Shown here piece by piece: positions 1 through 64,000 of a DNA stretch of 64,000 nucleotides. The stretch is taken from NCBI GenBank assembly GCA_008632985.1, contig QPGO01000107.1, forward strand, positions 62,001 through 126,000, in the 5' to 3' direction. Numbering within the stretch: position 1 is the stretch's first letter; every line of letters starts with the position of its first letter. Below the pieces are notes generated by a model that searched no databases, was not told the origin of the DNA, and saw only the letters and a list, made by a program, of their open reading frames with translations. The translations under genes and the position numbers were made by a program. This stretch comes from Psammoneis japonica. Taxonomy: Eukaryota.

Positions 1-21
1 GGGCACCCATCTCACAATTCA

Positions 22-2547
22 ATGAAGAATGAGTTTCTTCAAGGTGTCAGACAGCGACAGCAACCGCGATTGTTGAAAGCACTTCAGTGTGATTTTCCTG
101 ATGCAGCCAAGTTTGGCAGTTGCCTTGCAGATCTGCAGCAACCAACAACACCAGACAAAGAATTGCACTGCAAGTTGGCATTGGCCTTGTTTGCGCCTTG
201 CAGAACAATGATGGAACTCAAACCAACAACCCATGCACACCTGCGTGAATTCCAACTCTCCGCAGCAGCCGGTGTTGTTGCAGAGGAAAACTTGAACTTC
301 TTGCAGAACCTGCAGGATGCTAAGTCCAACTGCCTTCATCTCAAAAGCACATCTGACGATCTGCAAAGAAAGACGGAGCAATTTAGACCTGCTGACGTTG
401 CGTTTGACTGTCACAAAAGTGACAAGGAAGAAGGTCTTTCAGGTGCCGTTCAGGGTCAACCACTGGATGCACTCTTGGAAGAAATGGCAGAGCAGCCAGA
501 AGACGATGACATTGGGTTGAGCGACCAAGCAGTTGTTCCTGCACATTTGAGCGGCAAACGTGCAAGACAGAAAGGTTCACACATGGGTGGCTGCAAATGC
601 TTGGCAGACATGCACACTGACCCACCAAACGAGGAAAGCCAGGTCAATGAACGACAACTTTTTGAGAATCTAGAGGGCGGCGATGACACCGATGAGGAAG
701 ACCAGAATGAAGGAGTGCAACAACACATCCACAGCAGACCTCTGTCAAGAGACGACATTGTTCAAGCGATGCTGACTAGAACGCAAAGAACAAGAAGGTC
801 GTTTGAGGACATGACAGGTTTGGAAGAACACGTCGATGTACGTCAAGCAAACGGATCTGCAGCAAGTGTCGTAGACTGGGCTGGGAAAGCAAGACTGGAC
901 AGGCAACAGCAGCGTGCCTTTGAAATTCTAGCAGGAACCTTTGTGCTCACTTGCTGCCAAGACGCTCTTCAAGACGAGATGTCACGCAATGGACTCAACA
1001 GGAGAAACAGCAGACACAAATTCGCAACAAACCTTCGCCGATTGAAGAAACTCGTGGAAGTGCAAAGACGCAGAACGTTGCAACTTGTGTGTTTTTTACA
1101 TGGTGCAGGTGGAAGTGGCAAATCAACCACAGTGGACCTCGTCGTGGAATGCGGAAGAGAGCATTGCTCGCTTGTTGAGCAGCCGTTCACAACAAGCACA
1201 ATCAGAGTGACTGCACTGACCGGAGTGGCTGCGACTGTTCTCAAAGGGGGCACAATCCACCGAGTTGCACACCTTGTGAGAAGAAAGCAAATGGCCGAAG
1301 AGCAAATTGAAGCATGGTCAGACACGAGACTTTTGGTGGCAGATGAGATTTCTTTTGCAAGCAAGAGAGAACTGGAAAAACTCCATGAGAATTCAACAGC
1401 ATTGAAGAGCGAACCAAGCAAGCCGTGCGGTGGCATCAACATTGTTTTCGCAGGTGACCTCAGGCAACTAGAACCAGTCGGAAAAGGAGTGAAACCACTG
1501 TGCAAAGATGCATGTCCCGAGTTTCACGAGTGGATCAACTGCTGCACAGAACTTCGTGGTGCGCGCAGGTTCAAAGACGATCCATCATGGGGAAAACTGC
1601 TCAAGAGATTCCGCACTGGTGAGATTGCAGTTGACGATGTAGAGCACATCAACGAACGAGCAGTTCAGAACGAAGATGATCTGCCCAGTGACCTCCGCCA
1701 TGCCACGTGCGCAAATAAGGACAGAGATGCAATCAACACTGGCCTGTTCGAAAAAAGAGCAGAAACACTGCATGGAAGAGATGGAGACGTCCTTGACTCA
1801 ATGTTGATTTTCAGTGACGACTTGCAGGTGCAGAATGGCACGAGACTCTGCCAACCATTTCTGGTTTGCAACAGCTTCTGGAACAACTGTGGTGAAGGAG
1901 ACGTTGTCATGCAATCAGGAAGAATGGATCCAGTCTTGTGAATTTGCAGAAGATGCAGAGTCATGACACCTTTCAACGAAAATGCAGCAAACGGTCAAGC
2001 AAACGGAGTGCAAGCCACTGTTGACAAGGTCGTTCTCAAACCAGGACAGGAACCAAGACTGGCAACTTTAGACAACAACATTGGCACTCCTGCTGCACTT
2101 GCTGGTCGGGCAGACCACGTTGCATTGGAGCACTGCAACAAAAGCATCGACCCCGCGAAGTTTTTAGTTGAGCCAAAAACAAATGCTTTCAGGGCTTGCA
2201 TCACCAAGCCCAGCCTAATTTTAGAAGAAGGCGACAAACAAAGGCACACTTTCCAACTGAAGGCAACCCAGCTGCCGTTTGTCATCAACAATGCCACCAC
2301 AGGGCACAAACTTCAAGGGAGTGGAGTCCCGCAGTTGTTTGCACACTCTTGGAGCTACACCCAGAATTGGGTGCATGTTGTGCTCTCCAGAGTAAAGACC
2401 AGAGAAGGGCTGTTCATGCGAAAGCCACTGAGCAAGGACCTGCGAAAATGCAAGGTCCCAGAAGGCTGCAAAGCCTTGGTGAGACTCATGAAGGAGAGAA
2501 GCACCACGTGTTTTTCTCAGCAACAGTGTGCAGAAACATCAATGTAG
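22..2547 (+). pseudogene. Pif1-family (SF1B) helicase, probably the helicase part of a Helitron-like element; hypermutated, with one in-frame stop
   Basis: Walker A GAGGSGKST, ALTGVAA, DEISF, GGINIVFAGDLRQLEPV, TGHKLQG and HVVLSRV motifs. ORFs 22-1941 and 1963-2547 are in the same frame, separated by TGA at 1939-1941. No Tyr in the first 639 aa. The 5' part probably lies outside the window. Confidence 0.8.
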
Positions 2548-2693
2548 TGCGCAAACATTGGATTAGGATGCTCAACCACTGCACAACTGTTTGGCGACCC
2601 CAACTGCAAAAATGCGGAAATTTCGTAAAATGAAACATTTCGATCAGATCAGCACATTGCGCAGAAATCTGCACATGCGCCACACAACGTCGA

Positions 2694-3718
2694 ATGGATT
2701 TTAACCAACAAACCAAGAAATGCAAACGCAACCGTCACAGAAAACGCAGCAATGGAGAAAACACGGATTTGCAACAACAAACAAAGAAGGCAGACGAGCC
2801 AAAGAAAACTGGTGAGGACAAGAAAAAGGTGCAGACATGTGCGGAACTTCTCCAGTCATTGATGAATGAGGAAGACGAAGAGGAGATTACCTTGGAAGAA
2901 GCAAGAGCGGCATTTGACCTTGCCTCGGGAAATTTTGATGTCACTTCTGCACTTGTGCAAGACAACACGACAGCGGACAGTCATCATGTGGAAACAACGG
3001 TCGCACCCAAGGATGGCTCAACCATGGAGGAGCCAAAGGCAGCACATGCAGCGGCGATTCCACAGTGGTCGGGGAGATTTTTCACCGAGGAGGAGATGGC
3101 GGAGCAGGAGAAGGAGCAAGCAAAGTCCCTTCAGAAGAAGCATGGCCAGAAACAATGGAGTTGAGCAAGTCACAAACAACCATTTGGCAAAGACAACCGC
3201 GTCAATGCGCAAAATGCATGCACATGGACTTTCACTCAAGCCGCCGCGGATTGAGTGTGGCCACAAATGAGGACTGGCCATTTGGCAAAGAAACTGCAAC
3301 AATGCGCAAATTTCGCACATTTCCACATTCACTCAATCCAGTGCAGCTTGCCTTGGACAACATCAACGTGCACAACTGGACAACATCAATGTGCACAGAC
3401 AGCCTCATGAAACCTCACAGAAGACAGAACGGTCAGAAGCAAAACAACCAGCACCACGCACAAACGCATGTCAGTCATGTCGTGTGGGTCGCGCAAAAGT
3501 GCGCACCGAAACAACCGTCGTGTGCCACAATTGGTTCGAACGCCCGGCGCAAAATGCAGCAAAATGATTGGTGCAGGCAATCGTCATGGCTCCATTTTCT
3601 GACAGCAGCGAGGGCGGCAATCCAAAATCTTTCGGTTTCAGACTTCGATCTAGAGAGTTCCACCTAAAAGAGGAGGAACCAATGAGATTGAAGAGATCGC
3701 ATCCAAGATCCAAGATCG
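2694..3718 (+). mobile_element. Downstream part of the helicase-bearing repeat: small ORF (2694-3164) plus a non-coding tail shared with 42850-43340
   Basis: 3140-3715 aligns by eye with the reverse complement of ~42855-43340 (e.g. ttttctgacagcagcgagggcggcaatccaaaatct). Confidence 0.65.
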
Positions 3719-4096
3719 AAAGTATGGGGACATGCCGAATGATTTTAGCCAGTGGCTAAAATTTTGTGTAGACACATACCAGGTTTGTACGCTGGTATAT
3801 TTTCTACATAGAAAATATTTACTATCCATTTTACTGAACCTATAAATGTCATATCTGTAACGGTTTGCTGTTAACTATGTATAACATTCGTTAATACAAA
3901 AGATTCAGCTTTTAAGCGTTTAAAAATAAATACAAAAACAAAAAACTACAAATAACAGTATGTATATAAAAGAAAACAATAGGGTGGCGTTAAAAGGCGT
4001 TATCATTAAATATATCGCATACCAGGAGAAATGCGTAGAATTATACAGGAGGTTTTTAGCCACTGGCTAAATTTATTCGGGATGTCCCCATACTTT
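3719..4096. mobile_element. AT-rich MITE with ~40-bp terminal inverted repeats
   Basis: Left end aaagtatggggacatgccgaatgattttagccagtggctaaaa; reverse complement of right end aaagtatggggacatcccgaataaatttagccagtggctaaaa. Non-coding AT-rich interior. Confidence 0.85.
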
Positions 4097-4235
4097 GGGG
4101 GGGGGGCGATTTTTTCCATTGATCGTGGCACGTGGAATACGTACGTGACATGCAGTATGTACACTCCATTGCCCGCAGTGCGGGGCCCCGCTCCGGGGGT
4201 GCCGTCCTTTTTTCAAAAAAATGCCCCGTCATGCT

Positions 4236-4443
4236 GGGGGAAGTCTCCAGCCAGCTGCTGGCTGAAAAAAGTCTGCTCATCAGTGCGTTTGGGGGGTTAT
4301 GCCAGTACAATTTTTACGTACGCAAAAGACGACGAGTCTGTCCAGCGTTCCCCAAAACCCCCTAATGCACAGATCGACAGATTCTTTCAGTACAAATTCT
4401 ACACAAGATTCTTCAGCCAGCAGCTGGCTGGAGACTTCCCCCC
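4236..4443. mobile_element. ~210-bp MITE with ~31-bp TIRs; second copy at 45189-49645
   Basis: gggggaagtctccagccagctgctggctgaa ... ttcagccagcagctggctggagacttccccc. The interior matches 45189-45365. Confidence 0.9.
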
Positions 4444-4499
4444 AATGCGTCATGCGAGTAACAGGTAACTCCATAACAGCCAACTCAGGAAGAGAGACA

Positions 4500-5666
4500 A
4501 TGGCCCGACGCCGCCAGTCCAAAAAGCCTCGCGGTAGCCGTGGAGCCCGCCAGGCTCCTTGCATAGATGACAATGTTTCTCATCCATACCATGATATGTT
4601 TGTATTGTTACCAAAAGCCTCATCGGCCGCCACTGAAAGTCAAACGCAATCTCAGCTGCTGTTGTTTCAGTTGATGGATCGACTCGCGTTTACTGGATAC
4701 AGCACCGCGGCCATGACCCACACTGTCTATGGACGGCCCAAGCTTGAATCGGATGCTGCTGATAAAGTTTTCCGGACTTTTTCGTTTGGACAAGAAGAAA
4801 AATGTGCAGATGAAGCAGCAGAGAGACCGGCGAAACGCCCAAGAACCGAACCCATTGGTACCACCAAGAAATCGCAACCGAAAATAAACATTCTGAAAAG
4901 GTTACACGGTGTGGTCGAAAACTTATCGGATGTTGCCTCATATACCTTGCAGCCAACGGGGTATGATAAAATGACAGAGAATACCACAAGGAGTCCGTTG
5001 GATGATTACGACATTGTCTCCATATCGCCAAGGAACGATGTCACCTTTCAGGCTGCTTGTGCGTCAGCCACAGCGGCGAGCATTGTGACTTTGGATTATA
5101 CGTCGGGTAGAGGTGGAGTTCAGTTGCCTTTTCGAATTCGTTCGGCAGATATTAAGGCCATTGTGCAACGAAATGCAACGATAGAGTTACCGTATGCTAC
5201 TGCTTTGCTTCATCCATCCAAACGAAAGGCTCTGGTCCAAACCGCTCGTGAACTGCAGATGGCATGCTTGAGTGTCCATCCAAAGCCCCGCATCATATTG
5301 AGTTCGGGGGATCGGACAGTGGAAGAGGTAGACACGGGGGCCATGGCGCTTCGATCACCGGGAGACTTGATCAATGTCCTCCAGACTGTGCTGCGCTTTA
5401 GTCAGACAGTGTCGTATGACGCGCTGAGTGCATCGGGGACAGCTTTGCTCAATCGTATCAAGCAGGCAAAGCTCGGGCTGTCAGATAGCGATGTTGTTGT
5501 CGAAGTGCTTCTGGAGGGAGAGTCAACAAGTGCAGCAGCATCGCAAGGGAAGGCGGCGCAGTCTGAACCTGCATCCGAGTTGATTCATGAAACGGAGTCT
5601 GCAGATCGCGGCGATAACTCAGGTGACAAAGACGACGCTGGTGATGGCTTCATCACATTATCGTAG
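4500..5666 (+). CDS. RPP30: Ribonuclease P/MRP protein subunit p30
   Basis: YDIVSISP..FQAAC, IVTLDY..LPF, IELPYATAL, IILSSG, LRSPGDLIN are typical of RNase_P_p30. ATG at 4500 is preferred because the upstream ORF extension runs through a MITE. Confidence 0.85.
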   Translation: MARRRQSKKPRGSRGARQAPCIDDNVSHPYHDMFVLLPKASSAATESQTQSQLLLFQLMDRLAFTGYSTAAMTHTVYGRPKLESDAADKVFRTFSFGQEEKCADEAAERPAKRPRTEPIGTTKKSQPKINILKRLHGVVENLSDVASYTLQPTGYDKMTENTTRSPLDDYDIVSISPRNDVTFQAACASATAASIVTLDYTSGRGGVQLPFRIRSADIKAIVQRNATIELPYATALLHPSKRKALVQTARELQMACLSVHPKPRIILSSGDRTVEEVDTGAMALRSPGDLINVLQTVLRFSQTVSYDALSASGTALLNRIKQAKLGLSDSDVVVEVLLEGESTSAAASQGKAAQSEPASELIHETESADRGDNSGDKDDAGDGFITLS

Positions 5667-5979
5667 AATGTGCCTTGTAATGCAGATGCGAGACCCAAAT
5701 CTAGAGGGTAGACATCTCTTCAACGATACCGGGTGGTGTTGGAGATCAAGAAAGGCGATCGCAGCAGTATGCAAGATCAGTTGATAAGAGAACAGTTACG
5801 ATGTTAAAGAATTCTTTTACTTTCTAGTAAGAGCAAGAGTTAACACCGAGTGTGTTTGTAGAGTTCGATTCTTCAGCCACTCGTTTAAGTTCTTCAATTA
5901 CGATCACCAGTCGAGGGCGTGGGCTCTACAGCTCAGTTGAAAAACAAAAGACGGCGTAGAAGCAAGGTAGGAGGGCGCC

Positions 5980-7647
5980 CTATCTTGCAGAAACCTCTTC
6001 AATGGACACTGCCGCACCTGCGCTGTCCTGGTTGTGATCCATGTCATTTGCGTGTTCGTCTGCTTCCAGACTCATCAAGGCTTTGGCTGCCGCCTCAATC
6101 GTCTCGTCGGTTTTACAAAAAGCTATACGTACAAAACCATCTGACGCACCCTCCGCTGCCCTTTCCTTTGAGAAAAAGGGACTGGCCGGTATGCACAAGA
6201 TCCCCTTTTCTTCCGCCATCCACTGGCATAATGCCCAATCCTGTCGCGCAATGCCACCGGGTGCAGCTGGATTTTCTGCCATGATGCTTTCCGGTGGGAT
6301 AGCTCTTTGAATGCCTCTGCCAATGCGAGCAAATATGAAAAATCCGCCACCAGGACTTCTTGTATAGTCTGGAATTGCAAAGCCAGCTCTGGTCAGTGCG
6401 CTGCCCAATAAATCTCTCTTTCTAGTGTACTTTGCCTTGAGATAGTGGTAATACGAGTCGTATCCATCATACGGTTCGTCCGCACGTGGCAACGACCGCG
6501 CCAATGCCTCTTGAATAACTGTCGAGGCACAAAATTGAACATAAGGCAGCAATTGGTGAATGGGAGAGATGAGATGCTGTGCCCCTATACACCAACCAAC
6601 CTGCCAACCTGTTGCCGAAAAGGTTTTCCCGGCTGACGAGATCGTAATTGTGCGATTCCACATGTCCGGAAGTGCAGCAAAATGAATGTGGCCTTCGCAG
6701 AGAGCCGACTCGCCCGCGTGGGAATCGCCATTTGTTGTTGGTGAAGAATCTTTTGCTGGAGAATGCACAATGTACTTGTACACTTCATCCGAAAGAACGA
6801 CGCAATCAGATGGTGCGGTCTTCACTGCGGATGCGATCATTTCCATTTCATTCCTTGTAAACACCTTTCCTGTCGGATTGTGTGGAGAGTTGAGAACGAT
6901 AGCCCGAGTCTTGGATGTAATTGCCTTTTCCAAATTGTGTGATTCTAAAATCCATTCACCGCCCGTAACAATGTCATCGTCGTTGCTTTCTGTTTCGTAC
7001 GGGGAAAAGGTAAGAGGGACAAAAACCGGGGTTCCCCCCGCAAGCTTCACTTGATTGACGTACAAGTCAAAGAAAGGCTCAAACAAGATAACTTCATCAC
7101 CTGGTTTGATCAATGTCTGCAGGCTCAGGTATAGCGCCTGGCTTGCACCGATTGTCACCGCCACTTCCGACATGGCATCCACGTCTCGTTTCAAATGTAT
7201 CGAATAGCGCCGCGCCAACTGCTTTACGAGATTGGGGTGTCCCGCTGTACGTGTGTACTGATGAGGGCTTTGAGCCGAGTCCAAGGCAGCTTCCACAAGA
7301 CTGTCGACGGCGAACTTGGGTGGCAACCAATCTGGAAAGCCTTGGCCCAGATTTGCAACTTTGTGCTCTTGCGATAATCGCCCAAACTCTGACCAGACAG
7401 TCGGCCCTGTCATGGTTCCCAAACGTCTTGTTGCCTCTCCCATACTGTCCCCAGGAAACACTTCCACCGATTCTGCCGATGGATCGGAAGAACACGCGCC
7501 GTCGAAGCATGGCGCATGATCTGCCTCATGCTTCTCTTCGCCGTGGCCATTCAAGCGGAAAGCTTTCAAAGACCGCGTTTGAGGTGCGAAAGCGAACCCA
7601 AACGACACATATGCGGTGATGAGAAGGCCTATCGATCTTGAACGCAT
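5980..7647 (-). CDS. PLP-dependent class I aminotransferase (kynurenine/glutamine aminotransferase-like), probably plastid-targeted
   Basis: NLGQGFPD, LNSPHNPTGKVF, SDEVY, SAGKTFSATGWQVGW, FVRIAFCK. N-terminal signal peptide followed by AFAP (diatom bipartite targeting). Confidence 0.9.
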   Translation of the reverse strand: MRSRSIGLLITAYVSFGFAFAPQTRSLKAFRLNGHGEEKHEADHAPCFDGACSSDPSAESVEVFPGDSMGEATRRLGTMTGPTVWSEFGRLSQEHKVANLGQGFPDWLPPKFAVDSLVEAALDSAQSPHQYTRTAGHPNLVKQLARRYSIHLKRDVDAMSEVAVTIGASQALYLSLQTLIKPGDEVILFEPFFDLYVNQVKLAGGTPVFVPLTFSPYETESNDDDIVTGGEWILESHNLEKAITSKTRAIVLNSPHNPTGKVFTRNEMEMIASAVKTAPSDCVVLSDEVYKYIVHSPAKDSSPTTNGDSHAGESALCEGHIHFAALPDMWNRTITISSAGKTFSATGWQVGWCIGAQHLISPIHQLLPYVQFCASTVIQEALARSLPRADEPYDGYDSYYHYLKAKYTRKRDLLGSALTRAGFAIPDYTRSPGGGFFIFARIGRGIQRAIPPESIMAENPAAPGGIARQDWALCQWMAEEKGILCIPASPFFSKERAAEGASDGFVRIAFCKTDETIEAAAKALMSLEADEHANDMDHNQDSAGAAVSIEEVSAR

Positions 7648-8234
7648 TCTGGGTTGCATCAATCTACCACAAGTAGGAAAAGGTTCGATGAGATGCTTTT
7701 GTGGACGATGCAGCAGCAAGAAAGCGGCTCATTTATTTGCAACACATCGTCAGCAATGAAAGAACTCCATCCGACATAAAACCACGCAAAAACGGCGCTG
7801 ACGCAAACGTGTACTGACGCCCGCCAGACGCCGCACACCCGGAAGTGGGCAGTCGTTAGTCCCCTCTGACCTCCGAACCGATGGACAGCTCTCTCTACGT
7901 ACGGTGGTAGAGGGAGCAGTAGAGAGAGAGAGAGAGAGGAGAGAGTGTTAGCTAGACTAGAGTTAGACTGATTTGAGTCTAAGCTGGAGCTGGGGCCTGG
8001 CCACTGAGCCAAAGAGAGATTGCTCGAGTGCTGATTGAGCTGACCAGAGCCAGAGCTGGGACCAACGAATTCGATCGAAGCAGGCCAGAGCTGGAGAATG
8101 GATCAGTGTCAACAACCATTGCTTTTCTCTTTTTAGGATCAATGCTTCTTCCAGATGTTTGCAGAACTTCCATCACACAAGAATGCAGTGAAAGCAGAGC
8201 AACGAAACAATGCGGAGGCTGTCGCACATCATGA

Positions 8235-8689
8235 CAAACAACTTGGAGTGTGACCCAACTGTCCCCAGCGGGAGCCCCAATTGACGGAACATTTGAACTC
8301 CCAACTTTGATCTCCACTCTCTTTTCTTGATTGCAATTGTCACCAGCATTGATGAAGGGAACAAGAGAAGCTGTCGCTCCACTGCTGCATCTGCTCATCA
8401 TTCAACGGCGCACTCAGCTTCGTCGTTGTGGCAGGTGCAAAGCCCCTGTCCAGAACCTTTCACCAAACAACTTGGAGTGTGACCCAACCGTTCCTCACGG
8501 GAATCCCAAACGACGGAACATTTGAACTCCCAACTTTGATCCACTCTCTTTTCTTGATTGCAATTATCACCAGCGTCGATGAAGGAACAAGAAAAGCCAT
8601 CGCTCCATCACTACGTCTGCTCATTATTCAACGGCGCACCCAGCTTCATCGTTGCGGCAGGTGCACAGCCCCCCTCCAGAACCTTTCAC
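8235..8689. repeat. Tandem duplication of a ~229-bp unit
   Basis: Units start at 8235 and 8464 (caaacaacttggagtgtgacccaac...ccagaacctttcac). Confidence 0.9.
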
Positions 8690-8772
8690 TGCCTTGCCGA
8701 CAGTCGTCAAACGTACGGGATCTCTTCTTTTCTGTGTTGCAGCACAACAAACTTTCACGTTGTCGGTGAATT

Positions 8773-10899
8773 CTAAAATATTTCTTCATTCACATCGCTA
8801 AAGATCGAATCTTGTGACCGCAGGGAACCATGTTCATCGTCATTCCTGACACTGTTCAACTTGTTACCAGACCTCCGATCCAAAACATTCATCAGTACTC
8901 CCACACTGAAACCCACCAAAGCGCACGCCACAAAGAAGAGCTCGACAAAAGGAATGTACTTGTTTCCATCGGCGTTGTATATCGCGGCAATGACCAAGGG
9001 GAACAAAGATAAGCCCACATTCTGGACCGAAACAATGACGCCAAAAGCAGTGCCTGTTACGCTTTCCTCTACCGTAAGCGGGACACTTGGCCAAAGAACC
9101 GCAGCGTAGAGGGCATACGCAATCCCCTGGCCAACAAGTGGCACGGTGGGAGGCACCACTGTAAGTCCCAGAAGCAAGTGGACAAAAACAAGAACAAGAG
9201 AAGACAAAGAGGCGAGTATAGCTCTCTTGCCAATCTTGTCCACGACATGACCCAAGATCGGGGAGAGAATTGAAGACATGAAATACGGAATTGACATGAC
9301 TCGACCAGCCTTTTCTGTTGCAGCCTGCTCCGCATCACAGTAGTCCTTGGTGCATCCCAAGGCCCAGAACTGATGGTTGCAGTCAATGTCTTTCGACGAT
9401 AACGAATCAACAACATGGGTAGAGTTGTCTTTTGGATCTGTAACGTTGAGGGAGGTCGGGATAACCGGTGCAAAGTTGTGGGAAGGACAAGTGTTGCCGT
9501 TGCTATCGATGGAATCATTGGTGTGGTCCTGAAGGCTACCGCTCGTGCATTGGTCCGGAAACGGAAGCTTACAATCACCCGGCGGTTTCTTAAAGTAGTT
9601 GTGCTCCATCAAAATTCCTGAAGCCACGTTATTAAAAGGCAAAACGCACCCATAGACCACCAAGCAAGAAATGGAGAGAAGCCAGAAGAGCGGTCCAAAC
9701 CTCAACACGTCCGAGACATGAACGGGTTTGTTCTGTTGGCCCTCTTCGTTCTCTTGTTCTCCCTTCTCGCGAGCTGACAGCAAGGGCTCGGACAAACTTG
9801 TTTCTCTTTCATTTTCTCGTCTCAATCTCGATGAGTGTCTCTGATCAATGTATAGAATGAGGAAAGCCACAATGGTTGATATGGAATTGAGAATAACGCC
9901 CGTCCACAACGCCCATGGTGTGGTGGCTTTGTGCGCAACGTGGGGGCTCAAGAAGTTATTAAAAACCGATCCAAGTCGACTGATAGCGATAGCAACACCA
10001 AAGGAAAACGCAACCTCGCCGCCGGCAAACCAACTCGAGAGTAGGGTAGAGTAGGCAACACAGCTACTTTCGCCACCAAATCCATAAACAGTCCGTCCCA
10101 ATAACATGATCCACCAGTTTCGTTGTGTTGTTCCAATGGCAAACAAGAATTGACCAACAAGAGCAAGCCCTGCGCATCCAAATAGACATTGGGAAGCTCC
10201 AAGTCGATCCACAATGGTCCCGGCGAAGAACGGGAGAATCATGTTGGGGATGGAATAAACGCTGTAGAGGAGATTGAATCGAATTTCAAATTTCTGGTTT
10301 GGTGGCATGTAATCCTGAAGCTCCTGATGAAGAGCGGCGGGAATGTCAAGACTAGAGAGGTAACAATATAAAGGAAACAAACGATGTGATCGGGACAACT
10401 TTTGAAGAGGTAGCAAAGGCAGGAGATACTTCAGGCAGTATTTTTATACTCACGAGTAGTAGATGCCAGTCATCACCACGCAAATGAGAATCAGAATTAT
10501 CCATCGCTGTGTGGGCCTTGTTGTCTCTGAAGAATCTTGATTGCCATCATGTATCTGCACGAAGAAGTTTGAAGGGTCCTCCATTTCCTCAAGATTTGCT
10601 ACGTTGGAACTGGTATTTGCCGCGTTACTACTTGGACCTTGCTGTGGAGTTTCAGTATCATGATGTTCCAAATGGCTGAAAGAATTGCCCTCTGCAAGAA
10701 AAGAATCCTTTTCCGAGTCCAGGTTATCGAGCTCGTCCGGTGATTTCCAAGTGAAACTATCCGCGCTGGTCATGACTGCTAGACTTCCGACAGCTTCCCA
10801 GTTCCCTGCTTCGATTGCCTCATTTATTTCCTTTTTCCTCTCCTGAAACCTTTTCTTTTCCTCAGTTGCATCTTTACCATTGAAACGGTCTTCTGGCAT
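8773..10899 (-). CDS. Major facilitator superfamily transporter (MFSD1-like), 2 exons; intron 10352-10453
   Basis: FNLLYSVYSIPN, GRTVYGFGGES, VDKIGKR and multiple TM segments. A GT(GAGT)...CTAG intron joins YY-S-LDIPAAL in frame. Confidence 0.9.
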
Positions 10900-11474
10900 G
10901 GTTGGCTGTGGCTATGGAGAGCTGTTCGTTTTGATCTCTGATGTGCTTTTTCGCTGGGCGCTACTGGGGCCTGGGGCGTTTCACGTTGCGGGTTTCACGT
11001 TCACGGCGGCGGCTTTGAGTCGCATTTGTCGTTTGAGTCGTGGGACGAGCAGATTTGCCGAGTGGCGAAGTTTGACTCATTCGACTAAAACCATCGCGAA
11101 ATGGGAAAAAATGAGCGAAGGGGGCGGAGATCCAATAATTGATAATCGGTTGCTGACTTGGTGCTCTAGAGTAGCTCTACTCTAGCTAGTAGCAACCACG
11201 AAAGACCAAGCACTAAAATTGTGCAAGCAGGAAGGGGAATTTTTGTCAAACCACTGTAGTACTTGTTCAAGTGCAATGGAAAATGCAAAAATTCTATCTC
11301 GATATGAGCACATCTCCCACAAGCGAAAACACAAGAAGTGCGTGCGTTGCGCGGTGACGCGCTTTGTGCAGCTAAGTCGTGCCTTACAAAACTTTCCACC
11401 TCCATGAGGATGATTTAGGAACAATATAGCTATGCTGCTCGGCGGCACCTACGAACGATAGACTGCCTTCGTCA

Positions 11475-13496
11475 TCACTCACTGCCTTCGTCAAACTCTT
11501 CTTCATCATTGTTCAACTGGAGCAGGTAACTATCGTCAGCAGCTGTTGCCCCGTTTGATGGAATCAAAAGAGCCTCAGCAGATCGGTTTCGTTGTAAAGG
11601 TGAATCGAAAGAAGTGCCCAATAAAGCTACCAAAGAATCGTTTTTCATCTGCTGCGCCCGACGGAGTTTGCCCAGTGCACTTTCGCCAGAACGATCAATT
11701 GTATCCTTGCAGGCCCCGTGGTGAAGGAGCTTAGCAAGGGTCGCATGATTTTGCTCGTCAAAAAACTCGACGCACGCACCAACCATTAAGGGCGTTGCGC
11801 CTGAGGAGTCCAGCTGATTCACAGCCGCCTTCGTTTGGTCTTCTGACAAAAGTGACAGGACTTGCTCCAGAAACTCCGCATCACTATTTGCGGCGCAGGC
11901 ATGAACTACAAAAGATTCTTGAATGGACGCGCCTTTCTCATTGACAAACTCCACCAATTTTTCTGTGAAATCCACAAGAAGTGAACTTAGTTCAGCTTGT
12001 GCCTTTTCCGCTCTCTGTGCGGCAATGGCTTCGAGTCTTGTCCGGACCACTGGGCTGAGGCACGCCAAGAACCGTTCCGGGCTGCTGTCGTATTCCTGTA
12101 AGACCGTGTTGTAGATATTCAGACTCAACTCAAATGAGCGCTTAGTATTCTCGATTGTCTGCATGTCTTCCCTGCCCAATACCCCGTCCAAGTAAAACCC
12201 AGGTGGCTCCATACCGAGTTGGCCCTGCAAAGCACCCTCTATCACAGCATAAATCACATCATCGTAGGTTCACCATAGTCCAAATACTCGTAAATATTTT
12301 GTACGGCCTCAAAGAAAGCGACACGCTTTGACAACTCATCTCGTGAGTTATATTCCTTCAAATCCTCGATTTCTCGCTGAATCATAAGCGGCAAAGTCTC
12401 CGCCAATGTGGCGCCTGTATTGCGTTCTATGGTACATCGTAAATCCCTCTTCTTTCGACAAGCCGAATCGACGTAATAAAGGAATACGGAATTGATCCCA
12501 AAGGGTGCTGGACTTGCATTGTTGATGCGAGGAACTTCAATAGCATCAGCTTGCCGAGGGGAAAGGACGGGTTTATCAAACACACTAGGAACAGCAAACA
12601 AAGTCCGGACCCCGTGTCGGAGGAGAGTTTCCGGTACTTGCTCAAACCCGGCTTGGAGGAAGCCTCGGACGTCGTCGACTTCACGCGCATCCCTCATGTC
12701 GTCCATCCTGGCAACCCGTTGGCGTGTCGCCCGTAGAAATTCCTCATCTTCTTGGTGACTTGTTGGGCGCCATTTTTGTTGCAGATATTGCAAGCACCTT
12801 TTTTCCTGTCGAGGACAGCGTACTGTCCAATGGGTTTGGTAGATACAAATCGACCAATTTCCCGACACATCCGGCATATCCAGGAGGAAACGACGCATGA
12901 CAAGTCCAACCACTTGAATATCGCAGTATTCGTTTTTCCACTGCATTCTAGTTACAAAGAGTATCGGCTTGAATTTTGGTTTGCGACGCCGCTTGATGGA
13001 AGGAATACGGCAATGGCCATGGCAGTCAAAAAACATTTGCACCAAGTCCAAGCTTAGTCCGTCTGCCTGGTATAGCTCATCGTCTCGTGCAACTAAACAA
13101 TAGTGGATCTTCCCGACAATTTGTCGATCCACGACAATGTCGGCTTCCTTGATGGAAGACTCTTGGTCATTATTGTTGGTTGACGATGCTGATTCTTCGT
13201 CATCCTCCTCCGGTGCTGGCACTGCCGCCACGACTTGGACTTGCACCCAACCCATTGCAACACGCTCCCGCGTAAAGACTTTGCTTGTCAACATTGCTCG
13301 GAATCGTCGACATGTTCCAAAGACAGCAACAAAATCGCTGGCTTGGAGCCTCAGCAAAACTTGTAGGAGCTCGTCGTCGCCGAGGAGTCGTTGCAACGCT
13401 GATGTGTCTTCTTTTTTCGTCGTCTTCGGGTCGCTTGCGCTTCTTGTTCGTTCGGAGTGGGCGCACTGGGGAGCACGTTGACGATGATGAATCCAT
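11475..13496 (-). CDS. F-box-like N-terminus plus ankyrin-repeat C-terminus protein (two apparent 1-nt frameshifts)
   Basis: LGDDELLQVLLRL..VFGTCRRFR (F-box-like); GATPLMVGA and GACKDTIDRSGESAL (ankyrin). Frames switch near 13415 and 12265. Confidence 0.6.
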
Positions 13497-14399
13497 TGTG
13501 TGCTTTGAAGAAGCCAGGAGTCCGAACCTTGTAGAAAAAAAGATTACCGCGTTGTCGCCTGCACTCGTGTGTCTTTTTCTGACAAGGTTTTCGCGTTGTC
13601 AACCGAGATTGCGTCCGGCACGTTCAACGTCCAGTCGTACCAATACGTTACACACACTTTTTTCTATGTCTCTCGTCCACTTGCAACCCTAACCTCCACT
13701 GTGAAGGTTGCAACGAGATCAGATAAGGCAACCCCACACTCCCATTTATACCTGACTGTCCACCAAGTGCACACCGCTTGATTTGACAACGAAGATTTCA
13801 TCTGCGAACGGACGAAAAATCTCTACCGTGTACTGACCGTCGTACGAAGATTTGTCAATCTCCAAATTTCCAAAAAACACAAAAATCATGACCTCGCCCA
13901 TGGCGCATCAAACTTGGAAGCCTACCACTCTGTAACTATGAAGAACTGTCTCACGATACGTTGCAGAGTCGTTATTGACACTACTAAGAATATACTGGTA
14001 GCTAGATTTTTTGATTTACGACCAAGTATTGTCATGAGTAGAGCCATCAAAGTGACAGATGATTTGCAGGTCGAATTTTCGGTCCGATGCTCAACTTCTC
14101 TCCAATCGAAGTTGTTGAAGCTTGATTTGAACAATGCCAAGTCGTTATCGAAGGTTTATCCCGATATATCAAAGTTGGGGGCTACTGTGGTGCTTCCAAA
14201 GACAGTCATTGGATGCTCCAGCGACTTCAGAATCGTGGATCGGAAAATTGTTGATTGCATCACGCTCGGCAAACCGCACCGAGATTTCGAGAGGGAAAAA
14301 TTCAAGAATGCACAGCGTTGGGAGAGAGACAAATATAGGAAAAATGCAACGAGTTTGATGGAGCAAAAAGAACTTCTCCGAGCGAAAATGACTTCATTG

Positions 14400-15302
14400 A
14401 GCAATGCAGACACACGCACGGTTACACGCACTGACACACGCTCGTCAATGCCTGAACACAACGAGTGCTCCATGCACGGTCTGTCACACCGCCACCCACC
14501 AATTCCAAATTCCAGTCGCCCATTGAGAAATGGATCTCAACAAGATGCCACAGTTGCAGAAGACTCAGTGGCAGCAGCCCCGCATTGTCAAGGACGAGCT
14601 TCGTCGAGAGCAAACGACAAGAAACCGGGACTTTGCAGATGCCGTTGAGTCAACGGAAATGCAGATTGAACGATCAGGAGCCACCTGTTGCGTGGTTCAG
14701 GAGATTCGAGAGCTGTGCTTCAACGTGATGGGCATGTGCTGCCTCCAAGCTTTGACCACAAACCTGTTGACGTTCCCGAACAAGAACGAATTGCTGATGC
14801 TGACGGTTTCGTGAGCAACAAGCGACCAAATGGAGACCCAGCTGTTAGCCGGGCATTGGGAGACTTTGGCTTCAAGAGTGATGCATCACTGCTGCATGAT
14901 CAACAGCCAGCAACATGCGCACCTGAAATCGTTGTTTGTCCTCGCAAAAAGGATGGGGGTGAACATGTCGTCCTTGCATGCGACGGTGTGTGGGACGTGC
15001 TCGACAACCAAGGTTGCGGAAAGATGGTGCAAACCATGTTCGATGAAGGAGAAAGTGATGTCAGACTGGTCTGCAAAGAGGTGCTGGACACGTGCTTAGA
15101 AAAGAAAAGTAGAGACAACATGACCATTGTTGTGATGTGTTTCGAAGCTGCCTCAATTCAGAAAAACCGGCGTCTTCAGAAGAACGTGGTCCTGAGTCGG
15201 AGGGCGTCACGGTCAGATGCGACCATCATGGAGGATGCCGGCATCAACAGTGCCACACAGGATGCGTTTGGCAAAGTGGCTGGTGGCATTGTGTGTTTCT
15301 AG
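14400..15302 (+). pseudogene. PP2C protein phosphatase, degenerate and TA-depleted
   Basis: SGATCC, GDSRAVL, DHKP, VSRALGDF, VLACDGVWDV and SRDNMT motifs, with frameshifts. Confidence 0.85.
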
Positions 15303-15451
15303 CGCTGTCGATGCAGACATGCACATTTCGCACACGTGCACTGTGCAGATTGAAATGGGCTTCCGCAATCTTTGTTGCATTTATTTTGAGCATCGAAAGC
15401 GCCATTGCGGTGTTGTACAAAATTGCAGACAAACATGAATGGGAAGAACAA

Positions 15452-17600
15452 CTAGGAAGCATGCCAGGAATTGTTCAGTGTGTCTCCTGAACTGTTGCGG
15501 CGGGTGATCTTTCGTGTGTTGTTCATCCTTCCAGACTTCCATTCTTTAAAGACATTGTTGCCATGAACTGAGGAGGGCTTCTTGCCAGATTCATTGGAAC
15601 AGATTGAATCGTCATCGGTGATTGCAGTCACACTAAGTTTTGTTCCGGCAACACTTGCATTCCGCCTCAGTCTACCGCCGTCGCTGGTTGCTGCCAAAGG
15701 ACCTTTGTCTCAAGGGAGTGAACTGTTTCAACAAGGCAACGTGATGCGCAAAGGTCTCGCAGCTGCTGGAATTTGGCAACTGGCGGATCAAATCTAGACT
15801 GCAGAGAAAACAGAGCATAAAATGGTGAGACATGGTGGAATTTTGCATGCACACAGGATGTTCAGCCGAAACGGGTGGTTTGATGTCATCAACCCACGAC
15901 TTGCGCCTCAGCATGCCCATCTTCCTCCAACAATCTCTTGAGCTCACTGGTTGGAATGACTCCGAGCTTGCTGGTCTTAGATGTGGTGGCAACACCGCCA
16001 TTGGGCATTGGCGAGACTTCGGTTCCTTCTTCATTGGCAGTCACATGCTGCTTGACTCTTTTTAAGAATGCGGCAAACTCCTGCTTGCTCAATGACGTAG
16101 CCAATGACGTTGTGACACTGCGTTCAAACTTTTGACATCCCCAAAACAATGCACGCCTGTGGACGCTGCCTGTGATCTTGATGCTCTGAGTCCGATTGAC
16201 TTTCCTTGAGAAGCTGGTGCTGCCATTGGCACCCGCCTGACCCTTGGCAGCTTCTGCAGCAATGTCTTCCACACTCAACGGTGTGCCATCATTTTCCTTG
16301 AAAGTTTTGTGAAAATTCACAAACTCATCCTTGGCCAGCACCTTCTCAGCAGACGGTCTAGACTTGTGACGATGCACCAACAGCTTGTCCAGCAATTCCA
16401 GGAAAGAGTCCGGCATGTCGGTCGGCAAATTGGGGAGTTTTCGAAGGTCCCGTCCCTTCCCCTTTTGTGTCATGTTGAATGCTTTTTGAAGCTGCTCTGC
16501 AGGACAACCAGCCACCAAGATGTGCAGCGTGACACCACAGCTCCAAACATCCGTTTTAGAGATGATGTGTGCGTCTTTTGAAACATTTCAGGCGAAATGT
16601 AAAAGGCGGATCCAGCAAACGCAGTGTGTTGCGACAACTCCTTTGGATCAGCTGGAGTTTCAGATTCGATGCAGCCCAAGCCAAAATCAACAAGACGCAA
16701 TTCTGCTCCGGGCTTCACCGACTTGAACCTGGATGAAAACAAAAACAAGAGAAAGGGTCAGTTTGAGCCCGGGATGGAAATCGAGCTCGCACCCCCACTT
16801 CTGCAGCAACTCACATGAGATTCTCGGGCTTGACATCGCGATGACAACATTGTGCTTGGCACAATGATTCACAGCATCAAGCAACTGAAATGCAATGCTC
16901 GACACATCTTCTGATCGGAGTTCAGCCTCCTGCTTGGAAATGCACTCCATCATCTCACCGCCTTCACACAATTCTGCAACCATGAGAATCTGCTTGGGCG
17001 TTTCACAAACACCCAACAGTTTCAAACAACAGTGCGCTCCATTCAGCTTTCTGAGAATCTCGCATTCCTGCTGCAAGACTTTCAAATCAACAGGGGCCAT
17101 GAGAGCATCATCCTTAAACTGGACTCCCTTGCGCAAAACCCAACACGCTCTCATTTGTTTGGTCCATGAGATTCGTCTGAAAGTGTCGGACCATGTCCTT
17201 TCTCTTGCTTGGTTCAGCCATTTCATGATCAGACATCTTTGATCTCGTCTTTACAACACCATCTTGCCGAGAGCATGTAAGAGAATGGCACAGACACTTG
17301 GAGCAAAGGGTGCTGCACTTGGGACAGGTAATTTGGTTGTGTCGTCCAAGACCGGTGCATGCTCCCGCAAAACATTCAACACACAGTCAATGATTTTTCC
17401 TGCAGAGAATCGTAAAATGTGCGCTGCCTCTCTCGGGCATCCATCCATTGCACTTGCAGCATTCAAAACCAGGTGTTTCCGTTGCCACAGGCTCGTCATG
17501 CCGACGACGCTTGACATCAGAGGATTTGCATGATGATCTGAGAGATTGGCGTTTGTGCCTTTCACGGCCACTCATTTCAAACCATAAAATGTTGAACAAG
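15452..17600 (-). pseudogene. CAMK/CDPK-like protein kinase, degenerate, retaining an intron (16729-16814)
   Basis: ELCEGGE, HRDVKPENLM|GTGAGT...CAG|FKS, LVDFG, AGSAFYISPE, RPSAEKVL; frameshifts and stops. Confidence 0.85.
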
Positions 17601-18216
17601 CCCATGGAGAGTGTTCGACGACACTGCCAAGTGTCGAGTGTCAGTTTGTTGTGGTTGCAGAGTGGCAGGCTTCCAAGTTTGATGCGCCATGGGCGAGGTC
17701 ATGATTTTTGTGTTTTTTGGAAATTTGGAGATTGACAAATCTTCGTACGATGGTCAGCACACGGCAGAGATTTTTCGTCCGTTCGCAGATGAGATTGTCC
17801 GCACCGGTTGTTGGTCGTTGATGACCGATGCTGACCGCGCCGCTGCCGTGCTTTTGAGCTTCTGGCGGATCTTCGTCTCGATTTCTCGCGCACCAGCAGG
17901 CGCGTGCTGTCCCCCCTTTTTTTTTTTTTAAAAATGTCCAGGTTCAAACGTCTGCATTGACACATTAAAAAAAATGTCCGACATGCAGCAGCACCGCACG
18001 GCAGACAACGAGTTTCTCACATTTTTGTCAAAGCCAACAAGGACTCCGAACACCCGCAAAGTCGAAGCAAAGATTGCAGTGAAGTTCAAAAGCAAACTTG
18101 TGCAAGCAGACTCCCTCAAACTCTTTCAAAATCAACAAGTCATAATTGCACTGCTTGACTGCGTTGTGTGGCGGCCTTTTTGGAAGCAACTCGAGAAAGA
18201 CGAAGGTGTGGTGGTG

Positions 18217-19852
18217 CCTTGCATGTTTCGGCTCAGCAAAAAGAGAAGAGTGCTGCGGATTTGGGTCGTCAGTCTGCTTCTCGTGTCACCATTTGGTCGT
18301 GTCGAGGAAAACCGTCGTGATTTGGAGGACGACCGCGTCGCCGAACCTCTCGAAAGCATCCAAGCCGCCAACACAGAATCGAGTCGTCAATTGGCGGAAG
18401 ATGGTCTCTTGGGGTGCAAGGTTGCTGAAGTTTTTGGCTCACTTGGGGAACAAACAGGAACAAATGATTTGATGCCCATGGATGGAAAGCTGTGTTTCGA
18501 AGCTTGTGCCGGGTCCACCAATTCATTTTTTGACAACCAACATTGTGACAGACATTTTTCCCTCCGGCGATTGCACTTTGCATGGAAGTCAATTTGTGCC
18601 CTTGGATGGAAAGTTGCATTGTGCAGCCAATGATGGAACACATGGATGTGAGCCATGGATGCATGACCCCTCGAACAACAAAACGGAAATGGTGAAGAAC
18701 ATCTGTCGCCGTGGAAAGAAGGGCTCAGATCCAGAATGGATTGCACCCATGGATGGAAAGCTGCATTTTGCTGCTGATGGAAAGGGGATGACAGGAAGGG
18801 AGCTTTGGATGCACGATCCATTGAGTCGCACCACGAAAATGGTGATGGACATCCGACCAGGCAGCGAGTCTTCTTCTCCATGTGACTTGACGCCATTGAA
18901 TGGAAAGCTGTGTTTCCGCGCAAACGATGGAAAGCATGGATTTGAGCTGTGGATGCATGATCCCATGCACAATGCAGCGGCAATGGCAAAAGACACATTC
19001 CCCGGTGAAGGCTCCTCTTCAGAACGTTCAATGATGACACCCATGGATGGCAAGCTGTGTTTTCGAGCCAACGATGGAAAGCACGGACTTGAGCTGTGGA
19101 TGCATGATCCACAGAGTCAAACGACAGAAATGCTGAAGGACATCACTCCTGGCACCAAAGGTTCAGCTCCAGGATTTCCATTTGGTTTTGCTCCCGTGGA
19201 TGGAAAGCTCTTTTTTCCCGCAGATGATGGACAGCATGGAAGGGAACTTTGGATGCACGATCCGTTGCGTCAAACAACAAAAATGGCAAAGGACATTTGT
19301 CCTGGTGTGCGGGAATCAAACACACTTTGTTTGACAGCCATGGATGGCGAGCTTTGCTTTGGGGCTGCTGATGGGCTGTGGTTTCACGACCCACAGAGTG
19401 ACACAACGGCAATGACAAAACACTTCAATCTCCGCAACAAGATCTTGAGTCCACATCTCTTGACACCATTCGACGGAAAGTTGCATTTCCAGGCTCGTGA
19501 TGAATCTCCAATTGGAGAGTCACTCTGGGCATGTGACCCTGCACCGGTGGGTGAGAAGGACAGGGTAAAGAATGTCCGTCGTGGCATTTACAAGGCCCCC
19601 ATGCAGTTGACGCCCATGGATGGCAAATTGCATTTTGCTGGGCACTTTAGAAAGTGCGACCGTCAGAGGATTTTTGCGTTGGAGTTTTCAGAGCTGGATG
19701 ATGCTGATGGCAACAGAGTGCCCGATGAAATGGACAATTGTCCCTCGGTTCCCAGTGCTAACCAGGCCGATGGAGACGGGGATGGCATTGGAGACGCTTG
19801 TGATGCATGTCCCTTGGATTCCACTGATTGTCTCAAGGTTGTCAGCAAATGA
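18217..19852 (+). pseudogene. Secreted-type beta-propeller protein with ELWxxD(GT)-like repeats and C-terminal thrombospondin type-3 (Ca-binding) repeats; hypermutated
   Basis: About 9 repeats of DGKL[C/H][33 protein letters not shown] TSP3 motif; frameshift near 18500. Confidence 0.75.
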
Positions 19853-21102
19853 CCCATGGGCCGAGCAAGAACTCATTCTTCCCCATGTCTCTGTTTCGAC
19901 GGCTGTGCCACAGCTGGCATGATGAAAAGGGCGGTAGACAGCATGCCCGAAAAAATGAAGTTAAAGATTCAGTTTCGGGATTGCAACAACACAATGATCA
20001 CGGAAGATGGATTCGACAAGCCGCCCGAGTTGATTCATGTCGTAAATGCAAACAATGACTTTGAAAAAACGGATGTGTTGGGTGGGAGGATGCGATTTGT
20101 CAAGGAAAAGGGACACTGGGTCTTCAAGGTAAAAAATCCAAAAGATTTGCTTGGTGGAGATGGATGCTTTGCGGCGGAATTCAAATTCCGTGTTGGAGCA
20201 GGAGAGCCCATGCATGCCAGCTCATCCTTTTGTCTCAACCAATTGAATGGCAACCACATCATTTTGAACATCAGCAGCAAGCACTTGTTTGGCATGTGCG
20301 TCGAGCAAATTCGCCTTTCTCAGGCACAGCCGCCAACAAAATCTGTTGCAAAGCTGTGGTGGTTGTGACGAAAAGGATGTTGCTTTCGAGAGTTCCACCA
20401 GAGGCATCATGGAGGTTTGTGGCACTCTCTAGAATCTTGTGCAGACACCTCGGTCAGAATCCTTGGGCAGCAGTTTTTCCAGCGACTGCTCTCTCACTCA
20501 GTCCATGCCAACACGAGGCCCTCTCTTCGTCACGACCTTTCTCCAAAAGCCCGCTCGTGCTTCTGCAACTTGTTGATTGTTCCTTGTGCCAAAGTGCAGT
20601 CCTTCAAACCTTTTTTTCCATCATTTTCTTTCCCACACCACAAAGAATGGATGCCCAAGTGCGCACAACGACGGAACAAAGCCAAAACCCATTTCGTTTT
20701 TTTGGAAAATGCCGCTGCAAACACAGACGGCAACCGATCGATTTGGAGCAGGCGTGACGACCAGCGCTGCAGCTAGCAACAACCACAACTACATCATTGG
20801 GATGCAACACATCATTCGATTCCAACGACAAACTCCTCTTGTGATGCTTGGCTTTTTGATGAAAATGTGGACGATTGAAAGTGTCATTGTTGTTAGTTAG
20901 TTGGAGTGTGCTTCGGCTTCGGCCAAGCTGAATCCCAGTAAATTGCTGTAGAATTCGTACTGAAGTCTACAGGGCGCTAGAAATTGCGCGCGAAGATGGA
21001 AAGGGCGGAAGCCGAAAGCCGAAAAATCAAATTGGCTGCTGACTTGGCCTTGCGAGTGGGCAAGCAACAAAGATATAACCGTAACATTGCATCGCGTTGA
21101 CA

Positions 21103-21940
21103 ATGATAGTAAAGGCTCTCGTAGTGTTTTTGACATGTCTTGGGACGACTGATTCGTTTCAACATGGAGCGAGTTCCAACAGGAGATTATTCCCTGCTTC
21201 TTCTGTTGTCAGGACTCCACACACGCTACTAGGCGCAGAAAATAATGGTGACGACGAGGGACAGGTAGAGGAGTACAAGAACTTACAGACCAGCATTCTT
21301 TCGAACTTTATGCAAAAAGCGGACGAGATTGATCCTTTGAAAGACATTGATTTTGATGCACCCAAGATTGCAAATGTTGACTTGGAGACCCTGGCAGCCA
21401 TGTTGGATGCTGAACTATACGAAAAAGAATGGTTCGTTACGGGCAAAGTAAATCCGTCATACTTTGCCGATGATTTCAAGTTTGAAGACCCCGATGTCAA
21501 GGTTGACGGAATTGAAGGTGCGTAGGAAAAATATGATTGCGAGTGAACAATGCACCTGTACCCACTCTCAACAATTATGTTTTGTAGACTATGCAAGAGG
21601 CGTGTACAAGCTCTTTGATCAAGAAACCTCTCGAGCGGAAATCATTTCCACAGTGGTGAATTCGACAATGCCCAACACGATTACAGTCACGTGGCGGCTC
21701 TCTGGGAAAGTAAAAGTAGGACCCGGACTCACAATCAAACCATACATTTGCTACACGGACTTTACCGTTTCCGACGACGGACTCATTGCCACACAAGAGG
21801 ATAGGTTTGACATCCCAGGCTGGGATATTTTGTTGAGCTCGCTGTTTCCCTTTTTAATTGGAAAGGTTACGTCACCCCCCGCTCCGCCAGTAGAGCCTCG
21901 TAACCCAGTTCCGACAATGCCAAAGATTCCAACTCGATGA
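21103..21940 (+). CDS. SnoaL/NTF2-like (DUF2358-type) protein with signal/transit peptide; intron 21518-21587
   Basis: WFVTG....YFADDFKFEDPDVK..G...Y, VTWRLSG, GLIATQEDRFDIP. A GT..AG intron restores the frame (IE-D-YARG). Confidence 0.75.
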
Positions 21941-22132
21941 GGCGACAATGTTGCAAGACAGGAATTCTGACAAAACAGCAGTTCTTCCTCTTTATTACTA
22001 TCTAACTGATTGTCTGTTCTAATTTAATTGCAAACAAACATGCACTGTCATGTTTTCTACGTACTCCATTCTGACTCTGTTCATAATATTAGCAATTGCG
22101 CAGCGTGGGTGACAAAACAAGTCGACCCGACC

Positions 22133-24185
22133 TCAATACGCATAACCACGATACATGGACGACTCGGACCTGTTCAACAACTCGGCAGAGCGGGTGCTTA
22201 AGTTTGCTTCCTCGTGAGTGGAAATTTCACCACGGAGCAAGTCACACACTTGAGAAAAGAGCGGCCTCTTGGTTGGGTCATTCGACCACGCATCTGTCAA
22301 GAGCGACCTGACCAAGGCGGGACACGACGAAGGGATTTTTGGCCGTTTACCCTTCAGCACCACCTTGTTGGCATGCTTCTCGTAGTCATAGCCCTGAAAG
22401 GCAATCTTGAGAGAGACCACTTCCCAGAGGAGAATGCCAAACGAGTACATGTCCGCTGAAAGACCATAGGGCTTGCACAAGGCAACTTCGGGTGGCATAT
22501 AACGACGAGTTCCAGTCATTCCGGAAGCCTGGAACTGATCTGGACCAACCTGATCAGCAGCTAAAAGCTCTTTGGCAAGACCAAAGTCAAACACCTTTGC
22601 GTCTCCTCTTACATCGAAGCCCACATTCTGAAAAAAAGCGAAAGAAAATACGTGATTAGTTTCGTTGACGAGGTGTGACAAGTCAAGTACACGAAGGAAG
22701 ATAAGGAGAGCAACGGACTTACCTCCGGTTTCAAGTCACGAAAGACAATGCTGGAAATTTAAAGGGGTACATACGATGAATGTCAGATGCTACCATGAGA
22801 GTAATACAGCTTAGCACCACCACACGTAACCACCTACCTGTGAGAATGAAGATATTTCATTGCTCTAGCAATGTCAAAGACCGCCACGAGACGATCGACC
22901 CACAAGTTTTCGAGAATGGCCTGATTCTTCTTGAATCCGAGAAAGCCCTTGGCCTTCTTCTCGTGCATGGCCCACTTTTCGCAACGCTGGTCCAAAGTGT
23001 CATACAGTCTATCCATAACGATAAAGAAATCTGGATTCCCCGGCTTACCACCCGATCCTCTCATTTTGACAATGTTCGGGTGTGCCAATACAGCCAAAAA
23101 CTTGGCCTCCATGGCAATGTCGGCAGCCGCCTCGCGGTTCTCTGCGCTTACATCCTTCTTCAACACTTTCAAAGCGTAACGAGCAGCTCCATCTCGGATG
23201 CAGTGGTCCTTCATGAAACCACGAGTATCAAAGCCCTCCTCGTCATCTTCATGATCACTCTCAAAATCTCCAAAGTCGGACACGTGGGGCTTACTAGCGA
23301 CGGTAATGGGAGAAACATCGTTCGTTTCGGGACTACCGCTGCCACTCATCAACCCTTCTGAGGTAGTCGAGTCCATAGCGTCCTGCATATTGGGCATCAA
23401 CAGAAATGACGAGGGCTCTGGTGAAACGACATTGGGGCCCATGTGAAGATAGCAGATGTGACAGCTCTCGGGAACGTCAAACTTTGAAACCTCTCGGACG
23501 ATCCCGAATTCGCCTTCACCCAGCAAGTCCCCCAGAATGACTTCCTCAGGCTCATAGTGCGGCAAATCACGCGGGGTGTTTTCATTGAAAAACTTTGAAT
23601 TTGCCTGAACCCAATCAAGCAACTGTTCCACTTCATTCATACTAGTATCGACATTTTCTGCATCGCTGCAGCACAATTGGCTCTCTAGAATTTCAATCTC
23701 TTCCTTGAGCTGAAACAAAACTTCACCGTCCAGAAACATATGCGTCGTCATGAGCTCTTCAATTTTTCTTGCCGAATCGCTGCTCCCACACGTTTGTCGT
23801 ACTTTTTCAGAATTTTCGAAAAGCCCGTCTTGTTGAGATCCAAGAATTCAATCAACAAATCGAGCTGTTCTCCAAAGGACGAAAGCGAACGAGATAGTAG
23901 GGCCGTATCATCGATATCATCACGCTTGACTCGAGACACTCGGTTCTTGAACGAACTCATTTTTGTCTGTGCATCCTTTTCACGTTCACTGTAAAAGAGA
24001 TGAATGCGTGTCTTGGAATCTTCAAACAGACGAAAGAACTCCTCCTTATCAATCACGTGCACTTCGCTACCGTCCTCAGTGACGGCTGTTTTGCCCTTGA
24101 GGACTCGCTTCATGCCCTTGTAATCGACAGCGTATGGGTGCCATTCTTGACGAATCAAGTCATACAGTGTATGACCGAATTTCAT
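22133..24185 (-). CDS. SPX-domain + protein kinase (TKL-like) protein; exons 24185-22838, 22750-22723, 22627-22133; 1-nt frameshift near 23765
   Basis: MKFG....WHPYAVDYKGMKR and LNKTGFSKILKKYDK (SPX); GEGEFG, YALK, FRDLKPEN, DFGLA, GTRRYMPPE (kinase); canonical splice sites. Confidence 0.85.
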
Positions 24186-24749
24186 GGTTTTGTTGTTGTT
24201 GTGTTTAGAATGTTTATAGTGTTATGACGGCAGGTTCGCCAACGCCCACGTCGTCGTCGTCGATTTTTATGGTTGTATGGTTGTTGTTTGTGCGGAGACA
24301 TTCGAAGCGTCAACCGCTTCTTCAACCGCTTCTTCGGGTCGTGCACGTTGTTGATCGATCCCACGAAAAAACTACGTAAAATGAGTACCAGGCGGGGTTC
24401 GCATTTTTGAAAGTGTCATTTCTACCTACATAGGCCTACGTAAAATAACTACTACATACGCATTGGTCGGAGTCGAAAGTTCCGGAACTTTCTGAAGCCT
24501 TGTTTAGGGGAACATCAGTTAGTCATATTCAATGTGGTATGATTGAATATATTATTCCATAATTAATTTATATATAAAGATGTAAATAACTTTTTGAACG
24601 ACGCAGCCAGAAGCCCAGCTGGGCGGCGCGAGGCGACGAGCGACAAAAACAGAACCACTCAGAAAATTGGAGAACAGGGATGGATGACTGCAGCAAGCCA
24701 TGGCGTCAGTGAAGCTTGGCCAAACTATGTAGTTAACATGTTGTCCCCA

Positions 24750-25700
24750 CTGTAGCCTCTTTCTTTCAAAAGTGCTTGTTGTGATGAACCTTGTGTGAGA
24801 GTTGGCGCAGCAATCAACAGCTCCACCACCGAAGCAGCACACATCGGCACAGTCGTGTGGAGGGGGAGACAGGGAGTTTGCTTGCCTGATGTGGCGGTGG
24901 AAATCAGCACATCATTGACCATTTTTTTGTGGGACATCAATGAGAACTGTGCATGATGCAGTCCCACCAAAACAAGTTGAAAGGGTGTGCTCTCTGGTCT
25001 TTCCCTCTCTACATTTTGCACTGGGCAGGGCTCTGGCGTGAGAGCTCATTTTTCACATCATGCAAAAAATGGGCCACACACACCATTTGTCTCATTGCTT
25101 GTTGTTTTTGCTGTGTTGAAACCAACAATTGCAACCTGTTGTCCCTTGATCCCAGTGTGCTGTGTGAGTGGCACACACCCAAAGGGAGTGCCCCCACGCT
25201 GGACAGCAGTGTGTGTCACTTTTGCTTTGCTGTGCGCTCATCCTGGTGCACAGAGGCACATGCTTGAAGTTGCTCATTTGTTGGGGGTGACTGTGTTCTT
25301 GCAGTCTCTGCATGGTGGCAATGCAAGGCAGGAAGATGGGACCTCACAAAGCAGTCTCCGATGAGATGGCACTCTCCCGAGTTGATGGAAGGGTGTGCAA
25401 AGGAAGCATGCAAAGAACAATGCAGGACAAAACAAGGGAACTTGTGACCTGGACATGAGGTTGAAACGGTGTCAGTGTCGATCACTTGAAACTGGAAAAT
25501 TTCAGACTGCAAAGCAGCCTTGGCACATGAATGACTCCATGACATCATGTGCCAAGGCACATGTTGAGAAACGACTTGGGTGAGTGCAATAAGGTCACTC
25601 GTGCAAAATGTGAGACTGGTGGGAACTGGGGCCGCATCGTTTTCCCACAGTGCAGATTAGAGTGAACGTATCGGGTGGCGCGGTTGTTTGGCCATGCAAC
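24750..25700. repeat. TA- and CG-depleted degenerate insertion of unknown family
   Basis: Composition only (CA/TG-rich, almost no TA); no recognisable protein. Confidence 0.45.
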
Positions 25701-25798
25701 AAAAAGTCACCTAATGTGTCATTGCAAAACACAATTCGAAATGGCTAAATAATCACACTCTAGAAGAATGGGGCGACCTTACGGATGGCACACATCAT

Positions 25799-27333
<1,535 letters not shown>

Positions 27334-27619
27334 GGTAATAAATCTCCTCTGAAAAGAACAAAAAACACACAACACAACTTGTGTGCTTTTTCGAGACCGT
27401 TGGAATTCTCGCTCGCAGCGCCTGCCGCGGTATTTTTGACAGTATCTTTCGACTAACCACGTTCGTTGATTTTCCTGTAAGTAGAAATTATATACAAAAA
27501 CCTCGTAGGCTCGGCATCAAAAAATGCGTCATTGCGGATCACGGAACGTTGAAAACACCGCTGTCAAAAAAAGTTGAAAATTCTGCGTTGAGTTCTTCTG
27601 TTTTCTTTTGTTGTCAACC

Positions 27620-28804
27620 ATGTGGCGTTCTGCAACCTTGTTGTGTCTTTGGCTTGGTAAAGCCATTGCTATTGATGTAACAAAAATGGAAGGGTATCAA
27701 CTCTTTCTGGATTGGATGATCGCCTTTAACAAGGAATACGACAGCGAGGAGGAAAGGACAAAGCGAGCTCTTGTATGGCTGGAGAATCACAACCACATTC
27801 AACAACACAACCAACAAAACCGACTCCATCCTATCTCTTGGGGCACAATCATTTCTCAGATCTCACCAATGATGAATTCCAGGAGCGGTTTGCATTAGGA
27901 AAATCCAGTCCCGGTATCGTTCGGTCAGAGGATAGAGCTGAATCATCAACGTAAAACATCCAATTTCCCCCGATGCCATGGCTCGCAGGTTGTCAGAACT
28001 TCCCGAAAGCGTGAATTGGGTAAAAGAGGGTGCTGTAACATTGTCAAATTTCAAGAATTTTGTGGCAGCTGTTGGGCTTTTAGTGCTATTGCCGCAATCG
28101 AAGGAGCTCGGTTTATGACACGGGCGAGCTTGTCAGCCTTTCCGAACAACAGCTTGTGGATTGTGACCCTTTAGACCGCGGCTGTCGTGGAGGACTGTGA
28201 GTTGTGTGGTGTGTGTGTGTGTTTTGTTTTGAACGTTTCAACATTTTGTAGCTCGGTTGATCTGACTTGCTCGCCGATGCTTTCGACCATTATCTTCTGC
28301 TTTCCTTTTTATCGTTTGACCAGGATGGACAATGCCTTTATGTATATCGAAAATTCAACGAACGGAATATGCTCCTTCGACGAATACCCTTACTCTTTAC
28401 ACAGGCATTGGTTTAAAGGTTGCGCTACCGAAACGAACCTTTGCGAGCCCGTGCCTCACACGCACGTGACTTCCTTCATTGATGTCAATCAAACCAACAT
28501 TGACTTGATGGAAGCGATTTCCATTCAACCAGTGGCGGTCGCCATTGAATCAAAGTCATTGGCGTTTCAGTTTTATCGTTCTGGAATTTTGGACAGCAAC
28601 AGTTGTGGAGTTGATACAGACCATGCCGTTCTTGCTGCTGGATATGGCACGGAAGACTCTACCGGTATTGACTATTGGTTGGTGAAGAATAGCTGGAGTA
28701 CCCTTTGGGGCGAACAAGGGTATGTCAGAATGGCTCGCAGCTCCCCTGATGCTGAAGGCACCTGCGGAATACTGTCTTGTGCTTCCAGACCAATTCTCGG
28801 CTAG
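27620..28804 (+). CDS. Second cathepsin L-like C1A protease, divergently transcribed; several frameshifts (assembly errors or pseudogene)
   Basis: Signal peptide, [42 protein letters not shown]; intron at ~28196-28323. Confidence 0.8.
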
Positions 28805-29356
28805 TAAACGTCGCGTCGTTCCCCTAGGGCCAGAGGACGACGCCCCTGGACATGGGCTTTCTAGTAAAGAGAAACGGCTTTCGGCGGCTGTGTTGTGATT
28901 TTGCGACCGCGCATCTGTCTGTGGTTCAATGAATCCAGAGTATGATGGAGCCCCTGCCTTTGTCTGAATTCGCGAGAATTTTCGGCATTGACACTCTCTC
29001 TAGAGAGTACGATCATTAGAAGCCAGTTACGCAGTACCATCTGAGTACGACATCATTACGGTGCCAAACTGGTGAAGTGCGTAATAATGACGTACAGTTT
29101 CTCACAAGGACCATCGAGCGTAGCAACGCCTTTGAGACCGCCCAACTTTGGGAGAGAAAGCCGTTATTGCCAGAAAAATCAAAAGACACCTGATAAAAGT
29201 CGTCGTGTACTTCCTGTGCCCCACCAAGTTGACGCCTTTCCATTTCGTTCGTATATAATTCATTGCAAGACCACGCTGCTTCCACGCACTAATGCCATTT
29301 ATTTTTTATCTCCCAACTTCGAGATAGATGCCTTTGAAATCAGAAAGAAAATGAAG

Positions 29357-31650
29357 TCACTCCAGAATGCCATCTTCTCGTTCTCGCTTATTTCGTCCTC
29401 GAACCAATTCTCGAAGCTTTGACTTGAGATCCTCTTTACGGATGTCAGGCACCGGATTATCCTTGTCATCATTAAAGACAACACTATGCTCAATGTAGGA
29501 ACCAATATTCTTGCTTCTCGTCCACAAATCGCTCCAGTCTCTATTGCAGGCAAGAGCGTCGGTAAAGTTTCCAACAACAATGAGCAAGTGCTGCGCTCTT
29601 GAAGACGCAACATTGATAAAGTGCGGATCAGCTGCACGAAGTGGCTTATGATCGACGCATGTTGATATTATGACAATCTTTCTTTCACTCCCTTGAAACT
29701 TGTCAACCGTATCAATGCTTGCTACCATTGCTGCTTGCTCCGGAGAAACTTCGTCCTGCGTGCCAAACAACACCTGACCTTTACTTGGACTACCTAGCGT
29801 GCTTCTGGATGGACTTCCCATGCCACCTGTGCTGCCCAGACGGCTTGCTCCTCTTCCAAACGTTTGGCCACTGTATGCATCTAAATCGTCTTCATCAACG
29901 TCACAAATAGTCATTCGTAGTCGATCCTTGTGTCTATTAAAAGGCGTAAGGATGCAGACATCGTTCGCAGACAACGAACTTTCGCCTAGCGCCGGTATGA
30001 CATTGTTGAACTCGGAGCTGAACAAAAAGTCGTAAATCTCTTGGCACACAGCGGCTTCTGCGTCATTCTCATAGGACTGATGTAACAGGCTAAACCTACA
30101 TTTTGTGCCAGTAAGGTTCACAACAAGTAGCGGTTTGAGCTTCAAATTTTCTTTTGGTCCCCGGCTTGCCACATTTGGACCATCGATCAGTCGGTTGTTG
30201 TAGTACAGGTTGCTTACAATCTGACGAAGCAGCGGCGCCATACGAAACTGCTGTTCCAACATGACATACGATGCCCCGGAAGTCGTCTCGTCTGCCGCTT
30301 CACCGCTACCCATCAAGCGTTCCATTGTGGACTGTCCATAGTTCTGTCTCCGAAGGGAATCCGGGACGTACGGTTGGATTTGCTTCGGGTCACCGACCAA
30401 GACAATCTTCTTCAGTGTCGGACAACGCGCTAGAACAATGAATAATCGCGAATCCTCAATCTGGGCAGCCTCGTCCAGCACAAGTGTCTCAAAGTTCCAG
30501 TACATGTCAGCATCAGACGTTGCTCGTGCCTTTTCTTTTGAGGCAAAATGAATCGTTGTAAATACCACCTGCTTGGAACGAATCTGTTCTTGTACGTTGG
30601 CATCAGCAGTGTTGGAGTTTGACCCGGGCAAGTTCCCGTACTGGTCAATTGCACGGGCGAGTCCATCGCCTTCGGCGTACAGTCCCAGATCAACAATTTC
30701 GTCGCTAACAGAAGATTTAAACCCACAACGGATGATCCGTCCTTGCAGCTTATCGATCTTTGTACACTTGAGCATAAGCGCATCGACTGCTACATTGGAA
30801 TTGCACACAAGGAGAACCTTCTCTTTTCGCTGCACAACCTGAGGGAGTATTCCGTGACAGATGGTATGCGATTTCCCCGTCCTGGCGGTCCCTGTATGAG
30901 CACAACGCCCTTTGACGTCAGCGACTCTAGTGCCAGTGCACGCTGTTGCTGAGGGTTGAATTGGCTAGATCAAGAGCATCTGTACTACCAGTTTTTGCGT
31001 GGATCCATTGATCGAGCTCTTCGTCGGAGCGGATGTCCTTGTCATTGATGCGTCCCTCCAGGAGCTTTTGGTGACATAAGAATCTCTCAGCGCATCTTCT
31101 GCCTGTACTAGAGCTGCAATAGCCCGAAGATGCGTCTTGAGCATGGATGTGTTTTTCAGGACGCGCATGTATATTAGTGTGCCCGAATGCACATTGCGCA
31201 GCCGTTCACAATCCTTCCCAAGCGCAAAGTGGGCACCATCTTTCTTGCGCATATACTTTGTGTACGCCAGCGTCAAGTTTTCCATGGAAAGGCCATCGGA
31301 TCCTTCCCTTTGTAGGATCACAACGTAGTTCGTGAACTGCCCCCGTGGAGGCTGTTTGTGCATGACACTCAAATCATGTAGATGCAGCTGCTTTGAATCC
31401 CCTGCTCCGTGCGGAAGAGGAAAATGGATGTGTTTTTCAGTCTCTTCGGGAGGTTGCTGTTGCGTTTGACTTTTAGGTGTATCTCTGAGCGCAACACCTC
31501 TAGCTGAACCTTCAACTCCGTTTCAACGAAGCTTGACACCGAGTCGAAACACCGTTTGAAGTCTGGCAACTGGAAGGGCTTGTCGAGATCGTTCAGGGCT
31601 AGCTCTGACCATGTCAATCAATGAGCTCGTCCTCTGGCAAGCTTTTGATA
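29357..31650 (-). CDS. Superfamily 1 Upf1/DNA2/senataxin-like helicase (frameshifted in the 5' half; start approximate)
   Basis: QGPPG(T)GKS, SNVAVD, LDEAAQ, LVGDPKQ, LEQQFRM, LTPF, TVDKFQGSE, INVASSRA. Confidence 0.85.
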
Positions 31651-31774
31651 TTTTCACTCGCCAGATTTGGCGGAAACGGTCTCGTTGGAGTTTCATCCGT
31701 CATCGTCGCTCGTCAATTTTTGTCGTTTTGGTGAATTAGTTTTTGGGTGACAAAGCACATCCACCCAAACTTTA

Positions 31775-32720
31775 TCAAGAGCTTTGTTGGATGCTGGCTT
31801 GTCTTGTCCTTCGTTGGCACAACGGAGTGCTGGTCTCTTCTTGTGGGTGAAGCTGCACCACCACCACATCGTGGAGTCGCAAGGTGGCACACAACGGCGA
31901 AAATTGCACCCTCTTGGTTGATCTGACAAGACAAAAGAATGACAATTGATGTGGCACCCCAGTCATTTGACAAAAGTGGAGATTGCCCACATCTGTAAAA
32001 AAAATTCATGCTGGGGGGCAAGAAAACAACAATCAGAGCCATCTGGCAGTGAAAGAAAGGTCTTGGTGCAACAATGGTGGTGGCAGAGCACCACCTTCAG
32101 AGACAATGACTGCACTCATCCAGCCCCTCCAAGGGGTGTCATGTTGCCCAGCGCACCACTTGGACTCGGGGCTCCGGCTGCAGGTTGTGGCCTGGGTGGT
32201 CATGTGAGCTGAGGATGTGGGGAACAACACATGTGCCGCACCACATGCATGCATTGTGTGAGTGGGGGCAAGTTGAAATGCTCTCTGACTTGACTCACAG
32301 AGGAAAGCTGACAGGTGTGAGTGGAAGTGTCCTTCACAACATGCTGGCATTGGCAATGAAGCCCAGCACGGCACTGTGCTCAATTGCCAGCCTTTTTCAC
32401 AACAAAACAGCTCAAAATGCAGCCACAGCCATGGAGAAGCTCACAAGGTTGGCGTTGACAAGCATCGCAGGTCCAAGCAAACATCTTCATTTTCTTTCAT
32501 CCACCAACCCAGCTGCAGCACTGTCAGCTCATTTGACCTTGACCCCCCCACTCCACAATTGTGCTTGCCAGTGATCTGCAGGGTGACAAGGAAGTGGTCA
32601 TGTGCTCTTGAACAGCAGCAAACTGATGGCTGTTGCAAGGTCTTGGTGTGAACAAGAACCAGACCTTGTCTTTCACAAGCACCTGGGACATTGCTTTGCA
32701 CTGGGAACAAGCATGTGGCT
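31775..32720 (+). pseudogene. Degenerate partial copy of exon 1 of the PGI-like gene (51117-52012)
   Basis: Colinear matches such as ttgaaatgctctctgact, gaggaaagctga, ctgcaggttgtggcctgg, caagaaccagacc/caagagaccagacc, ctttcacaagca, tttgcactgggaacaag. Confidence 0.9.
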
Positions 32721-35700
32721 TCTGGCTGTGCACCAGTCAGAGGGGAACTGCATGTGGTCAATTGTCCTCAACATGGCCACACATCAAGGCATGGGCATGC
32801 CTGTGTGGTGGTTGGCTGAAGGACATCCCAGCACATTTTTTGCCCAAAGCACCCCTCACAGGCATGGGCTCAGATTCAAACCACAACAAGCTGTGCCCAT
32901 TTCCCCTTTACTTGCACCAGAACCTGAATTTTGGACCTTGGTTGTCCTCCCCAGGTCACCCTCTGCCAACAAGATGGTTCTTGCAAACAGGGGGCAGTGC
33001 CAGAAAAACATGGCTGGGTCACAGGCTTGTTGAGCAGCTGAGCATGCAAAATCATGCATGCAGTACAAAGTGTCTGGACAACTTCACTTGTTTCTCCAAC
33101 AACAAACTGTGAGCAGCCTGTGCTGCCCAGAAGCTGGGCTCCTGTGTTCAAGCTTTTCTGTCAGGGTTTGAAAAGACATCTTTTTCTTTCAGGCTTTCTT
33201 CAGGTTCAACAGAGATCTGTCCATCAGTGCTTGAGTTTCTATTTGCATGCATCTGCCTTTTTCTTGCTGTGGGGTCTTTTGCTTTCAGAGCAGAGCAGCA
33301 CATGAGAAATTCCCCCCCACTCTTCATGTTTTTTTTTGTCTTTGCAGTGCCCGTCAACTTTTTTTTTTTCAACTTGTCCCACCAGGTGGGTTGTCACACA
33401 TTCTTCACCACACTCACTCTCTTCATGGACATGCTTTTCCATGTCAGCTTTACCAAGAAATCCACAAACAACAGCGCCTCTTGTCTGCCAAGTGAGTTTT
33501 GACAATGGCAGCAGCTGTCATTGTTGCTGGCAATGTCAGCCCCTCTCATTGATGCAGTTTTGAGTGGGCAGCCATGGCACATCCTGGTCATTGTGTCCCA
33601 TGACACAGCTGGCAAGATGGGCACAATTTGCTCCATTGTCAGCAACAAAAATTGAAGAGGAAGAAAAACAACAACTCCTTGCTGCTGTCCAAACAGGAGA
33701 TGAGTCTCTGTGCCTGACCATTGCAGGAGCCAAAAGAGATGTGCAGTGTGTCACTTCCGCTGCTGTTGTCATTGTTGAGAGCCATGTGGCTTTAGAGCAA
33801 ACTGCATCATGTGCGTGGTCATGCATGAAACTGAGAGCACACACAGCTGTGTGTGACAAACTAAAACCTTGCACAAATCCCTCTCAATGAGGATTTGCTG
33901 CTTCTTGTCTCAGCTGTCCACTTGCAACCCCTGCGTGTCTTTCCATGCACACTCTCTTCCTGATGTCGCCCTTCTCAGATGGTGTTTTGCTGGGGCCCCA
34001 AAAACCCTTTTGGTCACTTCTGCCAATGGCACACCCTCATTTCAGCATGACATGAAATGATGATTTTCAGTGGAAAATGACCGGCATCAAAGCCTCGTGG
34101 CTCGCATGCTTTTTGTCCCATTTTTGGACATTTTTTGCAGATTCAGCGCATTTTCTGCACAGGATCAAGTGCAAATTCTGCATGCATTGGAAATGCCCAC
34201 TGACAACCAAGTCATCTTCTTTGTGAACTGCTTCCATCTGTGCTCACCAGCCCTCAACAATTTCTTCTTCCCCTGCTGGCCGCTCAAGTTCTTCACCTCA
34301 TGTGGTGGTGAAAGCACTGCCCCTCCCGCAGCTGTGGTGCTTGCAAGTGTTTGTTTGGACAAGCCATTGGCATCACTTGACAATCATCTAATTGCTGCAT
34401 GGTTTGGCATTTCTGCACAAGACTTGACATCAATTCCATGTGAGAATGATGTTTCTTTGGGCGCCCTTGTTGTCACCTCACCGAAGCTCCCTGCTTTGGC
34501 ATGCCTCCTCTGCAACAAGTCCTGAACATCCCTTCTTCTTTGCATTCATTCTGGTGTGTGCAAATGTGAAACTCAGTCAGCCATTTTTGTTGAAGACAAG
34601 ACCCACCCTTGGAAGCAAGGTTTTTCTCCCAGAGTTTGCATCAATTTTGAATCCTCTTCTCATCATGATCATCCTTTGCTGTGGCAGTTTGGGTGCTTTG
34701 CATCCTCTCCAAAAGAAAGCAACAACTTCATTCTTGCACAGTTTCATTTCAACCTCTGGTGCACATGGCTGCAAAACAGTGTGCTGGCCAGCTGATCCTG
34801 TTAGCTTCTCTCTGCTGGTGCTGCACCCCCAGAGTGTGGGGTGCACTGGAAGCATGGATTGGCCAGAGCAGATGTTTCTGGGCAAAGCACTTAAAACCAG
34901 GCTTGGGTTTTTTCATCATGAGGATTTACTTGAATGAAGTCTTCCCTGTGCCAATGAGCAGCTCTCCATGCTTCACGTTCTCTCTAGCAACATTCACAAG
35001 TGAGTCAGTCACGAGTCTGTGTGAGGTCTTTCAGGGCACCTCAAGCTCTGGAATTCATTCATCAGGAATCCCAAAGATTCCCTGCCTCTGCCTTCGCTGT
35101 CTGCACTTGCTCTGATGACATGGCACAGTGGAGGCATCTCTCATCTGCTGATGCAACACATGGAGGTTGTCTGTCACATGTGCAGTGCTCACATCCATGT
35201 GCAGACTCATGTTGTTGCCATGATGAAAACAGTCGCCAGCAGGTGAAGCAATTGGGACATGGGGCTGGGCTTGGAATCACCAGTGCCAAGTGGTTGGTTC
35301 CCTTTTTACTGTGCATGGGGGAAGGAGTGGTGGGTTTTTGATTTTCATTGTTGGTGTCTCCTGGGGAATGTCTCTGACAGCACCATGGTGTCTCCCATCC
35401 TGCCAGACAATGAGGGATCCCTTGGGCTGGCCTCGTTCCCGCTCGTCTTGTCTGTCATCCATCCTTCAACCCATTTCACTTCTGCATTCACACGGTGACT
35501 CTTGGTCCAGTCAAGGAGGTCCTCTCCTTGCTGGGCTTGGAGTCTTGGCAGCAAGAATCCCATGGATTCCCTGCCTCCGCCTCAGCTGTCTGCACTCCAA
35601 TGACATGGCACAGTGGAAGCGTCTCTCATCTGTTGATGCAACACATGGAGGTTGTCTGTCACATGTGCAGTGCTCACATGTCTGTGTGCAGACTCATGTT

Positions 35701-36018
35701 GTTGCCACAATGAAAACAGTTGCTAGCAGGTGAAGCAATTGGGACATGGGACCAGGCTTGGAATTGCCGGTGCCAAGCAATTGGTTCCCTTTTTCACTGT
35801 GTGCAGACCATGCTGCCAACGCGGAATGCTGCAAGCATTGCAAAAGCACTCGTGTCATTGGAGGAAGAGCCAACCCGAAAAAAATGTGCATGTGTTGTCT
35901 TCAGACATGAGGGAGAAACAAATGTTCCTCCTGAACATGTGTGTTTGCACGTGTGTCAGGATCAAATTATAAAATTCAAAATTGAAATTTTGGATGCAAT
36001 GGGACAACAGTGGGTGAA

Positions 36019-37300
36019 TCACATTGCGCAGAGAGGACATGTGGGAAGTGGACACATCCAATCAGCAAGAAAGAAATTAATCAAAGAGAATGGCACAGGT
36101 GCCGCCTTGTCAAGGGCTTGACAATGGGCCTGAGAAAGGCCCAAGCAGTTGCGGAGACAGGCTGCAAAGGCATCAGATTGCCATCTGAGCAGCCATTTAA
36201 TCTGCTCGGCATTGATGTTCATCTCATGAAGAATGTCACAGGCTCCAACATGGAGGGAGTGAGCCAACCATTTGCTGCAAGCTTTTTCATCCTTCACCAG
36301 GTTGAGGTGGCACACCTCTGTGGCAATTTGGTGCATGTGGGCCTTGATTTTCTCACAAGTGACAAGATGGCGGTGCTCACTCTCCTTTGGATCAAAGCAG
36401 AGAGCAAGGGGGCAAACCTTGTTGTCTTTGCCGCACACCCGCATGGAGCATTGGATTGCATGGAGCATCGGCTTTGCCAAGTTGTGAGCACCCATGAGAT
36501 TCAAGGCAAACTGGCATTCCTTGCCATTCTGCATGTTCTTCTGGGCTCATGCTCTTGACATCCTCTTGCTTGGGAACAAGACAACCAGCCCCGGTGTGTC
36601 GGTGCTTGTCTTTGGTGTCGCAGCGCACGTCATCAAGGCAGAATGCACAGGTCTCCTCAAAGATGTTTAGCCTGGGGTTCTCCAGGTCTGAGTGCTCATT
36701 GGACTGCTCCCATTCAACACTTTGCAGGCTGGCCATTAGACTGATCTCAAACCAGTCAGCAACAACCACCTTGATTGCATCCGGGTTGGTTTCTTGCACA
36801 GCATCTGCTGTCAAACGCACACGTTGTTGCATGAGCAACGTGTGTGACTTGCATCAGTCCGGGACCTTCTCATGCCATTGGAGCTCATCAAAAACTCCCT
36901 GGAGGATCCACCCCATCTCAGTGTCCACACTGTCATCCTTGCGGACATCCCAATGATTGGAACCAAACAGAGACACGAACGTGGAAATGTCGTGGATGTG
37001 TTCTTTGATGGCAGCTGAAGAGATGTTTTTACAGTGGACGGTGGCACCGGTTGCTGGATGCAATGCATGCATGGCTGGCACCAGTTGGCAGCACTTCAGG
37101 TCCTTGCCAACCACAGTCATTTCTGGATCTCCTGGGTGCCACTTCACACTCTTGCAAAAGTGGACAAAATGGACTCGGTGGGAACAAGCTGTCCCAAGTC
37201 ACTTGGGATCTGGGGTGCCATTCTGTGCTTGGCAGACAGCTGTGAGGAGAGGAGCTGCAGCAGTTCTTGACTCGGCTGGAAATGATCCCAGGTCTTCAGA
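36019..37300 (-). pseudogene. Tyrosine recombinase of the retroelement (degenerate)
   Basis: CPL..., HSLHVGAC..L......EQIKWLLRWQSDAFAACLR matches the DIRS YR HSLR.G...RW.S..F..YLR pattern. Confidence 0.8.
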
Positions 37301-37821
37301 AAGGGACACTTCCAAAACAGCTGTTCAGAATGGGCACAATGCAAGATCAAGGCAAAAACAGAAGGCAATGAAATGTCATCAGCAACAAAATTTTCATCGC
37401 CAAAGACATGATCGCCATTGAAGTTGGCACGCACACAGTGGAGCAATTCACAGAAAACCCAGACAAATTGTTGCCCCTGTGGTGACTTTGACATTGCTTT
37501 GTTGGACCTGTCAACCAATGCCACATTGTCCAAGCAACTCCTGATGACCAGGTGCAGTGGGACAAAGCCACCCCAGAAGAACTCATGAGCCCATTCTTGG
37601 GTCACAGTCTCCATGTGGACAATTGTTTCTGCCAGCTTGAGCATGATGACAACAAACTCTGCTGCACTGATGTGGACATGTTCTGGCTTGGAGGCCTTCC
37701 TCAGCTAAAGCCCTTTTGTGATGTTTGGTCCCCAGAGAAATGCAAACCAAAATTGGAGTTCAGCACAGCAGGCACCTCTGCCCACGTTGCTGATGTCTCC
37801 AATTGCTTGGCAATGGGGTGC

Positions 37822-39093
37822 TCATGATGTGACACACCCAATCAGCAATGTCCATGGTTCTGGCATGGACTCAACGCAGGATGCTTTTTCTTTGTCACAT
37901 GTCATCGGGATCTCGATCTTCAGCTTGTGGAGGAGCTGGGCTTCGGTGCGCATGAGTGAGCTTGGTGGCCCATTCTGGAGGTGACTCGGCAGTTGGGTTT
38001 CAAAATTTAATTTGAAACTTTGTTGCTCTATGATGCATTTGACAATGGCGCATTGGACAACCATGGCCCAGCGCACAGAAATCTTGAGTGCAAAAAAATT
38101 TGGCCAAGCCCATGGACAATGCCATGTGTGGAATTTATGTTGGCCATTCAGGTTTGATGCATCCAAAAGTGTGCAGCATTGCTTGTCGAGCCAATCTTGC
38201 AGAATTTCAAGGAACTGTTCCCATTTGCACAGGAGCATTCCCACCAACAGCGCTCCAGAGCTGAAGCACCTTCCCAGGGCTTGCCACAGATTTGAGCACA
38301 GTGCATCCAGTTTCTCTTTGCCAAGGAAATCCGGAGTTTCATCGCGTGGGAAACCCAACATGACCCACACTGCCAAGGCACTCACAGCAACGGTTGGATT
38401 CATCAAGTTGCGCATGTCACCATGGAAATTGTTGTCAACGTGGCGCTTGCATGTTGGTGGAAGGCGGTTTCCATCAAGGGACATGCCTGGATTGATGGCA
38501 TCTGCCTCCGCAGGACAGAACAATGCTGCCTCTTCAGCTGCAGGAGGTTTTGCAAATGATGTCATCAGCAGATGCTGCTGGGCAAGTTCCACCACATTGG
38601 GGACCAGCCAGAAGTGTTGAGCAAGGCATTGTTTTGCATTGGCAACAGCATCCCAGTTGCTGGGGTTGGTCTTGTCACCAAAGGTGCAACCTGTCTTGAG
38701 GACGCCAAGTCTGCCCTGGATGCCAGTGTGCATCCCGATGAGGTTTGGGTGGTGCTTCATGTTGCAGAAGGCGCCACTCACATCATCATTGCCAAGGTGG
38801 ATTTCCTTGCATGGGTGGGACATTCGCGTGTTCCAAAACCACACCACAAAGTCCACTTCTGCCAATGGGAACATGATCGGTGGTTCATGCTTCAGGTCCA
38901 GCACATCATCAATTGCCATGCCACCCGGAGTTGCTTGCATTGCACTGTCAAAGACAGTGCATGGGCTCTTGCATTTCTTGTCAAGATCCACCATCCCCCG
39001 AGGGGTGAGGCGGCAATTCAACAAGCATGGAATCAGACGCTGATTGAAAAGCAGTGTGAAACCCTCGCAATTGTTTTTAATGACTGCCACCAA
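37822..39093 (-). pseudogene. DIRS-order reverse transcriptase (degenerate)
   Basis: HLGNDDVSGAF, GCTFGDKTNPSNW, RHVDNNF. Confidence 0.75.
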
Positions 39094-42000
39094 TTTTTGT
39101 CAGGTGCAGTGTCCACAGTCTTGTGGTTTCTGCATTTCAAAGCTGCTTGGAAATTAGCTTCAGAAAAAGCAGCATTGCATTTTGCTGGTGCCCTGTCTTG
39201 GAAGATGCGGTGGACATGTGCCACTGTCTCATGTCTCATCGGGTGCACGACCTTGCACAAAACGGAGTGTTTTCTCTGTGCACTGGTGTTCACCAACGTG
39301 CGGTCCGTGCCAACCCAGTGGACTGGGTTTGCAGGGTTGCCATCAAAATGCAACAGCGCGGCAGTTGTCATTGCAGTTTGATCTGTGTTGACCACTGTCT
39401 CCTTTTGCCATCCCTTGGGGTGGCCTTGCAGAGGATTAAAGTCAACATTGCCATGTTCCCGGACCAGACTCATGAACTCAGCTGCTTCCGGGATGGCCGC
39501 TCCAAAGTTCTCCCAATTGTCACCAAAGATGATTTGGCCAGACAAGCCACTCATGCAATCAATGGGGGCAACAGACATCCAGACTGCAACAGTGGCAATG
39601 CACCCCGCTTTTCACCCTGAATCTTGGACACCAACAATGGGTGAGGTTTCGGGCACTTGGGAAACTTGCAGAAGCATCCCTTGGTGCAGAAACACATCCA
39701 AACACGCTCTTCCTGATCTGATCCTCTCTTCTTGTAGAAAACGGGGCAGGCAGGGAGGCACTTTGCACCCAAAAAGGCAAGCACACCCATCGCCTTGCAG
39801 AGCTTGGCAGTTTCATTGGCCGTTTCCTCCAATGCGTGGCTTCTTGTTGGGAGGTTGAGCAGACTTGGTCACATTGTCCTTCATGCTGCCAGCAGAGGGG
39901 AACACAGAGCTGCCTGGGGGGACAAGGGCGAGTGCAGATGCCTCAGCAAAAGAAAGAGGCTCACCCCGTGTTGTTGCAGTGTTGAGGTCTGCAACGAGGG
40001 ACTTGACCAGAGCTCAAGCATCCTTTGCCATCTGGTGGCTCAGTGGACGCTCGGTTTCAACCACCTGATGGTGCAGTGGAGAGTCCCCAATCTCAAAGTA
40101 AACCTTGATGACAGTCTAGAAATTGTCTGGGATGCCAGCGACCACTGGCTTGGGATCCTTGAGATTCTTGAGCCACGTGCAGCCCGGGTGCAACCAGAGA
40201 ACCTTTGCGCACACATCCAAGGACTTCCACAGCTTGGCATTGTCAAAATCCTTGATCCAACATCCAAAGACACAACAAAAGTTGCACAATGCCAACCACA
40301 AATTGCTGGCAGCATCCACCCTCCCTTGGATGTAAAGGTTGCTTTCCTTCACATCATCGGGGATCTTGCAGTCGGAGCCATCAGCGAGCACCTGATGGAG
40401 CATCCTCCCTTCCTCCTTGAGACTGGCAAAAGAAGATGATGCAGTCCTTGGCAGAAGAAAGGGGAGGATGGACAACTTCATGTGGTGCAAAGCCCAGCTG
40501 TGCTGCAGAGGCTTCTTGGCCACATGAAGCCATGGAAACAATCCATGCAGGCTTTGTTGACGACGGCGCACTTGCAGTGGACCCCAGCATCTAGACTGCC
40601 GTCACCACAGGCTGATGCAACAACAGCCATCTTCACAAGATCTGCAAGGTCACAGTTTGCATTGGCAGCTGATGCATCCTGCAGGATCTTGACTGCTTGG
40701 GGTCTGCAAGCTTGCCCACAATGATCATGGGCAGGTCCTCCGGACCTGTGCCAGCACCAGTTGCTTGGAGCGCACAGAGTGACCAGCGGCAACCAATGTC
40801 ATGCACCCTCAGCTTCTGGTCTGACTCTTTCTTTGAGCCCTGGTGAGGGACATTGATGGTGCAGTTTGGGACCTGACCATTGGTGCCTTGGGCTGGAGCA
40901 CCAAGAGCTTGCACCTGCACAGGCTCTTTGCCACCAAGTTGCTTCCATGTGTCATTTGCAAAGGCATCCATTGTGGCCTTGACTGGAGCATTCCAATCCA
41001 TCAGAGGTTGGAGCATCTGCACATCATTGTCATCAAGATCACAGATCTCAAGACCTGCAAACTCATCAATGACAGCAAAGACATTCTGCTCAAACATGGG
41101 GCTGCCTTCCGTGATGGAGAGACAGAAGCGTTGTGCTGCAGCAACCAGGCCATGCCCTTGGCCCAAACCGCTCTGAGCAGAAAGTCAGTGGCAAGGGATG
41201 CTGGGGGTTTGCTGGGTCAAAGTCAACAGGAAGGGTGATGCCTGTTGGGATTGGCAAGAACATTGGGAGTGCAACAACAGCAGGGTGCTCGGCCCGTCCA
41301 GTGGGATTCCCAAAGTGGAGACAACCCATCAACGCCGGCTCATTGTTGCCGTCATTGCTGACAGGACCGTCAATTTTGTCAGGGCTCAGTTTGCACTTGG
41401 GCAGGTGTTGCCAACAGGACCATGGCCTTGGAAATGAGTCCAGCGGCCAGACATTGGGATGACCTCACCAACTGCATCTGAGAGGCTCCCGATCCACCTC
41501 AGACTCCCATCAGTGTGCTGCCTGGGGTGAGGTTTTGCCACAACTGCAATCTTGCAATTGCAGACCATGTAGAAAAGGTCTGAGGTTGCAAAGACATGGT
41601 CACGAAGCTCCTTCTGGGTGTCATGGTGGACCGTCATTGAGACAGACTCGATCACACCCGTGGAGGAGGGCAAAGTGGCAGAGTGCCACTTCACAGCAGA
41701 CAGCTTGCCACGGTTGATGGCAGCAACATGGGCTTGGCTCATGGTGGAACAACAGGACATCAGAAAACCAAAGGCTTGTCAAATCTCTAAAAAGGAAAAG
41801 TGAGAACAATCACACTGGAAAGCAAAGGACACCAGCATGTGAAAATTGCTCGGGAAGGACAAGCGCTGGCTGATGTCATGTCAGTTCCGCAAACGCAACC
41901 CTCTCCAATTCCTGTGCTTGTCCAATGCACAAAAACAAAAAAGAGTCCAAGTTTCATTCCCACATCATGGGTCCATTTCCTTCACCATTTGTCATCGTGA

Positions 42001-42849
42001 TGGTGCGCATTTCACAAGAAGAACAAGAAAACCCCAAAAATGTGGTGGCAAATTTTGTTTTGACTGAACCCTCCCGGGAACGCATGTGTGCGCATGCAAT
42101 TGACATTGGCCAGACAGAGCTGGCAGCTCCAATCCAATGCAGCACATGAGCACATGAATCTGGATGTCCTGTGTCCCCAAGAGAGGGAAAAATTGGACAC
42201 ACCGAGAGGAAAGGTGATGACCATGGGCTGCAAAGCGGCAAAACGAGGGGCTTGACATGGGAGTTGAAGAACGAGCAACAAATGAACTGAAAAGCCATGC
42301 TGACATTGCCCATGTGAGACTTCAATGGCACTTAGACCACACACACCATTGAAAGGTGTGGCAAAACAGGCCAGAGTGTGAGACAATCCTCGGCCGTCGA
42401 AGCGGCGCCTGACGTGTTCCAGTCCCAGGTGACACACAAAATGACCATCCATTTTGAACACAAATGATTTGTCTCTCATGTGTGTGGCATTTGAATGTAA
42501 AACACTTGGGTGGATGGGCTTTTACAGGCACTTGGAGTGTGAACACACAAACAGTTTTTTCGTTGGTGTTCAATTCCTCATGGGACATGTGTCACAAACT
42601 CCCTCTGAAGACTGAATGCTGGCTGATTGTACGACAGCACATTGGACACTGATTTTCGGTTGCAGGTGGAACACCCACCAGAAGGTCTTGTAGAAAAATC
42701 ATTTAATTTGACACTCAAATGATGGCAACATTTTTGCCGAAAATCATCCGTTGTGTTGCAATTCGTTTGTCGCAATGAAAAACATTGTGAACAGCGTGAA
42801 AACAATGACATTGCAACACTGATGTGAGTCTTGTTGGTGTTGCAAAACA

Positions 42850-44260
42850 TTCAATTTTGGATGGATCTATTGGTTCCTCCTGTCTCAGGTGGAACTCTCC
42901 ACATCAAAGTTTGAAGCCGAAAGATTTTGGATTGCCGCCCTCGCTGCTGTCAGAAAATAGAGGCATGACGATTGCTTGCACCAATCATTTTGCTGCATTT
43001 TTCATCTAAGTGAGTTTTGCGCCGGGCGTCCGAATTAATTGTGACATGTGACGGTTGTTTTTTTTGAAACAGGGTGCCACAGCATGCACTTCTGCGCAAC
43101 TCATGCGACCTGACTAATTTGCGTTGGGGCCAGAGCAGTGCGTGGTGCTGGTTGTTTTCCTTCTGACCGTTCTGTCTTCTGTGAGGTTTCATGAGTTCAT
43201 CTGTGCACATTGATGTTGTCTAATTTGAGGTGCAGCGGCTTAATTGAAAGTCCAAGTGTGCAAAATTTACGCATTTTTACAGTTGTCTTTGCCAAACATT
43301 TAAGTTGTAACTTGCGCCCATTCCATTGTTTCTGTCCATGCTTGTTCCATGGGATCCTTGCTTGCTCCTTCTCCTGACCAGTGCCAGCGACCACCCCGCT
43401 TCGAAAGCCTCAACGGCGGTCTTGAAAATTTTGTTGGTCTGCGGCGTCGAGTCTGGGATGCCCCTCTTGCCGACTTCCATGCGGCACCTCCACACCCACT
43501 TGCAGTGTTCGCCGTGGGCATTGGCAATGGCTTCAGGGTTGCTCCTGATGCACCCCAGTTCTCCCAGCGCGGGGTGCCAGAGGTCGGGATGATTCGACGC
43601 ATCCTTCATCATGCACATGGCCTCCTGGAAATTTTCGGATTTTTTGTGCCGCCACAACCAGCCCCACAAATCGAGTGACGGATCGTTTGGGTCTGGATGT
43701 TGCTTTTCCACCTCTTCTTCCTCTTCCTCTTCCTCCATTGCTTTCGTGGCCACTTTGGCCGCAGGCTTGGCTGCCTCCTTGCTTTTGCTGCCGTAAAGAG
43801 CCAGGACCTCTGGTTTCAGGACGGTGGCCTGTCCACCCAAAACCTCGATCTTGCAACCAGCCAAAATGAGCTGCTTGGCGGTGTGACCCAGCTGCTGTGC
43901 TTGTTCTTTCAAACCACAAATTTGAAAGGTTGGCTCCGGCAGCACGGCTTTCTCCCTGTTTTCACTTTGGGGCTGTGCCGGCTTCTCCAAAATCCTTTCG
44001 CGTTCGGACTCGGCGGACACACCCTTGGCACTTCCTGCGGCGCCAAGTGCAGTCATGGCCACTGCCGCTGCAGTCATGCCTTCGGTGCCCGTGGGTTCTG
44101 CCGCAACTTCCGGAGCTGTCACGTCCTCTGCTTTGACAGATGGAGTGATGTTCTCCTCTGCCATTCTGCTGTTTCTAAAGCAACAACAATGACGTCGTGA
44201 TGACGAGGCGGCATGCTTGCTGCTGTGTGCTGTGTTCCAGGCATTGACGATCCCCATCCT
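42850..44260 (-). mobile_element. Insertion related to the 2694-3718 repeat tail, nested in the Ngaro-like element; ORF 43277-44257 of unknown function
   Basis: Reverse-complement homology to 3140-3715; both encode ...KHGQKQW; CpG retained, unlike the flanking DNA. Confidence 0.65.
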
Positions 44261-45737
44261 TCTACGTGCGTAAATGCATCACACCTTGCACCGAATTCGA
44301 CGTGCGCAATGCACCCTGCCGCTCCCGAGTTGCTCAACGGCCCGCCTCTGCTGCTTGTCGCGTGACAGCGCACGCCCTCACTGCTGGTGCATGGCATGTC
44401 TGCACCTGCATGCGTCGTCTGCACTGCATGCTGCGGCACCACAGCGCCACATCAAAACTTCGTTGATGTTTGTTTTTTGCTTTCTTTTCCTTTTCTCTTC
44501 TTCTTCTGGCTGGGAGGAACTGCTTGATGGCCTGGGTGTGCTTTTGGTGGTGAAAGCTTGTTTGTGAGTGAGAGACTGCGCAAAAATTGCACAAATGTCA
44601 TTTTTGTGCACGATTTGGGTCGCGTGTGGCTGGAACACATCCCCTGCTGTGAGCGGACCCAATCAGGATTTAGAGCAATGCCCACATGACATGGCGCCAA
44701 AATGGCATGACCGCAGTCAGCACAAATGGAAGAAAGGTGGGAGGTGCATCCACAGGATGGTGTGCTGAAATGGCGTGGTGACAACAGCGCCAATGCACGA
44801 GAGACTCCCGGCTGCAAAAGCAGACCACGTTGGGGATTTCTGATGTAGACTGACAGGGGGAGAGAAGAAACCATTCGATTTTCATCATTGGCATCTCCCA
44901 GGAGACGGCTCCGACAGCACCATGGTGTGTCCCACCCTGCCAGACAATGAGGGATCCCTTTGGCTGGCCTCGTTCCCGCGCCCGCTCGTCTCGTCTGTCA
45001 TCCGTCCTTCAACCCATTTCGCTCCTGCATTTGTGCGGTGGCCTCTCGGTCCAGTCAAGGAGGTCCTCTCCTTGCTGGGTTTAGAGGAGGAGTCTTGGCT
45101 GTGAAATGCCTCTCGCACAAAGCACGCAGAATTGCACGGCGAAGGCATTCTGCGAAAAGACAGCGCGGGGTTTGCCCTTCAGCTCTTTGGGGGAAGTCTC
45201 CAGCCAGCCAGCTGCTGGCTGAAAAAAGTCTGCTCGTCAGTGCGTTTGGGGGGTTTGCCAGTGGAATTTTCACGCACGCAAAAGACGATGAGTCTGTCCA
45301 GCGTTCACCAAAACCCCCTAACGCACAGATTGACAGACTCTTTCAGCACAAATTCTGCACAAGATCACCCCTGAGCAGGAGGGTTCTCGTGTCAGTTGGT
45401 TGGGTGTGCAGTGCTTGGTTGATTGCATGCAATGGTTCGAATTGTCTGGCATTTCATGCACAATCATGTTGACAATTTATCTTCGTAAATGTGTCCAATG
45501 TGACGAAGACAAGATACGAGCACGCCCAACTCCTTTTTCAGATTCACCCCTCTGCGCAATTCACACGGCCAAATGTTTGCGCATTGCTGTTTGAGGTAAA
45601 AATGTCACAGGGTTTGAGAGAGAGAGGTGTTTCTCTTTTTTTTTTTTTCTTCGACAACAACCTTCCGGGTTCCTCTCAATGGTCACGTGGAATCGCACAC
45701 AAAACAAGCACTAGAATTTACAATCGAGGATCAAAAC

Positions 45738-48329
45738 ATGCCGCTGTCAACCATGGCGAAGAACCGCCGCTCCGCTGCCAAGCGGCCCGCAACCAACCAA
45801 CCAGAACACAACAGTCGTGCTTCTAGTCGAGGTGCAAAGCGTTCTGCCTCCAAATTGGACTTTTCTGATCCTGAAGAGGACTCACAAAGCCCGCGAGAAG
45901 CCGAGGAGCCGCAGCCTCAGAAACTTGTCATTCACTTCAACAAAACCGTGTTTGTTCCAAGCAAAAAGGGATCATCCAAAGAACCAAAGCCAAAACTCTC
46001 CGAATTCAAGTTTGAAACTTTGAAGCCGAGTCGTCAGTTTGACACAGCTGCATCATTCACCGAGGAAACAGTGCCCCCCATCACTGCGCACATTGAAGCC
46101 GATGGTTGCTCCGCTTGCGACGAGCTTCCCGGCGGTGCATTCATGTTCACGAGATGCACCGGGAGGAAGACTGATTCCAACCGAGCAATGATGAAGGTAG
46201 AGGTTGTTGATTCAGATGCAAAGTGGTTTGAGAAAATCCATTTGGCAGCTCAAGAGTGTCAAGAGGAGCTGGACGGACCGCTGCATTGCGAAATCGACAT
46301 TGTTGCTGTGGCAGTGGAGGCCATTGCAGCTGAGGGTTCCAATGCATCTGGCTCATCCGTGGACTCTAATCTGTTGGAAGTTCCAAATGCACCAGAGATG
46401 CCGCTGAAGCTTTTGATGTCTTTCTTGGAGCCTGCTCAGAAAGACCCGAACGACTCTGCTCGTGTCACCTCAAAGACAACTCCGATTTGCGACGCAGAGT
46501 GCGATCTTTCGCGTTTCAAGCCAAACGGATCAGTGAGCACAAACCAAGATCTCTCTACATTCAAACTGCTTCATCTGAACAATCATGCCTGCCACCCATT
46601 CTCTTTTGTCATGCAGAGAAGTGAGGAGGACATGTCCCAGCTCTCGCACTCGGACCGCGATGACGACGACGACGACGAAACAGAGACTTTCACGTTGACA
46701 AGGTTTTTTCGTGATGTGGTCGAGCTTGCTGCATCAAATCCTAAACTGCAGAAGCACTGTGGGTGGGACAAGAGTGCGGTTGGGGAAGACTCCAAGTTGT
46801 GGTTCGCAAAGAACCACAGCTCGTCCGACCTGCAACTGTTCAACAATGGGGGGGAGGCCATGGAGTGCTTTCGTTCAGAAGCAGGCATCAAAAAACGAAT
46901 CAAGGCAGTCAAGAAAGAGAAATGCCTCAAGATCCGTCTCGCAATTGGTCTCATGAACGAACAAGACATCCCTCTCGAGCACGACAAGTTCCGCGTGGAT
47001 CCTCCATCATGCTCACAACCTGAATCGCAAGATGGCGAACCCCATCCAACTTTTTTGCCCGGAACAAAAATTGCACCACAAAGGGAATCGCAGCAGTCGA
47101 AAGACAGGCCGGTTGTCATTTCCACCTTCATTGAAAGTCCACAAGGAGACGCCGAGAGTCCGGCTCAACACGGAATGCTGAAGGAGCATGGGGACATGTT
47201 GTTCACCTGTTTTGCACATCCTTCACGGTTTAAAGAAGTTGAATCTGCAAAGTTGGAAGATTGTCCAGCTGACAAACTCAACAGAATTGTTCTTGGAGAC
47301 AGGCACAGCATCAAGAATTGTGGGGGTGTTCCAATCGAGAAGGGCAAATTCAAGAAGCGATGTGGAAAGTTTGTCACGCTGGCGGAACACAAACATGAGA
47401 ACCCGGACGAGACGGACACAAGAGGAGTGGCAGGAGGAGAGACAGGAGGATTGACAGGAGATGTGGCTGCACCATCTGTTCTTGGTCAATTCTTGTCTAA
47501 TCAACAATTGTTGCAGCTGGGCAGAGCGAATGTTCCAGTTGCACCTGCTCCTCAAGCTTCTGCTCCAGCTGCACCGGGGTGCCCAACTGAGTTGGTTGTC
47601 AAGCTCAAGCAAATGAAGCACCGCAATCGGCAAGACTTTCTTGTTCTCAATGAGGAACAGGCGAACACTGCGATGATCAACGATTTGCTTTCCATGCTTG
47701 AAGAAGAGAGCGAACCATTTGAGTTAGACCAGCACATTGAAGGCGAAGCGTGTTCAAAATTCTTTCTTCAAGTTGAAGGTGACGATGAACCTGTTTTGAT
47801 TGGGAAAGACAAAACAAATTCTTGGTCCATCTCGAAACTCCGGCGAGTTTTCAAATTGAAGGAATCATTTGATTTGTTGGCAGAGTTTGGTTCGGCACCA
47901 GCGAAAGACAAGCCACGCTTCCGCTTCAATCGCAAGACACTTTTAGAAGAACAGACATTGGGGACTCATCTTTTGCTGGTGCAGTGGCGAAATTGCTGCT
48001 CTGGACACTGCTCGAGACCAGATGTTTGCCAATCAAGTTGTCACCACTCAAAACTGGCTAGAGTGCGCCACTCGATGCGATGCGATAACACAAGCAGAGA
48101 CCATGCTAGACTTGACCACCCAACAGACCACACGACACAACTAGCTGGAGACTGGCCAGACCACACTGCTCGATGCGACACCACTGGAGACTGGACTGTG
48201 CTGCAGGAGACGACAGCACTCAAGATTGGATGTTCACTTCTTGGGCAATCAACCTTGAACACTCTAATTCTCCATCCCCGGCACCCCGCATTTTCGAAAG
48301 TGCTTCGCTGCTGTGTTGGGAGTCACTGA
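45738..48329 (+). CDS. Unknown transposon-borne protein; the true end is probably near 47950, with read-through after stop loss
   Basis: Long ORF with no Tyr and acidic/basic low-complexity tracts; no recognisable domain. Confidence 0.55.
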   Translation: MPLSTMAKNRRSAAKRPATNQPEHNSRASSRGAKRSASKLDFSDPEEDSQSPREAEEPQPQKLVIHFNKTVFVPSKKGSSKEPKPKLSEFKFETLKPSRQFDTAASFTEETVPPITAHIEADGCSACDELPGGAFMFTRCTGRKTDSNRAMMKVEVVDSDAKWFEKIHLAAQECQEELDGPLHCEIDIVAVAVEAIAAEGSNASGSSVDSNLLEVPNAPEMPLKLLMSFLEPAQKDPNDSARVTSKTTPICDAECDLSRFKPNGSVSTNQDLSTFKLLHLNNHACHPFSFVMQRSEEDMSQLSHSDRDDDDDDETETFTLTRFFRDVVELAASNPKLQKHCGWDKSAVGEDSKLWFAKNHSSSDLQLFNNGGEAMECFRSEAGIKKRIKAVKKEKCLKIRLAIGLMNEQDIPLEHDKFRVDPPSCSQPESQDGEPHPTFLPGTKIAPQRESQQSKDRPVVISTFIESPQGDAESPAQHGMLKEHGDMLFTCFAHPSRFKEVESAKLEDCPADKLNRIVLGDRHSIKNCGGVPIEKGKFKKRCGKFVTLAEHKHENPDETDTRGVAGGETGGLTGDVAAPSVLGQFLSNQQLLQLGRANVPVAPAPQASAPAAPGCPTELVVKLKQMKHRNRQDFLVLNEEQANTAMINDLLSMLEEESEPFELDQHIEGEACSKFFLQVEGDDEPVLIGKDKTNSWSISKLRRVFKLKESFDLLAEFGSAPAKDKPRFRFNRKTLLEEQTLGTHLLLVQWRNCCSGHCSRPDVCQSSCHHSKLARVRHSMRCDNTSRDHARLDHPTDHTTQLAGDWPDHTARCDTTGDWTVLQETTALKIGCSLLGQSTLNTLILHPRHPAFSKVLRCCVGSH

Positions 48330-49415
48330 AAGCAACGCCCCACAGTGCAAGTCTTGCCAATCCGCCTGATGACCCTCAAGTTGTCCATGGCGACGGAGGT
48401 GTGCTTCACACACTGAAAACATTTTTTCAATTGGATTGAGGTCGGGACTGCAGGGTGCAGTGTACAGCAACCTCGCGTTCTTCTTTTTCTCTGTCAATCG
48501 TTTGATGCGATGGTCAAAGTGCGTCGATGCGTTGTCCATCACTGCCACCGAATTTTTCTCTCCTTTTTCACAGTCACCCAGCTGTGGTGCCAAATGTGTT
48601 TCTGCCCATTCACAAAATCGGTCTGAGTCCACAGTTCCTGCTGCTCCCTCATCACTGACATTGTCTCTCCTGACGGTGTCACAAGCTTCAACAACAAACC
48701 CATTGATGTTGCAAGCTGCAAGGCATGTGTGGCACACTGCATCCTGGAACCATTTCTTCAAAACAAGGTCTTCGTTGCGCACCCCCCAAGCCCGATGGCG
48801 TCCAGCAGCATTCTTGTCTTTGTGTGTCTCGTCGCAAAAGATCACTTGACATGGGTCGAAAACAAAAAGTGCCAAAGCCACCTTGTGCTCATGTCGGAGT
48901 CGCTCGTTTCTCTCCCTTGCAACGGCAGCGTGTGTCTTTAGAGAGTGTCCCAATTTGTCATGAAGGGCTCTCCAGACAGTGGACGGATGAAACAGAGTCC
49001 CAGCTTCAACGCACAGATCGTGGACAAACTCATCAAGATGATGCTCAGGATTGCGCTCAAGAATCTTTCGAAGGGCTTCGACGTGCCTTGGACGAAAGTG
49101 CCGCCCTCCTTGCCAAGCCCCAGCGGACCGTCTCAAAAGTCTTTTCCACTCTCGTGACGTGTCGAATGGCAGTTCTCCATAAAAGAGACAGTGCTTGTGC
49201 CAACGCCGGAGTTGACGTGCACCAGTGCGAAACATCCTTGCGCCCTGCCTCAGCACGGCGGCGAGGCTTGCCGTGCCTGCCATCAGTTGGACCTGATCAA
49301 CAACGCATGCAGTGGCATCTCTTTGAGTCGTTCGGGATGCCTTTCCAAAAGCAAGCCCTGCTAGAGAGAGCAATGTGATGAAAAACGCGAACAAACGGAC
49401 CGGCTTCATTGCCAT
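48264..49415 (-). CDS. IS630/Tc1-like DDE transposase (DD35E), hypermutated
   Basis: HLDE...STVWRAL HTH, FCDET, VMDNASTH, APCSPDLNPIEKMF (=PYSPDLNPIE); 35 residues between the second D and E. Confidence 0.9.
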   Translation of the reverse strand: MAMKPVRLFAFFITLLSLAGLAFGKASRTTQRDATACVVDQVQLMAGTASLAAVLRQGARMFRTGARQLRRWHKHCLFYGELPFDTSREWKRLLRRSAGAWQGGRHFRPRHVEALRKILERNPEHHLDEFVHDLCVEAGTLFHPSTVWRALHDKLGHSLKTHAAVARERNERLRHEHKVALALFVFDPCQVIFCDETHKDKNAAGRHRAWGVRNEDLVLKKWFQDAVCHTCLAACNINGFVVEACDTVRRDNVSDEGAAGTVDSDRFCEWAETHLAPQLGDCEKGEKNSVAVMDNASTHFDHRIKRLTEKKKNARLLYTAPCSPDLNPIEKMFSVCEAHLRRHGQLEGHQADWQDLHCGALLSVTPNTAAKHFRKCGVPGMEN

Positions 49416-49711
49416 TGTTTCTGATCTTGTGGTGGCTGTTTCTCAAAATCTAGCACTTATTTTGTGTACGATTCTACGTGACTATTGAGAGGAACCCGGA
49501 AGGTTGTTGTCGAAGAAAAAAAAAAAAAAGAGAAACACCTCTCTCTCTCGAACCCTGTGACATTTTTCCCTCAAACAGCAATAGAGGCCCCTGCTCAGGG
49601 GTGACACAAGATTCTTCAGCCAGCAGCTGGCTGGAGACTTCCCCCTCCCCAGCCACATTGCTGCCTGCTCGCTCGTCGCATTTCGTGATTCGTTGCTCGC
49701 CGCTGTTGCTC

Positions 49712-50577
49712 ATGAGCCAGTGTCGGCACGTTAGTTTCAGCTCTACTATTGATTGGAGATTGGAGGACGAGAAGTCGTCCCGAAGAGTGATTCGCTTGAA
49801 AAGGAAGAACATGCTTGGCCCTGGACGTGACGATGGTAAGTTTCAAATGGCTCTCCACGGTCAGTCGCGTATTCGTGCTTCAGATGTTGACGCAACCCTC
49901 ACCCATCGTTTTACTTTTGCTGCAGACTTGATTGCAAGGAAAGCCTATGATTGGCTGATGAACCTCACTTCGCGGATGCCATTGGCGAGCTGTCAAAGCC
50001 AGGAAAAAGCATTTTGAAGCTTTTTTTCGAGGAAGTGTTACCAGACGAGTCACACATTCCCACGGCGGAGGAGGGTTGGCGCCTGTTCCACAGTCGTAGC
50101 CAAGAAATGAGCTTTGACGATCTCAACGAGGATGCCAAAGGTTTTCTAGGGAGTGCTTCCATTCATTTGCCACGTCCACCGGCAGCATCTCCTGCCCGGT
50201 CGGAAGCGAATTCGTCCCTCACGAACTCGATGGTGAGTGAGGATGTCCATTCCAATCAGCTTGACGCGGCATGGGAACATGCTGTGGAAGGCGCATACAA
50301 GATTGCAAACCGTAAAGGATTCGATGACACCGAGCTCAATCTGTGCATGGAAAGCACATTCCACACCGAAGAGTCCCAGTATGAGGTGGCTCTTGATACA
50401 GCTAAGCGCCGTTGGCAGAACGAACGAGTGGAAGAAGACGAGAATGCATCCACATCATCCATTCAAGATGCCATTGATGAGGCGGCTTGCAATGCGTTTT
50501 CTCGGTGGGCAAGCAAGAGGAATGTTTCGCAAGCAAAAATGGATGCCATGTATGGCAAAATCTTCAAAAAGCAGTGA
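49712..50577 (+). CDS. Hypothetical protein, probable intron 49836-49925
   Basis: 208-aa ORF with normal composition and an upstream gtaag...tgcag; the frame join is uncertain. Confidence 0.4.
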
Positions 50578-51038
50578 AGCTACAAGGTGCCCAAGGCAGA
50601 GATAATGTAGCGTTTTTGCTGCACAACTAGAATATAGTATGTGTCTATTATCCCCTCCACGAAGATTCTACTTCTTGCCCGCAAAACCCGCGTTCTAGAA
50701 AGTGGTGGAAATCCCAAGAACATTTCAGGTTTCTATCACAAGTCCAGCCGAACAACGGCTCGAAAGAGTGGACTATGAAGTACGAGGTTGATTTATATGA
50801 AGCTGAAGTCCCCAATCCAAATCAAGCATTCTAAATAAATTTTCAACGTTGTACAATACATCAGTAAGACGCTTATTTCTGTATTATTTTGATTCTCGCT
50901 ACAGCTGGTGGATTTCGATTCATGATTATTCCGTTCTTCTTCTTGTCCCCCGGAGACGAAGCGAACAAGCGAGCGAGCGAAGCACGCGCTCGGGCGGCAC
51001 GCACGCAAAAACTAACACAAAAAGTAAAGAAAGCGAAA

Positions 51039-53104
51039 ATGACAATGGTGTCTGCAACCCAAGCTTGGGCCATATTGGCTCGCCACGCACGGGATGAAAT
51101 TGCTCCCTTACGACTGCAAGAGCTCTGTCGCGATACTGACCGTGTCTCGTCCTTGGTAACGGTGTACAACACGAGTGAAACTGCTGCATCGTCCAAGAAT
51201 AAACGCAGGACGACACACGACGACGAAAATCGCATCCTCTTGGTGGATCTATCGAGACAAAGAATGACAATTGACACCATCAATCATTTGATGAGATTAT
51301 CGACATCTCGAAATGTAAAGGCATTCATCCAAAAGTTGGCGTGGGGACAAAACAATCCGAACGATCCGGTGGTTCCGAAAAGGTCTCGGCGTAACAACAA
51401 TGGATCGAGCACCGCCTTTGAAGACAATGATCGCTTTCGTCCAACTACTACTCCAGGGGATGACACGTCACCCAGTATGCACTTAGCTCTGAGAGCTCCT
51501 GCAGGTTGTGGCCTGGTCATGTTAACTGAGGATGGGCATAATGCGCTACATGACATACACTATGAGTGGGAACGAATTGAAATGCTCTCTGACTCGATTC
51601 GTAGAGGAAAGCTGAGAGGTGTCAGTGGAAGCGTCCTTCACGATGTACTAGTAGTTGGCAGTGGAGTCCCCGTCATGGCGTTACGATTTATATACCAGGC
51701 ATTACTCCATGACAAAACAGCTCATAATGCAACCACGGCTGTGGATGGAGAGGGTGGTCGACATCGACGAGCGGCAGGGGGTCCAAGGCGACGTCTTCGT
51801 TTTCTTTCCTCCGTCGACCCGATTGCGTCATCGTCAGCTCTATCCGGCCTTGACCCTAATTCCACGATTGTTTTTGTCAGTGATTTGCAGGGTAACGAGG
51901 AAGTCGACCATGTCACTCGAACAGCAAAGAGCTGGTTGTTGCAAGGTCTCGGTACGAACAAGAGACCAGACCTCATCTTTCACAAGCATCTGATGCTTTG
52001 CACTGGGAACAAGGATGTCGCTACTGGCTACACACCAGAGAGTGTATTTTTGATACCTGAACATTCTCGGTGTGAGGCGTTCACAACATTTACACCTGCG
52101 ACGTTACTCGTAAGTGGTTGATTTTCGTACAATCGCTCTCAATTGTGGCATAAACGCCTGTACTCATCCTAATTGATGGCATGCATAACGCAAAGCCTCT
52201 ATCTATTGTGTTTGGTTGGAAACTTGTGGAGCAGTTTTTGTCCGGTGCGCATGACATGGATACACACTTTGTTGAGACAAATCCACGGCATAATCTCCCC
52301 GTGTTGCTGGCTTTATCTGATGTTTGGAATGATAAATGTCTTGGTTCAGCTGGTCGAGTCGTGACTCCTTTTACAGAATCCCTTTCAGCATTTCCCTCAT
52401 TTGTCGCTGCCCTCGAGGCCCAGACTTGTGGCAGAAAGCCCGACGACGGTGTGGTAGATGGACAATCCTGCTGTGCAATAGTGACGGACGGCGGACTTTG
52501 CGGTGTTTATGATCGTGCACTCTATCAGAGTGGACGTGTGGCGTCTGCCGAACTTGTAATGACAATGGACACTCAGGCCACAACCACGTACTCTGCTGAG
52601 TTGGGACTGGAAGGTGTGGATGGAGTGTTAGCAAGTCAAGATGCTCTAATGTGCTCGTTGTTTGCTCACGCGGACACAATGGCGTTTGGGACAGAAGGGT
52701 ACTCATCGACACGGCGAACGACTGAAATGTTTGGCTCCGGGTCTCCGAGCAACGCGGCGACCGCGAACTCTGACGTTACCGAGGGAAATCGACCAAGTTC
52801 AATCCTAATGTGTGGGAAATGCGATGCCTTCACGTGTGGGCAGTTGGTGGCGTTGTCTGAGCATCGAGCTGTCGTCAAGGCTCATTTATTGGGTGTTGAC
52901 CCATTTGTAACTTCGATAGGATCATCACTTCGAACGACTTCATTCGACAAACTAAAAGAAGAGCTTCAAAAGATGTACTCCAAGCCCGTTGGAGAAAGTG
53001 ATGATGAGAATGATCTCCCTGACTTGAATCTGTCAACTTCCACAATCCTCGGGCATTACGCCAACCTTATGCGCGATCAGAGAATATACACTGTAAAAAG
53101 TTAA
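51039..53104 (+). CDS. Divergent glucose-6-phosphate isomerase-like protein; intron 52110-52195
   Basis: LLVDLSRQ, MHLALRAP, IRRGKLRGVSG, FLSSVDP, FLSGAHDMDTHF, NLPVLLAL, GNRPS, GQLVALSEHR. Confidence 0.8.
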
Positions 53105-53138
53105 TGAACTAGCTTTCTTCTCATATCAGAAACGATAT

Positions 53139-54116
53139 TCATATCCGCACCTCCTTCCTATCATGATCGTTGCTAGTACCATTCATTTGCCATTTCGGGT
53201 CAAAGAACCCCTCAACGCCTACACGGAAATCCAGGCTGACCCTTGTGTATTTCGTTTCATTAGCATTCACATAGTGTCGACAAGAACTACCGTGGAACGA
53301 AACAACTTCACCGTAGTCAGCCGGAATGGGGTGGTAATCGCCGAGGTTGGCGGAGGACTCGCACCATAGATCGACTCCGGTTACTGGGCTCGTCAGTGGT
53401 AACCAAAAGTTAAGCTCGCCATTCTGGTGGCCATACTCTGCATCATTGTGAGCTTTCACAATCGACCTCGCAGGACCTGGCTGCAATCGCATGGTCGGAG
53501 GCCGCTGATAGTAGAATGTCTGTTTTGCTGCATCTGATTCAAGTGTTCCTATCGATACAAGGCGACTCTTGAGATGTGGCAGAATCACCTCAACAACAAA
53601 CCGGTCAAAGACGTTAAGAAATTGCTCGTCCGACAAAGTGGCGTCAGATAGATAGGATTGGGCTGACTCACAATGACCACCATAGCTTGTACGAGAAAGT
53701 GATTCTTGTGGAACATGAAAATCTTCCAACCGGTAACTTTTTCCATCGTCAACAGTATTTCGAAAGTATCCAATCATTTCATTGTCACATTTCTCCAACA
53801 AACTGACAACGACTTTTTGAAAATCGTAGACGGACACGTCAAACGTGAGCTTTGTCTCCTTACAAAGCTCCTGTGGTAAAAACGTGGTTCCGGTCTCTTT
53901 CCCATCGCTGTTCTTGGGCCTTGGATTATGCTTTCGTTTGCTTAACGGAGCTTTCACGCGATGCGCCGACGATCGAAGTGTTGCAATTCCTGTCTTGTAC
54001 GCATACTCCACGGCTTCTTTTTTGTCCGATTTTGAAGGCATCGTGTCTTGTGCTAATGAGGTCGCCTCATTCTCTCCATTGTGTCCATTGTTCAGATTCC
54101 CACTTGATGCCTCCAT
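53139..54116 (-). CDS. StrG-like / 2OG-Fe(II) dioxygenase-fold protein
   Basis: YQRPPTMR, HNDAEYGHQNGELNFWLPLT (HxD), FHGSSCRH, TRVSLDFRV. Confidence 0.7.
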   Translation of the reverse strand: MEASSGNLNNGHNGENEATSLAQDTMPSKSDKKEAVEYAYKTGIATLRSSAHRVKAPLSKRKHNPRPKNSDGKETGTTFLPQELCKETKLTFDVSVYDFQKVVVSLLEKCDNEMIGYFRNTVDDGKSYRLEDFHVPQESLSRTSYGGHCESAQSYLSDATLSDEQFLNVFDRFVVEVILPHLKSRLVSIGTLESDAAKQTFYYQRPPTMRLQPGPARSIVKAHNDAEYGHQNGELNFWLPLTSPVTGVDLWCESSANLGDYHPIPADYGEVVSFHGSSCRHYVNANETKYTRVSLDFRVGVEGFFDPKWQMNGTSNDHDRKEVRI

Positions 54117-54622
54117 AACGTTCGGGGTCCAATCCCTGAATCTGAAGTAAACGATGGGTGGGCGAGTTACACAACACACTCGCTTCAATCTGCCCAATCT
54201 AAATCTTCAGAGATCCTCCAGAAATCTTCCAATCACCGAGAGTCGACTCTAGTAGAGAGTAGAGTAGCGCCGGTGCTCTTTTGGCTACCGTAGACTAATG
54301 GCTGATGAAAACGGTACACACAGCAGATAGACAGCAGTGTGCGGGGACTCCTCGTGGTGCTCGCTCGTCGCTCATTATCCTGTATTCTGTATTCAAATAT
54401 ACATTCTGGTATGTTTTTGCCACGTTGAATATCTTGCCTCCGACACACGTGGAGCTGCATATGTGTTCTACGTGATTTTGAAAATTTGGAAAAGCCAGAT
54501 CTTTTGCGTGCGAAATTAATGCGCTCTCGCTTCCACACAACACACAACGCCACCACGCCGAAAACGATTGCAAACAACATTGCGGCCTGCTTCCGTTAGC
54601 TCCACGCTCCACTCTGTGCACC

Positions 54623-55942
54623 ATGGACGCCCTTTCGACCTTCCTCGATGAGTCATATCACGTAACGCTTGGCGTTTGCGTCCTGTCGCTGTTGCTTGCG
54701 GGACAGTTTGATAATCACCTCTGGAGGCTCATCGTCATTGGCGTCTATTGCGTTGTGTCCGTGCGAGTCTTGCCTACTCAGTTCTCTGTTCCTGCCTTGC
54801 CTTGGTGGGGAATCTTGCTTGTTTCGTACCAACTCATGCATATCCCTCACCTTCGAAGGCGCCAGAAAAAGAAAGGTATTGTTTTCTCATTTGAACTGTT
54901 ACTCAAGCGTACACAAGAATTGCCATGGCGACCCCTCGGGACTAACACACAAACGTTTCCCTTTTCGTTTCAAATAGGATGCATTTTTGTGACAGGCGCC
55001 GACTCTGGAATGGGACAAGCAACTGTCGTTCACCTGGCCAAGACAAATGACCCCAAGAATGGGTCCTCCTACGATCGTATCTTTGCCGGTGCATTCGACT
55101 CCAAAAAAGCCCTCAGTAATCTCGAGCAACTCTGTGCCGCGAACAATGCTGATTTTTCCAAAATCAAAGTGGTACCTCTTGATGTTACAAGCGACAAGAG
55201 CGTTGCGGATGCGGCTGCTCTGGTGAAGAAAGAAATACCGTCGGACTCCATTGGCCTCACGGCTCTAATCAACTATCACGGGATTGGCTCCAACGGACCA
55301 GTTGCATACATGCCAGTGTCGATGTACCTGCAACAGCATGATGTAAACTACATTGGAAACGTTCGCATGACGCAGAATTTCCTACCTCTTCTCAAAGCCG
55401 CATCTAGTACTGGTCACAGAGGAAGAATTATCTTTACGGGAACGGGTGGCGGCCCGTGCTCTCCCTGCCCGTCTCTTTTGAGTGCGTACATGAGCAGCAA
55501 GTTTGCGTGCGAGGCATTTGCTCAATCGCTCAGCATGGAACTCATCATGACGGGTATGCCCATTGACGTTGCGGTCTTGAATCCTGGCTTTGTCAAGCCA
55601 ACCGCACTGATTGAAGAAGGCAAGAAGCTTTCGGAAAGAATGTGGAAGGAGTGCGAAGACAAATTGGGTAGTACCGTAGCAAAGGACGAATATGGCCCCA
55701 TGCTCGACCACTTTTTAAAGTATGCCGCTGCACTTCCGGGAGCGCACGTGTCGGAGGTGTGTCAAGCAGCCGAAAACGCTTTGACGGCGTTTAGGCCGCG
55801 GAGCAGTTACAAGATTGGCATTGATTCCAAACTTGCTCCAATTGTTGGTATGCTTCCGACAGGTGTGAGAACAAAGATTTCCCTAAATGGTATTTACGGT
55901 GTGTTGAGCCCTGCGGGTACTGTGAATGGATATGTTGTTTAG
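54623..55942 (+). CDS. Short-chain dehydrogenase/reductase (retinol/hydroxysteroid DH-like) with N-terminal TM segments; probable in-frame intron 54876-54977
   Basis: VTGADSGMG, LDVT, YMSSK, NPGF. Confidence 0.88.
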   Translation: MDALSTFLDESYHVTLGVCVLSLLLAGQFDNHLWRLIVIGVYCVVSVRVLPTQFSVPALPWWGILLVSYQLMHIPHLRRRQKKKGIVFSFELLLKRTQELPWRPLGTNTQTFPFSFQIGCIFVTGADSGMGQATVVHLAKTNDPKNGSSYDRIFAGAFDSKKALSNLEQLCAANNADFSKIKVVPLDVTSDKSVADAAALVKKEIPSDSIGLTALINYHGIGSNGPVAYMPVSMYLQQHDVNYIGNVRMTQNFLPLLKAASSTGHRGRIIFTGTGGGPCSPCPSLLSAYMSSKFACEAFAQSLSMELIMTGMPIDVAVLNPGFVKPTALIEEGKKLSERMWKECEDKLGSTVAKDEYGPMLDHFLKYAAALPGAHVSEVCQAAENALTAFRPRSSYKIGIDSKLAPIVGMLPTGVRTKISLNGIYGVLSPAGTVNGYVV

Positions 55943-56718
55943 CATTCTGAATAGGATTCCAAATCTCACGCTTCAAGACGTCCGAAATGGGCATCCCATG
56001 TAGCCTTCTCAGTACTTATAGTCCCTTGTTTCTCTCGATGATCATTTGTTTGCCTACCTGGCTCGTCCCATGGTTGAATAATCAGTGATAATGCAGATAG
56101 AACTAAAAGAAATACATATATTCTATGGTGTATAAATTCAAGATGACCTCTCGATAAACCGTTTTGGTTTCAGTCAGCGAAACCCCGTTCTGCATAGCGT
56201 TTGGTACAAATCAAGGATTAAAAATTTCGTACGTACTTCACCGTGCTAAAAAATATAAACCGTTTCCTCGCTCACGAGAAATCTAATGACATGCATTGAC
56301 AACTCTGAGGCCTGAAAACACCACGTACAAGCTAGCGAGTATCTTGCACTGGTTGCCTTTGCCGTAATCTCTATATGGGGAGTGGACTCTCCTTTCTATA
56401 ATATATTATTGAAATAGTCGTACCCTGAAGTGTTTTATGTATACTATCACGTCACTACCTTAATAGTTTTTAGATAAATCGGTGCAACTTTGGCGCATCA
56501 CGGCTCATAGTAGTAGCCTATCGGAGATGATGAGCCAAGTTACTGAAAGCTAAAAAATGAATCTGATTAAATGTAAGATTGGAGAAAAAATTGAAGAATG
56601 AAATGTACAGAGGGTCCCTACTGAACCACAATCATAGAAATATGGATGAAATGCATGATGAAAACCTTGATGACCTTGAAGATACCCTCACCGGCCATCA
56701 ACAGCGGAGCGACTCGAC

Positions 56719-58197
56719 CTAAGAGGCCGTTTCTAGGCAAGTAAACTTGGAGAGCTCCTTGGCAATGCGATTAGCATTGCATTTGTCCATTCCGAGATCC
56801 GGGTCTCCAAAGGAAGTCAAATTGCTTACGATGAAGTAACCCTTGCAATGTGTCCAATGATCACCTCCCAGCACGTGCATGAGCTCATGAGGCACACTGA
56901 CTTTAGATCTTATTGGGTTGGCGATAGCCAAAGAGGGACGACCGTATGAGCATAGGCTAGTATCCGCCCTGCCGGCGATCGTGAAACCGTTTTCGTTTTT
57001 GATTTCCTGTTCCGTGAGGTACAACAAGACGTTGTATGCGTCTTTCTCTGGATCACCCTTGGCTACACTCGCAAGATCGTCGTAAACGGCTTTGGCAGAA
57101 TTTCCTCTGATACGACGTTCCACGTGTTGCTTATACATGACGAATCGGGCATGTTGTTCAATGCCAGTCGTCGCTGCAATAGTGCGGTCGGCCCTTTCGA
57201 GTTCTTTTAGTGACTTTTCCTCCGTCCAATTATTGTCGAACTTGAGCTGGGGGCTAAATAGGATCTTCACCTTAACTAGTTTCGTCTTGCCGGGGACAGG
57301 AGTAGTGTCAGGGGGGCTCCAGCATGGCGGGTCCTCCTCCTGTTTGCCCTTAATGCAGCTCAAGTCCAAGGTGTTGAGCAGGTCAGCAGTGCAACAGGAG
57401 ATTTCCTCTTTGCCAGAATAGCGGTAACCGGCATCACACCTTTCCGGTTTTTCCGCTCCCAACAATTTCTCAAGCACTTTCGTGATCAGGAAAGGAAAGT
57501 ACTGCTCTGGATTGTCGATGTCGAAACGATATGCGATTGTGAGCCCCTCAGCATCACAAACACCTGATTTGGACGACTCAAAAAAGGGATAGTCCTTTCC
57601 TTTCCAAACAACCTTCAGGTTTGCCTCATCGCCCTTCGGCACAACCTGCACGGGAATGTATGGCTCGAGAACTTTCATTACTTTATTTGCAAAGCCACGC
57701 CCATCATCCTCGATCTTGAAAGATTTCTTCGCCACGGCTACGGCTTGGGGGGCTTTCCCTTCAACGCCACCACCGCAGAAACAGCATGCTTCTCTGGCAG
57801 TCGTGCCAAAGTTCTCGTAGCTTTCCCCATCTTCAAGGCAATACCAGTAGTATGTAGGGTTCGCATACCTCACGCAATCACGTTTGACACTGTCAAACCA
57901 TTTGTCTTCGCCTGGTGGAACATAGTCAGTGCACTCAATAGGGGGGTCGAGTTTAATACCACCACCGCAGGTGCAGCATGCAGAAGCGGCATCTGTGCCG
58001 AAGTTCTCGAACATATGGCCAAAATACTCGCATGCATTGCCGTCACGGAAAAAGAGGCAATCTTTCTTTTGCCTGGAACTGTCATACCATTTCTCTTCGC
58101 CTGGTGGAACAAAGTCCTTGCACTCTCTAAGCACAGAGTGCACCTCAGTGACAGAGGTAAGGAAGAGAGCTTCCAATCCGAATGTAGAGACCCTCAT
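56719..58197 (-). CDS. Secreted metzincin-type zinc metalloprotease with two N-terminal Cys-rich repeats
   Basis: Signal peptide; two copies of EC.D.VPPGE.KW.DS...ENFGT.A..ACC.CGGG; HELMHVLGGDH (HExxHxxGxxH) and a downstream Met. Confidence 0.7.
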   Translation of the reverse strand: MRVSTFGLEALFLTSVTEVHSVLRECKDFVPPGEEKWYDSSRQKKDCLFFRDGNACEYFGHMFENFGTDAASACCTCGGGIKLDPPIECTDYVPPGEDKWFDSVKRDCVRYANPTYYWYCLEDGESYENFGTTAREACCFCGGGVEGKAPQAVAVAKKSFKIEDDGRGFANKVMKVLEPYIPVQVVPKGDEANLKVVWKGKDYPFFESSKSGVCDAEGLTIAYRFDIDNPEQYFPFLITKVLEKLLGAEKPERCDAGYRYSGKEEISCCTADLLNTLDLSCIKGKQEEDPPCWSPPDTTPVPGKTKLVKVKILFSPQLKFDNNWTEEKSLKELERADRTIAATTGIEQHARFVMYKQHVERRIRGNSAKAVYDDLASVAKGDPEKDAYNVLLYLTEQEIKNENGFTIAGRADTSLCSYGRPSLAIANPIRSKVSVPHELMHVLGGDHWTHCKGYFIVSNLTSFGDPDLGMDKCNANRIAKELSKFTCLETAS

Positions 58198-59587
58198 CCG
58201 TGATAATAAAGAAAAGTAAGAAAGGTTGTATTCTTGATGTTGTCTGTTTCGGAATCGATTTTGTGAGATGTTGTTTGGATTCTCTTTCCAAAAAAGAGTT
58301 TGCAGATGGCGTGTATCATATGATATGAAGATTTATTCGGGGTTCGGTTGAGATCGAAGATTGTGACACATTGAGAGAAACTTACCGTAAGATCCTATGT
58401 AATGTTGGCATCAAATCATCGGGGGGTGAAGATTGAAGATAACGACATTGTGCGAGAAAATTAGCATTAAAATGTTGGAACAGATCGTTTCGCAGAATGA
58501 TGCTGACAAATCAGAGTTTGGGGTTCGGATTTGTGGCTGGCCGTCGACATGGGGCTGTGCCACCGTACGATTACGAGCAGATGCGAATGCCGATGATTTA
58601 TTCATTCTGTGCTGTAAAACCCCACTTCGCTTGCAGTGACGTGCATGCCAGCTGTGCCGCAGCATGCAACTGGCCAGCTGGAGAGAGCATGCACATCACA
58701 AAACTTCCCCGAGACATCGCATCAACAACGACCCAATGGACAATGGGCAAAAATGCAAAAGACAACAAGATGTCTGCAGTGGGGCCGCACCAGCCGACAC
58801 AACTGTGGCTGGTTGACACAGCGCAAACTTTGCTGGCTTGTTCCAAACTTGGGTGGCGCACTCATGCCCATTTTCGCACAAAAAATGAACATTTTGTGCT
58901 TCACATGACATCGCGGACATTTTGTTTGAATGATCACATCAATGGCTTTTGGGCAAATTAAAAAGAGCAAATTCGAGCCAACAAACAGCCAAAAGCCATG
59001 GCTTTCAGCAACCATGACGGCCCTTTTTTCAACCTCAGCATGACAAATTGAATGTCATGATGAGGACCACAGCATTTGACACAGTCTGTGGCATCTGCCA
59101 CAATGATGAAAATGCTTGATGCAGGCTGCAGCTCGGCACAAGAAGACTCAATCTGTCAGCACCAACAATTGAGCCTCAGCTCACTCACAGTTTGCCTCCA
59201 AGGTGCATTTCTTTTCCATTTCCATGTGCATTTCCTCCACAACATGGACTCATGCAAGTGTGCCAGTCATTTGTGCCGACAGAACAGTGAAAAAGGGTCC
59301 AAAGTCGACGCCATTGCGTTTTGCTCAGCTTCACTTCTTCTCACGTCTTCCGAAACTTGCCAGTCAATGTGTGTTTTGTTTGGTCCATTGAGGCCAACTT
59401 GTGCTCACACATGTGGATGAAACATTGCTCATGTCTTGTTAGAGAGTGTGCTGGCATGTGAGAATGATCGTCAATGTTGTTCATTGATGCGCAAAAACAG
59501 CCACAAATCGCTCATCGGAAAAAAGAGCTCTCATCTCACGGCGCAATTCAGTGATCAACAACTCAGTCCATCCTCAGTTTCTCATGC

Positions 59588-60230
59588 ATGTGCAGCATGC
59601 ATGCAGACAAAAGGTCTTTTGTCATGCCCTTTGTGACATTTAAAGGCTGCAGCACGTCGCCGTGATGCATTGGCTCTCATTGGCAGCTGTGTGTTGCACT
59701 CCTCCCCATGCATCACGTGTCCATGCGGCTCTTTGCTGACGTGTGCTGACACTGCACGGTTTTGGTGGAACAGTGTGGGTGCGTATGAAGGAACACACAG
59801 AACTGCGCTGCACAGAGTTTTGCGCATTCGACAGTGATCAACATTGCTGCAGACAACTCCCACTCAGGGTTTCGAACCCCTGGCCTCCTGCCTGATGGTT
59901 GCGATGAACCACTCCGCTGTGAATTCACAGCGCAGCATGCATGCAGACAAAAGGTTGTTTTGTCACGCCCTTTGTGACATTTGAAGGCTGCAACACGTCG
60001 CCGTGACATCAACTCTTGTTGGCAGCTGCACACTGCACATGGGCGCATGCATGAGACCTTTCTGCATGCACCCACAACAACACATTTGAAGATCATCATG
60101 CGCCGTAAGTTTGGACTGTGCGTTTGTGTGAAAAGTGGCATTTTTTTGCACGCGAGGGCACCCAAGTCTGTGCATTTGTGCGAAAAGTGGCACTTTTTTG
60201 CACGCGAGGGCACCCAAGTCTGGAACAAGT
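59588..60230. repeat. Local duplications: 59588-59720 vs 59932-60040, and two ~52-bp tandem units at 60117-60222
   Basis: gcagcatgcatgcagacaaaagg...tttgtgacattt occurs twice; gaaaagtggca.ttttttgcacgcgagggcacccaagtctg occurs twice. Confidence 0.8.
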
Positions 60231-60771
60231 CTGCTTTGGAAGTCACTTGATTTTTAAAGTCTGCTGCACTGCTGGTGTGCGTTGCTCTGTTGTGAGCCTC
60301 TTTTTTTTGCTGAGTTGGCAGCGCTTGGCCCTCCAGCACAAATTCTGCACACGCTTCTGCACTCATCCTCCGCAGCCACGCTGTGGTTTGTGGCCTGTTC
60401 CAGCTCCAGGTGATGCGCACAGGCTCGATTCCCATCACTGGCCCATTTTTGCATTTGGCACAATGAACTCCTTCAAAATCATTTCTTTTTCCAAATCGAT
60501 GGGTGAGTGCACACAAAACTTTTGTTTTTTTGTGTGCGCTCACTTTTCGATTTTTGAAACGATCAAATTTGAAGGAGTTCAATGTGCCAAACTGCACAGA
60601 AAATTGGCCTCTCTTGTGAGATGGATTGCTCATCACCTGGGGCTGGAACAGGCCTTGCCAGCTCTTTGGGCTCTGGCTCTGACTTTTTGCACTGAGCTCC
60701 CAAGTGGTTTGACATTTTTTGGCTCTGCTCTGCGGCTGTTCTTTCTGCAGGGTGAGTTGTTGGTGCAAACT

Positions 60772-61570
60772 TCAAACTTGCAATGCAGCGGGTGCCTGGT
60801 GATGCCAAACCCAGCTCATGGGACAAATGGAAAGGTGAGTGAGATCGGCAACAATGAAGGTGAGTGAGATCAGTGACGACAAAGCTCCAGCACAAAGAGT
60901 CACAAAATTCACCATGTCAGGAGCCTCAATGTCTTCTTTCAACATGCCTGGGTCCTGGGTTGCCACATTTCTGTGACCCAGGTGCTCCAACACACTCCTG
61001 CCCCTTGCAACAACATTCTTCTGGCCAGATTGATCCGGCTCATCTTGAGAGGCTGCAACTGCCTTCTTCCCCTCTTTGCCATCATTCCTCAATTTGAAAA
61101 CATGAAAGCTGGCGGACACCATCTCTGTTGTTTTAGAACAATCAACCACATTGTCAAATGAGTGTGTCATGTCATGAACAAACTTCACAAAACATTCCAT
61201 GTGGTCATGACAAAGTTTCTCTTTCTCATCTTTGCCATCCTGGTCCTTGATCAGATCCACAATCCAGCCATCAGCTGCCTTGGGAGTCAAGGCAAAGAAC
61301 TCCAATTCTCTGCAGAAAGCTGCTTGTGTAATTTCCATGCAGAAAAAATTCAAGGTGAAAGAACAGCACCAACTTCTGTGCATCACAAATGATGCAATCA
61401 TTGTTCCTCATGAGTCTGTGGTGGGTCATGTCAATGTCACAATCAAGGGTCTTAACAAGCTTCACAAGACTGCCACACACCTTGTTCTTGTTCACACCAC
61501 AGGTGGGCAAAAACTCAAATTCCCACATGGGTTGCAAGCGTCGCTTTTCACATGAGTTGTTGCTGCTCAT
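60772..61570 (-). pseudogene. Possible BTB/POZ (KCTD-like) gene remnant, degenerate
   Basis: DCDIDM....MRN and ITQAAFCRELEFFAL resemble a BTB/T1 domain end; frameshifted. Confidence 0.4.
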
Positions 61571-61739
61571 GGTTGTTCACAGCAACAGATTGTGGCGGTT
61601 GAGCCATGTGGTTTGGCAACCTTTCTGAGTGACAGGGATCTTTCACCCACAAGCATCAGAGCTCTCTCATTTGACATCAGAAAGAACAGGAAATGCTCCT
61701 GTCATGCTTGAAGCCAACAGCCCACAATGGCTTGTTCAA

Positions 61740-62330
61740 ACTTTCAAACCTTCTTGCCCTGCAATGGCTCAGTCATGAAGTCTCCAAGTGCATCATCAGC
61801 AGGACAGCATGACTGCACTCTCAGACTGCCCTTTTTGACTTGATCAGTGACAAAAAATGCCGAATGTTGAGTGCTCTGGAACCACTTGCCGGCACTCTTG
61901 CCCCCATTGGTTTCCAGCAGTGTGGCACTCTTGTTGTCCTGATGCAGGACATTCTTGTCAATTGGACACCCCTGATGCTCCATGAACAACTTTGTTCACA
62001 GTGACATGGTCATGGCATTGCTGACCCCAACAAGCTCAGCTTTTGCACTGCTTTGGGCACTGAGCTTCTGGTGCTTTGACGTGGCTTGCACTGCTCCGCC
62101 ATCCACCATTGCAACTCCTCCTGTGTGGCTCTTGAAATTGGGGTGCACTGCAAAACGAGGCATCCACGTGCCACTTGCAGCAACTTGGAGGTCCTTTGTG
62201 CTTGGTGCAGCAACTTCATTTTGTGTCTGGCTCACATGCCTGAGACAATGGACTGGCTCCCCCAATCTTCATTCACAGTGCCCAGGTCCTTTGACCTGTG
62301 TGCACAATGCTGCAACAGTGGGGTGCACAT
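61740..62330 (-). mobile_element. Ty1/Copia retrotransposon RT-RNase H fragment, degenerate
   Basis: FAVHPNFKSHTGG, SKHQKL...SSAKAELVG, LHQDNKSA.LLE.NG, FFVTD, GDFMTEPLQG. Confidence 0.85.
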
Positions 62331-64000
62331 TCATGCGGCCACTCTTGGGTGCAAATGGCCCCTTGGCCACCCATGCTTGTGCAGCATGTGACTGTCACAT
62401 GCATGTCTGCAATTGCACATCCTTTGCACATCAATCATGCCACAGTTGCGATGCTCACAAAGGACAGAACAATCACACAGAGTTGGTCGGAAGTCGAAAA
62501 TTGCAGGTGCAATTGATTGATGAGCTGTTGACATCTTGTGTGTCAACAGCAATCACATCTGGACAATCTGTTGTCATGAACACATTCTCCGAAAGGCCTT
62601 TTGTCTGCAGAAGCAGCACAGAAGCTTGCTTCAGGCCATTGAGAACTCATTCGGAGAAACCAAAAATCACAGAGTGAAATTTAATCTCACAATTTCCACT
62701 TTTCGTGCTTCACTCTGCTTTTGTTTGTGCTGTTCTTCAAGCACAGTGCATTGTGCATGCACACCACAGAAGGCAAACACATGGAAAATGAAAATTTCAA
62801 CCAACGTGCCTTTGCAAATTCTTCCATGAGCAGGAACGAATTGCGCCAGTTCTGCTGGAATCAATTTCCAAGTGGAAGAAGCTCAGTCCAAGCAGTGCCT
62901 CAAGATGGAACACTGTTTTTTGTCTGTCTGACAAGAGGATTCGTCATGCATGACGGGCAACAGAGAGTTCATCTGAGTGGTGATCGAGGTCAGGAGGACA
63001 CTCGGCTCTCACACGAGATGCGGCAGTTGGGTCGCTGATGGGGGTTTTGTTTGAAAAGATGTGCCAGTTTTCCCTGAGGTTGTCGGCAAGGTAAAAGTCG
63101 GCTGCGGAATGGTGAAGCACACGCTCCGTGTCAGTTGCCTTGTCAATGATGTGAAGGCATGACACATGAGCAGCAACTTCGTCTGAGGTGACAGATCGAC
63201 ACTTGGACGGGTCAAAGTGCTGTCGGAGTGTAGACTTGTCCAACCACGACATGTCATTGGGGTCCAGTGGGGGAGATGACGCAACCGGGCCTTTCGTGGT
63301 GTGAACCGGAGGAGAGGCTGGCAGCTGGGCGGGAGGACCTTCCAGTGAAGAGGAAGGTTTGTGGGAATCCATGGTTTCTGACAAAGTGGGAAGGTTGGCG
63401 GTGAGAGTGCGGTTTGCCTCCCGTGACGACGGCAGGTCGGCAGACAAAGGAGGACGTGCCTTGGCAGAGCGTGATGCAGTCTTTGGCTTCTTGTTGGGGA
63501 CGGTCAAGGAAGGCTCTTGTGTGGCGAATGTGAACAATGGGACAAAATGTGGATGTGTGAGAAGACGGATGCACAAGAAACATGCGGTGACAAGGAGGGG
63601 GGGCACGCACCGTCGTACAAACAGGTGCCGTCTTTGCGGGTCCTCCCAATTTTGCGTTTGGTTTTGGATTGATGCTCTTGTTTGTTGTCATCATCCATGC
63701 AGTCAGCCCTCTGATCATGCACTCTGCATTGAAGGATTGTGAGCAACTTGCTGCACTTGGGTTGCATGCCAGGTTGTTCCTTGGGACAGTGCTTCCCAAA
63801 TTCGTGGTTCAACATGGAATTTGTTTTTTCTTCATGCGCCTCCCGACGGGCAAGGGAATCACCAGCCACCGTCACTTTGTTCTTCATGTTGCCGATTTGG
63901 TCTGGAGCAAGGTGTTCCTCAGTGTTGTCCACCTGAGAGCCTGGGTCGTTAGAATCGCGTGGCACAAGAAAGCTGTTGATGAACAGGCACCACTCCTTTT

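Follow-up and report, generated by a model that had tools for sequence, protein, structure and literature searches.

The analysed window is a single stretch of 64 kb, to which all results below refer, and is nuclear diatom DNA in which compact gene islands are interspersed with blocks of mobile and decayed sequence (Table 1). A two-state HMM run on TA counts per 100 bp places the TA-poor DNA in six blocks (34.7 kb in total, 54% of the window), with limits that match almost exactly those of an earlier note on this DNA, which had described six blocks as nearly devoid of TA. Mobile and repeated DNA in them comprises a Helitron, a Tc1-like transposon, a tandem repeat and repeats of MITE-like and high-copy type, next to dead host-gene copies. 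Block 5 combines the Tc1-like element with high-copy repeats and degenerate single-copy DNA; no recognisable content was found in block 4 or block 6.

Table 1. Positions of the TA-poor blocks, mobile elements, genes and pseudogenes in the window (o/e, observed/expected)
Feature	Position	Strand	TA count, o/e	Remarks
TA-poor block 1	1..3600		22, 0.10	CG o/e 0.65
TA-poor block 2	8001..8600		2, 0.05	Sits between two host genes
TA-poor block 3	14201..20700		40, 0.10	Contains decayed host-type gene pieces
TA-poor block 4	24801..25600		2, 0.04	800 bp; CG o/e 0.26
TA-poor block 5	31601..49400		87, 0.08	17.8 kb; CG o/e 0.45
TA-poor block 6	58601..64000		15, 0.04	CG o/e 0.43; continues past window end
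Helitron Rep/Hel ORF, C-terminal helicase part	1..1941	+		646 aa; open at window edge, ends in TGA
MITE-like repeat, gene-island copy	4225..4442		7, 0.55	~215 bp, terminal inverted repeats
MITE-like repeat, copy within block 5	45175..45386		1	7 TA in gene-side copy
Tandem repeat, 226 bp x2	8235-8689		3, 0.11	Mostly inside block 2
PP2C phosphatase fragment	14670..15299	+	3	C-terminal half only; 0 Tyr
Protein-kinase pseudogene	15892..17250	-		Broken across three reading frames
Decayed partial PGI duplicate	31888..32736	+		69.7% identity to the window's PGI gene
PGI gene, functional	50889..53104	+		Two ORFs, gene island; parent of decayed copy
Low-copy TA-poor DNA	35788..42439		22, 0.06	About 6.6 kb
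Tc1-like DNA transposon	45584..49581		26, 0.10	3,998 bp; ~136-bp terminal inverted repeats
903-aa ORF in Tc1-like element	45618..48326	+		0 Tyr
DDE_3 (Tc1-like) transposase ORF	48267..49442	-		392 aa, 2 Tyr; Pfam DDE_3 E 2e-14

The Helitron ORF matches Pfam PIF1 (E 3.5e-14) and aligns to residues ~1060-1704 of ~1900-aa proteins that combine Helitron_like_N and PIF1. In the Tc1-like element the transposase is accompanied by an ORF for which no relatives were detected, and which is too long to be a product of chance because the longest chance ORF across 200 simulations reached 437 aa. The element is flanked by CA on its block side (45582-45583) and by TA on its gene side (49582-49583), and contigs assembled from exact 31-letter words of run X1 (one sample, probably the assembled one, and not biologically independent) join across it, omitting exactly 4000 bases. 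Among the host-derived pieces, the PP2C fragment (Pfam PP2C E 1.5e-34, profile positions 120-255 of 255) has a TA o/e of 0.08, and the three ORFs of the kinase pseudogene cover Pkinase profile positions 42-120, 135-181 and 173-261. The decayed PGI copy holds 1 TA versus 29 in its parent (TA o/e 0.55 over 51214-52038) and has a CG o/e of 0.16. The island copy of the MITE-like repeat, being TA-normal, served as the reference copy.

Over the entire window TA occurs 1300 times (o/e 0.31) and TG and CA each stand at o/e 1.43. TpA o/e is 0.04-0.10 in the six blocks versus 0.51-0.64 in five gene islands, and TpG/CpA rise to 1.5-1.95 within the blocks. At the limits drawn in the earlier note the blocks hold 24, 4, 40, 5, 85 and 14 TA respectively (its manual count of 24 for 1-3718 was exact), giving 172 TA over 34,943 bp, compared with 1128 over the remaining 29,057 bp (chi-square 914, p 7e-201). 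The block edges are sharp, no wider than 100 bp, as at 2900-4000, where successive counts of TA per 100 bp read 0, 0, 0, 0, 0, 0, 0, 2, 8, 16, 12. Tyrosine codons are correspondingly scarce: the majority of the 86 stop-to-stop block ORFs of at least 120 aa encode no Tyr and none encodes more than 4, and both the helicase ORF of 646 aa and the transposon ORF of 903 aa, in which its absence had been reported, indeed contain none; the transposase has 2 in 392 aa, against 1.7-7.5% Tyr in its homologues (n=46). CpG is depleted in the blocks as well (o/e 0.26-0.73 versus 0.93-0.98 in islands), a feature not emphasised earlier; across 31 one-kb block windows TA o/e spans 0.00-0.21 and CpG o/e 0.03-0.90, the loss of TA being the fuller and more even of the two.

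Comparison of copies and of homologues shows TA as the ancestral state, with TG and CA derived, the direction previously claimed. The decayed PGI copy keeps none of 24 gap-free aligned parental TA, 11 of which now read TG and 4 CA. All 11 Tyr-majority columns of the helicase (30 homologues) have become Cys (7) or His (4), and the 10 such columns of the transposase (40 homologues) read Cys in 4, His in 4, Ala in 1 and Tyr in 1, so that the replacement of conserved Tyr by Cys or His holds for 11/11 and 8/10 columns. In three pairs of more recent origin (MITE, 178-bp repeat and transposon end) the gene-side copies hold 7, 7 and 5 TA and the block copies 1, 1 and 2, and of the TA<->TG/CA differences 15 run as expected and 1 the opposite way; TA in one copy against TG or CA in the other, as the earlier note had described for several pairs, is thus seen in these three and in PGI. 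In all such pairs the gene-side copy stands proxy for the ancestor and changes in its own lineage are counted too, which bears on the apparent off-motif A->G excess of the PGI pair (49 vs 20 transitions). Duplication alone is not the trigger, because the parental PGI gene and the gene-side MITE copy are untouched; of the claim that transposons and duplicates are the targets, the part that stands is that TA loss is confined to blocks of such DNA and spares the islands.

Pooled over four polarised pairs, 44 of 89 bases at TA sites have changed compared with 77 of 563 other A/T bases (Fisher p 4e-13). The A->G change requires a 5' T (37/89, versus about 10% otherwise: A 19/191, C 16/177, G 20/195), in line with the proposed excess at TA, and at TA it favours a 3' pyrimidine (T-A-Y; C 21/36, T 7/15, G 7/21, A 2/17). 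Block/island trinucleotide ratios are 0.03 for ATA, 0.08 for GTA, 0.19 for CTA and 0.24 for TTA, and the most depleted tetramers are RTAY (o/e 0.01-0.05 vs 0.14-0.17 for YTAR). A multiplicative per-strand model accounts for 90% of the log variance among the 10 NTAN classes, with TA survival of 0.11, 0.21, 0.52 and 0.73 before T, C, G and A. The two strands behave as independent targets, and action on both, as proposed, is borne out by the presence of TG and CA products, by a TG/CA imbalance per 500 bp in blocks no greater than that in gene islands, and by Tyr->Cys : Tyr->His ratios of 4:4 (transposase) and 7:4 (Helitron). In the same pairs C->T changes concentrate before G (43/145, vs 4-11 of 125-178 for other bases).

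These observations confirm what the earlier note had observed and partly support its interpretation: a real, domain-restricted process converting TpA to TpG/CpA has very probably acted in the window. The best explanation of the whole, to which we assign a probability of roughly one half, is chromatin-targeted TpA hypermutation like that of Bigelowiella natans, with a deaminase as the putative agent. Context-specific A:T->G:C transitions have converted about nine in ten TpA, in the blocks only, a hit on one strand giving TpG and a hit on the opposite strand CpA, with ordinary decay of CpG to TpG/CpA operating alongside. Tentatively, the agent would be a TadA/ADAT2-like DNA adenine deaminase that turns adenine into hypoxanthine, which is copied as G. 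The natural tRNA substrate of such deaminases is U33-A34, which fits the 5' T requirement, and early TadA-derived DNA editors reportedly preferred Y-A-C; in most eukaryotic ADAT2/3 substrates A34 is followed by a purine, a mismatch with the 3' pyrimidine preference seen here. The deaminase would be recruited to CpG-methylated, silenced chromatin, a state that the CpG decay suggests for the blocks; diatom methylation lies chiefly at CpG, with repeats heavily methylated (PMC5124317). Under the genetic code such a process could not create stop codons (TAA->TGA being the only change of this kind), and elements would be disabled through missense, with all Tyr codons becoming Cys or His and ATA Ile becoming Met or Thr, as well as by loss of TA-containing signals and TA target sites.

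The same products might be left, although we consider it unlikely, by a mutagenic epigenetic base placed on both strands of palindromic TpA in heterochromatin, such as 5-hydroxymethyluracil made from thymine by a JBP/TET-like dioxygenase, or N6-methyladenine, so that TpA decays through mispairing or faulty repair as methylated CpG does. TpA is self-complementary like CpG, and in the blocks the two decay to identical products; the class of most depleted tetramers, RTAY, is palindromic, dinoflagellate DNA is enriched in 5hmU at TpA, and sequence alone cannot separate A->G from T->C on the opposite strand. However, the per-strand model accounts for the context variance given above without a palindrome term, 6mA and 5hmU are not strongly mutagenic on their own, and we know of no TpA modification in diatoms; the available text of the diatom methylome study mentions cytosine methylation only (PMC5124317).

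It is improbable that the composition was instead inherited, the elements having been TA-poor at insertion (after an old hypermutation burst in master copies, or in a TA-poor donor genome) and the sharp edges being insertion edges. Such a history would suit those edges, and the stop-free nature of TA->TG/CA change means that hypermutated elements retain long ORFs and might still move. Among the 40 listed of 346 copy or haplotype differences between window and run X1, only 4 make or remove TA, along with one adjacent CA<->TG pair (CpG 18, other 18), so much of the TA loss is common to copies, and that of high-copy families may predate their amplification. Against this, depletion is equal in the PGI copy, the PP2C fragment and the kinase pseudogene, host-derived pieces that cannot have arrived TA-poor, and it extends over the low-copy DNA of block 5. 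The Tc1-like element has CA on its block flank and TA on its gene flank, and the gene-facing ends of two elements hold more TA (5 vs 2 and 7 vs 1). Unrelated families share the TA poverty, which is not a trait of the window element's Tc1-like family: the best 80 of 416 confirmed transposase relatives (metagenome loci) have TA o/e of 0.48-0.98. Even if partly true, inheritance would shift the hypermutation earlier rather than abolish it.

A genome-wide neutral bias against TpA, with selection retaining TA only at important sites and the blocks representing unconstrained DNA at equilibrium, is very improbable. The islands are themselves short of TA, but their synonymous and intergenic sites escape the loss: in ten host ORFs the mostly synonymous codon phase 3|1 (o/e 0.58) is not below 1|2 (0.50) or 2|3 (0.53), non-ORF island parts stand at 0.74, an intergenic patch directly adjoining a block holds 8-16 TA per 100 bp, and the MITE copy near a gene retains its 7 TA. 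We give scarcely more than nominal weight to a base-calling or assembly artefact, in which a modified heterochromatin base is systematically misread and TG or CA appears in place of a true TA. Neither the assembly nor the runs have a recorded platform, and one full-depth X1 contig differs from the window at 8 positions in 31239-31692, which means either some error in the assembly or heterozygosity of the sample at this place. Five X1 contigs (depth 30-37) nevertheless reproduce 5,955 bp of block 5, within 35788..42439, with 0 differences, which argues against error of the assembly consensus, and the graded context, the accompanying CpG decay, pseudogenes with frameshifts and a PGI copy diverged by 30% are marks of true evolutionary decay. 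The same signature occurs in Illumina data from B. natans mutation-accumulation lines (bioRxiv 10.64898/2026.01.13.699255). Least probable of all, RNA-level A-to-I editing of transposon transcripts by an ADAR- or ADAT-like enzyme, fixed via reverse transcription, is already contradicted by the element types, which include no retroelements but DNA transposons (Helitron, Tc1-like with inverted repeats, MITE), one tandem repeat and genomic copies of genes; the strands are hit about equally, and a 3' G, favoured by ADARs, is disfavoured here. The 5' U preference typical of A-to-I editing (bioRxiv 10.64898/2026.01.13.699255, Discussion) would be in keeping with it.

The TpA hypermutation seen in the window may be set beside several known systems. 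Like fungal RIP it is a dinucleotide-linked transition hypermutation that marks repeat-rich blocks, spares genes and renders transposon proteins unrecognisable. Its direction is the reverse, as the earlier note had recognised: RIP converts CpA to TpA, raising TA, lowering GC and making stop codons, which the process here cannot do, and RIP strikes both duplicates, whereas here the PGI parent and the gene-side MITE copy are untouched. Decay of 5-methylcytosine at CpG, which the C->T changes place in the same blocks, likewise takes a self-complementary dinucleotide to TpG/CpA on both strands of silenced DNA, but it hits C rather than A/T and cannot remove TpA. APOBEC3, an innate defence that hypermutates retroviruses and retrotransposons, also wrecks mobile DNA through context-specific deaminase-driven transitions (the deaminase being putative here); it acts C->U on single-stranded cDNA during reverse transcription and is strand-asymmetric and stop-creating, whereas here A:T->G:C change affects both strands of resident chromosomal DNA. 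The A-to-I enzymes (ADAR, which hyperedits repeats and viruses, ADAT2/3 and TadA, which act on tRNA A34, and TadA-derived DNA base editors) share the reading of deaminated A as G and a 5' U/T preference, although their natural substrates are RNA; ADARs require double-stranded RNA and are restricted to animals, and we know of no chromatin-targeted DNA adenine deaminase that has been characterised in nature. Anti-viral or anti-repeat activities of A-to-I enzymes have been used or proposed (bioRxiv 10.64898/2026.01.13.699255, Discussion).

The closest counterpart is the chlorarachniophyte B. natans, and the earlier statement that no such process had been described fails in part, since the same TpA->TpG/CpA hypermutation arises there de novo (Mettrop et al., bioRxiv 10.64898/2026.01.13.699255, 2026 preprint); we found no literature report of TpA hypermutation in diatoms. 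According to the available text of that preprint, of the 231 single-nucleotide mutations found in two hypermutable regions 230 were A->G or T->C, all of these at TpA, the genome contains 124 TpA-poor, CpA+TpG-rich clusters, the targets are integrated viral and other foreign DNA, TpA-poor coding sequences are enriched for DDE endonuclease and reverse-transcriptase domains, and an ADAT2-like adenine deaminase is the authors' proposed candidate (bioRxiv 10.64898/2026.01.13.699255). Both cases combine near-exclusive A->G/T->C change at TpA only, yielding TpG and CpA, with lasting TpA-poor clusters. They differ in host (a rhizarian alga there, a diatom here), in that B. natans displays the process de novo in 11 of 15 mutation-accumulation lines whereas the window holds its accumulated result only, and in degree, depletion being moderate in the B. 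natans giant-virus insert (Rho 0.45) and near saturation here (0.04-0.10). Relative to B. natans as described in the preprint, the diatom DNA additionally has CpG decay in the same blocks, a preference for 3' pyrimidines and depleted host-gene copies. The process in the window would then be the same one in a second, distant lineage, and that so rare an A-to-G hypermutation is shared by unrelated algae is a hint that DNA editing may be a widespread defence against mobile DNA.

TA dinucleotides number 1300 in the window (observed/expected ratio, o/e, 0.31), with TG and CA each at 1.43, and a two-state model over TA counts per 100 bp resolves six TA-poor blocks (see table) that sum to 34.7 kb and inside which TG and CA reach o/e 1.4-1.95. 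The five gene-bearing islands between them have a TA o/e of 0.51-0.64 (chi-square 914 for blocks versus islands), and the switch between block and island takes place within <=100 bp. Other A/T dinucleotides in the blocks show no depletion (AT 0.86 and AA 1.25, against 0.08 for TA). CG is lowered to o/e 0.26-0.73 in the blocks versus 0.93-0.98 in the islands, a loss far less even than that of TA: 31 one-kb windows inside blocks range from 0.03 to 0.90 for CG and from 0.00 to 0.21 for TA. An earlier note on this DNA had reported such blocks from the sequence, with a manual count of 24 TA in 1-3718; its coordinates and count are correct on recount and the observation is confirmed in full. TA-rich patches (8-16 per 100 bp) at 3700-4100 and 24500-24600 abut TA-poor block edges and probably belong to AT-rich promoters or intergenic spacers of the adjoining genes.

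TA-poor blocks and other features of the window
Feature	Position	Strand	TA count	TA o/e	Remarks
Block 1	1-3600		22	0.10	
Helitron helicase ORF	1-1941	+			block 1
MITE-like element, copies	4225-4442 and 45175-45386				
Block 2	8001-8600		2	0.05	
Inverted 178-bp repeat pair	13795-13972 and 17618-17795				89.9% identity; flanks PP2C fragment and kinase pseudogene
Block 3	14201-20700		40	0.10	
459-aa ORF	18473-19849	+			block 3; internal direct repeats 18598-19305 (67-71% identity)
Block 4	24801-25600		2	0.04	
Block 5	31601-49400		87	0.08	
Decayed PGI copy	31888-32736	+			block 5
Low-copy TA-poor DNA	35788-42439				block 5
Tc1-like element	45584-49581				block 5
903-aa ORF	45618-48326	+			inside Tc1-like element, convergent with transposase
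DDE_3 transposase	48267-49442	-			Tc1-like element
PGI gene	50889-53104	+			functional; island
Block 6	58601-64000		15	0.04	
Block 6 tandem repeat	60116-60222				52-bp x2
Block 6 self-complementary stretch	60392-60654				263 bp versus own reverse complement, 72.5% identity

The polarity of the change can be read from four internal pairs, each with one copy in an island and the other in a block. The functional PGI gene contains 29 TA (o/e 0.55) and its decayed copy a single one; none of the 24 parental TA in gap-free alignment is kept, 11 now reading TG, 4 CA and 9 other. In the younger pairs (MITE, 178-bp repeat and Tc1-like ends) the gene-side members have 7, 7 and 5 TA versus 1, 1 and 2 on the block side, and 15 differences between TA and TG or CA run in the expected direction with 1 opposite. 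At columns where Tyr is the majority residue, the Helitron helicase has Cys in 7/11 and His in 4/11 (30 homologues) and the transposase has Cys in 4, His in 4, Ala in 1 and Tyr in 1 (n=10; 40 homologues), so that Cys or His occupies 19/21 such columns in the two proteins together; the Tyr content of the homologues themselves is normal. The target duplication expected for the Tc1-like superfamily is TA, and the two bases next to this element read CA on the block side and TA on the gene side. Because gene pairs, protein outgroups and transposon flank agree, TA is ancestral and TG/CA derived. This is the direction that the earlier note had proposed; pairs and homologues alike speak against TG/CA as the ancestral state.

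With the four pairs pooled, 44/89 bases at TA sites have changed compared with 77/563 other A/T (Fisher p 4e-13), and 54/145 bases at CpG sites compared with 49/449 other G/C (Fisher p 8e-12). Because a single hit destroys a TA, change at ~50% of TA-site bases leaves nearly all TA dinucleotides gone. Transitions account for 37/44 of the changes at TA sites. Sorted by 5' base and strand-symmetrised, A to G is found at 37/89 adenines after T, 19/191 after A, 16/177 after C and 20/195 after G, an excess at TA over other contexts (37/89 versus ~10%) that bears out the TpA context claimed earlier. Within TA the 3' base has a graded effect (C 21/36, T 7/15, G 7/21, A 2/17), and at non-TA adenines pyrimidines are again highest (T 27/137, C 15/125, A 10/173, G 3/128). 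The same grading appears in block/island k-mer ratios (ATA 0.03, GTA 0.08, CTA 0.19, TTA 0.24) and in the tetramers of the blocks, where RTAY is almost extinct (o/e 0.01-0.05) and YTAR survives best (0.14-0.17). A model that treats the two strands as separate, independent targets accounts for 90% of the log variance across the ten NTAN classes, with survival by the base 3' of the adenine of 0.11 for T, 0.21 for C, 0.52 for G and 0.73 for A. Strand-coordinated TG or CA runs, the mark of processive single-strand deamination, were not found at the 500-bp scale, at which TG and CA gains are even (SD of z 1.33 in blocks, 1.38 in islands).

C to T at CpG occurs at 43/145 sites, compared with 4-11 of 125-178 before any other base (11/178 before A). 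CpG decay of the 5mC type accounts for this CpG component only and not for the TA loss. GC-biased gene conversion is rejected: change is found at 14% of A/T sites outside TA versus 49% of TA sites, and blocks and islands have nearly the same GC content. A genome-wide bias is likewise contradicted, because synonymous and intergenic island sites would also lose TA, yet these are spared: the ten host ORFs have TA o/e of 0.50, 0.53 and 0.58 at codon phases 1/2, 2/3 and 3/1 and the islands outside ORFs 0.74, compared with 0.02, 0.11 and 0.12 over the three phases in transposon and pseudogene ORFs.

The depleted DNA includes the Helitron, the Tc1-like element, MITE-like and high-copy repeats and also dead copies of host genes, with the islands spared, in keeping with the targeting to transposons and duplicates that had been claimed. 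Repeat status is insufficient: the gene-adjacent MITE copy retains 7 TA, the parental PGI gene is intact, and two elements retain more TA at their gene-facing ends than at their inner ends. Because of this spared MITE copy, the PGI gene and the gene-facing ends, what is targeted would seem to be a chromosomal domain and not homology in itself, on few cases in one 64-kb window.

Five contigs of the public sequencing run X1 (depth 30-37) match 5,955 bp of block 5 with zero differences, which argues against an assembly consensus error and not against a sample-specific feature; X1 probably derives from the assembled sample (platform not on record), and all runs found represent one sample. Genuine evolutionary change is also indicated by the frameshifted pseudogenes, the 30% divergence of the PGI copy, the CpG decay and the grading by context. 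Nor is the Tc1-like family TA-poor by nature, because its relatives in metagenomes have TA o/e of 0.48-0.98 with none TA-poor among the best 80 of 416 confirmed loci, a best-scoring set in which decayed copies are under-sampled. X1 shows 325 places (259 transitions and 66 transversions) at which other copies or haplotypes differ from the window, and among 40 differences listed of 346, 18 are at CpG, 18 are other and only 4 gain or lose TA, plus one adjacent exchange of CA and TG. Because few of the listed differences involve TA, the TA loss of multi-copy families is mostly common to the copies and may predate their spread, a possibility since mutation of TA to TG/CA cannot create stop codons.

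The depth of X1 exact-match contigs is ~30-37 across the low-copy TA-poor DNA of block 5 and 59 across island positions 49973-51000, with a summed depth of ~50-63 in both, which suggests a diploid whose block haplotypes are too divergent to share 31-letter words and hence higher allelic divergence in the blocks. At 31239-31692 the sole X1 contig (depth 50.7) differs at 8 places in 454 bp, three of them shared by a second run, X2; the mismatch is either an assembly error at the block edge or a haplotype left out of the assembly.

The nearly intron-free island genes encode RNase P p30, a class I/II aminotransferase, an MFS transporter, an SF1 helicase, PGI and a short-chain dehydrogenase. The aminotransferase places the host among the diatoms and not with Bigelowiella: its best matches bearing organism names are all from diatoms (62-79% identity; Eucampia, Thalassiosira, Nitzschia, Pseudo-nitzschia, Cylindrotheca, Cyclotella and others). 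X2, listed as 'DNA?', behaves like a transcriptome (run type not on record): depth is ~170-190 across 49677-51000, and a 90-base GT..AG skip at 49834-49925 (depth 341) looks like an intron 5' of the PGI gene. X2 cover is zero at 33002-47675 and <0.5 from 31668, in one run of a type not on record, and is not read here as silencing. Rfam and tRNA scans of the whole window gave no match.

The Helitron ORF aligns to residues about 1060-1704 of ~1900-aa proteins with Helitron_like_N and PIF1. The Tc1-like DNA transposon measures 3,998 bp and has inverted ends and a DDE_3 transposase; X1 contigs jump exactly 4000 bases over it, corresponding to the element plus one 2-bp target duplication. The MITE-like element is ~215 bp long with ~30-bp terminal inverted repeats, and its first copy lies immediately before the RNase P p30 ORF or within its opening codons. 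Stretches of block 5 homologous to it have a word depth of about 2000 in X1, so the family is many-copy, and the blocks also hold other repeats with very high word depth in this run. A 42-base stretch at 49604-49645 is identical to 4401-4442 of the MITE-like copy. The blocks further contain a 226-bp tandem duplication, ~6.6 kb of low-copy TA-poor DNA without recognisable content, and host-type gene remnants, namely half a PP2C phosphatase, a kinase split over three frames and the 849-bp PGI copy. The kinase pseudogene was considered as a copy of the 22.8-kb kinase gene and this was rejected, the two showing no similarity. No viral hallmark genes were found in the window.

TAA and TAG are scarce in the blocks (strand-symmetrised TAA 139, TAG 103 and TGA 1546, versus 489, 465 and 1101 in the islands), and when block-like DNA was simulated 200 times with a first-order model, the longest ORF arising by chance averaged 275 aa (95th percentile 355, maximum 437). 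Since the simulated maximum is 437 aa, only the 903-, 646- and 459-aa ORFs exceed chance, and the remaining block ORFs of 250-425 aa, being within chance lengths, are no evidence of genes. The 903-aa ORF has no relatives among proteins of similar length, no atlas match and no Pfam domain, and is possibly a second transposon protein blurred by hypermutation. The 459-aa ORF, just over chance in length, matches the thrombospondin type 3 repeat weakly, at a score below threshold. In the inverted 178-bp pair 7 TA are kept by the arm on the host-gene side and 1 by the inner arm; the two arms may mark the termini of a large DNA transposon that captured genes. The repeats of block 6 appear to outline the structure of an element.

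On these patterns, the process needs a 5' T, prefers a 3' pyrimidine, acts on the strands independently and is limited to domains that carry, judging from the CpG decay, a cytosine-methylation mark. One study of diatoms places methylation chiefly at CpG and describes repeats as highly methylated (PMC5124317). The best reading of the agent is a DNA adenine deaminase of the TadA/ADAT2 kind that would be recruited to silenced chromatin and convert A:T to G:C at TpA. The preference for 5' T and 3' Y is compatible with such an enzyme: in their natural tRNA substrate, enzymes of the TadA/ADAT2 type edit an A that follows U, and the early DNA editors derived from TadA favoured Y-A-C. No deaminase gene, the family being marked by the motif HxE...PCxxC, lies within the 64-kb window. 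The main rival is a modified base, maintained at the palindromic TpA step and mutagenic there; in its favour, A to G and T to C on the opposite strand are indistinguishable from sequence alone. Under either the deaminase or the modified-base reading the elements would be ruined by missense change and loss of signals, not by truncation. Direction, context and targeting were thus rightly called in the earlier note; its mechanism and its defence role remain proposals.

Relatives of the Helitron helicase give a hint of wider occurrence. Among 150 representatives (median 3.2% Tyr) five have 1% Tyr or less; the proteins P0267, P0271, P0290/P0317 and P0225, from environmental assemblies, contain 0.3-1.2%. 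At Tyr-majority columns P0271 has Cys in 7, His in 5, Tyr in 3 and other residues in 7 (n=22), P0267 His in 4, Cys in 1 and Tyr in 1 (n=7), P0317 Cys in 4 and His in 1 (n=8), and P0225 His in 4, Cys in 2 and Tyr in 2 (n=12); normal homologues have Tyr at 17-26 of 27 columns. These Tyr-poor proteins are 31-38% identical to the window protein, Cys/His predominate at conserved Tyr columns in three or four, and they may have been hypermutated likewise.

We would give about 0.3 to the broader reading that diatoms, which are stramenopiles, and chlorarachniophytes, which are rhizarians, share an old chromatin-guided defence by T-A-Y DNA adenine editing, widespread in SAR and overlooked. If true, it would make no stops and would erase Tyr codons, TATA-like and other TA signals and the TA targets of Tc1/mariner elements, and it would have been overlooked because hypermutated elements escape homology-based annotation. 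Motif-specific A:T to G:C change within selected domains of chromatin would make this the first defence in nature to work by DNA adenine editing. The T-A-Y preference and strand independence narrow the search for the enzyme, a diatom is a tractable host because diatoms can be transformed and edited, and a natural adenine deaminase directed to chromatin would be of interest for base editing. For annotation of such genomes, the near loss of TAA and TAG in blocks yields chance ORFs of up to about 350-440 aa and Tyr-free transposon proteins fall under family thresholds, so that gene counts are inflated and transposon content underestimated. Mutation rate and spectrum differ greatly across neighbouring kilobases, which bears on base-composition models and phytoplankton population genetics.

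Among known systems, ADAR-type RNA hyperediting followed by retrotransposition is rejected, the elements being DNA transposons and genomic copies with balanced TG/CA gains. Fungal RIP has the opposite chemistry, and its rule that every duplicate copy is hit is absent here. TpA is depleted ~12-fold versus expectation and not in excess, C to T falls at CpG and not CpA, the parental PGI gene keeps 29 TA and the gene-side MITE copy 7, and the host is a diatom rather than a fungus with a RID-type cytosine methyltransferase. The C to T change at CpG in the repeat DNA of the blocks is shared with 5mC-driven CpG decay. The earlier note knew of no description of the TA process, which had in fact appeared a few months before in a 2026 preprint on Bigelowiella natans (10.64898/2026.01.13.699255). 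In that work, 230/231 single-nucleotide mutations in two hypermutable regions are A to G or T to C, all of these on TpA, at a regional rate ~1000-fold over the rest of the genome and in some lines only; 124 clusters poor in TpA and rich in CpA and TpG occur genome-wide, TpA-poor coding sequences are enriched for DDE and reverse-transcriptase domains, and an ADAT2-like candidate is named (10.64898/2026.01.13.699255). The literature searched, from which most subscription journals fell outside, held no diatom report and no organism besides B. natans with TpA hypermutation. The window adds a further major lineage to TpA hypermutation, with a footprint much stronger than in the one organism reported before, and such a second, distant lineage would make the phenomenon general. 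If the shared-defence reading holds, the system would correspond to RIP and APOBEC in function, with its chemistry running in the opposite direction. As far as the preprint's available text describes B. natans, the two cases are alike in their A to G and T to C transitions, TpA target, confinement to regions and action on foreign or mobile DNA; unlike B. natans, the present case has a diatom host, near saturation, CpG decay alongside, a defined 3' preference and dead host-gene copies among its targets.

Follow-up and report, generated by a model that had tools for sequence, protein, structure and literature searches.

Why do the two copies of a single target-site duplication differ by one base, and what process does that difference record? 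The locus that raises this question lies in the window, the whole 64,000-nucleotide stretch of diatom DNA analysed here (features are on the forward strand unless stated otherwise). A 4238-bp insert (45366–49603) splits a copy of a MITE, termed MITE-A, into a left part (45188–45365) and a right part whose remainder beyond the duplication spans 49613–49645. An intact MITE-A copy (4235–4445) provides the empty-site reference. When the intact MITE (4230–4450) was compared with the window by BLAST, it matched 45188–45365 (90.5% over 179) and 49604–49645 (100% over 42), and the two matches share exactly nine query bases, 4401–4409. In intact MITE-A these bases read ACACAAGAT, occur once and are flanked by TTCT and TCTTC (4397–4414); around the insert they appear as GCACAAGAT on the left (45357–45365) and ACACAAGAT on the right (49604–49612), all as transcribed in an initial annotation of this DNA. 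A 9-mer that occurs singly in the intact element but on both sides of the insert is a true duplication rather than a chance repeat. At the focal position, the left copy has G45357 preceded by T45356, and the right copy has A49604 preceded by G49603, outside a TpA.

The insert is itself nested, with a Tc1-like element inside a MITE of ~240 bp, termed MITE-B (left part 45366–45581, right part 49584–49603). The 14-bp terminal inverted repeat of MITE-B, CACCCCTGAGCAGG, has only two matches in the window, at 45366–45379 and 49590–49603, and MITE-B is very probably the maker of the 9-bp duplication. The nested element, a Tc1/IS630-like DNA transposon of 3998 bp (45584–49581), has terminal inverted repeats of ~136 bp (45584–45719 and 49445–49581) that are 92.8% alike, and is probably flanked by a duplicated TA of which the left copy (45582–45583) is now CA and the right copy (49582–49583) is still TA. 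Contigs carrying MITE-B with this site empty skip 4000 bp: one joins 45581 to 49582, leaving a single TA, and one joins 45582 to 49583, with 22 letters on the short side in each case.

The duplication made by MITE-B is very probably 9 bp long. The perfect inverted repeat around the insert nevertheless extends over 15 nt (45365–45379 and 49590–49604), so a perfect 7-bp duplication (CACAAGA) is also allowed, in which MITE-B would begin with T, end with A and have 15-bp inverted ends; such a repeat fits intact MITE-A equally well. G45357 would then lie outside the duplication and could be a variant that this MITE-A copy already had before MITE-B arrived. We consider this reading quite improbable. 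Other copies of MITE-B exist, and in at least eight contigs from the same sample (run X1) the match begins exactly at 45366, not at 45365, with heterogeneous upstream sequence (consensus agreement 0.46) whose last consensus letter is C, not T. These starts, the loose left ends of the X1 contigs being the sole basis for the choice, favour a 14-bp end and a 9-bp duplication. A 7-bp duplication would further need two coincidences: the first base of MITE-B, T, would have to match the base that follows the repeat, and its last base, A, the one that precedes the repeat in other copies. Even so, G45357 would still be a TA>TG change in a hypermutated block, and the dating alone would be lost.

The direction of the focal change is A to G, as the initial annotation had proposed. 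A is found in the intact copy, in the right copy of the duplication and in at least eight contigs of the same sample (six start at 49604 after a string ending in TTTCT and two join 45356 to 49604; one of these contigs may be the intact MITE-A copy itself), and among the copies listed 45357 alone has G. Provided that the duplication is 9 bp, the proposal that the change came after the insertion follows. The further claim, that the A mutates only after T, is not demonstrable from one pair and a single site, although independent evidence from the rest of the window supports the rule. A caveat attached to that claim, namely that the right copy sits at a less-mutated edge, was well placed: TAs survive at 49451, 49458, 49467, 49475, 49483 and 49582. 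The TA pair that flanks the nested element has decayed to CA on its left side and is intact on its right, so the right edge was spared whatever the context. The right copy of the 9-bp duplication therefore lies beyond the heavily mutated zone, which makes the pair a confounded control and the survival of A49604 no test of context. The identity of 49613–49645 to the intact copy is uninformative about mutation pressure, because neither copy has a TA or a CG there.

The independent evidence begins with the left part of the interrupted MITE-A, which is hypermutated: it has one TA against seven in the left 175 nt of the intact copy, three of the seven sites having become CA and two TG, with one deleted and one kept. 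This part belongs to a TA-poor block of ~17.6 kb (31800–49400, from a TA map and the observed/expected ratio (O/E) of TA per 1 kb) in which TA O/E is 0.02–0.19 in the 1-kb intervals from 32001 to 49000 and whose right edge, at ~49,450, falls within the right inverted repeat of the nested element. The insert (45366–49603) has a TA O/E of 0.11, with 30 TA against 266 expected. The intact MITE-A sits just upstream of an RNase P p30 gene, or overlaps it, in a region of normal TA content where the 1-kb intervals at 3001–5000 have TA O/E of 0.53 and 0.71.

The same division runs through the whole window, for which TA O/E is 0.31 and CA and TG O/E are 1.43 each. Across the 64 1-kb intervals TA O/E is bimodal (32 below 0.2, 27 at or above 0.35 and 5 between), and those below 0.2 form four contiguous blocks, with 161 TA in 33,003 block bases versus 1139 in the 30,997 bases outside. 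TA loss is matched by a gain of CA and TG (r = −0.87 between TA and CA+TG), whose O/E is 1.64 in TA-poor intervals versus 1.19 in TA-normal ones. The blocks are poor in CpG as well (mean O/E 0.51 versus 0.95; r between TA and CG of 0.77), indicating a second process alongside the one acting on TpA. The blocks hold transposon genes, orphan ORFs and dead copies of host-type genes, among them a PGI fragment (32259–32727) with 0 TA and 3 CG where the PGI gene has 15 and 29, and PP2C and kinase pseudogenes of host type with 0 Tyr.

Repeat pairs with one TA-rich and one TA-poor copy reveal the context of these changes. In three young, polarised pairs, A>G occurred at 15 of 37 positions after T, versus 1/95 after A, 4/64 after C and 0/70 after G (15/37 versus 5/229 in the other contexts together, Fisher p 7.8e-11, without the old 74% PGI pair). 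With all four pairs the figures are 24/64 after T and 12/150, 9/127 and 8/143 after A, C and G, respectively. The 34 TA sites in the TA-rich copies of the four pairs became TG (13) or CA (10), were kept (3) or met gaps and other changes (8), and only one TA in a TA-poor copy stands opposite a non-TA in its partner. TAC was the triplet most often changed (15/29, versus 9/35 for the rest), and the focal site is also T-A-C. Transitions predominate in all repeat comparisons in the window. With the window copy as reference, the X1 contigs have 208 C>T and G>A places and 144 A>G and T>C places, an excess that fits a more mutated window copy and fits ordinary C>T decay in the others too.

Loss of TpA also removes tyrosine codons. 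Seven of the 18 tabulated ORFs have TA O/E of 0.04–0.11 and 0–0.6% Tyr: a PIF1-like helicase ORF, the ORFs at 18482–19852, 37822–38994, 43277–44257 and 59713–60633, and the two ORFs of the nested element. The remaining 11, including every host gene with a Pfam family, have TA O/E of 0.43–0.58 and 1.0–4.3% Tyr. Within the nested element, the DDE_3 (Tc1-like) transposase ORF (48264–49415, reverse strand, 383 aa; PF13358, E 1.8e-14) has an open but hypermutated frame. It has 110 relatives, all listed with PF13358, and the DDE columns D195, D294 and E330 are invariant. At conserved columns (at least 60% of 21 homologues in agreement), the window transposase kept one of nine Tyr, with four now His and four Cys, versus 116 of 162 other conserved residues (p 4.6e-4). 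The element resembles Tc1/mariner transposons in its DDE_3 transposase, its terminal inverted repeats and its probable insertion at a duplicated TA; it differs in that one TA copy is now CA, in its best relatives being only 46% identical and in carrying a second, orphan ORF. This ORF1 (45738–48329, 863 codons; Tyr 0.0%, TA O/E 0.09) had no detectable relatives in homology searches and is probably a hypermutated relic; that TAA and TAG can no longer arise would partly account for its open frame. At 46035, in frame with ORF1, two contigs have TAG where the window has CAG; either this is an ordinary C>T change or ORF1 owes its apparent start to the erasure of stop codons.

We consider it likely, on these data, that the focal mismatch is a footprint of regional, TpA-specific A:T>G:C hypermutation (TpA to TpG or CpA) over transposon-rich blocks. 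An ordinary background transition could have fallen in a TpA by chance: copies often differ by A>G or T>C (81 + 63 of 466 places in X1), and one event is insufficient for a claim about context. The strong excess of A>G after T in the same block, however, makes a change at a TpA here far likelier to stem from the TpA process, and six of the seven TAs in the left MITE-A half were lost, which leaves a chance transition very unlikely. A RIP-like or 5mC-type C>T process, converting CpA or TpG to TpA, would invert the polarity, so that the TA-rich copies would be the mutated ones, the focal G ancestral and the right copy a product of G>A. Decay of CpG is clearly active (22 CA/TG double differences; YpG mismatch 64/480), and one CAG>TAG difference is found in other copies. 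Yet such a process would require a gain of Tyr at eight of nine columns in all 21 homologues instead of a single loss, separate events on intact MITE-A and on the right inverted repeat, where the other polarity needs a single contiguous block, a G>A change after G in the right duplication copy, and an explanation for the A in at least eight contigs; moreover, the TA-rich copies have an ordinary TA O/E of 0.45–0.6, without excess, and it is the TA-poor copies that are near zero. We regard this inversion as highly improbable. Hardly credible is the idea that the blocks are foreign DNA of TA-poor composition, or that selection removed TA from them: transposon genes and orphan ORFs are present in the blocks, but the same sequences occur in both states in the window (the MITE-A pair, the PGI gene and its fragment, both arms of one element), PP2C and kinase pseudogenes of host type without any Tyr lie in a block, and the flanking host MITE was mutated too.

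A different chemistry could leave the same footprint if the T of TpA, rather than the A, were modified or miscopied, for example as an oxidised T pairing with G. Because TpA reads alike on both strands, TA>TG on one strand is TA>CA on the other; both outcomes occur about equally often (13 and 10), and the flank preference, too, can be stated for either strand. In dinoflagellates, T is replaced by 5-hydroxymethyluracil, preferentially in TpA and TpC. We know of no modified-thymine system in diatoms, and we judge this chemistry unlikely. The authors of a study of the chlorarachniophyte Bigelowiella natans favour an ADAT2-like adenine deaminase, as a putative candidate, for a similar footprint (bioRxiv 10.64898/2026.01.13.699255).

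Returning to TpA hypermutation, we asked how it is aimed. Intact MITE-A is unmutated although its family is abundant among contigs of the same sample (summed depth ~5000–8000 on the MITE versus 200–600 inside the insert), and two elements have one inverted-repeat arm mutated and the other spared (4/4 and 6/6 one-sided). These observations indicate that targeting follows domains, not sequence copies, and limit models of how the process is directed.

Several known systems share features with this one. Fungal RIP likewise fills mobile and duplicated DNA with transitions at one dinucleotide, in blocks, and disables transposase genes. It makes TpA from CpA, however, and creates stop codons, whereas the process in the window destroys TpA, so that TAA, TAG and every Tyr codon disappear and long 'ghost' frames remain open; its host is a fungus, which this organism is not. 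We rejected RIP as a candidate: C>T at CpA with an excess of TpA is opposite in polarity to what the window contains, and duplication shows no sign of being a trigger here, given the unmutated intact MITE-A and the spared arm in two inverted-repeat pairs. Decay of methylated CpG also turns a self-complementary dinucleotide into TG and CA and co-localises with TA loss, but it involves another base and dinucleotide, and its effect is partial where TpA loss is near total. Adenosine deaminases of the ADAR and ADAT2/TadA families convert A to inosine, read as G. The natural target of TadA is the A of a U-A-C-G loop, and TAC is the triplet most changed here. These enzymes normally act on RNA, and for the window such an enzyme is putative only. 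The B. natans preprint cites a preference of ADAR for U on the 5' side of the A that is edited (bioRxiv 10.64898/2026.01.13.699255).

Hypermutation of TpA to TpG or CpA has so far been described only in that 2026 preprint. There, a mutation-accumulation study by Mettrop et al. counted 231 mutations in two viral regions, of which 230 were A>G or T>C, all of them at TpA; a present-day rate raised ~1000-fold in the target regions, in only some lines, also characterises this type of hypermutation; low-TpA coding sequences were enriched for DDE endonuclease and reverse transcriptase, the process was confined to regions of foreign origin, and depletion was modest (Rho 0.45 in an NCLDV region; 124 clusters in ~95 Mb) (bioRxiv 10.64898/2026.01.13.699255). 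The window is alike in that A>G or T>C at TpA accounts for nearly all changes, TpA depletion is tied to CpA and TpG enrichment in clustered intervals, and mobile ORFs are TA-poor while host Pfam genes are spared, although the blocks here also contain dead host-type copies. The differences are that B. natans belongs to Rhizaria and the window to a diatom, that half of the 64 kb here has O/E of 0.02–0.2, that the targets are DNA transposons, MITEs and host-gene copies, that CpG is depleted too, and that the preprint reports direct mutation-accumulation rates where the window holds a long-term footprint only. Diatoms are not mentioned in the preprint, and searches of the literature yielded no report of TpA hypermutation in diatoms.

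The locus probably has the following history. MITE-B, with its 14-bp inverted ends, inserted into a MITE-A copy, duplicating ACACAAGAT, and a Tc1-like transposon is located at a TA within MITE-B. Later, mutation struck the block at ~31.8–49.4 kb, which takes in MITE-B, the left half of MITE-A and the greater part of the Tc1-like element. A45357 stood within 5'-T-A-C at that time and became G, and its twin A49604 was no substrate, as it follows the terminal G of MITE-B and also lies past the edge of the heavily mutated zone. The chemistry may be an enzymatic deamination of DNA adenine at 5'-TA, yielding inosine that is read as G; we advance this step tentatively, at somewhat less than an even chance. 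As suggested for B. natans, the process would be aimed at silenced or foreign chromatin domains and not at repeats in themselves.

The footprint also matters in practice. Long frames stay open in hypermutated transposons for want of TAA and TAG stops and Tyr codons, and gene callers will annotate such frames as orphan proteins. Silenced domains, edges included, can be mapped simply from TA observed/expected, and duplication and inverted-repeat pairs that straddle an edge, found twice at this locus, let events be time-ordered. If the footprint is what it seems, it represents a mutational genome defence, of polarity opposite to fungal RIP, in diatoms, which are major marine primary producers with working genetics. 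Diatoms might then possess a DNA-editing defence targeted to chromatin domains, converting TpA to TpG or CpA with a preference for T-A-pyrimidine and accompanied by CpG methylation decay, that silences transposons and dead gene copies, leaves tyrosine-free 'ghost' ORFs and is the same system as in the chlorarachniophyte Bigelowiella; we hold this as a working proposal that falls a little short of probable. A system shared by a diatom and Bigelowiella would be either old within the stramenopile–alveolate–rhizarian group or repeatedly acquired.

Across the whole window, TA dinucleotides occur at an observed/expected ratio (TA O/E) of 0.31, with a value of zero in several 500-nt stretches; the corresponding ratio for CA and for TG is 1.43. 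The distribution is bimodal: among 64 1-kb windows, 32 fall below 0.2, 27 reach at least 0.35 and only 5 lie between. Low values define four TA-poor blocks, at about 1–3600, 14400–20800, 31800–49400 (containing the focal locus) and 58600–64000, with 161 TA in 33,003 block bases versus 1139 in the 30,997 bases outside; in the insert at the focal locus, TA O/E is 0.11 (30 TA versus 266 expected). The 18 tabulated open reading frames (ORFs) separate in the same way. In eleven of them, among which are all the host genes assigned to a Pfam family, TA O/E is 0.43–0.58 and Tyr content 1.0–4.3%, whereas the other seven, including the PIF1-like helicase ORF, the 863-codon frame ORF1 and the DDE_3 ORF, have a TA O/E of 0.04–0.11 and 0–0.6% Tyr.

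Four long frames, at 22–1941 (+), 18482–19852 (+), 37822–38994 (−) and 59713–60633 (−), contain 0–0.2% Tyr at a TA O/E of 0.04–0.09, and one of them carries a PIF1-like helicase domain. All four resemble 'ghost' ORFs whose frames stay open through the loss of TAA, TAG and Tyr codons to hypermutation, and gene callers would list such frames as orphan proteins. Other features of the window were also recorded. A tandem pair of ~228-bp copies (8235–8689; 87% alike, with 0 and 3 TA) forms a small TA-poor islet between two host genes in TA-normal surroundings. A repeat of about 580 bp, in three pieces that are 78–94% alike, occurs on opposite strands at 3105–3688 and 42865–43376, about 0.5–2 kb from each copy of the focal MITE (MITE-A) and inverted relative to the MITEs. 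The phosphoglucose isomerase (PGI) gene at 50922–53104 appears as two ORFs (50922–52121 and 52181–53104) that align to consecutive portions of the Pfam model; a single gene containing a short intron is the probable explanation.

Our first reading of the copy differences, as ordinary divergence with CpG decay and a C>T polarity, was dropped in view of the TA depletion, the split between ORFs and the loss of Tyr. C/T mismatches before A are one-sided, with T in intact MITE-A in 5 of 5 cases, in the right inverted repeat of the insert in 4 of 4 and in a further element's 13798 arm in 6 of 6, as follows from the TA depletion of window and insert. The transposase in the window tells the direction of change. 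At columns with at least 60% agreement among 21 homologues, Tyr was retained in one of nine conserved columns (four are now His and four Cys), whereas other conserved residues were retained in 116 of 162 (for example, Phe 5/5, Trp 5/5, Asn 6/6 and Ala 12/12; p = 4.6e-4). Because TAY>CAY and TAY>TGY are TA>CA and TA>TG, TA was lost, not gained. A partial PGI copy (31888–32727; 74–85% identical to the live gene at 51214–52029) also lies in a TA-poor block; its fragment at 32259–32727 has 0 TA and 3 CG versus 15 and 29 in the matching stretch of the live gene, indicating that dead copies of host genes are affected as well as transposons. PP2C and kinase relics inside the blocks, likewise of host type, have no Tyr.

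We then compared four repeat pairs, taking the TA-rich copy as ancestral. Of 34 TA, 13 had turned into TG and 10 into CA, 3 remained and 8 showed gaps or other changes. A>G changes affected 24/64 A after T, compared with 12/150 after A, 9/127 after C and 8/143 after G; when the old PGI pair is left out, the counts are 15/37 after T and 1/95, 4/64 and 0/70 after A, C and G, respectively (p = 7.8e-11). The rule proposed in the initial annotation, that A mutates only when preceded by T, is thus borne out (15/37 versus 5/229 elsewhere), mainly by evidence from outside the duplication on which it was based. TAC was the triplet changed most often (15/29 versus 9/35), and T-A-pyrimidine exceeded T-A-purine only as a trend (17/38 versus 7/26, p = 0.19). 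Most TAs surviving in blocks are in pyrimidine-TA-purine contexts (blocks versus outside: TTAA 23 versus 43, CTAA/TTAG 41 versus 88, CTAG 20 versus 47), and purine-TA-pyrimidine contexts are nearly absent (ATAT 0 versus 81, ATAC/GTAT 2 versus 179, GTAC 7 versus 95). These data hint at a T-A-pyrimidine preference, the survivor comparison being confounded by coding content. Because TpA is its own complement, adenine deamination and a thymine-side route look alike in sequence.

Mutation tracks domains and not sequence copies: one abundant MITE adjoining a gene is untouched, and in two elements one arm is mutated and the gene-side arm spared. One element (13798–17792), which ends in 175-bp inverted repeats and contains Tyr-free PP2C and split protein-kinase relics, retains 7 TA in its left arm, beside a host gene, and 1 in its right arm, so that a block edge crosses it, as at the focal locus. 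CpG loss runs parallel to TpA loss (r = 0.77 in 1-kb windows; mean CG O/E 0.51 in TA-poor versus 0.95 in TA-normal windows), and 22 CA/TG double differences separate repeat copies. These patterns suggest target domains common to cytosine methylation and the TpA process.

At the focal locus, MITE-A, which is intact at 4235–4445, is present in an interrupted copy that matches the intact one at 45188–45365 (90.5% over 179) and 49604–49645 (100% over 42). Both matches share exactly nine query bases, 4401–4409, and ACACAAGAT is therefore found once in intact MITE-A and at both sides of the 4238-bp insert (45366–49603) in the other copy. The strings reported in the initial annotation for the intact MITE (4397–4414) and the left (45357–45365) and right (49604–49612) duplication copies are all exact, and the copies differ at base one: G after T on the left (45357), A after G on the right (49604). 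Because T45365 pairs with A49604, giving the insert ends a perfect inverted repeat of 15 nt, two duplication lengths fit. The ends may be 15 bp long, as that repeat would have it, and flanked by a 7-bp duplication without mismatch, which leaves the G/A difference outside; contigs from the one sample containing this DNA (runs X1–X3, of which X2 and X3 contribute slight cover, with 9 and 0 contigs) point instead to nine. In at least eight contigs the match starts precisely at 45366, downstream of dissimilar flanks with C as their consensus last letter at this left end, which favours 14-bp ends and a 9-bp duplication with one mismatch, a reading that we consider very probable. At least six contigs start at 49604 following ...TTTCT, and two run directly from 45356 into 49604. 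The flanks of the 13798–17792 element have GATT at most in common and are uninformative as a second duplication test. One metagenome locus matching the MITE-A end, in a gene of bacterial appearance, proved to be a chance match.

The insert encodes an open DDE_3 (Tc1/IS630-type) transposase of 383 aa on the minus strand, with 110 relatives of at most 46% identity, the named ones being from diatoms or marine samples. For ORF1 (45738–48329, +), we found no Pfam family, no atlas or word-index relative and no match among 1.84 billion representatives. The combination of a Tc1-like gene and a 9-bp duplication had looked anomalous, and insertion of a Tc1-like element at the focal TA of MITE-A was rejected, as the element end would need 8 target bases by chance. 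A nested structure accounts for the TA rule. Inverted repeats of 136–138 bp lie at 45583–45719 and 49445–49582, and two contig joints, 45581 to 49582 and 45582 to 49583, each skip 4000 bp (the short side has only 22 letters), which indicates a Tc1-like element of 3998 bp (45584–49581) at a TA inside MITE-B, a MITE of about 240 bp with 14-bp ends (45366–45581 and 49584–49603) that probably made the 9-bp duplication. The probable TA duplication of the Tc1-like element reads CA on the left (45582–45583) and TA on the right (49582–49583); thin though the joint evidence is, this layout within the window fits the Tc1 TA rule. Five contigs track the left MITE-B end to 45448 and then enter a common different sequence (agreement 0.77), and others omit 49–80 bp within 45437–45518, so MITE-B relatives are alike in the terminal ~83 bp and different inside. 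At 46035, the window has CAG in frame with ORF1 and two other contigs have TAG, reflecting either an ordinary C>T change or an ORF1 start opened by the erasure of stops.

The focal observation is real, and its interpretation in the initial annotation draws its support mainly from outside the pair. The A-to-G polarity agrees with A at this site in at least eight contigs (one possibly the intact MITE-A copy itself) and with the loss of transposase Tyr from 8 of 9 conserved columns, and the dating after insertion stands as firmly as the 9-bp reading, which is to say very probably. The change turned T-A-C into T-G-C within a half of MITE-A in which 6 of 7 TAs were lost. The caveat that the right copy lies at a less-mutated edge was well placed: TAs remain at 49451–49483 and at 49582, the latter the Tc1-like element's own, with CA as its left twin, placing the right edge of the block near 49,450. 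Neither MITE-A copy has TA or CG in 49613–49645, so perfect identity there is uninformative. A49604 would probably have been spared whatever its context, and the pair is not a clean control.

The same TpA signature has been described in mutation-accumulation lines of Bigelowiella natans, where, according to the available portion of the preprint, A>G or T>C changes, invariably at TpA, made up 230 of the 231 mutations in two regions of integrated viral DNA, DDE endonuclease and reverse transcriptase were over-represented among coding sequences low in TpA, and the candidate enzyme, untested there, was an ADAT2-like deaminase; that portion makes no mention of diatoms (bioRxiv 10.64898/2026.01.13.699255). 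The host aminotransferase in our window is 72–79% identical to its best matches, and the named ones among the matches listed are diatom proteins. A literature search for TpA hypermutation in diatoms found no report; PMC9258296 matched the search words but, in its available part, was unrelated. Fungal RIP has the opposite polarity and makes stop codons, whereas the TpA process erases them and, unlike RIP, shows no dependence on duplication. The underlying process belongs to a kind known from one preprint; in this window it occurs in a new lineage, with far higher intensity.

Follow-up and report, generated by a model that had tools for sequence, protein, structure and literature searches.

A Tc1-like element nested in older repeats

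The window analysed here, a 64,000-nucleotide stretch of Psammoneis japonica contig QPGO01000107.1, contains a 3998-bp Tc1-like (DDE_3) element at positions 45584-49581 (Table 1). Its terminal inverted repeats (TIRs), a left arm of 132 nt (45584-45715) and a right arm of 133 nt (49581-49449), are 92.8% identical over 138 aligned columns. The two 39-nt stretches quoted in the original prediction match the window exactly, at 45677-45715 and as the reverse complement of 49449-49487, and represent the inner parts of these longer TIRs. The element encodes a transposase with a PF13358 DDE_3 domain (E 1.8e-14; bit score 54, cut-off 28.6), whose residues D195, D294 and E330 fall in invariant columns of an alignment with homologs. 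Protein searches yielded 1808 relatives and none closer than 46% identity; one homolog bears the name of a Tc1-like transposase from a diatom. For the second ORF we found no Pfam family, no usable Atlas match and no protein with E ≤ 0.001; its open frame extends over 903 codons, whereas 500 composition-matched simulations reached at most 391. The transposon belongs to a multi-copy family, with 383 contigs of a single sample aligning at 80% likeness or above, while exact-pattern scans with two conserved TIR motifs gave no match in the metagenome and viral contigs scanned. One of the sequencing runs compared contributed only 9 aligning contigs and another none, to which we attach no meaning.

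The element sits inside a MITE-like repeat, which is itself flanked by an older repeat; a copy of this outer repeat at 4235-4442 lacks the interval 45366-49603. Contig depth reaches 7784 in the bin containing the high-copy unit (49516-49662) against 28 in the next bin. One contig that joins 45581 directly to 49582 reads GCG-TA-GAGG, as would be seen for an empty site with a single TA, but this is weak evidence with only 22 letters on the shorter side, the empty-site joints having 21-22 letters there. The right TIR had been described as lying beside a host gene; instead, it adjoins the remnants of two older repeats, and the nearest ORF of the host phosphoglucose isomerase (PGI) gene is ~1.3 kb away.

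Table 1 Features of the element and its surroundings (positions in the window).
Feature	Position	Strand	Observation
Deeply TpA-depleted, CpA/TpG-enriched domain	32001..49440		Right end formed by the element
MITE-like short repeat, insertion host of the element	Left part 45366..45581, right part 49584-49604		15-nt inverted ends 45365-45379 and 49590-49604; empty-site joints
Left target-site duplicate	45582..45583		Reads CA; probably TA with T>C; arm identity begins here, C left and T right
Left TIR	45584..45719	+	Inner part minus 4 TAs, or 5 counting the CA/TG site as an ancestral TA
Second ORF, 863 aa	45738..48329	+	0 Tyr, 33 His, 28 Cys
Tc1-like DDE transposase gene	48264..49415	-	ORF open; 7/8 conserved Tyr codons now His or Cys
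Right TIR	49445..49581	-	Inverted-repeat comparison with left arm
Surviving-TA cluster, n = 5 (49451, 49458, 49467, 49475, 49483)	49451..49484		Inner right TIR
Right target-site duplicate	49582..49583		Still TA
42-nt very high-copy unit	49604..49645		Identical to 4401-4442; continues the older repeat, left part 45188-45365
Host PGI gene, two ORFs	50922..53104	+	Normal TA content

The two TIRs differ mainly at TA sites

Across the whole TIR, the arms differ at eight substituted positions and by one 1-nt indel in a T run. At four of these positions the right arm has TA where the left arm has TG or CA (45681 and 45689, G/A; 45696 and 45705, C/T; left/right), and at the neighbouring positions 45709-10 a CA in the left arm faces a TG in the right arm. 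The remaining two are 45615, where a left TG corresponds to a right CG, and 45597, a T/G transversion. Thus, six of the eight lie at present or putative TA sites, including all six within the quoted 39 nt, in agreement with the prediction that the TIRs differ almost only at such sites. The CTAG motif is indeed kept in both arms (TA at 45712 and 49451); apart from it, the left TIR proper (45584-45715) has retained only one outer TA, at 45597, a third left TA at 45719 being located in the 45716-45719 tail outside the TIR proper. The dinucleotides flanking the element, absent from the original prediction, show the same kind of difference: CA borders the left TIR and TA the right TIR.

The CA/TG site, predicted to have been resolved in opposite directions, is present as described, and the pair itself fits an ancestral TA and an ancestral CG alike. 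By our own estimate, a TA hit on opposite strands is a good deal more probable than a CG. Decay of CpG to TpG or CpA also operates at this locus, through which an ancestral CG could have given the same pair.

TIRs and target duplications are identical at the time of insertion, and Tc1/IS630-type elements duplicate a TA at their target. The TIR pair is therefore a natural before-and-after record of a mutator. Ten of the 133 right-arm positions lie inside a TA, and the probability that at least four of the seven transitions fall there is 9e-4; the same test in either direction gives P = 0.023, before demanding that all four share one orientation. Imperfect TIRs are known from many transposon families, and the arms of this family could always have differed here, with the pattern inherited from the source copy. 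We regard this as very unlikely, since the four transitions on TA positions all run in a single direction (p about 1e-3), the target duplicate is equally asymmetric despite lying outside the element, and two unrelated repeat pairs elsewhere in the window show the same asymmetry.

Loss of TA on the left is supported by evidence outside the TIRs

All TA versus CA/TG differences are also C/T or G/A transitions, so the TIR pair alone cannot polarise them: the ancestral TIRs could have carried TG and CA, with the right TIR gaining TAs by C>T at CpA/TpG through repeat-induced point mutation (RIP) or deamination of non-CpG 5-methylcytosine (5mC). Several comparisons beyond the TIRs support the opposite direction, in which TA was lost on the left as originally predicted for four sites. 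At the eight alignment columns where Tyr is present in 50% or more of 33 homologous transposases, this copy has His in four, Cys in three and Tyr in one, as expected from the conversion of TAY to CAY or TGY, and the Tyr content of the protein is 0.5% compared with 2.3-6.5% in the homologs. The left target duplicate, in an element of a type that duplicates TA, reads CA while the right one reads TA.

A PGI pseudo-copy within the depleted domain has kept none of the 23 TAs of the host gene (TG 11, CA 4, other 8), a pair that is only roughly polarised, being 69% identical with changes in the host copy too. The pseudo-copy keeps 53/64 CAs (83%) and 43/54 TGs (80%), and has lost 38/50 CpGs. In the PGI pair, A>G changes are also seen at the dinucleotides AC and AT, perhaps through ordinary divergence. 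In two further repeat pairs, the depleted-domain copy has TG or CA where the outside copy has TA, each of the two pairs having one TA inside the domain against seven outside and no site with the opposite pattern. Other copies of the transposon family agree with this polarity: among 40 listed differences of 419, all outside the TIRs, the window has CA or TG against their TA at six single sites and CA against their TG at three double sites, and nowhere TA against their CA or TG.

Gain of TA in the right TIR thus appears extremely unlikely. The element and its domain are nearly devoid of TA (observed/expected, o/e, 0.08-0.09), whereas RIP products show the opposite; Tyr codons at conserved positions were lost rather than gained; the Tc1-type mechanism yields TA target duplicates, and the one departing from this is on the left; and TA is the outside-domain state in every polarised comparison. 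What speaks for this direction, in addition to the ambiguity of the transitions themselves, are two contigs of other copies that join left-TIR-like sequence to the interior beside the right TIR (45701>49435 and 45719>49420, on opposite strands), implying that the right TIRs of some other copies are closer to this left TIR than to this right TIR. Such left-like right TIRs would be expected if those copies were themselves mutated, and also if the family consensus were intrinsically left-like.

The changes could in principle have arisen at the RNA level, by ADAR-like A-to-I editing of double-stranded transcripts that were copied back into DNA, with no DNA mutator involved. ADAR favours a U 5' of the edited A (bioRxiv 10.64898/2026.01.13.699255), and the convergent ORFs and the TIRs could give rise to double-stranded RNA. 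We give this scenario next to no credence, as the element is a cut-and-paste DNA transposon (DDE_3) that has no RNA intermediate, both strands are affected, and the target duplicate, the flanking MITE-like repeat, the older-repeat copy and the PGI pseudogene were all changed in place.

Deep TpA depletion ends inside the element

Half of the window has a TpA o/e of 0.04-0.2 together with an excess of CpA/TpG. Divided into 128 windows of 500 bp, 64 have a TA o/e below 0.2, 50 are host-like at 0.4 or above and 14 lie between, with several blocks at a TpA o/e of 0.04-0.07 and CA/TG at 1.7-1.9. The depleted blocks hold the DDE transposase, a PIF1-like helicase ORF and pseudogene copies. CpG o/e is 0.1-0.35 at 32-42 kb and only mildly reduced in the element, 0.75 compared with 0.09 for TpA.

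Along the right part of the domain, TpA o/e is 0.08 at 32001-45581 and 0.09 at 45584-49440, rising to 0.39 in the last 141 bp of the element, the rest of which has 21 TAs in 3857 bp. It is 0.29 in the flank from 49584 to 50600 and 0.62 in the host block beyond. Deep depletion ends between 49363 and 49450, ~150 bases before the right end, which places its boundary inside the element as predicted; the flank itself, however, is only half depleted, so that the edge combines a step with a gradient. The survival of 5/6 TAs in the inner right TIR is not clearly different from the flank level (o/e 0.29).

A TA-rich right end need not reflect a spatial boundary: it could have been renewed after the sweep by gene conversion or repair from a less mutated copy of this multi-copy family, or its 140 bp could stem from another copy, misjoined by the assembler at a low-complexity stretch. 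Contig breaks fall in the GA/T-run stretches at 45615-45663 and 49501-49550, and no listed contig covers the whole stretch. We nevertheless consider both unlikely. A gradient along the sequence would account for the TA left in the right target duplicate and for a unique flank that is half depleted, and the outer right TIR is continuous with the locus's own flank. In a second inverted pair, too, the arm at the edge of a domain is spared: TAs are dense as far as 14183, and from 14334 onwards they are sparse.

Flanking bases bias TA survival

The TAs that survive in depleted windows are enriched in Y-TA-R contexts, 72/145 compared with 154/1020 in host-like windows (odds ratio 5.5, p 5e-19), and poor in R-TA-Y, 10/145 compared with 320/1020 (p 1e-11); CTAG is similarly overrepresented, with 17/145 against 39/1020 (p 2e-4). 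Y-TA-R is thus resistant and R-TA-Y vulnerable, and the survival of CTAG in both TIRs is consistent with this rule. Context does not account for the asymmetry between the TIRs, since four of the five TAs kept in the right TIR are outside resistant contexts and their left counterparts are converted. These contexts are symmetric, and survivor counts accordingly do not separate a preference 5' of the T from one 3' of the A. The strand deaminated at polarised informative sites was Y-T-A-Y in 11 cases and R-T-A-R in four, which is suggestive only, with 7 versus 1 coming from the PGI pair and the rest counted by hand. Strand-coordinated runs of products were not significant in the element, with 8 against 12 expected over 22 sites (z about -1.75, by hand).

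Discussion

Our analysis points to a likely history in which an in-situ process converting TpA to TpG or CpA swept the domain, including the left TIR, and stopped short of the right TIR. The differences themselves, their direction, the domain structure and the context bias are shown by the sequence. The Tc1-like transposon would have inserted at the margin of a repeat-rich region, into a TA of an older and short repeat, its two 133-nt TIRs then being essentially identical. Later, TpA to TpG/CpA conversion (A>G on either strand) would have proceeded in place over 32.0-49.4 kb to near saturation, removing ~90% of the element's TAs, recoding Tyr to His or Cys and wiping out TAA and TAG stops. The left target duplicate and four or five TAs of the inner left TIR would have been converted as well. 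A sharp fall in intensity between 49363 and 49450 would explain why the inner right TIR keeps 5/6 of its TAs and the right target duplicate is still TA, while the CTAG of both TIRs may have persisted as a poor substrate, its TA lying in a pyrimidine-TA-purine context.

Read in this way, the TIR pair shows that the process acts on DNA in place, on both strands and with flanking-base preferences, and that it halts at a position and not at the element's border. Its targeting may follow silenced chromatin or a repeat domain, not the element as a unit. Since stops and Tyr codons are erased, dead transposons keep long Tyr-free open frames. These will be annotated as proteins by gene callers and may escape homology searches.

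The process was first described in 2026, in one rhizarian alga only, and its occurrence at saturation level in a diatom-like genome suggests a widespread, overlooked defence. A broader proposal, to which we give slightly less than even credence, is that diatoms have a RIP-like but chemically opposite defence: deamination of the TpA adenine on either strand, directed at silenced repeat domains rather than single elements, with R-TA-Y preferred over Y-TA-R and with edges of ~100 bp that can leave one TIR intact. If true, TpA editing of invading DNA would, together with Bigelowiella, be a defence that is either old or has arisen repeatedly across the SAR supergroup, and pairs of TIRs, LTRs and target duplications would be built-in clocks of its activity.

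Comparison with known systems

With Tc1/mariner (IS630-Tc1-mariner) elements, the transposon shares the DDE_3 transposase and the TIRs. The target duplication is probably TA as well: the right copy still has this sequence, and the CA of the left copy fits a TA with a single T>C change. The element differs in its unusual length (4 kb), its 133-nt TIRs, a second convergent 863-aa ORF of no recognised family, and the inactivation of this copy through missense changes.

The closest parallel to the mutational process is the chlorarachniophyte Bigelowiella natans, in which, according to a preprint (Mettrop et al., bioRxiv 10.64898/2026.01.13.699255), integrated viral DNA acquires de novo A>G/T>C changes only at TpA, and TpA-depleted, CpA+TpG-enriched clusters are enriched in DDE endonuclease domains. 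The preprint reads this as genome defence, possibly by adenine deamination, with an ADAT2-like adenine deaminase as a candidate effector only. Here too, A>G/T>C changes are confined to TpA at the four single sites of the TIR pair and the target duplicate, in the PGI pseudo-copy and in the Tyr codons, and clustered TpA-depleted, CpA+TpG-enriched regions lie on foreign or repeated DNA, DDE transposase genes among them. By analogy, the underlying chemistry may be the enzymatic deamination of adenine in 5'-TA-3' DNA that was proposed for B. natans. The two cases differ in several respects. The host genes here are diatom-like rather than chlorarachniophyte: the best matches of an aminotransferase are all diatom-named (63-79% identity), and the best Atlas cluster of a major-facilitator (MFS) transporter is commonest in Bacillariophyta. 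Our evidence is historical, from sequence, whereas the B. natans preprint recorded de novo changes; depletion is deeper here (o/e 0.04-0.09, compared with 0.45 in a B. natans giant-virus (NCLDV) insert); and older blocks here couple TpA depletion with strong CpG loss, unlike what the preprint describes. Inverted repeats, flanking context and boundaries have no match in the preprint's main text, although its supplement may cover context. Our literature searches found no diatom report of a TA to CA/TG signature.

Deamination of 5mC at CpG, a process of silenced repeats, is also present in these domains (at 32-42 kb, in the PGI pseudo-copy and at TIR site 45615), but it cannot yield TA versus CA/TG differences. 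RIP in ascomycete fungi is C>T at CpA and makes TpA. It resembles the process inferred here in being a dinucleotide-specific transition hypermutation of repeats that kills transposase genes and can reach adjacent sequence, and is opposite in chemistry and product: TpA is destroyed here and CpA/TpG made. In place of the RIP composition of excess TpA and deficient CpA/TpG, TpA o/e is 0.04-0.09 and CA/TG 1.4-1.9. Unlike in RIP, a short high-copy repeat in host context has kept its TAs. Finally, RIP creates stops, whereas here stops are erased, so that dead genes keep their long open frames.

Two kinds of DNA in the window

The window is divided between DNA in which TpA is deeply depleted and DNA in which it is not. 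Across 128 windows of 500 bp, the TpA observed/expected ratio (o/e) is <0.2 in 64 (depleted), >=0.4 in 50 (host-like) and intermediate in 14. The depleted blocks show a TpA o/e of 0.04-0.2 and a CpA/TpG o/e of 1.4-1.9, and the older ones additionally a CpG o/e of 0.1-0.35. The Tc1-like transposon at 45584-49581 retains 26 TAs against roughly 240 predicted from base composition. The TA-normal parts carry host ORFs, among them an aminotransferase (named best hits all diatoms, 63-79% identity), an MFS transporter (first Atlas cluster commonest in Bacillariophyta), RNase P p30, a short-chain dehydrogenase and PGI. On the aminotransferase and MFS hits, we regard the genome as that of a diatom.

Smaller features accompany this division. 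A 229-bp tandem duplication with 87% identity (8235-8463 / 8464-8689; no TAs in the first unit, three in the second) lies in a region, 8001-8689, overlapping a small TA-depleted patch (8001-8600) amid host-like intergenic DNA. An isolated depleted patch of ~800 bp at 24801-25600 has no repeat partner within the window. A depleted block also contains an ORF of 639 aa (22-1941, plus strand) whose product has a PIF1-like helicase domain; it may belong to a mobile element, of Helitron type or another.

Coordinates of the features discussed (window positions)
Feature	Position	Size	Remarks
Depleted block	1-3400
Depleted block	14.3-20.6 kb
Depleted block	32.0-49.4 kb		transposon forms its right end
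Depleted block	58.6-64 kb
Inverted pair	13795-13972 / 17618-17795	178 nt	4.0 kb end to end; straddles edge of 14.3-20.6 kb block
PGI pseudo-copy	31878-32743 (host 51204-52043)		69% identity; part of PGI gene; left edge, inside depleted block
Older repeat	45188-45365 + 49604-49645		hosts MITE-like unit; contiguous copy 4235-4442
MITE-like unit	45366-45581 + 49584-49604	~236 bp	hosts transposon; 15-nt inverted ends
Left TIR	45584-45715	132 nt	global alignment, self-BLAST
Right TIR	49581-49449	133 nt	global alignment, self-BLAST
TIR difference	45597		T/G transversion
TIR difference	45615		left TG, right CG
TIR difference	45681		left TGG, right TAG
TIR difference	45689		left TGG, right TAG
TIR difference	45696		left GCA, right GTA
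TIR difference	45705		left ACA, right ATA
TIR difference	45709-10		left CA, right TG
Second ORF	45738-48329	863 aa	convergent with transposase ORF
Transposase ORF	48264-49415 (minus)	383 aa	Tc1-like; Pfam DDE_3, E 1.8e-14
Transposon without last 141 bp	45584-49440		TpA o/e 0.09
Last 141 bp of transposon	49441-49581		TpA o/e 0.39
Right flank	49584-50600		TpA o/e 0.29
Host block	50601-58400		TpA o/e 0.62

TIRs of one transposon differ at TA sites

The 39-nt ends quoted in the original prediction match the window sequence as given, and global alignment and self-BLAST place them as the inner portion of long TIRs. The arms are 92.8% identical across 138 aligned columns, with eight substituted positions and a 1-base difference in a T run. 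These include the four left-arm TA conversions that had been described, as well as the site with CA in one arm and TG in the other. Only 10 of the 133 right-arm positions lie within a TA, and four of the seven transitions fall at such positions (p = 9e-4). Just outside the arms, the dinucleotide is TA on the right (49582-83) and CA on the left (45582-83); the flanks further out show no relation to each other in the global alignment. The observation is confirmed, and the interpretation first put forward, TA conversion in the left TIR with a boundary inside the element, is supported with corrections.

TAs were lost on the left

By itself, the TIR pair cannot separate TA loss on the left from TA gain on the right, the latter through C>T at CpA/TpG as in fungal RIP. 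Since five independent lines of evidence agree, we conclude that TAs were lost on the left, as originally proposed; the RIP-like reading is contradicted at every level, by tyrosine codons, target duplicate, PGI pseudo-copy, repeat pairs and family copies. In an alignment with 33 near-full-length transposase homologs, picked from 150 listed of 1808 relatives, eight columns hold Tyr in at least half of the homologs; here the element has His in four, Cys in three and Tyr in one, His and Cys being the products of TAY>CAY and TAY>TGY. Its transposase contains 0.5% Tyr, compared with 2.3-6.5% in the homologs. The target-site duplication of Tc1/IS630-type elements is TA, and the duplicate of this element reads TA on the right and CA on the left. 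At the empty site in a different copy of the flanking repeat, one contig connects 45581 with 49582 and shows a single TA, although this join is weak, its shorter side spanning 22 letters.

At the 23 TA sites of the host PGI gene, the pseudo-copy has no TA (TG 11, CA 4, other 8); it keeps CA at 53 of 64 host CA sites and TG at 43 of 54 host TG sites, and at 50 host CG sites reads CG 3, CA 20 and TG 18 times. The pair is a built-in record of both decay processes, polarised only roughly.

Two repeat pairs point the same way. The inverted pair has seven TAs in its outside arm and one in its inside arm, and at six of 18 differing columns TA stands against TG/CA, with TA always outside. Instead of being transposon TIRs, the arms of this pair may represent a promoter or 5' region duplicated in inverted orientation; the TA-poor DNA between them contains kinase-like ORFs (15889-17226, minus strand). 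The older repeat has one TA in 45188-45365, within the domain, versus seven at 4235-4409, the copy in host context; of the 12 substitutions, four or five set TA outside the domain against TG/CA inside. For other family copies, contigs with >=80% likeness were taken from three runs, all of a single sample (383 from one run). Among 40 listed of 419 differences, six single sites have CA/TG in the window against TA in another copy, three double sites set CA against TG, and none has TA in the window against CA/TG elsewhere.

Such discordant double sites, three of the 40 listed, recur among family copies as at 45709-10, where an ancestral TA would have been struck on one strand in the left TIR and on the other strand in the right, giving CA versus TG. 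CpG decay to TG/CA, also active in this genome as the PGI pseudo-copy records, accounts for the difference at 45615. Because the element has lost about 90% of its TAs and only about a fifth of its CpGs, the ancestor at 45709-10 was probably TA rather than CG.

Flanking bases and strand pattern

Survival of TAs depends on their neighbours. Among 145 surviving TAs in depleted windows versus 1020 in host-like windows, Y-TA-R accounts for 72 (50%) versus 154 (15%; p = 5e-19, odds ratio 5.5), R-TA-Y for 10 (7%) versus 320 (31%; p = 1e-11) and CTAG alone for 17 versus 39 (p = 2e-4). Over all depleted blocks, Y-TA-R is 3.1-3.4 times over-represented among surviving TAs, and ATAC/ATAT stands at about 0.1 times. 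The retention of CTAG in both TIRs, remarked on originally, is borne out and follows from this general rule. Context fails to explain the TIR asymmetry: of the five TAs retained by the right TIR, four (ATAG, GTAG, GTAC, ATAA) have no resistant context, and the left TIR shows each of these four converted.

Where a site is informative and polarised, the presumed deaminated strand has Y-T-A-Y in 11 cases and R-T-A-R in four, hinting that an A followed on its 3' side by a pyrimidine is the preferred target. Products along 45582-49040 fall into same-strand runs (CA / TG TG / CA x5 / TG x4 / ... / CA x3 / TG x4), which may reflect processive single-strand events; eight runs versus 12 expected among 22 sites is not significant.

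Deep depletion ends inside the element

Sparse TAs end at 49362 and a five-TA cluster begins at 49451, so the step lies inside the element, as predicted; beyond it, however, follows about 1 kb of partial depletion, not normal DNA. Nor does the right TIR adjoin a host gene as had been stated: older repeat units adjoin it, and the PGI ORF begins at 50922. The Tc1-like element is nested in the MITE-like unit and this in the older repeat, whose 49604-49645 part is an extremely high-copy, near-palindromic unit of 42 nt, identical to 4401-4442, with depth up to about 31,865 in one run.

A second edge crosses the inverted pair, with TAs dense to 14183 and sparse from 14334. The older-repeat copy at 4235-4442 keeps its TAs even though one stretch of it occurs in extremely many copies (depth 7784 versus 28 in neighbouring bins), so repetition alone is insufficient for attack. 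From the intra-element step, the second edge and this spared copy, we infer that a sequence would be targeted according to where it lies in a silenced domain, the process weakening where that domain borders unique DNA. An improbable alternative is that gene conversion has renewed the right end, or that the assembly is chimeric and was joined at the low-complexity stretch.

Genes of the element

The transposase has 1808 relatives at E<=0.001 in a representative library, the closest with just 46% identity, and one of the homologs carries the source label of a Tc1-like diatom transposase; D195, D294 and E330 all occupy invariant alignment columns. The second ORF has no match in Pfam, no Atlas neighbour and no relative by sequence search. 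At 903 codons, its open frame is far longer than any in 500 composition-matched simulations (maximum 391), indicating that it was once a real gene. It encodes no tyrosine, 33 His and 28 Cys, and the element contains 169 TGA, 25 TAG and 14 TAA triplets over both strands and all reading frames. As the process destroys TAA/TAG stops, dead genes retain very long tyrosine-free open frames, both in the second ORF and in other depleted blocks, and gene predictors will probably report these frames as proteins.

Comparison with Bigelowiella natans

According to the main text of a 2026 preprint (10.64898/2026.01.13.699255), B. natans shows de novo A>G/T>C changes, exclusively at TpA, in the DNA of an integrated giant virus and of a virophage, and 124 TpA-depleted, CpA+TpG-enriched clusters, with DDE endonuclease and reverse-transcriptase domains enriched among depleted genes and an ADAT2-like candidate deaminase. 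The terms 'inverted repeat', 'context', 'boundar' and 'CTAG' are absent from that main text, and searches of openly available full texts turned up no diatom in which TpA hypermutation or TpA-depleted transposons had been described. Set against this account, the signature in the window is of the same kind, but differs in host lineage, depletion depth and coupling with CpG loss; the locus adds action in place, as the target duplication shows, as well as a rule on flanking bases and an edge within an element. A kind of hypermutation described only very recently is thereby extended to a further lineage.
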